Source: Phoronis australis | Lineage: Eukaryota; Animalia; Phoronida | Length of the DNA stretch: 64,000 bases | NCBI GenBank assembly: GCA_002633005.1 | Contig: NMRA01000118.1 | Location: 310,707 to 374,706, forward strand | Direction: 5' to 3' | Shown: one piece after another, positions 1 to 64,000 of the stretch | Numbering within the stretch: the first letter of the stretch is position 1 | Layout: each line of letters begins with the position of its first letter | Notes under the pieces: generated by a model | What the model saw: the letters and a program-made list of their open reading frames with translations, nothing else | The model's database searches: none | What the model was told of the DNA's origin: nothing | Made by a program: the position numbers and the translations under genes

Positions 1-608
1 TTCTACTAAAACAGGAATAAGTTGATCGTATTTTGTAACAGAAGAAACAACTAGACAATGAAGGATTTGATAAATTGGCTCGGAGTCAAATTACAAAAGT
101 GCTCATGCTCCAGCACTTTGCTGATAACCAAATCGTGTGCAGTTTTTTTTTTGTATCAAGCGCAGTACGGAACACACTCACTAAACCAATTGAAAGAGTT
201 TTGCTAAACTACTGCTTTCAAGTAATTTAAATTGCAAAAAAAACATCCGAGATGACGTCATAAGGAGAAATTGAACTTTTTAGTGCCTGGCAACCTCAGG
301 GAGATTAAAATCTCCCTGCGTTGATTCCATTTACAGTACGTGTTCACGATTTACTGAACACATGCGAGGGGATTTTTCTGGAAATTAGAGAAGGCACGGT
401 TCTTGAGTCGTATATATTTACAGTATGAACATAATAAGCAAATAACATGAAAGTTGGAGTGAGCTTAAAGTTGCATTTCGCCCTGCCTTTTAGCTGTCTA
501 AAAACGAAAATTGTATTTGGACTTATGCTTTCATAATATCGATTTCATGTTATTTCTTGCCATCGTGATGAGACTCGATTTCCGTTACCAACAGGAGCAT
601 ATAATCCA

Positions 609-771
609 CAGTGCTGTAGTGGTAAAATTAGAGGTAAGAAGGCGCCCAAAGCCCGCCGTATCACGTACCTTGAGCACTGAGCGTAACTTACGGTGCGTAG
701 GCGCTACGTTCAAATGCCAAAAGGTGGTTGGCTGCGCCTACGTGTTCTCCGTACGCCCCACTACAGCACTG
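609..771. mobile_element. hAT-type MITE (163 bp)
   Basis: Perfect 14-bp TIR CAGTGCTGTAGTGG (609-622) / CCACTACAGCACTG (758-771), flanked by identical 8-bp TSD ATAATCCA (601-608, 772-779). An 8-bp TSD with CAG termini is typical of hAT. Confidence 0.85.
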
Positions 772-854
772 ATAATCCATCAGCGACTCAAAAAAACTCC
801 AGTGTATTTGTCTTGACCAACATTAAAGTTAAGAATTCGATGAGAGGGAGCATG

Positions 855-1172
855 CAGTTGCGGATTTAGAGGGGGGCCTAGGGGGCCATGCTTCCCCCCC
901 CCTAAAATTCTCCTAGATTCCATTTGGCAGGTCGGGGTGAGAATTTCTGACTGACATATGCGCTCACCCGGGGGGCTCAGGGACGAAAGCACAATGCATA
1001 TGCCTTGAACAAACCACGTTTACCGTTTTCTTTTTTAGTAATAAGGTCCACAAACCCAAAAATTCGAGACCCCCTACATCCCTACATTTTAGGTTGGACG
1101 CGCAAATGTGGTAAAATTCTGGTTATTCCTGTGTCCTGGCCCCCGTAATTCAAAATCCTGGATCCGCCCCTG
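855..1172. mobile_element. Degenerate hAT-like MITE
   Basis: Imperfect TIR CAGTTGCGGATTTAG ... CCTGGATCCGCCCCTG with internal G/C runs. No exact TSD (only GCATG shared). Confidence 0.5.
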
Positions 1173-1870
1173 GCATGTGCATGACTTGCATTTCCCGTGA
1201 CTTCAGTTGGTAACGGAAGTTTAATTGTACCTTATTACTCTACCATCGGATCATTGACACAAAAAGTAATGTTTTTCATTACAACTACTGTACTATGAGG
1301 ACATGCTTGCAAACAGAACTATGTGAAGGTTAAAAATGTCCACATGTGAACGTGGGGGAGTTATCGAACGACTTGCCAATAAATTCCTACATAATTTATG
1401 TCATAATAATCTTTATTATTGATTTCATAGTTTCCATTTGCACATCAAAAAAACAAAAAAGCGTTCCTTTGTTCTTACTTTATATTTGTCATCGTTCAAT
1501 ACGAATATGAATTTGAAGTGATGTGTTATTAAGATAAATATAGATTATTACATGGCGAAGTCGTTATCCCCCGTTATCTAGAGCCCGAGTGGATTTTGGA
1601 GAATTATCGCCCGAGGGGCGTAATTATTTAGAGAGGTTAAAACATGTTAAGCTTGTCTATAACATGGTCCCCTAAATCAAACTAGAACAAGGTATAGAAT
1701 ATTAAAAATAAAGTAAATAAAGATAATTTTAGGATGAGATACATATAGATGAGAATGACTAAGTAAAATAGAATGATTATAAATATTAAATGAGATAAGA
1801 AGGATTGTTTAAATACTTCGGTTTCGCTTTCATCTACGCTGCTCTCGGTACGTTTTGTGAATATCTTATA

Positions 1871-1914
1871 TTATCTTATCTTATCTTATCTTATCTTATC
1901 TTATCTTATCTTAT
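1871..1914. repeat. (TTATC)n pentanucleotide microsatellite
   Basis: About 9 perfect copies seen directly. Confidence 0.95.
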
Positions 1915-2479
1915 GTCATTATATGTTTGTGGCCCATAGCTGTTGGTCCACATCACGTGATTAAAGGCGATAAAAATTTGTCATATTCAGCTGTAACGTA
2001 GGAACCGACATCAACAAAGACAAAAAAGTAATGCATAATTTAAAACTAACTGTTTTTGTGTTTATAAACAACTGAGCATATTCTATTCGATCTAAATGTT
2101 CCTTTTTGTAATGGTTGCTAGGCGTAACTGTAGCGTATCGAGAAAAAAATTCAGTAATACTTGTTGCGAAAAAATTGCGGACGTGTTTGAACTCTGACTA
2201 CAAGCTTAATCACCGCATGCATTTCAGAAATACAGAAATGGGGAACAGGTATTTTCAAATTTTGTATTTACTGCTACAAATAAGAAAAATACAAACTTAA
2301 TCAGACAGTTGTAAACAATTATTATCTTTTAGTACAAAACTGCTTGTGGATGTGTTGAATATTTGATATGTTTTGAGCCACGAGACATTTACCCCCGGCA
2401 ACGACATTTACTGCAGCCGGATCATATCTCCTCTAAATCCCAAAACTACAAACTGTATAATATCACCACGGCCTGTTTA

Positions 2480-3769
2480 GGACTTGATCAAGGGGGAATT
2501 CAAATGGTTAATATGCATACTTTCAGCAAAGCTTTAAAACTCGCTATCTTGAAAGCCCTGCGTCTAAAAGTGGTGAATTATTGTACTCACTCTACCCGTT
2601 CTTAAAGAATTTTGCTTCATTTGGAGATGACTTTATTAAGTCGAAGTTAACTCTAATTGGTAATTCCTACTGGCGCAACGTATTTGGAAGTATGCTATCT
2701 TTCTAGAAAAAATAATTGTTGCGAGTAAAGAGGACTTTTTGAACCAACCTTTGTGGTTTAATAGTAACTTGGCGATCGGAGGCACAGGTGTTTTTTTGTA
2801 AGCCTTGGTTTGTAAAAGGCTTAAGATTTATTAGAGATATGTGTACCTCTGATGGTGATTTTGTTAGTCTAAACAATGTGAAAAATAGGTTCGACGTGAA
2901 AACCAACTTTGTAGAACATAATGGTGTTGTTTCTGTTCTAAGAAGGTTTCAAAAAGTCTATTTCAAAGTAAATTTAAAAGTGTTAATGTCTACTCTCCTT
3001 GCATGCCTTTAGCAATTACTCACTTACGGAAAGATTTGAAGGGTTGTAGACATATTTGTTCAGTCTTTAATGACGTTAAGAAACCTAAGTCAGAGTGTAA
3101 ATGGGAAATAGAGCTAGGAGATAGTTCAGATTGGAAGAAAATATATGCTTTACCTTACAAAATTACAAAGGATCCCCATATTAGATGATTCCAATTTAGA
3201 ATGCTACATAGAATTATTGCAACAAATACCTTTTTAGTCAAAATATGGGTTAGGGATTCTGATCTATGTTCCTTTTGTAATAAAGCTCCAGAGACGCTGT
3301 CACACCTTTTTTGGGAATGTAACTTTGTACAAGATTTCTGGAAGGAATGCGGAAAGCTACTTCAAAAGTGTGGCATTCAGCTTCCAAACTGTCTGTCTTA
3401 CGATAGTGTTATTCTTGGACTTTACAAGACGCATGATTTTCTATTTAACATTTTGCTTCTACTAACTAAACAGTACATTTACAAGGAGAGATGTCACAAA
3501 AATATACCTAATTTTCTCAAGTTCGTTACAAAAACTTATGAATACTATAATGCTGAAAAATTAAATGCACATAAAAACTTTGTATATGACAGCTTCTCTG
3601 CGAAATCGGAAAATTTTATTGTTCATGTTAACTTCATGTAGAAGATATTTACTTTAAACGAGATATGAGAATGGTCTTCCTGAGGTGTGTATGCATGAAT
3701 GAATGGTGTAATTACTTGTTTGTTTGTTTTTGTAATTGTTTGTAAATGATAATAAATTCATAAAAAAAA
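2480..3769 (+). mobile_element. 5'-truncated, decayed L1/Tx1-like non-LTR retrotransposon (ORF2 C-terminus with zf-RVT-like zinc knuckle)
   Basis: Collinear broken frames: DQGGIQMVNMHTFSKALK, QPLWFNSN, IR*FQFRMLHRIIATN...CSFCNKAPETLSHLFWEC. Frameshifts and an in-frame TGA at 3186-3188. AATAAA plus A-tail at about 3751-3769. No TSD seen. Confidence 0.85.
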
Positions 3770-4354
3770 TTTCAGACAAAGTAATTTGACAAAATTGACC
3801 TTATTTCATTCTTAAACGGCCGATCATATTGTAAATGTCTGATGGTGGCTCGAATATTGACCAATTTCGTTTAAAAACAATATCTAAAGCGTTAAATAGG
3901 TGTTAATTAATCATCTTATAAGTACCTTATATCTTATGAACATCAAATGAAAACGAAGTTTCCTGTCGGCCACATGCACGTATTGTGTCCTTACGGGGTC
4001 ACAAATGTGTTCCCACGAATTAAAGTGAAACCCAAATGGCCGTTGAATAGCTCGTCGACATTACTTTTGTGTTCCGTGCCACGTCAGTTTAAAAAAAAAT
4101 GTAAACCCAATCGAGCCTAACGTGGAATAAAAGCCCTTTCAAAACAGCAACAATAAAATAAAAAGGCTAAATGGTATCGGAGATTGTCTCTGTCAGGTGA
4201 TCGTAAAATCGCCAGTGGGGTGGGGCGGGTGGGGGTGCCATGTTCTCTTGCCTCTACAACCATCTACTCTCCTAAATATCTTTTTGAAAACACTGTGCGC
4301 GTTAATTTCCTTTTTATAATCATCGTAGTATATAACTGGGTGACGCACTGCGTA

Positions 4355-4515
4355 CACCACGCTAGTGCTAGCTTACCGTAGCCTACCAAATGGTTTTCAT
4401 TGTGTAGGTACATCACGCTAATGCCAGCTTGCCTGCTCTTCCAAGTGGTTTTTCACTATGTGGGTATATCACACTTAGCGCTGACTTGCCGAGCCTACCA
4501 AAATGGTTTTCAGTG
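4355..4515. repeat. Degenerate tandem repeat, ~56-bp unit, about 3 copies
   Basis: Recurring CAtCACgCTA..GC..GCTTgCC...CtaCCAAaTGGTTTTCA at 4355, 4411 and 4467. Confidence 0.7.
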
Positions 4516-6570
4516 CATCATCCCTTTCCCATTAACCTGCAGTTAGCCATTTCGTAGGACTTGTACGACATTCAGTTATATGGCAACCGACCGGTCACCG
4601 ACAGTTATTCCTTACGTAGTTTACGCATAATTTTAATAGGAAAAGACACAATGGCTACGTACAGATAGGGACACCCGAGGATGAACAAAGCGAAACAGAG
4701 CTCGCATTTTCAGGTGTGTTAAAAAGATGTTTCAATGTCTACCATACAACTATACATATATAGGCCTCAGTACACGCTTATCGATCGACTCTGCAGATCA
4801 GGTTATGACAGTGAATGACAAAACATTTAAAAAACAAGTCCCAGTCGTAAGGATAAAAACGACAAGTTCCAGTATTTATAGTTTTCAGTACTAGCACCCA
4901 TAAAAACTTTATCCTCAACTGGTATATAGACTTACCGGTGCTGCTCAGTAATGATAGCAAAGCGAAGAAAAATAAGAGAAAAACACGAGCCATCACGCCT
5001 CCAAATATGACGTGCTTATTACTTTGATTTTATAGCACTTGGGTTCGTCGCGTCTTATAACATTTATGAAGAAGTCTATATCCAAGCTGATCCAACGGTT
5101 TTAACGAAACACGTTTATCGTTCTCTCGTGACCTTCGTCCGCTTGACGTTCACCTGGTATGTTAAAGCGAAACAACGTTTCATTCTTTCCTGTTGACCTA
5201 CCACATGACCCTCCAGCGCCCATCATATTGGCCTCACCTTTGCGATGAACAATAGAATTGCGTGGTAGCTTCCACAAATAGGGAACATACTTTTCATGCC
5301 CGTAATATTCATTAGCGTGGATTACGAGCGTACTTAAGGGCGTCAATAGGAGTGAATATTACCAGCGTAAGCGTAAACTTATGAGCAGAAGACTGGGTAA
5401 TCTGTTAATATTATGTAGACACTAGAAATATGGTCAAGTTTGGCTACCTTCGGAACATAGGCCTATATCTTACCGCAGAATTGGTTGAATTAATTCATAG
5501 ACGGGAAACTTTCAGATATGATTGTTTATGCAATAATCTCCAAAACGCTGTTAATTGTCTTTAAAACATTCTACTTTCGCATGAGAGGCTAAAAATCTAT
5601 ATAGGACTTTTATGATTTTTGTGAAAAAATCGAAACGTTAATTTTGGAAAACTGGAACAGCGTTTTTTAGATTCAATCTTTGTCATGTTATTGATGTTCA
5701 ATTGTTATTTGGTTAAGAATGTAACTTTCTCATACTATGCTAAATTTTCCTGAAAAGAAATATCTACGAGGCCATGACAGTCCGGCAAGTCAATTTCCAC
5801 CCAGCGGCCAACGACACTCGAGTGTAAGTCAGTGGCGCCGTGGAGATTATTAAAAGCACAACATGCTCGAACGAGCCCCCCCATTTGGCGGAGTGGGCAA
5901 AATGGTCCCGGGGTCTCAAGAGAAAACGAGACAAAAGTCCACTTAAAGGCGCAGGCGCACAGTGAAGGTGGTACCCCGTTTTTTAAGTTCTCCCGGTGCT
6001 TTTTTGTCAGCAAAAGATCCACATCGCCAGAAATTCGAGCCCCCCCCCACATTAAAGGCTGAGTGCGCGCATGCACAGAATGGTTGACATGAGAAACAGC
6101 CGGACGGTCTTTTGAAAAATTCTGTCCTCAACTGAGTTGGGCATTGGGAATGGTATGGGAACTGATCTGGTTCCCAGAACGGCAATAACCCGGCTAAACA
6201 AAGCCTTTCCATATACTGTAATCTCAATGACATCAAGCCAAACGGGAAAAACTTGCATTTACCTATATTGTATAAATTTCCAAAAACAACTCATGATCAC
6301 CATGGCCCAACAACGTTCTCTGAATTTTTTACTTTCGATACAAGAGTTCTATTGAAGTTCATGCAAGTTAATAATTAATCATTCAAATTTCCGCAGTGAT
6401 GTAGGGTCCAGCCCATGCCACAAGGGTCAAACAATGGACAGCCTTAGGGGACATGAGGTATTCCTTTACTACAGCTCAACAAACTTGGTCCAGTGGGGTG
6501 CCTGAACTCACTCTCCCCTTTAAATTTGCAAGTGATATAAAAACCAGCTGACACTGAGTGAGGGAAACTG

Positions 6571-6576
6571 TTTATT
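6571..6576 (-). promoter_or_regulatory. Candidate polyadenylation signal AATAAA of the giant gene (3' UTR about 6555-7831)
   Basis: TTTATT on + strand about 1.26 kb past the stop codon; intervening sequence is U-rich on the minus strand. Inference; needs transcript data. Confidence 0.45.
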
Positions 6577-7831
6577 TGAAAAACTCACAGTGTAGATTAA
6601 ATAGAACACACATCACAGGTGTGCCTAATCAATAGGCACAAAGCACTGAACCACAACAACGCATACATTTTCTGCAGGGAAAAAGAAAAACAAACAAAGC
6701 AGAACACTATTAAGGCATTACAAACGCATTGCCAAATAAAGACTGCTGATCATTAAGACTGTCATTATATAATGAATGTGACACAAAAAACACATCATTA
6801 AGTGTAAAGAATCAACATTGAATGGAATCAGTTTTAGGTATATCACTGTTACATACACGATGGCATATTTTTGTGCATTAAAATTATCAAAAATAAATAA
6901 ATTCGTTTTAATTAGTGAGAACTGTGCAAAAAGTACAATGTAGACTGCTCACATCAAGTCACATTGTAGTGAACATATATGACGTAATGCAATTAAAAAT
7001 AGAATGTCAAGTATTAATTTCAAAAAATGGAATTACCAAGTATCTTCATAATAGAAACAACAAAAACATAGTCACACATCCGAATAAATAATACGCATAA
7101 TAGATTTAGGACGGATACATAGTTAAGTGCACAAGTCATAGACGGATACAAATGTACACTATCTGTTCAACACAAGTCATGAGATAAAAAATCATAAGAG
7201 AACAAAGAATGTAAAATTCAGTGAGGCAGATATGTTTTGAGCATTTCCAGTTATAACGTGCAAAACAGACACATCTTTCTCAACCACCAAATAGCAGCAA
7301 GATGAATGTGAGACAGATTTAATATTCCTGGCTGACAAAACTGCAAACTGCCTGGGAGATTCTTATATTACGCCAGCATAAAATGCAAGAGTAGGAGTAT
7401 TGGTATATTTAAAAACTAAACTCACTATACAAACAAAACATTTTCACTGAGAGAAGTATTTGGATATTCAGTCCTTGCTCACAGACAATGCAATTGAACT
7501 TTATAACAGAAAAAAATCTTCAACTGAGGATACACCATCACAGAAGAGTGTAATTTTATCCTTGAAAATTTTCTTAACAAAAACAAATATGAAGCAAGTT
7601 CACTCCATCTTATTGTGGTTTGTTCTGTATAGATGTCTTCAAACATTTACTAAAAATTTGAGAATTTGCAGCAATCTATTAAGCTTTAAAAAATTAAAAC
7701 ACGAACTTGGCATTTGTTATTTTTGTCTCAAACATTGGAGAATTTTTCCTCAAGTTTCTTGACATTGACATCACACTGTTTATACTGTGGACTCTCAGAG
7801 CTCGCAAATATCACAAATCAGACAACTTTTC

Positions 7832-8088
7832 TCATACATTGTCAGGGGTACCAGTCCCCTGTTTACGCGAGCCATACAACTGTTTGTCAGTAGGTGTCGC
7901 CGCTCTCTCAAAAGCGTTTCCGATCAGTCTGGGTTGGGGCCCGCTTGAATGAGTGGAAGAACTAGCAGAGCCGATCTTGTTCGTTTTGAGCTTCTTCACG
8001 ACGAGCGCTATAATGACTATCAGAATGACGAGTACAACGAATCCACCGACGGCAATACCCACAATAAGTGGCACGCTATTGACCGGAG
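7832..8088 (-). CDS. Exon 47 (terminal): single TM helix and ~54-aa cytoplasmic tail ending -DNV
   Basis: cag acceptor at 8089-8091, phase 1. VPLIVGIAVGGFVVLVILIVIIALVV then KKLK stop-transfer; TGA at 7832-7834. Confidence 0.9.
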
Positions 8089-11000
8089 CTGCAAGAGAAA
8101 GCAGAGCAGGGTTACATGAAGAATTATTATAGTATGGCAAACATCAGAATATACAAAAATTGTTGCAAGTTCTCAGTCTTGCCATTGATCAACATTACCA
8201 TAAATACCAGCAATCATTAATTCTACCTGTACCAAGAGAATGTTATTTTAATACTAATTCTACATGCTGATACAATGAGCAGGTCTGTTACTGCGCCATG
8301 TGCTTCTAGGCGAGTTTCATAGTTTTACAGACTATAATCACATTAAACTGGTCACTGTGATAGCAAATCACAACACCACCATACACCCACGATACACCTC
8401 CCTGTCGAGGTCCATCAAAATTCATTCTAGTCATTTTGACACTTGAATGACGTCAAGCAAGACCATAGATGAGTACCAACTGGTATATTAATATCATTCA
8501 CCAACATTTAGTGAATAATTGCATACATTCTATATATGGGGACTTTTTGGACAAGACCATATAATCTGTAAATTATACTTTGAACGGTTTGGCAGATAGA
8601 GCAGTGGACACCAAAAAACAATTCGTAAATAATAAAAATGACAACTAGCACAGAATATGTCAGATCCGTCCAAAAATTGGAAGGTGCCTTTGCCTCCTGA
8701 ATAAACACCTATTTGCCAAATTTTAGTACAGAAAAATCCGTCAAGCACCTCTGAAGATACAGAGGCAAACATAGAATACTAACAAGCGATTCTCAGAACT
8801 GTCTGAAAGTTGCCAACTTCTGGTCTCAGTGTCATGGGAACACATCTGCCGACTTTCAAGAATATCATACCAGCAAACGCTGCATACCCGGACACCAAGA
8901 CAGATGAAAACAATATGCAAGTATACGTGGCTGCATAAACAAGAAGTGGCAGACGGACACAGGTCCATAACAACCAATATTTATTGGTAACTTCACCTCA
9001 TATTAACTCCCAAATATCCAGAAACTTTCACCTTAAAAGCCTTTCATACTAACGTCGACGCGTCAATGTTTTGGGGAGTTGCGGTTAGTACGAACAGTTA
9101 ACTTTGGTCCTGGATCGAAGTTAACAGTGCCAGTTAACTTCACACTAAGCGGGTGAATTTAGCAGCAGACCGTCAATGCTGCGGTGCAGTACGAATGGTC
9201 AAGATCCATCACATCGAAGTTATCACCAGGTGCCACTGTTATTATCAACAATTACAGGGTAGCGCCGTCGCTAATAGTTACTTATATTTCGCTCTAATAA
9301 TCACAAATCAAACTAACAATAAGTTTTATGTCAATTAAAACATCATGTAAATGTTTCCAAATTGTCTTACTAAAAAAATCTTAGCTTGCAGCGCTACCTT
9401 GTGATTACTTCGATGACAACGTTGTCACCTACCATTTACTCTGAAGTTCGTTAACTATCTATTAAGCCAGTATGAATGGTTCCGTTAACTTCGCAGTTTA
9501 CGCTGACGCTCCACTCAGACCGGAGTTAAGTCAGTATGAAAAAGCTTTTAATTTCCTTCCAAGTCTTATCAACAATTAAAAGTTGATGTGATGTGAACTT
9601 GCTTTGTGTGAAATAAACTGCCTATTGTATACCTATGAGGGATATGTACTATTTCATGGGTGGCGCAGCACTGAAAAAAGTGGGGGGCTGTAGCCCCCAA
9701 CAGCCTATGGTGTGTCGCCCATGTATTTGACAGGCACATGAGCGTTGAAGTTTTCCGATGAGGTTATCAAAATTAGAAGCCAATAAAAAGCACATCTTGC
9801 CATGCAGAGACACACACAGGTAAATCTACACACTTTGCAAACTACAAAAGATGTTTCACATTTAATACAAAAGCACCCCAGTCTATGAAATTGTCTTAAG
9901 TTTACACCAATTTAATAACTGAGCTAAGAGTGCAACAATAACGGGCAAAGTGGGTGCATTGAGAGGACCATTTGAATCAGCAGCCCCAGCAGTACACTTA
10001 CGTATTTTTTCAGGAAATTTTACCATAATGTTGGTATTGAAAATTTGATATTTACAATAGATGAGAATGTCAATAACAGTTCTAAGCAGACCAGGGTTTA
10101 CATCAAATGTTACCATAACAAATACTACTAGATAAACAATACGACTGCTTTTTCCAATCATTGTTCATGTACTCTAAATTGAAACAACATCCATGGCTGA
10201 GTATAGTAAAGAAAATATATAGGTTATTTGTGTTCAATAGGCCTTATAAATTCATTCATCAGATAAGTTTATTACATGTTTTTTTAAGATTGAATGATTT
10301 GTTTGTTTGATATTATACATTGTTTGCACAGTAGAGATGTAAACAAAAATCTGATATATCATCTACCAGCTTGAATTTCAGCATGCGAAAGGAATGTGTA
10401 CAACAATATGAGCTTTCACCGATTTGAGATTGAAACAGTCGAGGAGTAACCATTTTGCTAAGCACGCACTGGTTGGGCGGTCAATATTTATTTATTAATG
10501 AATTGTTGGAAATTCAGGGCTGAGCATTTAGGTCAACGTAGGTGATAAATCAAACACACATCATTACACATGTGATAACAAAGAAAAGATATGTTGCCTA
10601 ACCTGAAGCTTTCTGAGTGGTGGAGGCATGCTGATTAGTCATGTGACCTACAGTCACTGTGGTAGAGCCAGCTGATAGGCTAGAGTCAGATGACGTCGTC
10701 ATGGTTGCAACAGTAGCTGTAAAGAATAACATGAAGTATACAAATTATAAATATTTTGCACTAACACATTATTTAGATTAATTACAAAAATGCAAATCAT
10801 GAGTAGAATTCAATCATAGAGTGTCAAGTATGAGCTGCATTTCGCCACTGTTTAGGCGAATTCTGAACCAGAATGGTCTAGGGTTTAGAAACGTTACCAC
10901 CCCCACCCGATGGATTTTGAAGAGTTGCAGAATGAACCCGTAAGTCACGCCACAGACAATGTACACATGCTATTTTCAAATTTGGAATTTTAGTGTTTGC

Positions 11001-14000
11001 CAACTCTATTAAACTCTTAAAAGTGTTCTCATGAGTTGCTGATAGTTGCAATGTTACCAACTACACAATCCTATCAATATTATTAGACCAAATTTATGAG
11101 AGGAAGGCCTAATTCTTGGGTTTAGCCAGAATGACAGGACAATTAAGGTAGTTTTAAACAAGGACACGATGAGAAATTGCAAAACTTAATATCACCATTC
11201 CTAACTACTTTTGGATTTTGGTTTTGTTTTCAAAAGTGATGCGAGCAAATTTAAAGAAAAATAATTAGTTGGGAGACATGTTGCATTTAACTTCAAAGGA
11301 AAACAAATGGTTATGGATAATATACCTGTCCAATAGAAACCATGCACAACTTGTGAATATTGAATTATGAGAAAAGTCCAATGGCAAGAGTTTAGCATTT
11401 TAAATCTTAAGGGTAAATAAATTCACACAGGGAAACTGTTTTTGTAGGTGATCCACATTTTGAAAAAAAAAACATTTTATGACGACTGGGTAACGGACAT
11501 ATATTCACTATGTATGATACAGAGTTATTTGTCGTATCGTCTATTCATGAGTAAATTGTATAGTGGAAACATACAGTGGTTATTGATGCACCTGCAAGGA
11601 TTATAGATTTTTATTGATCAATTGTTGAGGCAAAAAATCTAACAAAGGCTCAGGTCAAATCAAGGATAAGAAACACTTTGGGCTTGGAGGGAGTGTCTAG
11701 CCCACATAATGGCTAAGAATTTTGTGGGTGGTTATAAATCACAGGACGGTGTTGTTCACACACAATAGGCCTTTTGAAAGTGACATGGAAGTGAAAGAAG
11801 TTTTTCTTTGAGACCCCTGCTTTTAAGCACAGTTGGCCTATGAAAGTAAACACAGCTTAACCATGGGTTTATGGTCTTGGCTGACAAGATGACTGTGTTA
11901 TTAACCCCTATGGGTTTTGAATACACAAGTTTCGAATGTTCCCAGAAGTTGCATGAACCAAATCTTGTCACTGTTGGAAATTAATATTATTGTATCCCTG
12001 AAACAAAATTATTAAATTTTCATGATGATCAATGGGCTGGTCACTCTTTAATGAAGTTCATAATTAGAAGAAAAACAAGGCACAATATACCATGGTGAAC
12101 AAAAGTGCATTGAAAAACATCAAACCCTGTCTTAGCTGAAGAACCTACACTCTAGATGGTCAGATCACTGCACCTAATTCAGCACAATCATTAAAACTAA
12201 AGAAGGCTCATACAGCAATAACTGGCCTTGCCATGAATTATAATTACCAAGTTTGCAGCAACGAACCGAACCACAGCTGCAGTGAAAGAACTCGGACTGT
12301 TCAGTAGGGTAAAATAAGGAGCACTTACTAGCTTGTCATATTAAAAAGTAATATACATTATAAGTAGACAAAAACAACTATTTTAAAATGGCGCTATGTG
12401 AGGTTTTAATAAGCATCAAATACAATATGGCTGCTTACTGTTTGCAGCAGCTGTTGTGGGTGCGTCGGACGCCATGACAACAAAGATTGACAGGTGAGTG
12501 CTCTCGCACATGACCTGATTGCCCACTGTTCCTGCAGTTGAGACACCTTTTGTTGACCATGCTGCGCCAGCGTCGTCCCAATAATGACATGTGTAGACAC
12601 TGTTCACTTTGGCTTTGGTCAATGTCATGTTGATCTTGATGGGAACAGTTAGATTCTGTACCACCAGGTCATCACCTGAAGAAGGTCAAAAGTCAAAAAA
12701 GGTGTTAACCACACATTTTAACTTGGATAACATGGTAAAATTTCCCTATACTTTTGGATAAATATATTAATCATGTGTTCTTTTTCAAAAGATTCATTGA
12801 ATCAAAGCAGGTAGGGTGCCATGAACTGGTATTGTCAGACAAACATTCTTGGACACTACAGTATACAGAAGTTTTCAAACTAAACAGGACAACTTTGAAA
12901 ATAATGAAATTTCGTCAAATCCACTTCGTTTTGCCTAGTAGAAGCAGTTCAATTCTGGTTAAATGTCCCCAAAATCTAGTGTTGATTCAGGTAGTTTGTT
13001 GAAATTGTGACAACTTGTTCTGCAATATCCATACAGTCAGTGGCTAAACATAACATAATATTAAATTTAGCCTGAATTATACAAAAATGCAATTGTAGCA
13101 AAGGTTTGACTAAACTGTCAAATAATTCTGGCAAGATGTTCATCCAGGTTTGGCAGAGTCCAACAGAGTTCCATTGAAGTCTGTCTAGTTTATTTCGAAA
13201 CCTGTAACTGTACATACTTCAAAGCGATCAAGCACACTAATGCCACCTGGTGTGTGAAAATTTCACATATTTTCTAATGCTAATGTTCAACACCAGCAAA
13301 AACAAGTTTTTAATGTTTTGCTCATGATGAAAGCGAATAGTGAAAGCAGATCTTAAAAACACCAGTAAAAAAATTGATTCTTTCAGAAAGAATCCGGTTC
13401 CATGACAATAGATGTGGAAAAGTATGAAAGGAGTGTGACAAGGTGTGCCTGAGGTCACATATGAGGAAGTTTCACAATACATTTTAGTCAACATAGCGAG
13501 TAAACAATGCACACGATGTGTCTTATTAAGATGTACTTCTGAAAAAAACCCTTGTGATTTTGCAATCACATAACCCTGCCCTGTAGCTATAGTTTATATT
13601 TACCCAACGTGAAAATCTTGCATATATCTGTACCAGTAAGTAGCCTATATTCATAATTATATTAATATACTTTTCAAAATAATGGAATTGTGAGTGTGAA
13701 GTGAACTTAGGGGTTTCAGGCAGTATACACTGGACACACTATTACCAATGGTACAGTTTCCGTCCACAAAACAGTGCAAAAATTGAAATCAAATGATGTC
13801 TAAATTGTTCAGGCTACTCTTATCTTAAAGTTGTCTGAATAAAGTGCAGTTAAAAGTCATCGAGGGGAAAGACTTAAGATTTTTTAACAATCAAAGTTGC
13901 CAGACTGCCAACTCTGGACGGTCCATCACGACAATATGTTATGAAAGAATTTGCCCTACATTGAATAAATCAAACACACTAAGTTGAGCATGGCAGAAAG

Positions 14001-17000
14001 AGTTGTGAAATAATGCGATTAGTCATAATCAGGAAATGGCCATAAATAACGGAGTAGAAAGAAATTTCGCCAATAATCATTTAAGGAAGGTTAGATGAAT
14101 GAGTTGTCCTGGTGAAAGACAACAAAAGTTAACCTTCTCAATACAAACAACAAGGACAATTATATGTCAATCAGAAATCTGAATGTTCCGTAAGGTGAAA
14201 TTCAGCTGCTCATGAAGATCAGGGGAAAACAATTTATTTTGAAACATAAAAGCAGAGGAGTTTAGCAGCAGAATCACCCCCTCCTCACCCAGCACTATTG
14301 TAAGGAATTTTGGTTTTAAGGGAATGAATGAGAACCTGGACATCATGCCAAAAAGATTTCTGGGGCTGTGCTCATATTTTAAAAAAGATGTTGGTTTATG
14401 TAATAGAATTTATTAGACTCAGATCAGGTCTCTCTTCAGCATCACACCACTTTACCCATCTCAATGGTAATGAATGTTAGTTTAGGTAAGATTAGAAGGT
14501 TCAGGTCAGGCCTTGACCAGATCAGGCCTCCTGAGCCAAGCACAACCTAATACTCTGCAATAAACACTAAAGAATGACCCAGCCATCATAGCCAGCTCGA
14601 ACAAAAACTAGAGGTCAATAGAAGGTCAAAGACTATAACTGATGACCTTAAGAGGACAGCAGTAACTTAGTCATGAAGTTTTGTGCTGCCACCTATTGTG
14701 ACATACAACTAATTTGCAGGGCTGTTCACCTAGTACCCTTATAGTTGGCAGACTGACAGGTGATCTCTCATTAGGCAACATATTGAAATTCAAAATTTGC
14801 TGTGAACCATAACCAAGTGGGTAAGGTAAGGCTATAGCCTTTAATACTGATCTTCCCCTCAAATCAAATCGGCCCAAGCCATCAATTACGCAGGGTACTA
14901 CTTAGATGTAATCACTCAAATTTATGCTAGAGAAAGACAAAATCTCACTAGTTTTTACACGTGACATAACTGGCATATTCACTTAATATAAATTGTCCAT
15001 CCATGAAGTGATTCTGCAGTTGGACTGGACAGCATTAAAATAAGGCAGAAAACTCACTTATGTTGTATAAACCAATTGCGAGTATTAGTGAATCATTTAG
15101 CGTTTCTCAAACCCTCTTTGGTGTGAGGGAGTTCTCACCTGTACTAGGGTTAGCAAGAGTCACCTCCACCAGGTCCGAAGCTCTGTTGTTCTTGTCACTG
15201 GTAGAACTCGACTTGTCGTCAATATCTGTGTCATAATGGCGGAACTTGCCCACAGCACCAACACAGTTCGAACTGCCGCCACACGCCCAGTTCAAGTACC
15301 TGAAATGATTAAAAAAGACTTCACACAAATTCAGCTTTGCACCGTAACAATCTGACAGTGGTACACATCAAAGGAATATTTTTTAATAAAAATCTATCCA
15401 GTGTACAGTTTACCATAATCCCTTTTTGCTATGAAAAATGAAAATTGCAAAAATTTTGTTGTAAACGCTTTTGAAGGACCTAGTTGTCCACACACCCCCC
15501 CCCCACATTCACATACCACAATTACATCACCAAGGGAATACCAACTGGCAATGAAGTCACAAGGTCACAGTCATTTCTCGCAAAACTCAACAAAACTTTT
15601 GTGTAATGATCTTTCAAAAGCAATGATAACTGCCCTAAAAAGTTACACTAGATCAGAGACAAAGTCAACCACAGCTGACTCCGAATAAAATGTCTTGTGA
15701 AAAAAACCAAAATAAATATGATAGATCAACATGAGCCTTCCCTCATTGATGTCTGGAGGTACTAAATTGACTCGCACTGTGATACATGACCGATTTTGGA
15801 AATATCAGGTTGGAGAAACTTGACATAACATTCCCACTTAGTTTTTCAATCCACTGCAAATACACCTCACCTGTCAGAAACATCCCATTTACTTTTGTAT
15901 TATCAATATTTTGAGAACAAAAACTTACGTGTTTGCCAGTTCACTGCCAAAGTCTACCACAGATGCATTCACAGAGCTTGTTGATGAAAAGATTGACGCC
16001 AGGGTGTTATATGCTGATGTGACGGTAACACGTGGATTTGATTTTGCCTTCACCTCCATCATAGTACCGCCAAACGACAGGTCAAAGGTCATGGCCTTCA
16101 TGACCTTAGACTCCAAGCCGTAGATGACAAACTTGCTATTGGCTGGGTACGTAAGAAGCTCGCTGAGTTTATCAAGTACAATCTGAGCATGCGCCTTGTC
16201 CATGCCATTCTTTTGAGTCAAATACGTGACAAGCGTGTCCAAATAGTTGAGCAGGTTGACCTGGTCTGCAGCGTTTGTTTCCACAATTTTCAGATTCTCC
16301 AGCTGTTCTAGAATCAAGAAGACATCCTCCCGCGTCATTGTGGATGACTTGATGAAGTTGGCGGTGAGGGTGAGAAGGGTGGTGCTGGTCTCGGTGCTGT
16401 TGACAGGTGCTACATCCCGTCGGTGGCGAGAGTGCACTGACCGCCGGCGCCGTGATCCACCGACACTGTCTACAGCAAGATCTATCGCATTCCAGTTGAC
16501 CATGGCAGTGGTAAAGTCACCTGAAAAGGGGATAAATCATTCAATATAAAAGCACAATGATAGTGACTGCTTATTAATAACCAATTCAATTACTTGCTTA
16601 ATTCATATACATGTTATCATAAGTGTGGTCAAACAAACCTATGTGTTACTCCGCAGATATACTTTAACTTAGGAAGTCCAAGACAGGCACACAGTCTTGT
16701 ATTTATCAGATCAATTAAAAGGTTTAGAAGCATTACAGACTATCACAAGCCTCTGAAGCTGTGGTATTTTCCAAATAATTACGTCGTTCATTGTCTTAGA
16801 TAAATCGGAAGACTTCAATGTATACTGCATTATTACTACTAGTACATTTTCTTTTAAACTTACTTGTATGATGATACGTAAGGTACTGATTTATGTAATT
16901 ATAGCTTTTAGCATTTTATTTATTTCAATAGTTTACTTTTACACAACTGCTTGGTACTTTAATTTTATGTAATATTTTCAACTGGGCCCACTTGGAAACC

Positions 17001-18000
17001 ACTGGATTCAGAGAAGTGTTCACCTTGAACTCTTGGCTTTTACTGAATAAAGTTGAAATACATTTAAATAAACGCTGCCGCAGCAGTAAATTGTCCACAG
17101 GAAAGTTGAAGCTTCTTAGGACACAAAAACAATTTTTCGCAGTGCATTATTTCACAAGTGCAGATTTGTATCAGGAGAAATACTTGAAACTGTCAACTTC
17201 GCACGGCATTAGAACAAATCATGCAACGTTTATGTCATAAGGGGTCTAATGTTAGACAAGTCAGAACTATACGCAGGCTTTCAAACAGAAGTGAGGTAGG
17301 TGAGGCCAGCGACACGTTGCACGAAACAGTTCCAATCAGTGACTCAACTAAGTTCCCTAAATCACCTGCGTGACTTTGTTTACTTACAGCTGTTGTCTTC
17401 TTTACGAGCTACTCTTTGACTCAATGCCATTAAGTTGTAATTTATTGAAAATCTGAGTCCCTATTTCAATGAAAATAAATTGGGAGCCAGTCCATAAATG
17501 AGGGAAGTTGTATGAAAGGATCCCATTGATTTGTAATGATAATAAGAATTCAATATAGAGTTCACTGCCGGCGTGTATCAAAGACAAAAATAGACTCACT
17601 TGAAAACAAAAACAGCTGCATTAAGAACAAGATGTGTTTGAAGTTTACAAATGCTGTAAAACTTAAGAAACATTATTGTTAAGTTGCTATTTGGGTCTGT
17701 TGAATGCAACCATGCCCAGGACAATAATCTTACCTATACTGGCTGGTTTGTCTACTTGCTCTTTCTTAGCAACCTCCACTTCGGCGGCACTTATAGACAG
17801 CTTAGGAAGAACTGTTACAGGGGAGCTAACCAGAGTAACACAGACGGCGAACTTATCGCACACCTGGAGGGAAATAAATCTGTAGTTAATGCTTGTTTCA
17901 ACATGTAGCAACCTCATGGTATAGTAATTAGTAAATATCAATCAAAAACGTTTAGATTATCAGACGACAGAAACTCTGTGTGTGTGTGCGTGTGTGTGCA

Positions 18001-18034
<34 letters not shown>

Positions 18035-21000
18035 TGCGTGTGCTGGTGGGTGTGAATAGAACTGCATGTCACTAAATTGTCTTCATCACTAGCTACAGTT
18101 AAGTTTTTTGAAAAAAGTCTTGAGATCAAGTAACTTCCACTCATAGAGCAGTAATTAAATTGTAGCCAACCAAGTATGTAGAGCATACCTCAACATAGAA
18201 GGTCATGGTATTTCCTGTGGGTGGTTTCCTGCCGAACACCGTCACTGCCGAGTCCAATCCCTTGCTAGTCTGTGATTTATACACACCGTTGTCCACGTAA
18301 CCATACTTGTAGCTAATTGGTAGCGAGTCTTCTGGGGCAAAGCAGTTTTTGGTCTCCAGGGTAACCTGCAGAGATTAGTTCCTGTTTTGAACCTGCTAGC
18401 TTGTACACACATCCCAATGTTTTTCCAGTGGGATGCACGTGAAGGGTAATTCGTATGCTTAGAAGCACCACAGAACAAATAGTGCTGTGGATTGTGAAGT
18501 TAGCTTGCTTCTAAAATGAAGTTCCCGAATGAACTTACTGATGTGACACGAGTTTCAAACTGAACAAACATTTTCCATAGCGTGACCAAATTGTCAACCC
18601 ACCAACTAGGGGTATCAATCTTAATTTTAAATTGCGCTTGAAAGTGCCTCACCTGCACACTTGTAAAAAACATGAACGAAATCTAAAGCTTCCTTCTTGA
18701 AAAACCATGCTAGCAAAACTTTGTGACTAAAATCTCGATATGTGAGTTTGAAAATGAAACAATAACAGCCATGATAACTAATTTAACAGTCATAATTGTC
18801 AGACTGAAATCATACTTATACCCTTGGATGCAACAACTTGCAAATAGCTAGCTAGCTCATTGATAAATTTGGGGCAGATTGACAAACTTTCATTAGTTTA
18901 ACTGCAGGCTAAGTCAACTGGGTCAACATGAAAAGGTATAAACTGATGTACGGGCCCTGCCACAAAGGTACTAATTCTCGTGCACACTATGTAGTCAAGA
19001 CTTTTGACACAAATGGACTGAAACTGACTGACATTTAGAACAGGCTACTAGCTACAATTTGAGACAGACCCCACAAATTGCGTCACTTTCATTGCACAGT
19101 TTCCACCAGTGTGATCAAGATGTTAGGGTGGGCGTGGATGGTCTTAAAACAGGTTTATTGCAATAGTACCTTCATCAGGGCTTGCGCTAGCCTCCTTGCT
19201 GCCGAAAGGGGTTGATTGAACCTACCTGCTCCAGTTCTGTGTAGTTGCTGGCTTGGAAAACACACGAGGTGACTCCTCCACGCACTACAACATCAGCTGT
19301 AACCTTTGAACTTTTCCCTTCGACACTGGTTACTGTGGCATCAATCTTGTATGTGCTACCCTTTGACAATGAGGCTGTAATTTAAGTAACTAAGTAAAAC
19401 TGAGTCCTTGAAAATTCAACGTGTCAGACAAAAAATAAATGAAAAATACACAAACATAATAAAATAAAAATTGTAGCACATTTAAAATGGTGACAAAAGC
19501 CTACTGATACAGATTCACTACCCAGAAATATTGATAGTTAGAATAACAATAGGAGTGGTGGTAGTGGTTAGACACATTATCCCGGCCATTTATCATCAAA
19601 CACAATTCAAACCTACGCACCATTTTCACAACTCAAGATGGGTGGCCAAACAAGGAAAACAATCCTGCTAGCTCTGACACCATACCTCGATTTAATAATG
19701 AGACCCTTAACCTTAACTTACATAGATGGCGCTAGTTAGTTCTCTTCCAAACTTACCTGCCGATATGCGGATGATGCTGATGTATACATTGCTCAACCCC
19801 CTTCGTTGAAAGATGACACCAGGAGGCTCTAGCTTGCTACTATCTGTCAAGTTAACGTAGCCGTAACCTGCAATCACAAAAGCCAAACTTCTATTTTCCA
19901 TTTGTTGCAAAAATAGAATCAAACCATGAATTTTGAACCCATTCCAAACTGAGAACACAAAACCAGTTGTTTTCCTATAGACATTTATATTATAATGAAG
20001 TCCTCAGGCCATCCCCTTGTTACAATAGGTGATATCTGCACAGTTTAATGTTTAATAATTGTTTGCAAGTAATCATTAAAATCTTTAAAGCCTTACTAAA
20101 GGCAAAAATAATTATGTTTCTTTTAATAATGAAGTATTTTTGACATTAAGTATTCTAGATTCTACTAGTTGTGAATTTTTCAATTCCAAAGTCATTACGG
20201 AGTAAGAGGATGATCTATTTTTGACTCCAATGTTTTAATGATTATTTCAATGTCATACACAAACGAGCTTGAAGACACCAGTCGCAGGTAACTTCACACG
20301 GCTGCCAGTGCTTCCCACACTTGCTACCTTTATGTGAACGACTGACTTGAGTTTGAAGTTTTTGACCTTCGCTCGATCTAATTAGTGTATTTGCAAGTGA
20401 TTTTAATACAAGTTCTGACCGGGCATTCTATAAGCCGTAAGTACTAACAGTAATTTCACGGTTCGAATGCTCTTGATGGTGACAACGTTTCACAACCATG
20501 TAACAGAATCTCCATGCAGGCAAAAGTTAGCACCAGTCAGTTACTGATCCAGTTAACGAATTACAGTGAGCCAGCTATGAAGTCATCAAGTTGCTCAGTG
20601 AAACGGTTCATATCATAAGTTAAGGTTTCACAGCATCGTCTGAAGCATCAAGATCACGCATTAGTATGGACTTTACATCAGACTTTTTGTTTGAGTGGAC
20701 TTGCCTCTGGTAGAGACCAGTAAAAATGATAAACTCCAAGAAGTCTTCAGTCTATCATGGCACAGAAAATTTTGCACCGGACAGTAACGACATGCACTCA
20801 CAAGTCATTTAGAAATTGTGATATTTTCCCTGCGGCTTACTTACCGTCAAGCTGCTGAGACTGCCAGACGATACCAGATGGCAGTATTTCAGCAACACTA
20901 GTGATGTCAATCTGCAGCGTGACCACCTGACCTGGCTTCACATTGACAGTGCCAGTGGCAGCCGAGGAGCCAAGTGACACCTGGAGAGCAGAAGTGACCA

Positions 21001-24000
21001 TTTATATTATTTGGTGGAATACATGTACACAATAAGCAACTCTTTGTTGGCATCGTGTGGCAAGTATAACTCAACTGACAACTATTGTTGTTATGTTTCT
21101 AGTGCCAGTAAATCTCGCCATGGGCATGTTTTGTTACCAGTTTAACAGATTGCCAAGGTATTTTTATGAACATATTTTTATTCATGGGCCCACACTGATC
21201 AGAACACAAAATCATTGCTGTGCCCACGCATGCAATTCTTAAACATTCACATACCTGCCCTGAAACTCTACATTACATCTAAATTCAGTAAACAAAATAA
21301 ATGTTATGATAAAACCAAAAATAAAGGTGCCTAATAGCTACTACCATTTTTATTTGTAAGATGTTGAAATTGGTACAGGAATACAGCAGGGATGTTATAA
21401 AATGAGTACCATGGAATCACCATAAATGAACACAAAGAAACTGGCTTACTTTGGGTGGTTGACCAGCAATGACAGCCACAAACACAGACGTGGTTGCTGA
21501 TCTCTTCTCTTTTGTCACAGTCAATGTCATCTGGTACAGCTCATTTTCTTGGAAGCGCAGTGCGTCAAACTTCAGCACCGACTGTGTCTTCTCAGCCTTT
21601 GTTGGGAAGGCAGTAAAGTTCTCACCCGTTTTAACCGACAGACAGCTTCCTCCGTTGGAAAACTGAAAAGCAAGAGGCGCAAGTGTGCAATTACGAAGCA
21701 CTAGAATTTCAATATTATCTTCAACATTTTTCGATGACTCAGGACAAGCCATCGAGGCCATCTAACAATCTTAACCCACACAGTGTACAGTAGAGCTATC
21801 AGCACGCATCATAGCTGCAAAACGTCAAAGACATCTCATAAGACCAGTGACAGCCTGCACAGTTTTATGAACTCAATCATAATAAAACATAAACATACAC
21901 AGTGTTGATTCAGAAATTAACAAAGTGATCCAATTTCAATGATGCACTTTAATTTTAAAAACACATAATTATCTAATTGGAAATTGAAAACTACCTACCC
22001 GTTTACATGACCAAAGGTAAGTCATTGGAATAGCCTCATTGTCAGGGTCAATGCTGACTGACCCATCAAAATCCACTTCACCACTACCGCGGCCAACAGT
22101 GCGGACAAAGCCACCTGAAGGATAAGAAGCTAGTAATTAATCAGGACAACCATTTATACTATGTCTGTGCCAACAGTATATGTGGACACTCTAGGGCCAC
22201 ACGTAGATGAGATGCCTATAAATCCAGAAATGTCTTGTCAAATCTACAAAATTAAGTCTCAAAAACCTCAGAGTCTGCAAGTACAGTCAAAGAGACAAGA
22301 GACACACTGCAAGTAAACACAACATCCGATTGAACTCTAACCTGACATGGTATGCTGTTCAATTTAATGTGTTATACTGTCAGAATCATCAAAGTATTCA
22401 CTCTCAGCATTTCTCAGTTTTTGGAAGCATAAAATATTAAGCTTTTGACAAAATAATTAACATGATTGTTACATGACATCAACAGTTAAATGTTAGGCAA
22501 CAAACAACAGCTTGGGAACTTCTTACATAGACAAAGTCAGCTGAATCTTGTCAATTCCTTTTTGAAAACTACTTGCAATGCATTTAAGGATTGGTATTAC
22601 AAAATGACAGTTTGCTCTGGTTCAACAATTTGCCATTTTATTTCTTGCTTGCTCACATTAAAGAAATGCCGTCCGTCTACACGGAATTCAAGGTTTTTGT
22701 ACCCTGGCCCATTAACTTACCAGCGACTAATGGAACAAGAGGTGTTGATAATGTGGTCAATTTTATTGTAGAACGAGACTTGATGCCTGGTTGTGAAGGT
22801 ATCGTCACATCCACATGAAAATCAATGGTCTTGCCAGCTGAAAAATACAGAAAATGGACTATTGTTAGGCTGACCCATTAACACAATTCCTCTGAGACAG
22901 GTAGACTAATAGTAAATTTTATTTTTATGTCACGCACAAGTTACATGAGTTAACTGACAGCGTAAACTATACATGGATCTGTTATCAAAACAATATTTAC
23001 CTGGCAAGTCATTCTTCCTGACAAAATAGAAACGCCTCGTTCGTGTGTTTACATTAATTTTCACACCAGGTGTGGAAGAGGACCACTGGTAGTTGAGCTG
23101 AGCCACCGTAGCACAGCTGGATAGCTCAACAGAGGCCATCATACCGAAACTGTTAGAAAAAGTCATAGTATAAGAAATGAGAACAGATATGGCATACGGC
23201 AAATGCAACGAAGAAAGCATAGAATATTTTATCAACCATAAGTTTCAGACTTCACAAAATTTGATGACCAGAAAAATCACCAAAATTGGTGTTCAAAGCT
23301 CAAGCAACTTAATTTTATGTCTAACTAGTTTTTGTCTTACATTACAGAACTGGTGTTAATTCCAGCTTATCACAGTGCTAAAACTAATACTCCCAAGTTT
23401 AGAAAGACCACCACAAGTAACTTGCTTAGACAAGCATGGCAGTTGCTTGGCAACACATTCTACAAGTACATATTTGTAGCACCATTTCCAGACAACCAAG
23501 GGCTGCAATCAAACATTTTAACGTAATTCCAGTTATCAATGTATTTGATAGGCAGATTACAGTATAGCAACGGGCGTCCATGATTTGTTTTGCATAAAGA
23601 GTTCTGGGATTGCCCAATGCTTTGTCTGAGAATGAGTCATCATTTAGTAATAGCATTTGCACACAGAAGTCACTGACTTATGAACAAGCGGAGGGAATGT
23701 CATTTGATCCTTTTCCAAAGTTTTACGAATTACACATTGACTAATTTGGTAAAATGTCGGAGTATCACATATTATTAAAAATGCTACAACTCACTTGTCT
23801 GATGCCTGCAGTTTATCAGTGTTGGCTCTGGCATCAATCTGAACACGAGGCTTGACTACATCCTCCCTGACAATGTCATGGCTGACACTGACTAATGAGG
23901 AAGGTGCCAGGAAGTTGCTGACAGACAGCCTGATTGTGTAGGTGGCGCCCTGGTCTAGAAGACTGCCATTGACGTACATTATGGAGCTTCCATTTTGAGC

Positions 24001-27000
24001 TGGAATTATAGAGCAACATGCACGGCTGGTGGTCTGGCATCAGTTGGAAGGACACAACGAAGTTCTATTTGACTATCAAGTTTTGAGATTTGCCTTTTGT
24101 CAAATACAAATCGAATGCTTCATCTCCTAAAATGGGTCTGCTGGGCATACAGTCATGTCATCTACCCCAAACGAGGCAGAGGGCAAGGAATAAGTTGATC
24201 CTACTACCATGAATACCTTCTCATGTAGTAGCAACTTGAAAACTAGGAAACTGAAACGAGCTTGCTTCATGATGTAGAGACTTGGAAATAACATCAACTT
24301 CACCTTAAACAGCACTGTATAAAAGGCACTTATTGGAATTGTTTTTAAGGCATACTTCAGCCACCTGAAGGTATGACACAAAGTGTTTTACCTGCTGTTT
24401 CCACTTATGCTATTACCTACTAATTATTTAATGCTGATTGTGAATTTGTCATAGTCAAAGGAATAACAAAATAAGCCCAGTACGCACTATTTGTGAAAAG
24501 TGCTTTAATTTGGGATAGGCACACTAGGTGACGCTACTTACTGTTGAGTGCATCCTGTATCACAGCAACATTTCCACCGACAAGACTAGAGACCGACCAA
24601 TAATAGTTGAGTTGACGTCCGCCACCGCCTGACGACCGTCGTCCGCTCAGGTACAGATTATCACAGTAGGAGATGAATGGTGGTCCCGCTATGACAGCCT
24701 TAGGGGCGACCGCAGATGGAGGGCTGGATACGGTCATGGAACCACTGGCTGGCTGAGAGATGTCCTCGAACAACACATAAACCTGGTTCTGTTTCAACGT
24801 TAGGGAATTACCTGGCGGCAGACATAGTGAATGTTTTGACATGCATCAGGCTGATCTAGCTGAATGTAGTGTCAATGTCACGCGTATGTCAGGTAATCAT
24901 GGCTTGGATGTCCAGTGAACAGATAAGCACATTAGGTTAAATGTGCTAAATAGAAAATCTAGAATTTGATCAATTTCATCAAAACATACAGACTGCTTCA
25001 ACTAGAAGCCAAGTTTTTGTTTGAATTGTAAAGCTATCTAAATTCAGTTTCTGAATTAATACCGGATATATACCGTCTTAAATACGGAACTTACAATATT
25101 TTGTTTAAAAATCCCACGATACAGTACTTATGCGTATTACACTCAAAGTAAACCAATACGTCACCACGACTATCATTTCCATTGAAATTGTGATCAATAC
25201 AGATGTATAAATGCGGCAAATCAGTTGCAATATCTAAACCTAGCTCCAAACTGAAGGCTCATGTACACAGAGATTAGATTTAATCGTTCAGTCACTAAAA
25301 ACACTCAATCAGTCGACCTGTGACTGTATGAAGTGTACACGTACCCACTGCAACGGTTGGCTCACGACCAAGGTAGATGACAACCTTTTTCATAGTCTGT
25401 TGGATGCACTCAGCCCCCTCACCCAAGATGATGGAATTGTCAAATATCTCACTGCAGTACCAAACATCCCAGAGATCGACCTTGCTGTCAAACTTAGCCC
25501 GTAGGAATGAACCTAGGAGAGAATGTGTAGAATTTCAGATGTTGGTTGAATAAATTGTAAAAATAAAACACAAGTTACCAAAGCATGGAAGCATTAGCAT
25601 GCATCAGAAGTTTAAAAAGATGAAACATGCTTGTAACAGCAAGTTGTGATCAGCAATAGTAAGACTGTTTTGCAAAAATATGAAGTTTTACTCGCTCTTT
25701 ACATCCTATTTTTAAATCGGTCAAAATTGAACTTTCAACAAAAATCACGATAGAGATGGGATGTAAATTAATTATAAATCATTAAAATTAGCCTAAACTA
25801 ATTCTTGCCCTGAAATATTTTCCATTTTTTACGAGAAGATATCTGTCAATTTTGTTCGAAATTCTGTAATGTGTATTGAGTAATGACGAAGGCAAAAGCA
25901 ATCATCAGGCCACACTACTAGTAACAACTACAGACTACAACTGACTACTACTAATTATTAATAACTATTACACTGTAGGTCTAACCTGTGTTTGAGAAGG
26001 TGATCGAGACCAGATTGGGCCGCTCCCTGACCAGGAAGAGGGCGCTACCAGACCCCAGACCGCTGCGTTTATCATAAGTGGGGTACACCGTCAACTCCAT
26101 GGAGGTGAACCCCACCACAGATACCTTTACAGTACATGTCAGTCGAGTATTAGTGCTATCTGCCGTAGCAGGTGCAAACACACGGCGGAGATATCGACCT
26201 GAAATAGTTGGTAGCAAACCATTTGAGCCAAAAACATGATACAACATGATGATGGACAGTAACATGATCCTGTCATGACAGACAATTACATGCACATTAA
26301 GATATCAATTACTGCTTGTTTTCATTATGAGTTGAAGGTGACGAGTTTGACAAGATGATGAAAATTCAAATTGAAACAAAATTTTTGTATGCTATACATC
26401 AAAACAAATCACGATCTTTGGTCTCGGTACAAAAATCTGCAAAGCCGTGAGTCTAGCTTGCACTCCATTGTAAAAATTGCCGAAAAATTTAATCAGTGTC
26501 TTCAGAAAAGCCCAGTTTAAAGTCCAGTTAGTTCAAAGCCAATAAAAAATATAAAAATAATGATTCAGCAAATCAAACTTCAGCACATACTTATTAAGCC
26601 AGTGAAACAACAGACAAGAGCAACGCAGAGCAATGAAATGCACCCACGATAGTACTGCTTCTAGGGGTGTTTTCAGTATGATAAAAATGACCATTAGAAA
26701 GATGGCGCAAAATCTATCAAACCCATCCAAATTGAGAAGGCGGCGTCATCTCTGTAATACACAACTATTTTGCCAAATTTCATAAAAAATAAGCCAAGGA
26801 ACACCTAAGATATAGAGGCAAATGTAAAAAATTGACACTAGGGGGCACAGCTATAGTCCAATTGGTAAAAAATTTATAGTCATCTGTTGCTATCTCAATA
26901 GGAGCCATCTGCCAAATTTTGCAAAGATCTTTCAAAGGACTAAGGAGATATAGTCATAGATGCAAAATTGCCCACAAGGAGTGCCAGAACAGTTGAACAC

Positions 27001-30000
27001 ATCCGACAATGAAGTCAAATGTTTGGCTGTCGAAAGTGGGGCTTCTGTCAACAACTGTCAAGAATCCTCATGTCAACAACTGTGCCCCTAGGATAGAATG
27101 GTTTTGTTGAAACATGCATCAGTTGATGCCAAAATACAGGTTTTAGTAATCAGAACTACCATTGCGGTATTTCTTCACATATGATCTCTGTTATTCATAA
27201 ATAATTACCAGTGATTACACAGCCGGCTGTAGGAAGCTGTTGACCGGTCAGAGTAATGTTGATCACTGAACCCTTGGTTAGACCACCTTTTGGTAGAATC
27301 ACTTGACTAGGGTTGATTGATGAGACGGCAACAACTGCAACAGCAAAGCAATTAAGAAAAAATATAACAAGAAAAACGAATAAAAAAAAATAAACGACTC
27401 ATTGTTGGTGACATAAAGAATGATACAATAAGTCAAAACTGTGTCTAAGTACATCGACAAAGCTGGAACAAATTAATGACTTGATGAATAATGCTCATTC
27501 AAGCTTCAAGCTGAGGCTCTGTCGATATAAAAACATGACGCAGTTTGTTTCAATTGACCTAACATGCATGTGTGACTGCGTTATTGCCATTGACTGCCAT
27601 GGTCTCCTAATATTTTTTCTGATTAAAATTGAAATGTCAAAGAACAATGAGCACATTTTTGTTCTCAATTTGATGCTGTTCAATGAGAACAGATTTTGTC
27701 ATTTTTAGATGCAAACCATAAAGTAAACCAGAGCACTATTTAAATACTAGTTGGAACATTTTTGTTCCTCGAGTAGTGAAAACTATATTGAACTCAGCTG
27801 AAAGAGGAGGCAGCAGAAACTGCTTTGACGCAAGAAGCACATAAGGGCTCAAGCACTTACCTGAAGGGTTAAAGGCCACAACAGTGACCAAAGTCAGGTC
27901 AGAGGCAGATACAGGTGACTGACCGACTAAAGCACTGACCACATACGTGTCAGCAGGCAGTTCAGCTGAACATCTAAGATGGGTTTGGTTGGTAAAGAAG
28001 GGCGTCACTTCAACAGCAGCACCACCTTTTGATGGAGTAAAGATACACTGAGTCTGAAAGTTGAAGCCAGCCCCTTCCAATACAAACACCTGGAAATTAA
28101 AATATAAAATAAATAAATAAATCTTAAAGTTAAATTACAACAGGGCATGGAATTAACTATTATATGATTGTTAATTTTATTTTATATTTAATGCACATGT
28201 ATTTTGAGTGGTCATACATAACAATACCGCATTGAATTTTATTTTGTCTTTGTTCAAAGAATTGTACAATTTATTAAACAACCCACTTATTTAAGAGAAA
28301 CAATATGTGAGACTGAATATTTATGGAGGGTCAATAATTTGACTCTTCATCCTAAACTAAAACAAGATTAAAAGAATACCAGTCCAGGTACAGCATATCC
28401 TGGAAACATTTTATTCTTGAACACGTGACAAACACAAAAATTACAACCGAACCATCGACTATCCACTCAAAAACGCATGTCGTACAACAAAAAGTCACAC
28501 TTTAATTGTTACTGATCTATTTGGCTCTTAAGGTTACGCATACCCCTATTTCACAAAAATACCAAATGAAAAATCAGCACTACCTATGTAAAATCCAAGA
28601 CACTGTTTATGAGTATTTTATGAAAGTTTTGCTACAGAAAATTTGATGTATTCTGGTGAAAAGACTCCTCTCTATCAACGTAACTTTGAAAAAAAGCATG
28701 TCACATTTTTTTTTTCGCCAAGAACGCATTATCATGTGACCACAAGAATGGCACACATTTGTGAATGACACGAATAAATTCGTCACGATTCCTAGTTTCA
28801 GAAAACATAGTTTTATGAAATGACAGTTGCTAGTTACTTAGATGATTCAAAAAGAAGACAACATTTTAATTAGGGGTATGCGTAGCCTTGACCATTGTAA
28901 TACTATGGGTTACCTGTTGACTGTCCATCTGCACAGATCGTGGCTCCACCATCTTTACAGCGACACATGATGACCCATCGCCACCACACACATTACAAGC
29001 ATCATACTGCTTATCGCTGAAACAAGTCACAAAGTTATGTGAACAAACTGTGGCGCCACTAGTCTACATCTTTTCATTTCCAATCTGAGAGTACTGTAGC
29101 ACATATTTCATGATGACAAGATAACCTAATTACAGAAGAAACTATTTAGAAGTTACATTGACATTTGATCGTGGACGAAATAGGAGTAGAGATTAAGGCT
29201 CCAATCAGTGCTAATCGGGTCTAGCCAAATTCATAAATTCCAAATTCAAATAAACCAACACAGTGGTGGAGAATTTTACGGTTGAAGCACTTAATAATCA
29301 ACTCTATTATTAACATGGCTAACTAGGAATGCTAACTAACCAAAACAAACTTGATTACATTCCAAATACGCATCGAAACAATGGTTTTCAAAGACAGCGC
29401 AACATGGCGATTTAAACAATCAAGTCAATTCATGGTGAAAAACACTCAACAATTGCAGAACAAGAACATTAATTTACTAAAATTCTATGTCAGTTTGTAC
29501 TGTACATATTATGTTACCACTCAAGATGGGCAGTTTTTGTGGCATTTGAAGCTCTAGTTAATAGATAATTATCAAAAATGACAATTTAGCAATCAATCAT
29601 AGGTTTTGTCCCTTACAGATTTTTTTTTGCGTATTTATTAGTAAAATGCATCAGTTTGCATGAATATAACTCATCTCATCCTGACAGTGTGCACTGAACT
29701 TTGGGGATAAAACAATAAAAAGGTTATTAATTCATAATTGTGGAAAGACAGTGGCACAGCCTACATGATTCCTCTTAGTACAGAGAAAAATCAGTGCAAA
29801 GTCTTTGAATTACCCATAAGGCACGCCCTCGCAGTCAGCACAAGTTGAGTTATCGCCGAAGCAGACTCCACACCCATCTCTGTAATATTCATGTGGCTTG
29901 CCTGTGGCGCCCCCAGCACAGCGGTGGCAAGTGTATGAAGTGTTAAGAGCCCAGTTCGTCCAGTCCCAGTCTCCTGTTATTGATTGGTTAAGCAGATTTA

Positions 30001-33000
30001 CAAAATGTTCACAGCAGTTATCACAAACATCGGATTGTTGTAAGAAATAGAGATGAATCCTTTAGACAACACTTAAAATGCCTCTTCAATCACATGTCAT
30101 GGTGTGTCACAAATTAACCACATGCCATGGTGTTTTTGTTAAAAAATCACTCAAACTTGACAGGTATGCTGGTTATAAAAACACAAAACATAGTTGATGA
30201 TCTCTGTCAATATCAAAAATTTTTCGAAACAAAAAAGTAAAGCAGTCAAACACAGCAGCATCTTTGTCCACCGTGCCAGCTATTATAAGTACTTAGGAAA
30301 CGAAACTTGCCAATTATTAACTGAAACAAAGGGTCTCATCAATTTGTTCAACAATTGTCACTGACGGTGACTGCAACTTGTTCAGTGAAATTTGAAGTTC
30401 ATTGGTACAGCTTAAATACACGTCAGTTATCATAACCTCTTACTTGGTGAATGACAAGTCTTGGCACAGTCCATGTATATACTCCCATAGGGGGCATGGG
30501 TAGGGTCCACTACTGTGCAGTAGCCACAGGAGTCCACAACAAAGCTGCCATTACAGACACCAGCACAGTCAAACAAACTATCAAACTCGTCCTCTGCGTA
30601 ACCCGTGTTACCACCTGCATGTTGAAGAGTAACAATTGAAATTAAACAAAGTCTCTCAACATGACGCGACGATAATGTAGTCTGACAGTCTCATTATGCA
30701 GTCAACTAAGACATGCTCGGTGCATTAAACAACTCCGCATCAAGCCAATTACTTAGTAACATCTGATCAATAGCAAACTGTCACTTATCCCAAGCACAGA
30801 AATCACATCTAATCTGAACAAGGAACACGTCGAGACCAATTTTGTAAATGTCGAGTAGTTTTTTGACAGGAGGCCTTGAACCTTGCAAGTTCAGAAGGCA
30901 GTTCGATATTTGTCCTACATGACTTTGCTTCGCCCTCATTCACTTTATGGCATGCTAACCTAATACTGCACAGAGGGAACATATGTTAAGTTAGCCTTTT
31001 TTGCTGATTTACCACCAACATGATCATAGATATTGGGCGAGATTATGCAACAAGACAAGGATTTTCTCACTTTTTTCGATAAGTTTGGAAACCTGCAAGC
31101 CGTTCATATATAGCACTCCTTCAAGTGGTTTTGGCTTACATTCGAACATTGTGCTAATTGGCTAAAACAGGCAAATAATCCTTAAGCATAACATCAAGAT
31201 CAGTTGCCTAGTACCAAAGAAACCTTGTTGATTACTGGTACCTACCTACGCATCTGTCGGCACACATGTCCCAGGTGGCGTTACCGTTGCAGTCGCCATT
31301 ACAATCCCATGATTCAGAGTAAAATTCAGAGCTCGTACAGACGCCGCACTGGTCAATGCCAAAGTTCGCTGCACGACCTGTGTTTCCTCCAACACACTCG
31401 TCGCATTTGTTGATGATGGCCGTACCTCCGCAGTCACCCCAGCAGTCGAACACTTTGTTTCCTCCCTTATTAACACAAGTGTCTGAAAAAGATTCAGTCA
31501 TAGCCGTCAAAATATAATAAACTTTTTTCACAAGAACTCAGTCAAACTCAGTCAAGTTCTGACTTTGACAGTGACACATTAAGTGGTTTCCGAATGAAAC
31601 GTAAATTTTGTCTCGATAACAGGTCTGTTGTTGAGCTTTTGACTAAATAGATGACATCATGCTGTTTGAGCCTTACATCACTTGGTGGGTGAAAAGCAGA
31701 CGTCTCGTAAACAGGCATGAGGTACAGATTTTTTACAAATTACATTAAATATGACATTGATTTAACAAGTTATGCATTAGCTACGGCAAGGATTTGTCTT
31801 TATTTTAGGATGCAAACCAATTTGGAAACCATATTGGCTATTACGATTATATAGGGCCTTATCGACAAGCATGTGCCTTCATTCAAATATTTAAAAAAAC
31901 TACGAAAACATAATGTGTACAAGTATAAAAGCCGTCAAAATTTGATTTCTAAGTTGGGATGTCAATCAACCCTTGATTGAGTCACATGACACATGTCACT
32001 GAGCAAAATTTAACAAAACCAAGTGGTAAATTCTTAGCAAAACAACGATATCAATAACATGACCAAATTTTATTCAAATAAATTTTCAAGGTGAAACCTC
32101 AAAAATGCTCTTACACTTTTGGAAATTATCGTTTCATTTTTGTTTTGGGCAAATTTATCTTTTTTTCCCAAAAATTATAACAATACATCTTAGAGTCCCT
32201 TGTGCAAATGCAGGTCATTTTGAAATCAATTCAAAGCAGTATTTTGGGGAACATTGCACAAAGCATTGCATCTGAAGCTTCCCTATGCATCCGATCAGCC
32301 ATCCTGAAGTGACCCCAATTTGGACATTTTTCTTGGGCCCCACATTTTACAAATGTCTTAAGTTATCGTAATACAGGAACATGACCGTTATAAAAATAAA
32401 TCAATGACCTAACGTCCAACAGCATAACTCACCACTGCAGTCTCGTATATCCAAGAATGACGTGTAGTTGCTAGTGCCCCCTACACAGACTCCGCACTCT
32501 TCATCAATCCATGCCTCTCCACGACACACGCCCATGCAGTCTTGGAGTTCATTAAATGAGAAAGCCGTCTTCCCTTTAGTGCAGATTCCACAGTCGTCCA
32601 TCTTGGCTGTGCCAAAGCAATCGCCATTGCAATCAGTGGGACAATTTTCTGGAATCACAAGATAATCGATTCATCTCACCAATTTCTAATAGAAATAACA
32701 TTGCCAGAAAACTCATTTTTCAAAAGCTTGTAAGATTAGTTTCAAACAAAAAAAACTTAACTGTTTCCAAAATACTGCATTATGATAATAACTTGAAAAT
32801 TACGGCACATTATCTTGATGTTTGACTTGGTTATAACTTTTGGTAAAAAAAGTTCCACTTTCAGTAAATGTAGTGAAAACATTTAGCACATTTCGTTTCC
32901 AATCTTTTAAACAAATACTAAAAAAAGATAACAAGAAATACATTAAATAAATACTCACATGTAAACTGAGCAAAACTATGAATTACATTTAATCTATTTC

Positions 33001-36000
33001 ATAAGCAGTCAATTGTTAATGAAACAATTCAATATCATAGTTCTTAAAAGCATCAAATCCAATCTTAAATTGTATCAATGCTGACAATTTGAAGGAGCAT
33101 TTCACCATTTCTTAACACTGGCCGCGCCATGCAATAAAATATTCAATTAGTAACAAAGTTAATCCAAATAAAATAGACTCTTGTCAGTTTCAAAACAAAC
33201 TGTGATGAGGGTGCAAACAACAACCATGCCGATATTTCATAATTAATTCTCATTCTACAATATTTTTCAGTTATCTAACACAAAATCATTACCAATTGAA
33301 AATTCTCATGTTTTCGTATTTTTAATGGCAGACTTTTTGCTACAGGTAAGCAAAAACAGGTGTAGATAAGTTACAACCATGGCAAAAACCTTACCAGTAA
33401 ACATATAGTACTATATCTATAAACGCGCCTTACATAAAAGTAACCGTTATACGTCCAATTCTAAACACAAGGGTCCAGTGAACCCACTTTAAAAAATTCT
33501 CGTGGTCCATGAAAACTGTTCGGAAATGGCACCAAAGAAAATAGGAAAATGGAGCGAAACTGGAAGTACATTTTGAGAACAGAAAATATTCCAAATATAA
33601 CAAGAACTTAGCCAATTCCCAATTGATAATGATAATAATAACAATCCACCTACTATAGTTTAATTACCTCAAATGATGCAAAATGCAGTCTTGGGTGAAC
33701 ACTAACTATCTGTCAAAAACTAATATCATCTTGTATATACTAAGGCTAGAAGTGATTTCAAGCTGACATTTTTTTATAACTGCAAATGACCAGGGGGCTT
33801 GACCCGGCTGGTCAACGCCTCTACGAACTGTCCGCTCCCGACAGGACCAGGAATCACTTCAAGTAAGGAACGAATATTATAGCGGCAAGGGTTCTGAGTC
33901 AAAAGTTAGTATCTCAAACGGAAGGCAGATATTGAAGAAACCAATCAATTTATTGGTGCCTGCGACTTTAGGTGTTAAACAGGTGAAGAAATATTGTACC
34001 ATGCACTGGAGGTGATACTGCCATTTAATCGTTACTAACAGTGAAGGTATGTGGCAAGACAAATGTTTACACAGACCAAACAAAACATTAAACACAGCAT
34101 GAGCTTACAATCTGATGAATAATTTTAATCTTGTTAGACACTCAAATTAGTAATCAGCAGGTTTAACACAGTTAAAAATCGAAATACTATGTTATAAGAA
34201 ATTACACGTATAAAATCTCTTTAAAAAGTGAGTCTGTGCGCACTTTTGGAAGCCCTAAAATCTGCATCTTCAAATCACGAAAATTAAGAAGTGTTATGTT
34301 AACTCATTTCAGAACAGTTCTCTTTTCAATCCTATATGTTCTGATAAACACAAAATCAAAACAAGACAAGACATGCCACTGAAATGCGTGTGCCCCAACA
34401 TAGTCACAGCGGTTGTGAACCTGGAGTGGGTACGTATAGTCTCACTTTAAACTCAATTAATAATTTCCGGAATGAGATTGCTAAACAAACAACAGAAAAC
34501 ATGACCAGTGGGTGTAAAAGATAATGTTACAGTTAGTAGTAAAAATAGTTTTCAACTGAGTTATGGCATGAGGAGTTTCAATTATGACATAGTTGTCAGA
34601 CTTGTCTGGGCTCCTCGAATTTATGAGAAGACCTAAGCAGCTAAAAAGTTCCAATATAATGTTTGAAAATTTGCGAGACAAGTTTTGGTGTGAAATCTCC
34701 TCAAAGACAACTCCTTTGAAAACTACTACAGAAAAGGAGAACGTGAAATAGGTTTCCAGACACTCACCATTTGGATCTTTTAAAAGATTTAACAAAGAAT
34801 TCCAATGAGAATTACAAAACCAAGTACAATAACAAATATTAACTGAAAGCATTCTTGTAAACTAAGTACACAGATTTTGCGTAGCGTTTGAGGTCTCTAT
34901 GCACTCTGAATCACATTAAAACCAGTCTTTAGGAACATTTTCAATAGCCGTAAGCCACTATACTGCAGCAGAAGCATTAAAGCATTGGGTGACCTGATGT
35001 TCACTAGATGGCGCTAATTAGGGGAAAATGCCTGCTTGATTACTTGAATACATTGAGAACAGAAAACTATTCACCAGAGTTTAGGATCCCTTGTGATCGT
35101 AATGTGTGCTAATCTACAACCCCAGTATTGTGTCATTAGTGCCACCTAGTGAATCCGAGTTGCTCATTTATGGCAGGAGGCAAAAAAGCAGAAGCATCAG
35201 AGGGTGTGCATCAAGCGCATGACGCGCTGCAACTAGGCTTAGCAATCAGAAGGTCCTCAAGCTTAAAATGTTGGACACATACCTGCGAAATCGACAGTAG
35301 CAGAGCCTGAAAAGGAATGGAAACTCTTAATATAAAATTGTAGTAATTTACAAAGTTTTAACCAGAACATTTTTGACTCTCTGTATTGTCTCTTCAATTA
35401 CAATAAAAAGACATTTCCCACTAGCAATGTTTAAGACATTTGAAAACTTTTTACACACCATTGGTCCAAAAACCCTTTATGCCAATAAGTATCAATAGCA
35501 GTCATCATTTAGTAAGTGCATGGACTCAAAGAATAAAAGAAATTTTTCTCACCGGTGTATGAACAACTGAGCGTCTCTCCAAATGAGGTTTTGTCGAACT
35601 TCAATACTGTAGACACCACCTCCTCAAAGACCTTCTTCCATGGTTGCCCAGCAACCAAGACTTCGCCAGCCTTATTCAGGGTAAACTGCACCTCAAATAC
35701 GTTGAGGTCACGAGGGACAGTGCCCTCTGGCAGCAGCATCAGTGTGCGATTCATCAGAGTTGCAAACTCGGGCCAAGTGTAGCCGAGAACCATCCAAGTG
35801 CCATTGATGAAGCGTGGCGTGACATCTGCGAGAGGACTGTTCATAGCCCTGATGGCATCAAAATAAATACACACTCGTGCATCTTTTGTAGCAGACTGTA
35901 ACCACGGACCGTCGATGCAATCATACCAGGAGTTTCCCTGTTCCGGATCACTATTAGGTCGCCATTCACCTTTGACATATTTGTGGTTGGTGAGGAAGAC

Positions 36001-39000
36001 ATCCCAAGGATCAGTGCCGATGAACCAAGTATTGTTGACATACTTCCACTGAGGCCACGCAAAGGACCAAGGGTCATCCAACAGCCACCAATTCCAGTGT
36101 TTGTACTCAGGAATGGCAGTGACACCCCCCTTCACAAACTGGCCGTTCTCACAGGTCCAGTGCTCCTCACTTGCTGACTTGAAGTTGGCACAATTAGCAG
36201 CGTACACATCCGGATTATCGGGACTAAGTTTGGTGACCATCTTTACAGCAGTCTGATAGAAATCCCTCCACGGCAGTTGGCCAATCATCAAGTTTCCATT
36301 GCGGACATAGAAGTTGTCACTGAATACAGCAGGTATGTCAAGAGATGGAATCAACCTCTGAGCAAACTGTAGGATTCCCATGAACCGGTTCAATGATGCA
36401 CCCATCACGTACCACGTGCCGTTTCTGTACTCAGGTGTGGGTACAGGTACGGAGGAATCAAAGAGGCCTGCCACAACCTTGACATCAATACACCTGCGTG
36501 TGTCACTGTTGGTCATCCACGCTCCTTTCATGCAGTCATAGTATGTGATGTTCCGCGGATAACTCCCACGAATCCAGGAACCATCAGTCCCATAGGGCAT
36601 ATAATTCAAGAAAAATTCGTCAAATGGCACATCACCGACATACCACTCTCCCTCTTTCATGTGGATCTCGCCCCACTTTGCTAACCACATATCATTAAAC
36701 ACCCAGGTTGTGCCAAATTCATATCGGCCAACGTCCACCCGGTTGCCTTTACGCCATTGACCGTCCTTGCAAACAAGTTCATCGCCTTTGTTGGAACACT
36801 CAGCAAAATCCCTGTCCAAACTCTTCTCGAATTTGGTTACATTTGCTACTAGTTGTTTCATAAACGATGGCCAAGAAATGTCACTGATGCTCACAGTGTT
36901 GTTCAAAACATACAAATCATACATAAATATGTAGGCATCTTCATCAAAATTGATGAACCTGTGAAGATTTTGCAACATTTGCTTGAACTCATTCCATCTC
37001 ATGTCCAATACATGCCAGCTACCATTGGCAAACTGCGGCTGCAACACTGTCTCAGCTTTCAGAAGGGCGGCTTTGATTTTATCAAACTCAATGCAATTCG
37101 TCTGCTGCGGTACATCAAGCCATGGCCCAAGGATGCAGTCAGCCCAGGTTTCATTTCTGCGGTACTTTCCTTCAACCCACTCATTCTCCACAAGCTTATG
37201 AGTTGTGAAGAACTCCTCCACTGGTTTACCCTTGATATGCCACTCATTATTCACAAGGTACCAGTCAGCCCACTTCCAACTGTCACTTCCCAGCCAGAAT
37301 GTGCCATATTTGAACACAGGTTTGGCTGTAGTCTTTCCTTTCCAGAACTGACCATTGCGACACACCCATTCTTGATCTTCCTCTGGATTCTGGTTCCCAC
37401 AATCCAACACGGCCGACTTAAGATCCGACTGGAACTCGTTTATCTTAGCCTGCACAAAATCAACCATTTTACCCCAGGACATGTCACCAATCATGACCGT
37501 TTGATTAACCACACGTGGCAGCCCAAACTTCACTTGTAGACCAGCAAATGAAGCGAAAACATTCACCATTGAATGAAATTTGGACCAGGGCATATCTGGT
37601 GTAACCCACCACTGGCCAGACTTAAACACAGGCTGTTTGGAGAGACGAGGCAGAAGTGCAGTATATTCCGACACATTTAGGCACAGTTTGGGCTTGGTCA
37701 TGTTAATTTTAGTCACATTCAAGCAAGGCAACCATGTGTCTTCTCTCGGGTACAGTCCACGTATCCACACATTATCAATCAACTTGTGAGTTTTGAAGAA
37801 CTTGTCAAATGGCATTTCACGCACGTACCATGTTTTCTTGTCCTCACGATAATCCCATGGGTCCCATGCCCAAGGATCATCTGACAACCACCACTGGAAA
37901 TGTCGATACTCCGGCTGGGCAGTCACAGTGCCTTTATGAAACTGTCCGTTCTTGCATTCCCATGTCATGTCCTTATTTGGATCTTCGTTAGCACAATCAA
38001 GCTCTGCACCACTAAACTGACTTGAAACATCGCGAATAGTATTCAGAATTCCAGTGGCAAATGTTTCCCAACTTGAGTCACCAATCATAATTGTTTCATT
38101 CACTACACGTAGTGGTTTACCAAGATTTGGCATCGGAATACTTAACGTGTCAAGGACTTTCTGTACCTTAACAACAAACTCTTCCAGGACCATACCTTGA
38201 ACATGCCATTTACCTTGCTTGAACTGAGGCGGGGACAAATCGAAACCTCGCAGGAAGCCTGCGAAGTCTACGCAATCTTCTTTTTTGGGTTTTGTTGATG
38301 GAATAACAGCGTTGAGGCAGTCAAACCAAGACTGGTTCTTTGTTAGTTGTTCATCGTACAACCACTTACCATTCACAAGTTTGTGAGTGTTGAAAAACTT
38401 CTGCCATGGTTCAGTACCGACAAACCAAGTGTCCTCTTTCTCATTGTACTGGAATTTCTCCCATTTCCATTGGTCGTCATTAATCCACCACTCGCCATTA
38501 CGGTATTCAGGTCGGCCTTGTTCAGAACCCTTCCAAAACTGCCCATTCTTACAAATCCAATCATAGTTTCTGTTCGGGTCTTGCTTAGAGCAGTCAGTCT
38601 CTATCTTGCTCTTTGACGCATCCCGAATCACGTTAAGCAATTTGTTAGCGAAATCGTCCCATGTATGTTGACCCACTATGATCGTTTCATTCTCAACTCT
38701 GGGAGGCTTCTGAAGACCATCTATGGGCACAGACAACAAGTCTAGGATGGTCTCCATCTTCTTAGCAAACTCTTCCCAAACCATGCCCTGAACTCTCCAC
38801 TTTCCTTCCTTAAACTGAGGTGGCGCCACATCAAACTTCAAAAGAACGTCGGCAAAATCAATGCAATCTTCCTTTTGTGGTTTTGTCATCTCGAGCGCAC
38901 CCTTAACACACCCTATCCAAGATTCATTTAGAGGTAAGAGCTTAACTGGCATCCAAGCACCATTAACCAGCTTGTGGGTGCTGAAAAACTTATCCCATCT

Positions 39001-42000
39001 TTGGTTTCCAATGAACCAAGTATTTTCCTGCTCGTTGAAGAAGAATGGATCCCATGCCCACTCGTCTTCATTAAGCCACCAGCTTCCGTACTTAAATCTA
39101 GGCACAGCCTGTTCACTGCCCTTCCAGAATTTCCCGTCCTTACACTCCCAATCATATCCATCATTTGGATTGGAGTTCTCGCAGCGCATCAGTTTTGCTT
39201 CCATGCTAGATGAAAACTCAATGACTGGCTTTAAGTGCTTGGCATAAAACTCCTTCCATGACATTCCTTTTACAGCAACAGAGCCATTGACGGGCTCAGG
39301 TTTGAAGGAGTCATCCACAAGAGGAAGATTTGTAACCTGACTTCTAATTTGCTTATAGAACACAACAAACTCTGACCATGTAACATTCTCAAATCTCCAC
39401 GTCCCGTTTTTAAAGTGTGGAGTGAGGGATTCAGTTGAATGATTAAATAGTTGCACGAACTGCGTCAAGTTGAGACACTTATCAGGACGCAGCGAACTTA
39501 TCCACTTGGGATCCAAACAGTCCAACCATGTTTCCTCTCGGGGGTAGATACCTCGTACCCACTTATCATTAATAAGCTTGTGTTCTTTGAAAAACACATT
39601 CCAAGGCATGCCGTCAACAAACCACGTGCCATTCCTGAACTGCCACGGTGACCAATGCCACATGTCCTCCAAAATCCAAAATTGTCCATGTTTATACTCA
39701 GGTTTAGCCTTAATATGGCCCTTCAAGAACATGCCATCCTTACATTCCCATTGCAGATCCTTCAAGAAGTCTTTATTAGTGCAGCTGACCTCTTCACCTT
39801 CAGGAGTCAGCGCCATCTTTAGTATATTACCAGCAAGTCGGCCATATTGGTCTAGCCATGACTCATTTCCAGATTTCATTATTACAGAGCCATTATTTTC
39901 AGAAAACTCTAGGTCTAAAGCTGGAATCTTTTCAAAACCTCCCCTCTTAGACAAGATGTCCATTACGTGTTTAAAGATGGTAGCATGTGATTCCAGACGA
40001 TTGCCCATATACATCAATTTCTTACCATCAAATCGAAGAGTTTTCGCGAAAGATGTACTGATAAACTTGTTCAAATAGTCAAAGTCAATACAGTCATCCA
40101 GAGGGAATACGTCGAGTGAAGAAGCAGCCAAGCAGTTGTACCAAGTGTCTTCAGGTAGGAAGAAGCCTGGTATCCAGTTATCTCGTACCAACTTGTGGCT
40201 CATGAAGAACTCTTCCCAAGGCATGCCATTTACATACCACTTTCCAAACTTCTTCTCCCACTTGCCCCAATGCTCCGGCCACATATCTTCATCCAACCAC
40301 CACGACCCATTGCGGAACTCTGGGTAAATGCCACTCAACGTTCCATTCACAGAGCTTTTCATGAAGCCGTCTGCCTTACATTCCCAAGAGCCTTCCTTCC
40401 ATTTCATGCAGTCAACATCAGCACCCCCTGGAGTCTTTTGAAGATTCAACAACTTATGAAACAAATCATTGACAAAGGATGGCCATGACTGGTTTCCAAC
40501 CACAATCTTTGATCGAACTGTTTTGTTTAGGGATACTGTAACATTGGAATATTGTGCTCGTGCTACAATAGAGTGATTACTGGGGACATTGCCTTTTGCC
40601 AACTTGAAGTAATAGTTGAATTCGTCAACATACATTTCCCATGGTTTGCCATCAATAAACCACCTTCCGTTGATGTTTTCAGGTTCCAGAGAGAACAAGT
40701 CTCCTGCTGTCAATGTCTTGGCAATCTCATCAAACTGGATACAGCCGCTGTCTGTGTAGTGTTTGTCCTTAAGCCAAGGATACCAGTTGGCACAATTCAA
40801 TTCAGCTGCCTTAGCCATCCCCTCCATCGACAACAGATCGTGTATGTTCTTGTCAACAAACTCAGGCCACGTAACATTCCCAATATAAACGGAGCCATCC
40901 TTCATGAGTTTGGGAAACATTGTGAAGTTCTTGCCATCCGGAGCCATCTTAACCACTGACAAACTGTTGTAGTAGTTCAACAGTCCCAAGTAATCAGTCC
41001 AGCTGATACCATACACAGACCAGGTGAATGTTTTGTTATCTAGTTTTGGTGGATCATGGCGACCAGGGGTATCCAGCCATCCACGTATCTCGTCATAGTC
41101 AAGGCAACCTTCTAGCTGGATGTCCACGTGCTTGACGCACCTTGCCAAGGTGTCCTCAGCTGAGAAGTTACCATGGATCCAGTCCTTTCCCACACGTTTG
41201 TGAGTACGGAAGAACTCGTGCCAGAGATAACCACCAATCCACCATTCCCCATGTCGTTTGTAAATGGTGCCCCATCGGTCATCCCACATCTCTTTTCCCA
41301 GCATCCAATGACCTCTGACACGTAGAAGACTCATGCCTCCCAGGGGGCACTTTTCGCAAAGTCCGATTTCTGCAAAAAGAAATGTACGAGTTGTCTAAAT
41401 GATAACATCATACAAAACCTAACATTTGACAGATCTGTCTTCAGTATGAAGTTGTTTCGTTGGTGTAAAATTAACAAAACGCAACTAATTGCTAAACAGA
41501 AGAGATGTCACGACATTAAAGCCCAGAATACACCATCTATGCCTGGCACACCCAGGTCCTGCAGCAGACCTGATTGGAACACCCCTGACTTGTTTCATTA
41601 ATATGAGGTGAATTCAGTAGGGCTAGTAGCTTGCAACATTGGCAAGAGAAAGGTGAGATGTCACCATTCTATTTCAACTGAGGCAGAGCATCTGATCCCA
41701 TTAGTCTTCAGCCACAAAGTACACGCGTTGTGGAATACATCCCATGGCAGTTTGCTATTACATGTTCCATCGCCATTCTGACCATCACACAAAGTAGAAT
41801 CTAACAAGGGTGCACTTGTGTAACAAAGGCAGGGAAGATAGACCTTCTGTGAGGTGGAACACGCATTCCGATCCTATGGTGAATATGGTTTCCTGACTTT
41901 TGTACCCAATTTCAAATATTCAACGGTGTCTTTGGAAAGGCTAATATCAAATATTACGCTTGATGTGTTGATATCACAATTAACGTAAAATAATGAGTAT

Positions 42001-45000
42001 TCTGGAAACTTTCTACTATGATTCAACCTTGTGGTCAAGACATCCAATCACAGTGGTGCTCGACAAGTGAGGACTTGTGAGATTCAAGCAAAACCTTGCG
42101 TTACACCTAAAAGCGAGCCAATAACACGTCACCTTTCACCACCATATCTGTGGAGTAGTAAATCCCTAGAGCTCCTTGGTACACTTCGTGAACAGCATGA
42201 ACTATTTCCCGTGTGATGTTGCTCACGAAAGGCCACTTCAGTAGGGGTATAGTGGCCTTGACCCACTCCATAGCACTGCAAGGGAGACAACTCATTAGTT
42301 GGCTTACATAACAACAGTGTACAGACACAACATAGCATATGAAACCATCATACATCAAAGTTAATCTCTTCCATGTAGAAAATTAAAGATTGCTACTGTG
42401 AACTAAACAAAGAATCAATCAATGAAATCCATTTTTCAGCAAATGTTCACCCAATTGTGAAATTCGGATGAGCTAAATATGACGACTAAGTTCAAAACAA
42501 GAGCAATGCAGAGCTTCCCTTAAATACACTTACTACTTTAGTAAAGATCTGGCAGTGGCTTTAGGAGATACAGCTATGGGCGCAAAACAAAACAAAACCA
42601 CTACTAGGAAGCGCCACAGCAGTCAAAGTCGTCATCGCCAACTGTCCTCTTCACACTGAGAACATAATATGCCAATTTTCAAAATCATCCTTCCTTAGTA
42701 TGGTTTGGTTGACAGACGGGTGGATGCCAAAGCACACTCAAAAACAGTAAAAATGGCCATTAGGTGGCACAAAAACCTCGAATCCATCTGAAAATGGTAG
42801 CATACCATCTGATACTTCTCTAATAGATGCTTATATTCCAAATTTTATGAAATTCCGTTGAGGACCTTTGAATATACAGTGGTAAACGTAAAAAAAATAA
42901 ATTGCCACTAGGGGGCACACTGGTGAAAAGATTTGCACGAAAGTCGTTCGTTGTCAATATCATATTAATGCACTAGCTAAATTTAGTAAAGATCCTGCAA
43001 ATGGTTTATACAGCCATGGGCATAAAAAACAAAACTGCCACTAGGGGGCGCCACAGTACTTGAAGGCATCGGAAAATCTTTGTCACCCATCCTTTTCATA
43101 GTAGGAACATACATGCCAATTTTTTAGAGCGGTTTGATTGATAGAGGGGAGAACACCAAAAAGCAGATTCGAAAACAGTAAAAATGGCCACTAGTAGGCG
43201 CAAAATCCCTTGAATCCATTCGAAAATGGGAGGATAACGTTCTCCCACTAATAGATGCCTATATCAGAAAGTTTATGAAAATACGTCGAGGACCTTTGAA
43301 GATACAGAGGAAACCACAAAAAACTAAAATTGCCACTAGGGTGCGCACCAGTAATCTGATCCCTGAAAGTCGTTGTCGTCCGTTGTCAACATCATATAAA
43401 TACAATGCTAAGTTTAATAAAGATGCTGCAAACGATTTAGGAGATACAGCCATGGGTGCAAAAAAAAACTGCCACTAGGACACGCCACAGTAGTCGAAGT
43501 TGTCGGAAAATCATCGTCAGCCATCCTTTTCATAGTAAGAACATACATGTCAATTTTCACAATCACCCTTAGAGTGGTTTGGTTAATAGAGGGGTGGGCG
43601 TCAAACAGACTCGAAAACAGTAAAAATGGCCACTATGTGAATCCATCCGAAAACGAGAGGAAAGTGTCATTTCACTAATAGATGCCTATATTCCAAATTT
43701 TGTGAAAGTACGTTGAGGACCTCCGAAGATACAGAGGTAAGCATAAAAAATAAAATTGCCACTAGGGGGCACACTGGTAGTTAGAGAGGTCCGAAATTTG
43801 TCGTCATCAGTCGTCAGGTTGATAGGAACACATCTGCCAAATCTCATCAAGATCCTGTGAGTGGTTTAGGAGATATAGCTGCGGACGCCAGACGACGGAC
43901 AGAGATGACGGCAATATGCGACCACATATAAATACGTGGGTGCATAATAAAATTGATTTTGACAAATTCATGAGTTGAAGTAACCTAAGTGTCATAAACT
44001 TAATGTTTTACAGTAAAACCTTAACAAGAACACAATAACTGTCCAGAGGTTTTACCTGGCAGCTTCCCAAGCATCACCAGCTTTGTCCACGACATCAAAG
44101 ACCAACTTAGACCAGCTGGGTGCATGATGTGACACTGATGCAGATTGATTTTGCATCTCCATCATGGCTTGTTGCGACACCATATCAATGGCGGCGGAGA
44201 AGCTATCAAAGAAGTTGGACACAACATCTGAGGTATTCAGAGTGGCGTTGCCAACTTTGGGAACCAGCTGAAACGTAGAAATGATTGTTAATTCAGTGTA
44301 CATGTCACTTGTTGTCACAATGCAATAAAAGCAAAGAAAGAGGAGGAAGGCTCAAGAAACTCAGCGAACTCCGGATTAGTAACAAAATAGTGGCCTTCGA
44401 ACAGAGAGATGAAATAATTTATCCATTCCTCCGGTTTAATATTCGTCAAGAGGCTCAAGAGTAATGGAGGAGACAGGCTTGAGAGTAATTCTACTTCCAA
44501 CACCCTGCATGAGCAGGCAATCTTTCACTATATCAGCAGCAGTGATCGAAAATGTTGGATGCTGACAGCCTGCCAGTACTCTTGATAACCACCAAACTGT
44601 AGTCCAACACGACCTCATAAGACTGGCATCGTCAGCTTTGCTTATAAGGTAATCTGACACTTGCAAGTACCTCCAGGGGTATGCAGATCTTAGCTATGTC
44701 ATACCGATTCGCTTCATGATTTCAAACAGTGACGCCTACCATATTGATGAGAGGGCGAGACAGGTTCTGGTTCTGACCCACAAGATCGTCCAGTAGTCTT
44801 GACACGTTGACCTTGCACACTTCGTTGAGTGATGACTTGATAACAAGCTCACTATCACACGGATTCTTTCCACTAATTATCATCAGCAACAGTTTGGAAG
44901 GCTGCACACAAAGTGAGAGGCAAGTTAACTACAGCCATGTTAAGTAATAAACAGTAGTCTTTAAAAGTTGGTAAATGGCGTGGAATTCACCAAACTTCAT

Positions 45001-48000
45001 GGAAATTATGTCAAAAATCCATAAACAAACTTGACATATTAATTACTTATAATTTTTTTTTGGAAACTAAGCAGCAAGATTTTTTCAAGACTTCACCAGT
45101 GTTGATGAGAAGAGGTCGTGTATACTTCTCATTTAAAAGTAACAGTGGTAGCCTAAGTGCCTAAAGATCAAGATTAGCCATATACCTGTCTTCCGTCAGA
45201 ATTAGTCATATACCTGTGTTCCATCAAAAAGTAAACTTTTGTTTAGACCATTTACTGCAGCTGCAAAATTATCTCAACTTATTCATCACTCAAATGAGAA
45301 GTTATTCATGGGTTTGCAAAGAACTGTCAGTTTGTCATTAATTGAGAATAAGCTCGACACATAAAATTACCTGCCGTGACAAACCAACTTGTACAATGCG
45401 GTTTCTAGCAATAAAAAACTGCTGGCTATTTTGAAGGCATGAAATCTCCTATAACTTGACTAAGGCCGAGAAATTTGAGATTAATGGTTTGAATCAAGTT
45501 GTTCTTTGTGACGAAAAGCAGAATTACAGTTTGATAATGAATAAATGATTAATACATATTATACTAATTTAATAACTTTAATACTGACTCACAGATACGT
45601 TCTACTAACAAAACTTTGTTCAGTATAGTATAGTGATATGAAATGGTGGGATATCAACATGTATATCAGCCTTAATTAGCGCCGCTGCTGTCGTTTTTCA
45701 AATGCATTGAGGGATGACTGTTACCTCCTTAACACCTGGTGACATCATAGATAATATGGGTATACACACCTGATAAATGTGCATTTTGTGCTGTGAAATT
45801 TAGCTTCAGTGTAATGGTGCGTGCCTCGACAATCATTTGCGCATAAGACTTGCTAAATACATTGTAATAAGTAGATCTATTTTCAGGCCGATTTTTGTTG
45901 AACTTCTTTTATTTTGTATTTTTAATGGTTGTTTAGAGGTATGTTGTAATGGAAGGCATAATGAATTAGAGATGAATCTTGATAGAATTAATGGCAGTGT
46001 ATAAAAGGGTTCCACCCTGGCGAATACTAAACACACACTGTGGAACAACTACAGTAATTTTGGATTACACGCAACAAACAAGTGACAGCCAGTTAGCCAG
46101 TGGATCACCTTCAAGTTGTTTTCAAAAGTAAAAATGGAAGACAAAACGCACCCTAAAATTTATAGAAAACTCATACCAAATCAAAATGGCCAGTTACATG
46201 CAAACATTAAACTTGCAATAACTTACCTCTTCTCCAAAAACCTCCAATAATGCGGTGATATATTTCTGTGGCGATGACGCCCATGATACAACTTTGTCTA
46301 ATTCATATCGATCAGTGAGGTTGAATGCTTTTGTAAGATCTAAAAACAGACAAAAGACCCTTAATTTTAATTGAGCTTTTAATTCACACACTTGACACGT
46401 GCTCAACACCAACACACTTAGTTAAATCACTGCATTAGTTTGTGCGCCACTTGACAATTTCTATATGATATAAAACAAGAAAACTGTAACCCACAGGATC
46501 AAAAGAAAGTCCAGTGAAAAGAATAATTTAGCCATACCTGTGATTCACATCAAAGTTTCGGCCTCTGATGCAAATACAGAAGACTAATTTTAACAACCTG
46601 TTGTGGGGGGTTCAACGGACTCAGTGAATAAACTAAATAGCAAGTGCTGTTTTGCAAAACAGACCTCAGGAATTATGTTGAGTAATTAAGATCACCATAG
46701 ACATTCGTTTGTAGCACAAACTTACCTAATTACACCAATGATAAAGAGACCCAAGGACATAAACAGCTGCAGTAAATACTAATATTTTTACAATGTTCTG
46801 TCTTTCCAAAGAACTTATCAACAATAAACTCCCTTAACATCATTGTCCGTGCATTCATGCAGGATGATATTAAATGCCAGGTTTGCATTACCTGGTAAAT
46901 GATGGGGCAAACGCGTGAGGAAAGTTAGTCCTTCAGTCATACGGTCAACCAACTTAGCTCCCTCTGGCGTCAACTTTTCTGCATATGGTCTGAGAAGCAT
47001 TGGTGATTGTTTCAGAAACTTCATTCCACTAAAAATAAAACAGTTATTATAAAAGCTTTACAACACAATGAGACACAAATTCAACCTGTATCAGATAAAA
47101 ATCCATTGATAAGCGTTTATAGAAAGCCATATTAATTTAGCAACACTTTGCACGGACTCCTATCAAATCATTTGAGCAGTTTGCTAACAGTATAAGTGGC
47201 AATGAACAACACAACCTGACATCTCAGGTCACCAGAACACGATTAACTATACATTTGATGAGGTAGATAATTATACCAATTGACTTGAGTGTCTGGTTTT
47301 CAGATTAATCACACAACATCAACAAATACAGTACATTACCCATCAAACAGCATCTGACTAATCACACAACATCAACAAATACAGTACATTACCCATCAAA
47401 CAGCATCTGACTAATCACACAACATCAACAAATACAGTACATTACCCATCAAACAGCATCTGAACTTCCTGTGCTTGAAATCTAGCGAACACTGCCCCCC
47501 AGCGAGATGGATTGGCAAAGCCAGGGATGGGCATTTGGCCGGTCGCATAGCCCATGATTTGTTGTGGTAGTACGACAGCGACTTTATTAGCCAGCATCAC
47601 AGTTGACTGCAGATCCTTGACAAACTTTTGCAAGTCGAAAACTTTGGGATTTTCTGGAGAGAACTAAAGGTAAAAGAAATAATTTGCTGTTTTGTCAAAT
47701 GAGTTCCAGAAAGTAAAGTTAGCCTTAGACTAATTTAGAGTTTGCAGTTTTACTGAGTTTTTGGCTATTCTAAAATGAAACAGTATCATGATTAGTAAAG
47801 ATGCCCCACCAAAGAGTTTGTGACTTAGCTTCAAATAACATAACACTTCTGGTCTCAACTAATTGTAACTTAATCAAATGAGAAGTGCTTTCTAGGTTTG
47901 GAAAATAAGGTTTGTTTAATCAATCAGTTTATTTCTGTAATAATCGCCATAGGCCCAAAGTACAAAAGAACAACGTGTAACCTACTTAAGAGTGCAGCAA

Positions 48001-51000
48001 GCTACCACGGAGTCAAAATGCACTTTTTGTAACCACTTGTATTCTTGTAAGTCCCATATTTCGGCTCCATGACAGAAGGTAGGGTAAACCATTACATCAA
48101 ATACCTCAAAAGACACATGTGGTTGAAACATGCTCGAGCTTCCGTGAAGATCGACTGTCATGACGACCTTGGTGGCTTAGCCAACAGGGTCTGAGTAGCC
48201 ATAGTCCACAATAATTTTGGCGTGAACACAACACCAACTAGATACTTGTAACTGGAAACCACTTCAAATTTTTTCATGTCATTGTCAGAGATCATGCTCA
48301 GAACTTAAAAAGACCCGCTAGGACCAGATAATTCAATACGTCCTCTCTCAAAAATTAGAAACTTTCTTGACAAACCTAGAAATTAAATTACTGTATCTGC
48401 TGAGTTAAGACCAATTTCATTATGCTATGTGGTCTAAATCTCAAGTCTTTTCTTATCGTAGGTGGGTATACAGTAGATTTTCAAAACATTGAAAACTGCA
48501 CTTAATAAGTATTTCACTCACGATATGATACATCTACTATACCGACTACATCGCTCATTTCTCTACAGTGAACACCTAAAATTTTACAAAATCTTAGAAA
48601 CATTATATGGAGTAACGGAGTCACCACAAATCTTGAACAGGTATGTTCGAAACGTTCTCTTTCAGCGGCCGACTCAGACAAAAGCAGTGTCAGAAAAGCT
48701 GATAACATCTAAGCTCCTTAAGTTGGTGAAGTGTTCCACAAAGGTTTATTTCCACCGTCACAACACACGCACACCATTCACCTCTCATACATCAAAGCGT
48801 GCCAAAACTCAATGAAAATGCATGTAAATTACTTGTAATAAAGATTCTCGTTTGTGGGCATTTTGTGAATATAAAAGAAAAAAAGTTAGCATTTGCAATG
48901 TAATTTGTAATAACAACAAGAAGCGGATTTTTGAAAAATATACCACTCTATTGCTTATTTTTAACAGCATAGCAAAGTCAGGATGGATAATTTTTTTCAA
49001 TAGTACTTTCGAAGAAGCGAGGTGAAAAGTGGCATATTACTTTGGATAAAGCAGCTAGCCCACTATGGCAATTGCAAAACCATGCAGCTGAACAAATTAG
49101 ACTAGGAAAAGTTAATATTATACGGATAACAAATGAACATCATAACAAAAAATTATATAAATACCATTTGAATCAGAGGAGCAACAAGATATTGCATTTG
49201 CATGAGTTCCCCCAGCGCCATCTCTGCATTGAAATCATAGCAGATAAATCGACCAAGACTGGTGTTGCGAACAACCGTCATGTTACACACAGGGACATCA
49301 CCGACAAACTCTCTTGTAGCAGATTCAATCTTTAAACAAAAAAGAGTAAAATAATGCAACATTTACATCAATCACATAACACGACACTATGTGACAATAT
49401 ATTATGCTTTTGAAGAGGTAGAAGCAAGTTTAAACAAATGATTAGAGAAGATACATATTACATGATCGTGAAACCAAGTAGACTCAGATCAACAGGACAG
49501 CCCACTAGCAATTAAGGCATTCTTGAAATAGACAATACTGAAAATTGGTGTCACATGACATCATGACCAGACAACAACTTTGATTAATCTGTAGCGGCTG
49601 CGACAACAGTCGCTACCATACAAGATCGTTTTCAACGTGTCGAACATTAGCGTACTGAGGCGACGATGAGAGCAGGGTGTTGGTGGCATGTGATTTTGAT
49701 CCCACTGCTAATTTCATATTATGCTCTTTGCTAATAATTAAAGCACTGTGGGTTGATGACTGACTGGCTCCCACGAAAATTTCGTTGCACTGTACTGGTG
49801 TTCACAGGCAATAACTGCAAGGCCCTGGACCATGAGTCAGACAACTTAAATCTGACCCCTCCGTGAGTAAGTTGCAGATGTTGTAATTTAGAATCATTTC
49901 ACATCTAACACATTCTAGGTTCAGATAATGAACCTTTCTACAGGTGCATAATTGTAGGACATACATGTTCCTCACCACATGTTGGCTGAAAATGTATATA
50001 ATACATTCCCTCGTTTCATTGGTTGGTTCGATTTGCTTGGTTGACCAGCGTCCCATAATCCATTTCAAATACTCTGAAAATTCCTAACCGCACAAAGATC
50101 AATCGGCATGAGTGCGGGAAACAGAGAGTGTCACGGGGACAAAATCACCTGACTTCCAAGAACAAGAGCAGAACATACACTCTGAAAAAATTTGTGCTTT
50201 CTTACCGTCGAGGGGTTCATAACCATGTTAGCTATCTCTTCAAACCAGTCAGGTACATTATCTAAAGTTTTCATGACCCTCTTCAACTCCACTGTATGAT
50301 TGAACATGGACAGAGAAGCAATAGCTGAAATGAACAGAGATTATTCGCATGATTTGTTGCTGAGTAATAATTACTACGATTGTTCAATTAGGTTTTGTAG
50401 CTCATGGCAATATTGATTAAGATGGCTTAATATTGGTTCTGGTTTGGAGCAATTTAGATTAATAGTGCTATACTTTGTCTTATATTTTTAGAGCTTGGTC
50501 TATGGTGCTATAATAAATTAATAACTTATAAACATAAAATAATCTTGAACAGCATTTTTATATTGCATCTCGTCCATAAACAAGAACTGAATAGTCAAAC
50601 CAGAAATCCAAGAAAATTCAAAATAAGGCATCAATAGAAAAATGTGGCTCAAAAATAAAAATATCAAACAATCAAAAAAGTCATGCATCTACAGCTCCTA
50701 AATTGGTTTTGATTGATGGCGTTTTGAGCGATGGCATTTTGAGCGATGGCATTTTGTGTAATGTCATTTTGAGCGATGGCATTTTGAGTAATGTTGTTTT
50801 GAGTGATGGCATTTTAAGTGATGGCACTTTGAGCGATGGTGTTTTGAGCGAACGGTGTTTAGAGCAATAGTGTTTTGAGCAATGGTGTTTTGAGTGATGT
50901 TTTGACCATATGTCAATGTGTGGTGGACGGCAATGACTTACTTGGAGCCATGTCCAACATCTGATTCATGAAGATGATGCCATGGTGAAGTCTTGCTGTT

Positions 51001-54000
51001 AAGTTCGCCATTTCAGGGCCGAGATCACTCAGTACAATTTGTACAAGAGGCACAAAGTCCTTGACTGTCTCTGCAATGCTGGAACACATATTGCAATATG
51101 TAATTAGTTTGTAGCCAATTTTGACATTTCCCATTAATGAAAAATCCTTATTACAGTCATTGGAATGTTGGTGCTTTTGTAGACAAGCCGAATCACGGAT
51201 ATTCTGAATATTGACATTTCCACATTGCATTTATATTCAAAGTAGTCCAAATATTCAAACATCAAAACACTGCTTACTCAATACTCATATTTGTCACATG
51301 GCCGCTGATTCGACCAAACGAGGCCATCCAAGGTGCAGGATTCATCCACATGGGGAGTGCTGCTGTGCCATTCATGATGTCTCCAATTAACGTTGGCATT
51401 GTGCCAACAGTCTTGAGGACTTCATCAACCATGGTTTTAATGTTTGTTGTCATGCGGGATGCATTGAACGGAGCCGTTGAGTAGTCAAATGACATCTATC
51501 AGAGCAACAGTATCAAGATTAAATAACCTCTCAGTCAAAGCTGAATTTTTCCCAAGCTAAAAAACAAAAATCGAATTAGCACTAACCCCATAAAATATAT
51601 TCCTTACCATGATAGGATTCCATTTCCCTTACTCACTCAAGTCACAGGCAATAACTACATGTGCCATTATCGAATTCAGTTTTATGGTTGACCAACGTTA
51701 ATGAACTCAATTACGAGAGCGTAAAAGGCCTAATTCGATTTTCGTTTTTCAGTCAGTTAAACAGAGCAAAATGAAGATAATGAAAATACACCAAGGAAGT
51801 CATTGTAGCCAAAATGTATGCCCACGTCAGGTGATAAACTTATAGACCAGAGGATAAAGGCCACCAAAGGGGGTATAGATCTCGTTCAATGGGCCAATTA
51901 GTGTTCAGTTGGCGTGATTATTACTTCTGGGACCCAAGTTTTTAGCTATTTATTGGAAAGTAGTTCCCAGCATAGCTTATCAGCTAATTAAACTCGCATC
52001 AATGGCTCTTGTTGGAATGTATTAAATGTGATCAAGAAAACAAAATTAGCTTGGTCGGACTTCGTGCAACCTTGAGCATTTTTTTGTACTTCAAGATGGC
52101 GTCAACCGCCACCTTGAATGTTCAAGATTGCACCATATACAATTTGTAAAAGAAAACTGTACAGTAAACAACATTGCAGGCCAACTTTTTGGTAAATAAC
52201 ATGTAAAATTCACTTAGGACAATAAAGTTCATTTACTGGACAAGAAATGTGAAGAAGAGACGCAAAATTACTTTGATAAAGGTGGGAGAATTTGGTTAAA
52301 ATGCATTGACCTGAAACTTGATGCAAATCCCAAGAAGTTGAAAGTTAGCTTATAAAAAATTATGAAAAATAAACAACTACAAACACTATAATTGTCCTTC
52401 TCCCACAGTTTTCAAGCCTAACTGGCAAAACTAAAGACATTTTACCCCTCAGCTTGAACCTTGAGCATTTTTACAGCTAGTGTGTCCTTACCAATTTGAC
52501 CAGTGGACCAGTCATTTCATGTTGAGCGACTTCAATCAGTAAAGTCTGGTAACTGACCTCCTTGCAGAAGAAGTGTACTAGAGTGGCATTCTGCAGTTGT
52601 GGCACAGTGCAGATGTCCACGCCAGCAAATACTTGCAGAATAACAGGTGTGAGCTGGAACAGAGGATTGCAAGAATGCCAAGTGTTGAAATGAATCGGAC
52701 TGAGGTAACATGTAACTAACAGAGTCTTGAAAACATCGAGTCATACTACGCAAGGCACATGGAAATAAAGAGTTATAGTATGTAGTCTGCTGTGGAAACA
52801 AAAATATGGTCAAGTTCTGATGGAACACTTTGCCACAAGGGGTCACTGCAGGAACACTGCTGGATACCTTTTTTCACCAGAGCTTGTCAATCTTCCTCAG
52901 AAGGGTGCACTGGCCCTGAAACACTGGCAACAAAATTTTAACCAAGATCCTGAACCGAGACAATAACTTCTGGACCAATGCATAAGAATGCATTAAATAA
53001 AATAATTATTTAAGAAAATGATTAACAGTGACACATACCTTATCAGCCGAGTCCAGTCTGTAAAGTAAATCTTCTAGCATGCTTGGTAGGGTGTCCATCT
53101 TTTGAACTATTTTCTTCAATTCAACAGTACCATCAAATTTCAATTGGTTGATCAGATCTGAAAATAAATGTTATCTTGCTATCATACAAGATCTGTACAA
53201 CGACAGGGACTTGACCAAAAGTAAATAATTGGTGTGTATTGATAATATAACAATGAACCACCGACCAGACTGCAAAAAGAAGGTATTCATGTTTTGAAAT
53301 ATATGTGAGTTTTCAAATAGGACCTGCGTTTATAATGAAGCAATGTTGTTTTTTGTGTAAAACATAGACTTTTTTGAAATATAAGTCTTTATCCGTTCAG
53401 GATAGGTACCTTCAGACAATCTTAGTTTTTGTAAATAAATGATCTCGGTTGGAATTCCATTTGATGGATCTGTCATTTATATTGATTTCTACGTCAAAAT
53501 TAAATTGACTTCGGTTGTTAAACTGGGTCGGAGAGTAGTCCACATTGAATAATCTTCTTGCTAAAAGCAACACAAAAGATCAATCCAAATCAATCTAGGC
53601 GGATATTAAATATAAATGACAAACTCATCTCATACAAAACGTCAACATGTCAGTTGTCAAGGCCTTTCATACTGATAGAAGTCAGAGATCTTGCCCACCA
53701 AAATTAATTCACAGTCCTCCATCAGAACACAGAATCTCTCATGAAACCCTGAAAATTCCTACCTTGCATAAATCTATTGACTCCAATACCAAACTTGACT
53801 CCATCATCCATCATGGCCGCCATTGCTTGGACCTCTGGTGTCATGGTGCTGAGAAGCTGCTCCAGTTGTGGTAGATAAGACATGGCTGTGTTCAAGTAAT
53901 GCATAGGGCTGTAAGACATAATATTCATTTACATTAAGGGTTAACACATGACAATTTTCATCAGTTACTCATTCTCAATTGAATTGTTTTTGCTTGCTGG

Positions 54001-57000
54001 TAGAATCTGCAATTAAGTATTAAAAGTCACATGCAGCAAACTCTTTGACAACCTTTGATTTGGTTCACGTCATGATGTGGAACACTTTGTTTTAGTCACT
54101 TAATACTTACAGAGTGATTATCAATTGCACATCGTTATAGCATGGACAGGATGTAATTCATGATACCTTCATCCTAAAAATTCATTGCTGCTAAATTGAT
54201 TTGGTCTAATTTGAAGATTACGATTCCTGCTCGACCTAATTGACATTGTATAGGACTTATAGACTTGGATAGATGCAATTTCGTTGAGGTCAAAGTTGGC
54301 GTACAGTTTAGATCAGTGCCACATTTTCTCCTCAGACGAGAAACCCCGTTTTGTTTACAATAATATGAACACCACTAGGGGATGCCACAGTTATCTACAA
54401 ATCAACGTCAGCCATAGCCTTCTAGTCAGGAACACATCAGACGTTAAAGTTTCAAAATCATACTTTAAACAGTTGGGCAGATAAACAGGCAGAGGCCAAA
54501 GAACAGAATAAAAAAATAAAAATTTTCACTTGGCTGCTAGGTGGTGCAAAAGTACATCAAATTCAACTTAAAATGAAACAGCATCGACGCCTCTTTACTA
54601 GAAAACTATTTGCCAAATTTCACAAAATCCATAAATGACCTCCGAAGATACAGAGGAAAATGTAAAAAATAAAATTGCCACAAGGGGGCACAGCGGTTGT
54701 CAGATTGATGTGAAACTCGTCATCATCTGTTATCAGCTTATGATAGGAAAACATCTGCCAAATTTCACAAAGATCCTGAAAACAGTTAAGAAGATACAGC
54801 TGTAGATGCAAAAAAACACAAAGGGGTACCATATTAGTCGAATATGCCAAATCTGTCAGAAAACAGGAAGGTGATGTCGTCTCCTTCATACACATCTATT
54901 TGCCAAATTTCAAGAAAACCTATCAAGGGTCTTCCAGACTTGAAAATACTAAAGCAAATGTAAAAAAAAACAAAATTGCCCGGCACTAGGGGCCCTAGCA
55001 GTAGTCCGAAATTTGTTGTTGTTAGTAGTCAAATTCATATGGAACACTTCTGTCAAATCTCATTAGGATGCTGCCAGGCATTTATAAGATATATAATGCA
55101 GCAGCATACGATCTTGAAAACCCAGAGATGGAGGCAATATGCACCCACTTATCAATATGTGGGCACATAATAATCAAGAATAAAAATGTCGAAAACAAAA
55201 CCCCAATTCTGCAAAATTAAGGCCACCCAAAGTATCAGGATAATTTCATAACATACTCTGCACTGAATCCCATGAAATGCATTGCAACTCTTCCAAAGAC
55301 TGTCCCCCAAACTGTGCCGTTCATAAAGCGAGGCATCGGTATTTTTCCACTCTCAAATCCCATGACTGTGATGGACATCTTCTCAACCATTTTCTCCGCC
55401 ATCATCACGGTTTCTTCCAAAGAGCGACCGAACGCTTTGGCATCAAAGTAGTCATAAAACTCCGAAGAAAACTAAAAAGTAAATGGACATCACAATGGCT
55501 TACACAAAATTCTTGAATCATGCCCAAATGCTCTGTAGAACATGTAAAATGATGGCAGATCACCCGACAAAATACAATTTCAAGCACAGCTCCGAGTGGC
55601 ATTGATGATCCACCATTTTTTTATTAAACCTCTCCGTCATTTGGAGCTCTGAGTTGCTTAGTGAAATTGTGGGGCCAAGCTGTGGAAGCCAGACTTGAGC
55701 GAGATGTAAGTCTGTAGGCTATGTCTTTCAATTGCAAGACACTGAGTTTGTTTGAGACTCAAGCCACATTTGCACTGCATTGCATATGTAACCAGACATC
55801 GACTAATCCTGCTATGGCAATGTGACGTGTCTCATCGACAGGCCGACGCCGACGGGTATACTACTGTACTCCTACATGTACTATTCAAGTACTAGTAACA
55901 GGGGCTTTAGACAAAACAGCTAGAAAACGAAGCTCGATATATTTTGAAACACAGATTGCAATGCTTTTTTGTTTGAAAAATATTGAAAGGAAGCGAAGTT
56001 ACGACAGTCACGATCACTAACTGACTCAGTAACACTACACTATGCCGCATTGCCAATGGCATTGGCGTAGTCAGAAGAAACAAGTCGAAAACAAACCTCA
56101 GTTAGTAAATTGAATTATGACGCAAACTCACCATCAACGTTAGTGGTGTGAACATTCCATTCTTGCCCACCAATTCATCCATTAACACGGACTGGTCTAC
56201 TTGCTTGCAAAAGAAGTTTCCCATTGACATATTGAGGACTTGTGGAATGGAACACATGTCGGCGCCAGAGGCCAGCTGCATCAACAGTGGAGCCACCTGG
56301 TGGTAAAACAAAAACTGCGGTTTGCCGCGAAAGGGAGGAACATACCATTAAATAAAACTACTCCGCTTACAAGCTATCAGACAGTTATTTAGTTTCATAC
56401 AACTGTAGTAGCCTTTTTAGTCACAAAGGGTTGCAATACAATTTCTCTGAAAATTCAACACGTCTTATCCTACCTGTTGGAAATCTGTCGCCATGTAAAT
56501 AAACTCCTCTACAATTTCTGGTGCATGGTTCAACAACGACGCGAACTTTTTCATCTCTGAAGTGCCGGCGAACATAGTTTCTTTTGGGAATTCTGTGGAC
56601 ATAATAAGCGCATGTGTGACATGATAACCACGTCCAGGTAATTACAAACGTTCATTGACTGCTTGACCGCGCGTGGCGTGGTCAGTACTTGGCATTGACA
56701 GGTGTCAGTCCGAGGAACTAGGCCCTAGGCAGTCCGCAGACCAGAGCCCTCACTGGCACATTGTGGCGGACAATAAAGTCCATGTTAATCCATGTTAGTT
56801 CACATCGCACCAGGGAATCAACAAAATTCTTTTATACCATTTCAAATTTCTAGGCTCTGACAGGCTCAAGAGGCAGACGATAATAGGCCACTTGGCAAGC
56901 ACGAGCTTGGAACTTCGATTTCAGATAGGCCGGCTATATAGGAAACCGGAGACACGTAGTGAAACCAAAAAAACTTTAATAAGGCTTTGTAGTATTATTG

Positions 57001-60000
57001 GCCGGCCTAACCCGGCCTGGCGAGCACCCGCATGACTACTGATGCGTTGTGTTGTATAATTTCCGAAAGCTGTTGTATCTGAAATCAATACCTTCGACCA
57101 TCACCATCAACCGTTTCAAGAAGACCAATCCTTGCTCTAGTCTGACGAATAGTTGACCGTCATCCTGAGATACTTCCCCCAACACTAACTGGACAGTGGG
57201 CGAGATGATCTTGATGTAGTCTTCAAAACTGAAAACAGTCGTTTTAACTATCTCTAGAATACAATGCGTTGTACATGTAGGTCTCATGCTGTAGCCGAAT
57301 TTGAATTTTGTGTCTTGAGTTTCAATGATTTAGGCTTACATTGCGCGATTGCTGTTTCATACTATCTAAGTTGGACTACCAATTTTTAAAATGTTTCGTT
57401 CATGACTCATCAAATCTCGGCGTTTTAAAATATTTCAGTCACGAAAAGATTACTTACGTCTTGTTTCCAAATGACTCAAAATATCGCCCCAATCGATGAA
57501 ATACTTCGCCCCAAACTTTGTCGTTCACCAGTCGCTTGCGCCAGCGTTCCTCCGGCCACATTTGGTTGTGAATGCGATATTCAAATTTACTCATCTCTTC
57601 TATAACCTGGTAAACGGATTTCACTGTTCCTTGAATGTTGTGTGCCATTGAATCGACATCGAAGTGTTCCAAGTTGCTGTCACTGAACTGCAAAAACCAG
57701 AGCACGCTTATGACAAACTGCGTTACACAAGATAGTGAGTCACGACTGGTGCAGCACCAACGGACAGTAGAACCATCTTAGTTCACGAATCAGGAATGGT
57801 TGGGAAGATCGTCGGTGCACGGTAGTATACTCCTGCTAGTAATGCATTAAGAAAGCACGTCGCAAATCCTGCTTAGCATTAAATTCGGAATTCATAATTA
57901 ATTATTTTAATAATATGAAATATTCACAATGTATTCACATGCCGTATAACACATTTTAAAGAGCAAAAAGGAACGCTTATCACGATGAAATACTTCGCGT
58001 GTGTCCAAACATTTATCCATAGTAATAAGAATACATTTGCGGCACTTTCTCGTGAAAACAAAATTTGCGTCCCAAGCAATTGAGTACGTAACATTGTCAG
58101 TTGGAAATTAAGCTAAAAAAATGTATTAAATTCGGTTCGTTTTAAAAAAATTCGATGCCACGTCAAAAGACTATTATTTGGGCTTAGGTTTCGAATAAAA
58201 GGGTTTGTGTAAAGACTCGTTTCATGAAGTTTTTAACAAAAATGAAGCGAAAATAGTGTCTTTAAGTAAAACAAGAATGAAATACCATGAGCGACTCAAA
58301 CTCATATGCTATAAAAGTACAATGTCAACAGTTCCCGTCAAGAGGATAAAAAGTTCTAAAACACTTTATGTTAAAATGACATATACGTCCAGTCGTGAGA
58401 AAATATCCGTGGCGCGGCTACTGGAACGTACTGAGATTGTCAAGAATTCTCATGAAGTTAATTAAGTGCAAGTTTCATCATTTCCTAAGACGTTCAACTA
58501 TCCCAACAAAACAGTTTATGTTACATGACAATCCCGGGACATCTTGTGTTGTTGTTTACTATGTCACTGGCCAGTGCCCACTCATTGTGAAACCTTATAT
58601 GCCAGACAGCTGATATATATTGTAATTAGAGTTAATAAACTTTGTGTGTCAGTAGAAACTCAACGACTGTGATAGTTGTTATGCTGCTCTTCACCGACTT
58701 GCTGTTGCTACCTCGTTAGCCAACTATCTACCGTTCAACCAAGAACCGGGTAACCCAACTATACTGACTACCACGACCTATCCGTACTCTCCACATTGCT
58801 GATGTCTCCACAGCTTGCGTCTCAAATTGCAAGTTGTCGCTGATGCGCGCTAGTATGAAACCATTAGACGCCATCGGGTTAACAAAGCCATGACAGCATG
58901 CTGTAAGGAACGTTGTGAGATATCGTGCACTGTTCTGAGAAATTTTTGATACGCTCAAAGCTGTGCCAAAACTCACGTGACTCATTAGTAATAGGATACA
59001 CGTAATCATCAACGCATTTTCGGAATAGTGCCGCACCTTGGGAAAAAGTTGGCCATTGACCTTTTTACGGATAAATGTAAACAGTGAAGGCCTAAGTGCA
59101 ATGGAATTGGAAATAAAACACCTTCTTCACAGATTGCCACCAGGGGTCCCTTGCAAGAAAGTGACTCAAGATTTAAAACAGAAATTTGGGCTTACGCTCC
59201 ACACAACTAGTACTGAAGGAGCCGGAAAATCCTAGACCAACCGATAACCATGTACCAAATTTCAGAAGTCAGTTCAAAAGCGACTCAAAGTTGTCTAGGA
59301 ATCTTTCCTTGAAACAATGATGACAGTTCACGGTATTGAATGCAAGCCTGAGTCCTGGACAACGTCAAGTGAAACATTCTTGCAGCTTAGGGCTCAAATT
59401 GTAGGCTTATTTTTTCAGATTATCTCTATTTGTTCTTAGAAATTACTGTACAGTTTGTACCAGACCATTGTCCAGAATCGTGCCAAGTTGTCATGAAAAT
59501 GTAACGATGTGTTTGGAAAACAAGCGTAAGCTGATTATTCGCTTTACTTGTTGGTTACCAATCGGCGACAGTGGCCCCAGGCACAAATCCTTAACGACAG
59601 GCTTTTCATTTGAAACCACAGGTCAAGAATAAACAGTTAAATTTCCCTCTACCCATCCTACTCTCAATCATCATAGAATACACGATGTACTTGGACACGT
59701 GATTTCACAACTAGATACTGGTAACTATTAACTAGTTACATAATATGAGGCTAAGCCTACTGATGTATGACCTTAGTTATCGTCAAGTGTGTGTATTTGA
59801 CCAAATATGCACGAACTGTAAATTTTAACAGAGTAAAAGTATACATTTCCTGAGAGTAGAAGGCTTTTAGAATTTAATTCGTAACTATTATAATATTCGG
59901 TCATTTGACGATGTGGTTTTAGTAAATTTTACCCAAAAAAGAAAGGTACATTCATAGCAAAACAACGGCATCAATAAGATGATTAATATGTCGCTCATGA

Positions 60001-63000
60001 TACCAATGTTTTCGTTTCGTGCAAAGTTTGTAATTTTAATAAAATTCATATTTTTCAATAACCCCTCACGCCCAATCGAACACTTCAACAGTGATTCCTA
60101 ATAGTATTTTACAAAAAGTATTGCATCTGAAAATTTCATATGAATGCCATCAACTATTTGAGAGGTTTGATGTTGCTATGTTAGCCAAGTTCGGACATTT
60201 TTAGTGTTCTAGCTAGTGCTACAGCACTTAATATTAGAATGGGATTCAGTTAATTTATGGGAAAGGAGCCTGTCAGCATTGCAAGTACAAGTTCCCGGGT
60301 CGGCACGCGATGCAGCCTTCTCTTTTGCAATATAAGCTTTTCTCTGCGTCTGACAATCAGCACGTAACGTAGTCGTGACCGCTCTTGACAAACTGTTTGC
60401 ACAATGCATCGTTGGGTATTTGGTTAGAAAATCGCCAGTTGGTAACTGGAACTCAGAGAATAGGGAAAACAAATTCTACGACAGGTAGTAAATTCAAGAA
60501 CAAACTATTTGCTGGCTTCTGTTTTCTCAGTAAAGCAGCGAGCATTTTGATATAAAATTCTTTGTAAACACAGAGACGCTTACATGTATGTCCCATTCAG
60601 TTGAAGCGAATCATGTTTGAACATGTAGTACGGGCGAACAAACGTTCATAATACTGAACATAGAAGCTTTCTATGTAGTCAGCCTTGCGCCATTAGTATC
60701 GGGTATCCTAGTGAGACAGCTTTTGTATCACATCTGAGAGACTTTTTACAGCGCGCAATACTTATGCAATACGATTGGTTTGGAGAGTTGTCTAACCAAT
60801 AGTTATATTTATTTCATTGTGTCTAACTCTTGATGATCAGCATCTGAAGTCTCCACTTGTCTTATGAATGCGCGTAAAGCCTTGTCTAATACTGAGCTGT
60901 TAACAGTAGTTGTTGACTTGGGTTATTGATAACTCCACATTCTATCAAAAAATAATAATAAAAAACGAACTATTGATTTAGACCATTTACCGCTATAGAA
61001 TTGGTCTCTACAAACAACTAACAGATCGTTATTGCTTGAAACCTTGTTTGGCTCACAGTGACAACAGGGAAATTGAAGAGCACGGTCTCCAGCTATAACG
61101 AACTGTCGCTTCCAGCTTTGAAGACCTTCATCTCCATCCAATATGACAAAAGGAACTATTTTGTATTAATTTCATAACGGTAAACGGTCTCAACCGGGTT
61201 CGTTGTTTTTGTGATGGAATATGGGTTTAGGCCGCTTTGGATAAAAATACAAAAAACATCCAATTGAGATATTCACATGACGCCCATTGTATACCCAACT
61301 ATGCCCGCAAGGAAACTTTAGGCGAGAGTACACATGGACGAAACACTTGAGCAACCTAAGAATATAAGTGCAAATACTTGCAGGCGTGCAATACAATGAA
61401 CGTAATGCGAATGTTGCGTGAAGATTTGATTGGACGCACATTTAATCCTTGTTGAGCTATAGTCAGTAAACGACAATCAAACAGGTATCACTATGGCTAC
61501 GAGGAATTACTTAAACACTCTCAATCAATATTGTATTAGTTCCCGGGTTGAGATACACGATAGGTGCTCACGTGCCGAAGAAGGAAGAAGACAGACAAGT
61601 TATACGCCTGCCTAATATTGAACCAGTTACCCGAGTTAGCGGCAACAAACGCGGTTTTCTAGCTGTAATCAGCCTCAAGACGGAATCGAAATCACAACCT
61701 TAGCGGACCTAAACTTTAACTGACAAAGTCGCCAGCCTCTATTTTTGCAGATGGTTCGTAATTTGTGATGAAATCAGAAAGAAACTGACTTCGGTGTTTT
61801 ATGTCTTTGTTCATATCTAAATATAATAGTCCGTAAAGTGCATTTTCGACCGTAAACTGATTATGCCAATATAAAAGTACGTTTTGATTGAATTTGTTTT
61901 CCAACAAACAAAGCGCAGAAATTTGCTCTGAATGAAACAACAGTAATGGGACTTGCGTAACTCCTTATAAAGGTAGGGTTTATGAAAAGAAATTCTTAAC
62001 CACTAAATGGCCTTTTGTGCGTCTCCACGGAAGCCGCTTTATTTATTTACACACACAAACTTTGGCAAAGAAACGTATCAATGCAACAGGAAAGTGAGAA
62101 CATTTTAAATAACGTTGAAAAGGGACTCAAAAGAATTAATGTCTACTGGGTGCTGGTGCACTATAGGCTAACACAACCTCGAAACATACAGGGTGCTTCT
62201 ACGCGAGGCCGATACAGCCAACTTATTTCAGTATGTGCCACCTATGACAGGCCGAAAGAGGCTGAGACCTTTTTTCAAATAAACTCTGCAACAGTTTTTT
62301 TATCGCAACCAATTGTGTATTGCTATTTACTCGCGAACTTGTCACCGAATCAAAGTTCTTTCATATCTCCCTTTGCAAACATGTGCTTGACACATGATGT
62401 ATTTTCTGAATTTTACAGCGTCAGTGCAGTTGCGGTCCCGGCGCGAGATATGTCTGCGGTGCACGGAAAAAAGAAATGAAGCTCGTGAGAAAAGAACTGC
62501 GTTCGTTGGAAAATAACAGTGATATTGGAAACATCTGCGCTGTCAGTGAGGAAGAAATATAATCTAATTCAAGTAAACTTGAAATTAGTCGATCTGACCG
62601 TGGGCCTGAACAGGGCAATAAAAGATAGCATTGCAGAACAATTTTTGTTTGTTGTAGCGACATCGATGTCATTAGCCGAAAGTTTCGCGTCCAGGATAAT
62701 GACAGCGACTACTTGTGATAACTAAATATAATTATTAAGCAACAAAACTTACAATTTTCAACAGAGAGTGCATGATGCGAGACTTTGACCCGCTCATTTC
62801 GGCGAATAACTCCTCCCAGTTGGTCTTGCAGATGATAGATACAATATCTCGAACCTGGATGTTAGAGTTTTCTCCTAAATTGACATATGGTTCAAGTATC
62901 CGAGGGTCTAAACATGCAGCCATCGGGTCATCCTTAAGTTTCAAGTACATCGGGATGACCTGCGAAAAGAGAACGATATAACACCGACTAACTACATGCC

Positions 63001-63433
63001 AGATTCTTATTTAAAACGTTAGTTAATCTTATACCTTACAGATACAGTCCGTCAATGAAATGAAATTACCAATGCTCAATTAAAACGAAAAAAAATATCT
63101 AATAAAGTAGCCAAATTTTCACGATGTGATTAAGTGATTAAGCCAACAAAATACCTTAATGATACACACGTTCAATTTTATTCCTTTTCAGTTATTCATA
63201 CGTCGTATTAATTAATATGTCACATGCTTACTACCCAAACTGCCCACTGAAGATAATTCCACATTTTCTGAAGTCTTGTGAATTCGTCGTTAAACTCACC
63301 TTCTCTGGAGCAGTAACAGTCCTCACGATTACTTCGAAGTGGTCGGGATAATCCTCCAACACTTTCATCAGATTATTCAACTGAACTGTATCTTCTAGGC
63401 CGATAAAGGCGAACATCTTCCCTCTTGCAAAGT
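7832..63433 (-). CDS. Giant multi-exon gene (5' end outside window): single-pass polycystin-1/REJ-family GAIN-GPS cell-surface protein with two unrecognised N-terminal repeat arrays; 47 exons, about 4,617 aa in window
   Basis: 47 exons read by hand, all GT-AG, with compatible phases from 63433 to the stop at 7832-7834 (13,856 nt = 2 + 4,618 codons). REJ-type motif (FDGSVSIDPD...YLWSC), GPS (CHYW...WSTKGV...CESTHLSIF) and one TM helix. Family assignment is from motif recognition, not a database search. Confidence 0.88.
8380..8945. mobile_element. Degenerate copy of Helentron/HINE-like interspersed repeat
   Basis: Shares TACACCCACGAT, ATTTGCCAAATTT...AAAATCCGT...GAAGATACAGAGG and terminal CAATATGC...CGTGGCTGCATAA with the 42495-43950 element. 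Confidence 0.5.
9034..9550. mobile_element. MITE with terminal inverted repeats (PIF/Harbinger-like)
   Basis: TAAAAGCCTTTCATACTAAC ... GTCAGTATGAAAAAGCTTTTA inverted termini in TAA/TTA context; CpG-richer than the surrounding intron. Superfamily is inference. Confidence 0.6.
10603..10716 (-). CDS. Exon 46: Ser/Thr-rich juxtamembrane stalk
   Basis: cag/GT boundaries, phase 1-1, TTVATMTTSSDSSLSAGSTTVTVGHMTNQHASTTQKAS. Not in ORF track. Confidence 0.8.
12439..12675 (-). CDS. Exon 45: GAIN C-terminus with GPS motif (HL|S)
   Basis: GDDLVVQNLTVPIKINM...YTCHYWDDAGAAWSTKGV...MCESTHLSIFVVM; phase 1-1, canonical splice sites. Confidence 0.92.
15139..15299 (-). CDS. Exon 44: GAIN subdomain B region
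   Basis: YLNWACGGSSNCVGAVGKF...ASDLVEVTLANPST; phase 2-1. Confidence 0.85.
15929..16520 (-). CDS. Exon 43: tandem furin-type sites and GAIN helical subdomain
   Basis: GDFTTAMVNW...GSRRRRSVHSRHRRDV...; 592 nt, phase 1-2. Confidence 0.9.
17734..17863 (-). CDS. Exon 42: REJ region
   Basis: VCDKFAVCVTLVSSPVTV...PASI; phase 0-1. Confidence 0.85.
17976..18053. repeat. (TG)n/(CA)n microsatellite, interrupted
   Basis: Seen directly. Confidence 0.95.
18189..18365 (-). CDS. Exon 41: REJ region
   Basis: VTLETKNCFAPEDSLPISYKYGYVD...MTFYVE (REJ-like LPxxYxY); phase 0-0. Frame differs from ORF track. Confidence 0.87.
19226..19374 (-). CDS. Exon 40: REJ region
   Basis: ASLSKGSTYKIDATVTS...GGVTSCVFQASNYTELEQ; phase 1-0. 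Confidence 0.87.
19757..19867 (-). CDS. Exon 39: REJ region
   Basis: GYGYVNLTDSSKLEPPG...ISIIRISA; phase 1-1. Confidence 0.83.
20845..20980 (-). CDS. Exon 38: REJ region
   Basis: VSLGSSAATGTVNVKPGQVVTLQIDI...IVWQSQQLD; phase 0-1. Not in ORF track. Confidence 0.85.
21450..21662 (-). CDS. Exon 37: REJ region
   Basis: FSNGGSC...YQMTLTVTKEKRSATTSVFVAVIAGQPPK; phase 0-0. Confidence 0.9.
21999..22114 (-). CDS. Exon 36: REJ signature
   Basis: GGFVRTVGRGSGEVDFDGSVSIDPDNEAIPMTYLWSCKR matches the REJ consensus GG...LDGSxSxDPD...YxWxC; phase 1-0. Not in ORF track. Confidence 0.92.
22721..22837 (-). CDS. Exon 35: REJ region
   Basis: AGKTIDFHVDVTIPSQPG...STPLVPLVA; phase 1-1. Confidence 0.87.
23001..23149 (-). 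CDS. Exon 34: REJ region
   Basis: FGMMASVELSSCATVAQLNYQWSSS...KNDLP; phase 2-1. Confidence 0.87.
23795..23999 (-). CDS. Exon 33: REJ region
   Basis: LLDQGATYTIRLSVSNFL...KPRVQID; phase 1-2. Confidence 0.88.
24542..24811 (-). CDS. Exon 32: start of REJ/PKD-like Ig domain
   Basis: PKAVIAGPPFISYCDNLYLSGRRSSGGGGRQLNYYWSV; phase 1-1. Confidence 0.9.
25345..25512 (-). CDS. Exon 31: Ig-like domain preceding REJ
   Basis: GSFLRAKFDS...CSEIFDNSIILGEGAEC...IYLGREPTVAV; phase 1-1. Not in ORF track. Confidence 0.85.
25986..26198 (-). CDS. Exon 30: IPT/TIG-like domain 2, C-terminal part
   Basis: TNTRLTCTV...ERPNLVSITFSNT; phase 1-1. Confidence 0.85.
26605..27150. mobile_element. Helentron/HINE-like repeat copy (5' part) with ~140-bp subrepeats
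   Basis: Starts ACAAGAGCAACGCAGAG...ATGCACCCACG; contains TGCCAAATTT and CACTAGGGGGCAC motifs shared with 42495-43950. Confidence 0.55.
27209..27334 (-). CDS. Exon 29: IPT/TIG-like domain 2, N-terminal part
   Basis: VVAVSSINPSQV...INITLTGQQLPTAGCVIT; phase 1-1. Confidence 0.85.
27861..28089 (-). CDS. Exon 28: IPT/TIG-like domain 1
   Basis: VFVLEGAGF...CIF...NQTHLRC...YVVSA; phase 0-1. Confidence 0.87.
28531..28887. mobile_element. MITE with ~18-bp TIR in TTAA-like context (Kolobok-like)
   Basis: AGGTTACGCATACCCCTA (28531-28548) / TAGGGGTATGCGTAGCCT (28871-28888), one mismatch; left flank TTAA, right TTGA. Superfamily is inference. Confidence 0.7.
28914..29016 (-). CDS. Exon 27: last Cys-rich repeat
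   Basis: GDKQYDACNVCGGDGSSCVAVKMVEPRSV; phase 2-0. Confidence 0.9.
29814..29973 (-). CDS. Exon 26: Cys-rich repeats
   Basis: CHRCAGGATG...DGCGVCFGDNSTCADCEGVPYG; phase 1-2. Confidence 0.9.
30444..30614 (-). CDS. Exon 25: Cys-rich repeats
   Basis: GGNTG...DCAGVCNGSFVVDSCGYC...MDCAKTC; phase 1-1. Confidence 0.9.
31246..31482 (-). CDS. Exon 24: Cys-rich repeats
   Basis: DCWGDCGGTAIINKCDECVGGNTG...DCNGDCNG; phase 1-1. Confidence 0.9.
   Translation of the reverse strand, partial: TLVLIREETKCSTAGVTAEVRPSSTNATSVLEETQVVQRTLALTSAASVRALNFTLNHGIVMATATVTPPGTCVPTDA
32433..32648 (-). CDS. Exon 23: Cys-rich repeats
   Basis: DCNGDCFGTAKMDDCGICTKGKT...DCMGVCRG...CGVCVGGT; phase 1-1. Confidence 0.9.
34987..35166. 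repeat. Imperfect inverted repeat (MITE-like) with a CTCF-like motif in each arm
   Basis: TTCACTAGATGGCGCTAAT (~35000-35018) and ATTAGTGCCACCTAGTGAA (~35135-35153) are reverse complements with few mismatches. Confidence 0.55.
35283..35306 (-). CDS. Exon 22: candidate 24-nt microexon (GSATVDFA)
   Basis: ttttcag acceptor and GTATGT donor, phase 1-1, open frame. Not required for frame, so less certain. Confidence 0.6.
35553..41369 (-). CDS. Exon 21: 5,817-nt exon encoding about 10 copies of a ~195-aa Trp-rich module
   Basis: Matches the 1941-aa ORF; tttgcag acceptor at 41370, GTGAG donor at 35552; phase 1-1. Repeated WxCKxGxFxKG...WW...W..FFxxHKL...WxxC motif. Confidence 0.93.
42133..42275 (-). 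CDS. Exon 20 (cassette exon B5)
   Basis: SAMEWVKATIPLLKWPFV...QGALGIYYSTDMVVK; phase 2-1, needed to bridge exon 19 to the giant exon. Confidence 0.8.
42495..43950. mobile_element. Helentron/HINE-like non-autonomous element with ~145-bp subrepeats in a ~430-bp higher-order trimer
   Basis: 5' AACAAGAGCAATGCAGAG; nine CCACTAG-type motifs at 129-159-bp spacing; GACGGACAG motif and terminal hairpin GCGACCAC...GTGGGTGC then ATAATAAAA. Family call is inference from architecture. Confidence 0.65.
44056..44267 (-). CDS. Exon 19 (cassette exon A5)
   Basis: LVPKVGNATLNTSDVV...APSWSKLVF...WEAA; phase 0-2. Confidence 0.82.
44740..44901 (-). CDS. Exon 18 (cassette exon D4, two Cys)
   Basis: PSKLLLMIISGKNPCD...EVCKVNV...RPLINM; 162 nt, phase 0-0. 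Confidence 0.85.
46227..46339 (-). CDS. Exon 17 (cassette exon C4)
   Basis: DLTKAFNLTDRYELDKVV...FGEE; phase 1-0; aligns with C2 (DL-x10-ELxKxV). Confidence 0.75.
46892..47028 (-). CDS. Exon 16 (cassette exon B4)
   Basis: GMKFLKQSPMLL...MTEGLTFLTRLPHHLP; 137 nt, phase 2-1. Confidence 0.85.
47306..47463. repeat. Perfect 53-bp tandem repeat x3 spanning an exon-intron junction
   Basis: TAATCACACAACATCAACAAATACAGTACATTACCCATCAAACAGCATCTGAC at 47306, 47359 and 47412. Confidence 0.95.
47446..47663 (-). CDS. Exon 15 (cassette exon A4)
   Basis: FSPENPKVFDLQKFV...GQMPIPGFANPSRWGAVFARF; 218 nt, phase 0-2. Confidence 0.87.
47970..48285 (-). mobile_element. Decayed LINE reverse-transcriptase fragment
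   Basis: Minus-strand remnants EVVSSYKYL-GVVF and FDVMVYPTFCHGAEIW resemble the non-LTR RT YKYLG and LFxxxVxPxLxYGxExW motifs; frames broken. Confidence 0.6.
49165..49329 (-). CDS. Exon 14 (cassette exon D3, two Cys)
   Basis: IESATREFVGDVPVCNM...RFICYDFN...APLIQM; 165 nt, phase 0-0 (AAG acceptor). Confidence 0.83.
50206..50324 (-). CDS. Exon 13 (cassette exon C3)
   Basis: TIASLSMFNHTVELKRVMKTLDNVPDWFEEIANMVMNPST; 119 nt, phase 1-0. Not in ORF track. Confidence 0.87.
50707..50905. repeat. 15-bp minisatellite (TTTTGAGCGATGGCA)n, about 13 degenerate copies
   Basis: Seen directly; intronic. Confidence 0.9.
50942..51078 (-). CDS. Exon 12 (cassette exon B3)
   Basis: IAETVKDFVPLVQIVLSDLGPE...HHGIIFMNQMLDMAP; 137 nt, phase 2-1. 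Confidence 0.85.
51278..51495 (-). CDS. Exon 11 (cassette exon A3)
   Basis: MSFDYSTAPFNASRM...LPMWMNPAPWMASFGRI; 218 nt, phase 0-2. Confidence 0.87.
52492..52653 (-). CDS. Exon 10 (cassette exon D2, two Cys)
   Basis: LTPVILQVFAGVDICTVPQLQNATLVHFFCKEVSYQTLLIEVAQHEMTGPLVKL; 162 nt, phase 0-0; clearly paralogous to D1; different frame from ORF 52532-52846. Confidence 0.88.
53039..53157 (-). CDS. Exon 9 (cassette exon C2)
   Basis: DLINQLKFDGTVELKKIVQKMDTLPSMLEDLLYRLDSADK; 119 nt, phase 1-0. Confidence 0.87.
53763..53908 (-). CDS. Exon 8 (cassette exon B2)
   Basis: PMHYLNTAMSYLPQLEQLL...DDGVKFGIGVNRFMQ; phase 2-1. Confidence 0.85.
54310..55175. mobile_element. Helentron/HINE-like repeat copy with ~145-bp subrepeats
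   Basis: Repeated TGCCAAATTTCAC...GAAGATACAG...CCACAAGGGGGCAC; ends CAATATGCACCCAC...GTGGGCACATAATAA like 42495-43950. Confidence 0.6.
55257..55471 (-). CDS. Exon 7 (cassette exon A2)
   Basis: FSSEFYDYFDAKAFG...GKIPMPRFMNGTVWGTVFGRV; phase 0-2. Confidence 0.87.
56132..56296 (-). CDS. Exon 6 (cassette exon D1, two Cys)
   Basis: VAPLLMQLASGADMCSIPQVLNMSMGNFFCKQVD...TPLTLM; 165 nt, phase 0-0. Confidence 0.88.
56474..56592 (-). CDS. Exon 5 (cassette exon C1)
   Basis: EFPKETMFAGTSEMKKFASLLNHAPEIVEEFIYMATDFQQ; 119 nt, phase 1-0. Not in ORF track. Confidence 0.87.
57092..57228 (-). CDS. Exon 4 (cassette exon B1)
   Basis: FEDYIKIISPTVQLVLGEV...LEQGLVFLKRLMVMVE; 137 nt, phase 2-1. Confidence 0.87.
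57458..57687 (-). CDS. Exon 3 (cassette exon A1)
   Basis: FSDSNLEHFDVDSMAHNIQGTV...VNDKVWGEVFHRLG; phase 0-2. Confidence 0.87.
62753..62959 (-). CDS. Exon 2 (cassette exon D0, two Cys)
   Basis: VIPMYLKLKDDPMAACLD...IICKTNWEELFAEM...LLKI; 207 nt, phase 0-0. Confidence 0.83.
63300..63433 (-). CDS. Exon 1 in window (cassette exon C0); gene continues beyond the window
   Basis: FARGKMFAFIGLEDTVQLNNLMKVLEDYPDHFEVIVRTVTAPEK aligns with C3 (TVEL..VMK.L...PD.FE); phase 1-0; no signal peptide. Confidence 0.8.
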
Positions 63434-64000
63434 CTGAAACGGTTCCAAAACATTTGTAACGCTCGGGTTATACGAAACGCGAGAGGATCTACATGTATAT
63501 AACAAAAGTCATAATGTAAACTGGGTCGATGTTGTGGAATACATGGAAATTCTAAGCCTAACATTTATCTTATAAGTGTTAATATATTTTAGGTCTCCCT
63601 ACAATCTCTGCCAATGTCAGCAATGGTTAGATCTGTCAGAGTATTACTGTCGGTGATTGAAGCCTGCAACGCAATCGGAACAGCTATGGTTTTGTGGTAG
63701 ATGATCTATCCGACTGCAAAAAAAACTTATCTATTATTTTATCTTAGTTTCCATTTGGTCCTAAATACTAAGTAAAATCCTGGATACGATTTATCCTCCT
63801 CGCTCCCAAAATGCTGTGCATTAGTCAATGCCTTTAAATTACCCTTGCACTACTGCCGACACAATGTCCATGCTCCCAAAGGTGAAAAATTTGACACCTT
63901 GATGAAAGGATTGTTGCCACAGTGAACAACTTAGGAGAAGCTGAATTTACTGGCAACCAGACGCACTGTCTCAAATGATACGTGTTAACCACTCGCACGT

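What the first reader, a model, noticed from the sequence alone, without database searches (positions are those of the whole stretch)
7832..63433. A >4,600-aa single-pass polycystin-1/REJ-GAIN receptor carrying about 3,000 aa of two unrecognised repeat arrays
Seen: 47 phase-compatible exons give helical Met-rich array, Trp-rich array, Cys-rich repeats, IPT-like, REJ, furin sites, GPS, S/T stalk, one TM and a short tail. Known: REJ plus GPS defines polycystin-1/sea-urchin REJ proteins, whose N-termini normally carry LRR, WSC, C-type lectin, PKD or EGF modules. Inference: here the REJ/GAIN base may act as a cleavable display platform for two large payloads I cannot assign to any family, which would make it an undescribed surface, adhesion, gamete-recognition or matrix system.
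Basis: partly seen in the sequence, partly recalled or inferred. Interest (0 to 1): 0.88.

Follow-up and report, generated by a model that had tools for sequence, protein, structure and literature searches.

The report
Giant polycystin-like protein, two orphan arrays
An expressed animal gene is predicted to encode a roughly 4,500-residue surface protein whose membrane-anchored, likely self-cutting base is of the known polycystin/sea-urchin REJ type, but whose outer two-thirds are two old repeat arrays that matched no known family, one with a predicted shape unlike any solved structure searched.

Summary
The gene is real. The 47 minus-strand exons are all AG/GT, phase-compatible and give 4,617 aa without a stop; RNA adds a 9-nt 48th exon. 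Stranded reads show 8 of 13 testable junctions, including Trp exon to Cys repeats; the helical-array-to-Trp-exon join was not listed, and 52-64 kb and 8-24 kb were not tested. REJ and GPS (intact HL|S) pass Pfam cut-offs; there is one TM. Single-pass REJ-GPS proteins are known (SpREJ1/8/9), and this scan noted such proteins on other DNA. New are the payloads: four ~214-aa amphipathic cassettes (four exons each) and eight full plus two partial ~200-aa Trp repeats. The Trp-repeat profile hit 0 of 1.84 billion proteins; its model (pLDDT 87) has no Foldseek match, and its hairpin half matched 0 of 48,161 PDB chains at Z>=2. Correction: a signal-peptide-like exon at 59,009-58,977 suggests the gene starts inside the window (~4,520 aa) and that exons 1-2 end an upstream paralogue (about 60%, untested). 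Likely mechanism: a membrane-tethered precursor cut by GAIN and furin that displays or sheds a multivalent binding ectodomain; ligands unknown. New variant of a known kind.

The parts
62753..63433 (-). Exons 1-2: second half of a helical cassette (type-3 and type-4 exons). Either the receptor's continuation out of the window or the end of an upstream paralogue
   Evidence: Similar to the other cassettes' halves, z 3.7-9.5; exon 2 can splice to an acceptor at 62,605 giving six codons and a stop, AATAAA at 62,047; not RNA-tested
58977..59009 (-). Candidate first coding exon: Met plus hydrophobic stretch ending on a phase-0 donor, in frame with exon 3; would complete a short signal peptide
   Evidence: Donor score 5.3, one of 4 donors >=4 in this 5,065-nt intron; one of 2 such Met-hydrophobic-donor cases in 41.7 kb of introns and the only one in phase with the next exon; inferred, not RNA-tested
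56132..57687 (-). Helical cassette H1 (exons 3-6, 217 aa; phases 0-2, 2-1, 1-0, 0-0; one Cys pair)
52492..55471 (-). Helical cassette H2 (exons 7-10, 214 aa)
49165..51495 (-). Helical cassette H3 (exons 11-14, 213 aa)
   Evidence: all three internal junctions seen in RNA
44740..47663 (-). Helical cassette H4 (exons 15-18, 210 aa)
   Evidence: junctions 17-18 and 18-19 seen in RNA, 14-15, 15-16 and 16-17 not listed
42133..44267 (-). Exons 19-20: divergent linker module with the cassette's exon phases; weak likeness to the helical half of the Trp repeat
   Evidence: z <=1.4 to H cassettes; 8.1 bits on the Trp profile, reached by 1 of 300 shuffles; junctions 19-20 and 20-21 not listed
35553..41369 (-). 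Giant exon 21: eight full and two partial ~200-aa Trp-rich repeats; 4 Cys and 9-15 Trp each, 35 N-glycan sequons; predicted hairpin stack plus helical bundle
   Evidence: covered by RNA in X1 and X2
34768..35306 (-). Two micro-exons (35,306-35,283, 24 nt; 34,776-34,768, 9 nt) linking the Trp array to the Cys repeats
   Evidence: RNA joints with 4+1 and 4+6 reads, 8 letters between; AG/GT at the 9-nt exon and open frame
28914..32648 (-). Exons 23-27: Cys/Asp/Gly-rich DCxGxC...DxCGxC repeats (~280 aa)
   Evidence: exon 24 has relatives in 13 loci of mostly marine bacteria, two of which were scanned and are large secreted-type proteins; junction 23-24 in RNA
23795..29016 (-). Exons 27-33: beta-sandwich region (IPT/Ig-like by eye) leading into REJ
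   Evidence: No Pfam hit per exon; exon 32 has a 43%-identical homologue, P0002, from an unnamed contig, ending at the same exon boundary
17734..23149 (-). Exons 34-42: REJ region
   Evidence: PF02010 profile positions 54-87, 94-130, 136-205 in exons 35, 36, 37
16417..16452 (-). Twin furin-type sites RRRR and RHRR at the REJ/GAIN boundary (a third, RTRR, at 23,043-23,032 lies inside a predicted strand region)
   Evidence: motif only, cleavage untested
12467..16520 (-). Exons 43-45: GAIN-sized segment (321 aa) ending in the GPS motif (12,589-12,467) with H-L|S at 12,496-12,488
   Evidence: PF01825; aligns weakly to adhesion-GPCR GPS regions in the PDB, E 0.03-0.06
8069..12466 (-). 54-aa Ser/Thr-rich stalk (end of exon 45, exon 46, start of exon 47)
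   Evidence: 42% Ser+Thr
7832..8068 (-). Single TM helix (8,068-8,000), 55-aa cytoplasmic tail ending D-N-V, stop codon
   Evidence: Kyte-Doolittle peak 3.41; poly(A)-type signals at 7,323, 6,912, 6,576

Best explanation
The gene is transcribed and spliced and is predicted to encode one single-pass surface glycoprotein of the polycystin-1/REJ kind that likely cuts itself at its GPS site and would be cut again by a furin-type protease, so that it likely works as a membrane-tethered precursor that displays and then sheds a very large, multivalent binding ectodomain. Shown: exon chain, REJ and GPS matches, intact HL|S, one TM, two old repeat arrays, RNA joining Trp array to Cys repeats. From established knowledge: GAIN self-cleavage at HL|S/T leaves the halves bound (PMC3321182, PMC4810088). 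Inferred: the twin basic sites between REJ and GAIN provide the release; the Trp repeats (hairpin stack plus helix bundle, about ten copies) likely bind glycans or similar polymers through aromatic stacking; the amphipathic Met-rich cassettes likely bind lipid or hydrophobic surfaces. Topology and single gene about 85%; GPS cleavage about 75%; shedding about 55%; the ligand classes about 30%.
For: Open 48-exon frame. RNA on the minus strand only, 8 of 13 testable junctions; both arrays and downstream exon bins covered in X1 and X2 and nearly empty in X3. CpG o/e 0.33-0.68 in every 2-kb bin from 6 to 56 kb, no CpG-rich patch and no AATAAA ahead of the giant exon, no signal-peptide exon in introns 19-20. 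REJ and GPS above Pfam cut-offs, H-L-S intact. Twin basic sites in a loop next to GAIN. Trp repeats: synonymous sites saturated (pS 0.69-0.91) while pN is 0.32-0.55 in all 28 pairs, so old and constrained; model pLDDT 86.7. Helical cassettes: alpha hydrophobic moment z 10.5 against 100 shuffles. Shedding of a coral REJ protein into skeletal matrix has been proposed, not shown (PMC4890752).
Against: No cleavage, ligand or localisation was tested. Junctions 19-20 and 20-21 were not listed, so one transcript through both arrays is indirect. GAIN cleavage alone does not release the N-terminal part (PMC3321182). The furin sites follow a short predicted helix that could keep the pieces together (inference). 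The GPS lacks two of the four Cys seen in the adhesion-GPCR alignment. Read depth is low, about 1-2 RPKM by my count, which does not suggest a bulk matrix protein in these samples. The binding roles rest on composition and a weak analogy.
Confidence: 0.55

Rival explanations
1. A retained receptor or adhesion molecule: cut at the GPS but not shed, it holds the arrays on the cell surface for cell, gamete or substrate recognition, as SpREJ1 does with lectin domains, and couples through its short tail or a partner channel.
For: SpREJ1 is single-pass, heavily glycosylated and binds egg jelly (PMC1934368). GAIN halves stay bound (PMC3321182). Low expression in two of three raw-read runs. The tail ends in a hydrophobic residue, a possible PDZ-type end (motif recalled, not tested).
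Against: Twin furin-type sites sit right above GAIN. A 54-aa S/T stalk separates GPS from the TM, and there is no multi-pass part for a tethered peptide to act on.
Confidence: 0.25
2. The arrays are a passive glycocalyx or coat scaffold: long, stable, glycosylated spacers with no specific ligand; the Trp residues only hold the hairpins together.
For: 70 sequons, 35 in the Trp array. Repeats are only 24-53% identical; invariant columns are mostly Trp and Cys, as expected of a structural core.
Against: Two different, compact, constrained folds are more than a spacer needs; 9-15 Trp per repeat exceeds the 7 invariant ones; strong amphipathicity of the distal cassettes.
Confidence: 0.12
3. Two genes: a secreted helical-cassette protein ending near exon 20, and a separate Trp-array/REJ/GPS receptor.
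For: Junctions 19-20 and 20-21 not listed; depth over exon 20 is low. Exon 20 read past its donor stops after 9 codons. Exons 1-2 may already be such a separate paralogue. Intron 20 holds an unexplained 4-Cys open stretch near 41,800-41,670.
Against: Acceptor scores 8.8 and 9.0 for exons 20 and 21, among the highest of 46; no AATAAA/ATTAAA in intron 20; no CpG-rich patch; no signal-peptide exon with a phase-1 donor; same strand, similar depth and same sample pattern on both sides. The listing needed 3 reads at 99% identity, so a missing joint is not evidence of absence.
Confidence: 0.08

Closest known systems
Sea-urchin single-pass REJ proteins SpREJ1, SpREJ8, SpREJ9 (PMC1934368)
   Same: REJ, GPS, one predicted TM, no channel part; large multi-exon genes (SpREJ8 3,274 aa, SpREJ9 2,965 aa); N-termini vary between paralogues.
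   Different: They carry C-type lectin/EGF domains (SpREJ1) or Ser-rich regions (SpREJ9); none is described with helical cassettes, Trp repeats or DCxGxC repeats. This protein is about 4,500 aa. No sequence comparison with them could be run.
Polycystin-1 (PKD1) and coral REJ skeletal-matrix protein (PMC4810088, PMC4890752)
   Same: REJ followed by a GAIN-sized segment and an HL|S/T site; very large ectodomain; shedding proposed for the coral protein.
   Different: No 11-TM/PLAT/channel part, and no LRR, WSC, lectin or PKD Pfam hit in any exon scanned; a mucin-like stalk lies between GPS and TM.
Adhesion GPCRs (GAIN-7TM)
   Same: GPS region aligns weakly to ADGRF1, G3 and E5 (E 0.03-0.06).
   Different: One TM instead of seven; REJ present.
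Choline- and glycan-binding beta-hairpin solenoids (LytA, CbpF, CbpJ type)
   Same: Stacks of aromatic beta-hairpins; these entries recur among the weak Foldseek rows.
   Different: E 1.1-6, TM-score about 0.15, rmsd 8-13 A; not found by VIA-align. An analogy only.
DCxGxC repeats of secreted proteins of marine bacteria
   Same: Exon 24 matches 13 loci at 43-70% identity over the best segment.
   Different: No named family; those loci hold neither of the two arrays.

Membership tests
PKD1/REJ family (PMC1934368) | REJ domain (PF02010) | tested here: met
   Exon 37 alone 31.5 bits, cut-off 25; exons 35 and 36 colinear at E 0.12 and 1.2e-4
PKD1/REJ family (PMC1934368) | Full-length REJ with six conserved Cys | tested here: inconclusive
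   Profile positions 206-452 not matched by single exons; six Cys in three close pairs lie at aa 3,857-4,129 but were not aligned to a family member
PKD1/REJ family | GPS motif with H-L|S/T before the first TM | tested here: met
   PF01825 32.2 bits, cut-off 22.5; H-L-S; a 54-aa stalk lies between it and the TM
GAIN-domain proteins (PMC3321182) | ~320-aa fold with helical subdomain A and beta subdomain B | tested here: inconclusive
   321 aa from exon 43 to the GPS end; exon 43 had no PDB sequence hit; the spliced domain was not folded
GAIN-domain proteins | Autoproteolysis at the GPS | not testable with these tools
   Needs protein work
Canonical polycystin-1 / PKD1L / PKDREJ | 11 TM, PLAT domain, channel-like C-terminal part | tested here: not met
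   One TM, stop 55 aa later, poly(A)-type signals downstream
Single-pass SpREJ1/8/9 type | REJ + GPS + one TM | tested here: met
   PMC1934368
Single-pass SpREJ1 type | N-terminal C-type lectin and EGF domains | tested here: not met
   No such Pfam hit in the giant exon or in the exons scanned one by one; domains split across exons could be missed
Adhesion GPCR | 7TM after GAIN | tested here: not met
   One hydrophobic peak of TM strength
Retroviral Env-like protein (atlas lead for the Trp repeat) | Sequence or fold likeness to Env surface subunit | tested here: inconclusive
   Atlas score 0.85, 158 shared features, recognition 997, all below the tool's marks; no Pfam hit; no viral-structure match at E<=0.001
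Choline/cell-wall-binding repeat solenoid | Solenoid of ~20-aa hairpin repeats | tested here: inconclusive
   Only weak Foldseek rows, TM about 0.15; no Pfam hit
   Domains are split by introns; single exons gave no hit

The most novel reading that the evidence does not exclude
The Trp repeat is a new protein fold and a new kind of binding module, and the REJ-GAIN base serves as a release device for a two-payload secreted product (aromatic polymer-binding array plus lipid- or surface-binding helical array): an undescribed adhesive, coat or recognition system of an invertebrate lineage, with the helical cassette also present in a neighbouring stand-alone paralogue.
Probability: 0.3. Interest if true: 0.78.

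Novelty: new variant of a known kind. Interest (0 to 1): 0.55.

Why it matters
It supplies two old, constrained extracellular repeat modules with no detectable relatives, one with a confident model that matches no solved structure tested; each repeat is a 200-aa unit that can be expressed and solved on its own. It also offers a clean case for asking what a GAIN domain does without a multi-pass signalling part: hold, release or sense force. The base itself is not new, and relatives in animal genomes that my searches did not cover may exist.

Tried and rejected
No whole genome is held. The run search listed no indexed RNA holder; three raw-read runs and one contig set came by species label. The first read-laying at 90% likeness filled its joint table with repeat reads. 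Homologue searches for the Trp array found nothing: word-index search 0 of 353 and 0 of 1,988 candidates (proteins above 5,000 aa not searched), profile search 0 of 1.84 billion (no animal positive control run), PDB sequences best E 0.31, PHROGs 0 of 8 repeats, NCBIfam none, metagenome and viral contigs 0 of 121 and 0 of 123 pattern matches. Fold searches: no Foldseek match at E<=0.001; VIA-align best Z 5.8, a generic helix bundle; hairpin half 0 of 48,161 chains at Z>=2; absence of a match does not prove a new fold. Helical exons: no informative Pfam, PDB or atlas hit; they were never searched as a whole cassette or against the 1.84-billion library. A likeness to ABCA-transporter ectodomain helices was recalled from memory and found no support. 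A shared origin of the two arrays was not supported by profile comparison (probability 1.6% and 0.4%, within shuffles). Retroviral-env origin: atlas lead below all marks. Self-association of the Trp repeat: the complex job gave no verdict. Exon 32 found no locus in metagenome contigs (0 of 597). Assembly artefact or recent expansion rejected: repeats 21-53% identical with saturated synonymous sites. Literature searches listed no paper on this architecture; subscription papers and supplements were not seen.

Full report
Gene model. A splice-aware search and manual completion gave 47 minus-strand exons from 63,433 to 7,832, all with AG/GT ends and compatible phases, reading 4,617 aa without a stop. 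No genome was available. The organism is unknown; intron structure, CpG depletion and a LINE fragment point to an invertebrate animal (inference).

RNA. Three stranded raw-read runs and one contig set came by species label. Laid at 99% identity on 32,350-52,300, exon reads in X1 and X2 have the first mate on +, i.e. RNA from the minus strand in the usual library type. Of 12 predicted joints inside the stretch, 7 were listed: 11-12 (5 reads), 12-13 (2+6), 13-14 (4+2), 17-18 (5), 18-19 (4+3), 21-22 (4+1), 22-23 (4+6); loose ends of 7 reads give 23-24. The 22-23 joint carries extra letters that map to a 9-nt AG/GT exon at 34,776-34,768; with it the model has 48 exons and 4,620 aa. Not listed: 14-15, 15-16, 16-17, 19-20, 20-21; the tool needs 3 reads from 2 starts and depth is about 3. 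The Trp exon is therefore joined to the Cys repeats, while its join to the helical array is indirect. Downstream exon bins in 24.5-32 kb are covered on the same strand in X1 and X2, but their joints were crowded out by repeat reads. X3 is nearly empty over both arrays. Of nine variant positions in the reads, five are synonymous.

One unit or two. CpG o/e, a proxy for germline methylation (PMC8857923, passages), is 0.33-0.68 in every 2-kb bin from 6 to 56 kb and 0.79-1.05 at 0-6 kb and 56-64 kb. There is no CpG-rich patch or poly(A) signal before the giant exon, its acceptor scores 9.0, and introns 19-20 hold no signal-peptide exon with a phase-1 donor. I put a split at 20-21 at about 8%.

The 5' end. 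'Intron 2' is the longest (5,065 nt against at most 2,634) and is not CpG-depleted. It holds a Met plus hydrophobic stretch ending on a phase-0 donor at 58,977, in frame with exon 3; only 2 such configurations occur in 41.7 kb of introns and only this one fits the next exon's phase. Exon 2 can instead splice to 62,605, stop after six codons, and use AATAAA at 62,047. This suggests a complete receptor of about 4,520 aa and an upstream paralogue ending near 62 kb. Against: weak start context, an out-of-frame ATG just upstream, a short hydrophobic core, CpG-rich DNA also reaching 5 kb into the next gene, and exons 1-2 being no more distant from the cassettes than some cassettes are from each other. 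About 60%, untested.

Helical array. Four cassettes of 210-217 aa, each four exons with phases 0-2, 2-1, 1-0, 0-0 and one Cys pair; 21-25% identical, z 15-37 against 200 shuffles for all 6 pairs. Met 7.1%; alpha hydrophobic moment z 10.5. Exons 19-20 share the phases but not the sequence. Single exons gave no informative hit in Pfam, PDB sequences or the atlas. The spliced cassette was neither folded nor searched as a whole, so its orphan status is less well tested than the Trp repeat's.

Trp array. Eight full and two partial repeats of about 200 aa in one exon; 4 Cys and 7 Trp invariant. Synonymous sites are saturated in all 28 pairs while pN is 0.32-0.55. AlphaFold2 with the eight repeats as alignment gave pLDDT 86.7, pTM 0.76: five or so hairpins with short helices, then a three-helix bundle with two more hairpins; the first 109 residues alone gave 84.8. 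No Foldseek match at E<=0.001 in PDB or viral models; VIA-align gave best Z 5.8 on the helix bundle only and 0 of 48,161 chains at Z>=2 for the hairpin half. The profile hit 0 of 1.84 billion representatives. Limits: the model is unverified, AlphaFold DB was not available, no animal control was run in that library, and the exon-32 search returned 1 of 238 candidates and skipped proteins above 2,000 aa, so coverage of large animal proteins is uncertain. Choline-binding solenoids recur among weak rows and are only an analogy.

Base. Cys repeats resemble repeats in 13 bacterial loci, mostly marine (13 of 74 pattern matches); two scanned proteins are large secreted-type proteins. REJ and GPS pass Pfam cut-offs. 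The GPS keeps H-L-S, the residues needed for self-cleavage (PMC3321182, PMC4810088, passages), and keeps two of the four Cys of the adhesion-GPCR pattern; I recall the same reduction in human PKD1, unchecked here. Twin basic sites lie 20-35 aa into exon 43. One TM and a 55-aa tail follow a 54-aa S/T stalk. P0002, from an unnamed contig, matches exon 32 at 43% and ends at the same boundary, so the base has relatives in other organisms; whether they carry the arrays is unknown.

Mechanism. The likely course is ER entry, GAIN self-cleavage with the halves still bound, heavy N-glycosylation (70 sequons), then a convertase cut above GAIN that frees or primes release of an ectodomain of about 4,100 aa. 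Repeated aromatic hairpin units would give avidity for a polymer, and amphipathic cassettes at the tip would bind lipid or hydrophobic surfaces. Only the anatomy is shown; cleavage is inferred from motifs and ligand classes from composition.

Comparison. SpREJ1, 8 and 9 have one predicted TM and varied N-termini (PMC1934368, parts 1-2 of 4 of the text read); REJ paralogues in a second urchin vary in expression (PMC13672419, passages); coral and brown-algal REJ-GPS proteins are multi-pass (PMC4890752, PMC4700764, passages); PMC12716839 (passages) did not mention REJ. Earlier notes of this scan report single-pass REJ-GAIN proteins in Naegleria and a sea urchin with other payloads; none matched these arrays by sequence or words. 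Searches listed no paper on this architecture; supplements were not read. It is a member of the REJ/PKD1-like family by REJ and GPS, not a canonical polycystin-1, and works like a single-pass REJ display protein.

Verdict. Observation largely right, with a corrected exon count and a doubtful 5' end. New variant of a known kind; interest 0.55, carried by two orphan modules and a candidate new fold.

Noticed in passing
window 62,047-63,433 (-): Exons 1-2 with a possible terminal exon at 62,605 and AATAAA at 62,047 may be the end of an upstream gene made of the same helical cassette, without the receptor base.
   Followed up: partly
window 41,670-41,800 (-): Open stretch in intron 20 with four Cys and an LPW..F motif like the Trp repeat's, behind a plausible acceptor but with no phase-compatible donor; possible extra or decayed exon. 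No Pfam hit.
   Followed up: partly
window 42,520-43,950, 54,590-54,970 and near 26,600-26,950 (+): Interspersed satellite-like repeat with ~145-bp units and a ~430-bp higher-order period; many diverged copies are abundant in all RNA runs.
   Followed up: partly
window about 4,935-4,993 (-): Likely first coding exon of the next gene on the same strand: Met, basic residue, long hydrophobic stretch, phase-1 donor, in CpG-rich DNA.
   Followed up: no
window 2,700-3,640 (+): Broken C-terminal fragment of a LINE reverse transcriptase; zf-RVT 32.2 bits.
   Followed up: partly
window 47,306-47,463 and 50,706-50,899: A perfect 53-bp triple tandem starting over the end of exon 15 (it copies the donor region, so the exon's true end is uncertain) and a 15-bp minisatellite next to exon 12.
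   Followed up: no
window 12,248-12,300 (-): Short AG/GT-flanked stretch in intron 45, seen by eye, that could be an optional stalk exon.
   Followed up: no
L006:1491-6815 and L011:794-2926: Large secreted-type bacterial proteins (Desulfonema, Marinimicrobia) carry 14 and 9 copies of the same Cys motifs; no Pfam family was found for the repeat in the window's exons.
   Followed up: partly

Follow-up and report, generated by a model that had tools for sequence, protein, structure and literature searches.

The REJ domain defines the PKD1/REJ family, in which most invertebrate members are without an assigned function and lectin, PKD-repeat and WSC heads are known; cleavage at the GPS has been reported for SpREJ3 and polycystin-1 (PMC1934368). 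Three sea urchin members, SpREJ1, SpREJ8 and SpREJ9, possess a single transmembrane (TM) segment. Their large multi-exon genes specify proteins of 1,450 to 3,274 aa, in which a variable N-terminal part (C-type lectin, EGF, Ser-rich) is combined with a REJ domain, partial in SpREJ8 and SpREJ9, and with a GPS before the membrane (PMC1934368). Among adhesion GPCRs, a single-pass isoform is described for fly Cirl (PMC13197933). Repeated multi-exon units are known as well. Nebulin contains four-exon blocks with internal tandem duplication (PMC1553488), and the shuffled modules of animal extracellular proteins are overwhelmingly of class 1-1, the common ones being mainly beta with a negligible share of mainly-alpha modules (PMC8001218).

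In Phoronis australis, a window of 64,000 nt (the whole stretch of DNA analysed, contig NMRA01000118.1) was found to contain an array of 20 minus-strand exons, extending from 63433 to 42133, which recur in the order A-B-C-D with GT-AG ends throughout. The array runs from C0 D0 A1 B1 through C1 D1 A2 B2, C2 D2 A3 B3 and C3 D3 A4 B4 to C4 D4 A5 B5 and is followed by one giant exon (Table 1). A block of four exons corresponds to a module of about 210 residues that is present at least five times, exons upstream of C0 lying outside the window. From the array, the reading frame continues into a single model that spans 47 exons and 4,618 residues without interruption by a stop, with an open N-terminus and GT-AG at all 46 introns; the signal peptide is outside the window. 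What distinguishes the sea urchin proteins, namely REJ, a GPS before one TM segment, a large multi-exon gene and a variable N-terminal part, is found here too, whereas the length (more than 4,600 aa) and the head (helical cassettes, Trp-rich and Cys-rich repeats) differ from SpREJ1, SpREJ8 and SpREJ9 (PMC1934368). Our preferred interpretation, held with confidence just short of even, is that a predicted all-helical domain of about 210 residues, present in five or more copies, probably forms the outermost end of a polycystin-1-like, single-pass REJ/GPS cell-surface protein of more than 4,600 residues and is likely a binding head for hydrophobic ligands such as lipids.

Table 1. Exons of the array and features of the downstream part of the gene model, in the order in which they are read (sizes in nt)
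Feature	Position	Strand	Size	Phase	Remarks
Exon C0	63300..63433	-	134	1-0	11.9 bits, 0/1000 shuffles; zero RNA reads
Exon D0	62753..62959	-	207	0-0	Cys-x27-Cys; divergent, score reached by 33/1000 shuffles alone; zero RNA reads
Exon A1	57458..57687	-	230	0-2	Zero RNA reads
Exon B1	57092..57228	-	137	2-1	Zero RNA reads
Exon C1	56474..56592	-	119	1-0	
Exon D1	56132..56296	-	165	0-0	Cys-x14-Cys, N-glycosylation sequon in loop
Exon A2	55257..55471	-	215	0-2	
Exon B2	53763..53908	-	146	2-1	B2-C2 junction, 5 reads
Exon C2	53039..53157	-	119	1-0	
Exon D2	52492..52653	-	162	0-0	Cys-x14-Cys with sequon
Exon A3	51278..51495	-	218	0-2	A3-B3 junction, 6 reads
Exon B3	50942..51078	-	137	2-1	B3-C3 junction, 8 reads
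Exon C3	50206..50324	-	119	1-0	C3-D3 junction, 6 reads
Exon D3	49165..49329	-	165	0-0	Cys-x14-Cys with sequon
Exon A4	47446..47663	-	218	0-2	
Exon B4	46892..47028	-	137	2-1	
Exon C4	46227..46339	-	113	1-0	C4-D4 junction, 5 reads
Exon D4	44740..44901	-	162	0-0	Cys-x13-Cys; D4-A5 junction, 9 reads
Exon A5	44056..44267	-	212	0-2	Degenerate A; RNA junction; alone not significant
Exon B5	42133..42275	-	143	2-1	Degenerate B; in frame with giant exon; score reached by 17/1000 shuffles
Giant exon	35553..41369	-	5,817	1-1	Trp-rich four-Cys repeats of ~200 aa: eight full, one near-full, one half
Cys-rich repeats	28914..32648	-			DCxGxC type; five exons, 36 Cys in ~305 aa; no Pfam/NCBIfam family
REJ	21450..22837	-			Three consecutive exons, Pfam REJ positions 54-87, 94-130 and 136-205 in order; E 9.2e-08, 1.2e-04 and 0.12
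Polybasic exon	15929..16520	-			RRRR and RHRR sites, presumably furin-like, then a likely helical part, presumably GAIN
GPS motif	12439..12675	-			Pfam GPS E 1.5e-07, 32.2 bits (cut-off 22.5); His-Leu/Ser intact
Last modelled exon	7832..8088	-			Single transmembrane helix, ~50-aa tail, stop

A sequence-only reading of this DNA had proposed an old tandem duplication of a four-exon cassette, with four complete copies and partial ones at both ends, and most of it was borne out. The order, sizes and phases hold for all 20 exons, as does the recurrence of the same length in three of the five B exons (137 nt) and three of the five C exons (119 nt). Similarity at the profile level, the check on which the proposal had been made to depend, is clearly present: in leave-one-out searches the four full A-B-C-D cassettes were recovered with E values from 9.7e-25 to 5.1e-40. 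All six pairs among them align with z 14.8-34.6 at 23-29% identity, scores reached in none of 300 shuffles, and in all four cassettes the internal introns, three in number, share their positions (alignment columns 77-78, 126 and 166). The end pieces are weaker; C0 plus D0 is significant (0/1000 shuffles), A5 plus B5 marginal (3/1000), and for A5 alone homology is not detectable, its score being reached by 127/1000 shuffles. When the window was scanned in six frames with the cassette profile, the 16 exons used for training were recovered together with C0 (E 0.004), and there was no other match under E 1; a hidden cassette exon was not detected in the 5-kb intron between D0 and A1. D0, A5 and B5 are absent from these matches and are therefore too divergent to be detected alone. 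The proposed motifs were retained in part. N..W...F.R in exon A and G..F in exon B are found in all four full cassettes, TVELK[KR] is exact in only two of five C exons, and in exon D two Cys spaced by 13-27 residues are present in five of five copies, with CK and PL in four each.

At the DNA level, self-comparison of the window revealed no similarity from exon to exon, so the duplications are old, as had been proposed; the similarity detected was confined to repeats within introns and a local duplication where A4 ends. The latter comprises three identical 53-bp copies (47306-47463) that duplicate the end of A4 and its splice donor, and splicing from the second or third copy of the donor would cause a frameshift. 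A 15-bp minisatellite of about 13 copies (50706-50899) lies within the B3-C3 intron. An interspersed repeat family is located at 42520-43950, 54447-55173 and about 26600-26950, has a 434-bp period inside the A5-B5 intron, and is common among RNA reads originating at other loci. On the plus strand, broken reading frames are present at 2600-3640, which we take to resemble a LINE reverse transcriptase at its end, zinc-binding part included.

The cassette had been described as a phase 0-0 unit that can duplicate or be skipped. Tandem duplication stands; the 0-0 register is doubtful. Both registers are symmetric in phase, A-B-C-D being 0-0 and C-D-A-B 1-1, and the C-D-A-B register yields five whole, significant periods in the window, with phase-1 introns at both borders and the phase-1 giant exon following exactly where the last period ends. 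Leave-one-out E values for units 1 to 5 are 2.4e-20, 4.8e-40, 4.8e-33, 1.1e-37 and 1.8e-09, and the fifth unit scores 24.0 bits against 9.3 for the best of 1000 shuffles. The joint between D and A is conserved and apolar, that between B and C variable, and further 1-1 exons follow downstream of the giant exon. The duplicated unit is thus probably C-D-A-B, copied long ago by recombination in introns. The assignment is less than proven, because A5 is undetectable alone and the start of the array is outside the window; the weak score of D0 alone also speaks against it. Nebulin blocks (PMC1553488) and class 1-1 modules (PMC8001218) share with the array the repeated exon pattern, the symmetry of phase and the extracellular setting; unlike the mainly beta class 1-1 modules, the unit here is predicted to be alpha and comprises about 210 aa.

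Four RNA sequencing runs of the same species, three of them termed X1, X2 and X3, were compared with the window using about 18-19 of every 100 raw reads of each run. Within 44001-64000, at least six of the 18 modelled junctions were matched at exactly the modelled bases by a total of 39 reads, all from X1 and X2 and on the expected strand. Different exon usage, the outcome that would have contradicted the exon model, was not seen among the matches listed. Skipping of a unit has found no support so far, since no skipping joint occurs among the junctions listed, a weak test at an exon depth of about 1-3x. Ten sequence variants in cassette exons were noted among the matches listed, six synonymous and four residue-changing. 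By chance, about a quarter would be expected to be synonymous, and the pattern leans to purifying selection in this small sample. Over C1 and D1 (56007-56673), reads in the opposite orientation (depth 1.3 in X1, 0.9 in X2) exceed sense reads, possibly reflecting an antisense transcript or a repeat.

The link between the array and the REJ gene is inferred, because frame, phase, distance and the same-strand pattern of RNA coverage agree. The phase-1 GT donor of B5 is located 763 nt from the phase-1 acceptor of the giant exon, with no stop in frame. Sense coverage in X1 and X2 extends over the array, the giant exon (depth 1.4-6.3 in X1, 1.1-5.5 in X2) and, as far as 24,500, the exons beyond it, and X3 is near zero over both parts. 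The array could instead be a separate upstream gene, or its first unit could be unused, so that the in-frame link would be false. Consistent with this, none of the four runs provided coverage upstream of C1, the D0-A1 intron is the longest of the array (5,065 nt), and no reads for the A5-B5 and B5-giant exon junctions were among the matches listed, in which reads from the intronic repeat dominated (second alignment, at 92% likeness). A separate gene is nevertheless very improbable: the two sides agree in depth, strand and run pattern, an acceptor marks the start of the giant exon, and signal-like exons in the D0-A1 intron are at the chance rate. The one candidate there, a signal-peptide-like ORF (59009-58788, minus strand) with a weak phase-0 donor, was rejected; nine such candidates were counted in 83,492 intronic bases on both strands, a chance rate of 0.54 per 5 kb. 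Array and REJ part are very probably one protein, which would place the array outside the cell.

The remainder of the model is also rich in repeats. Trp accounts for 6% of the residues of the giant exon, which contains 39 Cys and 35 sequons. A single Trp-rich repeat was modelled with pLDDT 80.5 and pTM 0.53 as short beta hairpins plus helices, and no clear structural match to this model was found. A 24-nt microexon of phase 1-1 is predicted directly after the giant exon (35283-35306, minus strand). In the model, a likely beta-domain region follows the Cys-rich repeats. A complete REJ domain has six conserved Cys. The REJ match covers positions 54-205 of 452, one exon being above the curated cut-off and the flanking exons without a REJ match in single-exon scans. 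Best PDB sequence matches of the GPS exon were adhesion GPCRs (E 0.03-0.06). A stalk of about 55 aa rich in S/T separates the GPS from the membrane helix, whose hydropathy peaks at 3.41; above 1.6 there is one further peak, of 1.83. The single-pass end is that of the gene model, because the RNA comparison reached 24,500 and bases 7,800-24,500 are beyond it.

With three consecutive exons matching REJ in order and a GPS above cut-off with intact His-Leu/Ser, the predicted protein has a single-pass PKD1/REJ-family layout of more than 4,600 residues. REJ, GPS with predicted cleavage and a very long ectodomain are shared with human polycystin-1 (PKD1) and PKDREJ. In contrast to these, and to the 11-TM polycystin-1 subgroup, the 47-exon model lacks PLAT after TM1 and the block of 11 TM segments, and the modelled chain ends about 50 aa after one helix. 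A GPS with intact His-Leu/Ser is shared with adhesion GPCRs; here, the model shows a single TM segment instead of a 7TM domain after the GPS, together with REJ and the S/T-rich stalk. In the part that follows the array, the 47-exon model has neither the TMD nor the nucleotide-binding domain of an ABCA transporter.

The repeated module itself is a predicted all-helical domain with one likely disulfide. Of what had been proposed, amphipathic helices and one Cys pair in each unit are supported: each full cassette contains exactly two Cys, both in exon D, Met content is 4.3-10.3% per cassette, and the helical moment of full cassettes exceeds that of shuffles at 100 degrees (z 3.4-4.9) but not at 165 degrees (z about 0). 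The full cassettes contain no membrane-spanning segment, the best 19-residue hydropathy window being 1.32. In three of the four full-cassette D exons the Cys loop carries a sequon at a shared column, and this conserved position, together with the Cys pair, suggests an extracellular location. An AlphaFold model of exon D2 alone consists of four short helices at pLDDT 60, too weak for interpretation.

Searches for relatives were performed for both repeat types; they are weak negatives, since the queries were exon-sized, very long proteins were outside the length windows and the window's own protein was not returned. In Pfam and NCBIfam, no family reached the cut-off for the cassette exons tested singly, and PDB sequence searches with cassette-exon and Trp-repeat profiles, insensitive at exon or repeat size, gave nothing under E 0.1. 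The A-exon profile identified none of 1,080 proteins of 134-2,000 aa as related. Similarly, the Trp-repeat profile found no relative among 4,933 proteins of 372-2,000 aa, and none of 372 candidates of 3,393-5,000 aa was related to the giant exon. In the ESM Atlas, exon A2 led only to viral hypothetical clusters with low recognition and the Trp repeats to nothing usable; scans of metagenome and viral DNA for cassette and Trp repeat returned no relative. The sole HMMER match of the Trp profile (E 1.7e-06, among 1.84 billion representatives) was discarded, being composed of six stretches each below 9 bits in a Thr-rich repeat protein without a cassette match. In the single-exon searches run, the helical domain is without known relative or catalogued domain, and the Trp-rich repeat, for which neither a clear structural nor a sequence relative was found, may be as interesting as the cassette.

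The sequence-only reading had pointed to possible lipid binding and to a loose likeness to apolipoproteins or ABCA12/13 ectodomain repeats. The module might be distantly related to a helical domain already known to handle lipids, whether of ABCA-ectodomain, saposin-like, NRF-like or apolipoprotein type, and shuffled onto the REJ scaffold. In our estimation, its amphipathic helices, few Cys and extracellular setting resemble the ectodomains of ABCA12 and ABCA13, apolipoproteins and saposins, and there is a loose likeness to ABCA ectodomains in size, in helicity and in the helix that comes after the Cys pair. Saposin-like domains contain six Cys in about 80 aa, against two per unit of about 210 aa here. 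Exchangeable apolipoproteins are marked by a Pfam match or by amphipathic repeats of 11/22 residues; the module is amphipathic, and no Pfam match was obtained with exon-level queries. The long N-terminal region of ABCA13, needed for cholesterol internalisation, has no recognised domain (PMC7948424), which leaves room for such kinship. Given the Cys count and the lack of ABC parts and of any sequence match in the exon-sized, insensitive PDB and Pfam searches, a known fold of this kind appears quite improbable.

The composition of the C-D-A-B units is low in charge. Four of five have 45-47% apolar and 17-20% charged residues, the first unit 42% and 27%, and Met reaches 26 in 215 residues, up to 12%. 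Because of this low charge and the Met-rich amphipathic helices, a head for hydrophobic ligands ranks as the most likely role, ahead of a structural one and of a remote known fold. That the helices line a hydrophobic groove or cavity and act as a lipid-type ligand-binding head is given somewhat less than an even chance, and an ordinary helical bundle would likewise account for apolar helices rich in Met. The units could be purely structural, as stacked bundles that extend or self-associate a shed ectodomain in a matrix of mucus, cuticle or egg-coat type and bind no small ligand. Units 2-5 keep helix pattern and length at only 17-26% identity, the rest of the ectodomain also consists of long repeat arrays, and a coral REJ protein has been found in the skeletal matrix, with shedding proposed (PMC4890752). 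These points agree with a structural role, which is somewhat unlikely in view of the charge and Met content just given. Spectrin-type rods are higher in charge.

The product is best read as a PKD1/REJ-family surface protein of type I that carries the helical units on the distal tip of a stalk about 3,400 residues long. Predicted cleavage at the polybasic furin-like site and at the GPS could leave the outer part tethered or shed. If the hydrophobic-ligand reading is followed, low-charge, Met-rich amphipathic helices would line the groove or cavity, which the stalk of Trp-rich, Cys-rich and REJ parts would extend outwards. The fullest version of this reading, in which the C-D-A-B block would be an undescribed, all-helical class 1-1 module that binds lipid and, with a likewise undescribed Trp-rich fold, would let a polycystin-like GPS protein serve as a lipid carrier or sensor that can be shed, is unlikely.

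Single-TM REJ proteins with variable heads and tandem multi-exon blocks are already known, and intronic tandem duplication, the process by which the array was built, is ordinary; new are the two putative, uncatalogued repeat domains. Literature searches, with supplements and subscription papers outside their scope, yielded no description of the cassette/REJ architecture, and in the literature found a role as lipid carrier or sensor is absent from descriptions of the REJ family. Each of the two repeat domains without a found relative is small enough to be expressed and solved. If the true borders are of phase 1-1, the module would stand out as large (about 210 aa) and alpha-helical among shuffled modules, most of which are beta (PMC8001218), and if the helical unit binds lipid, this would be a single-pass GPS protein with a defined class of ligand.
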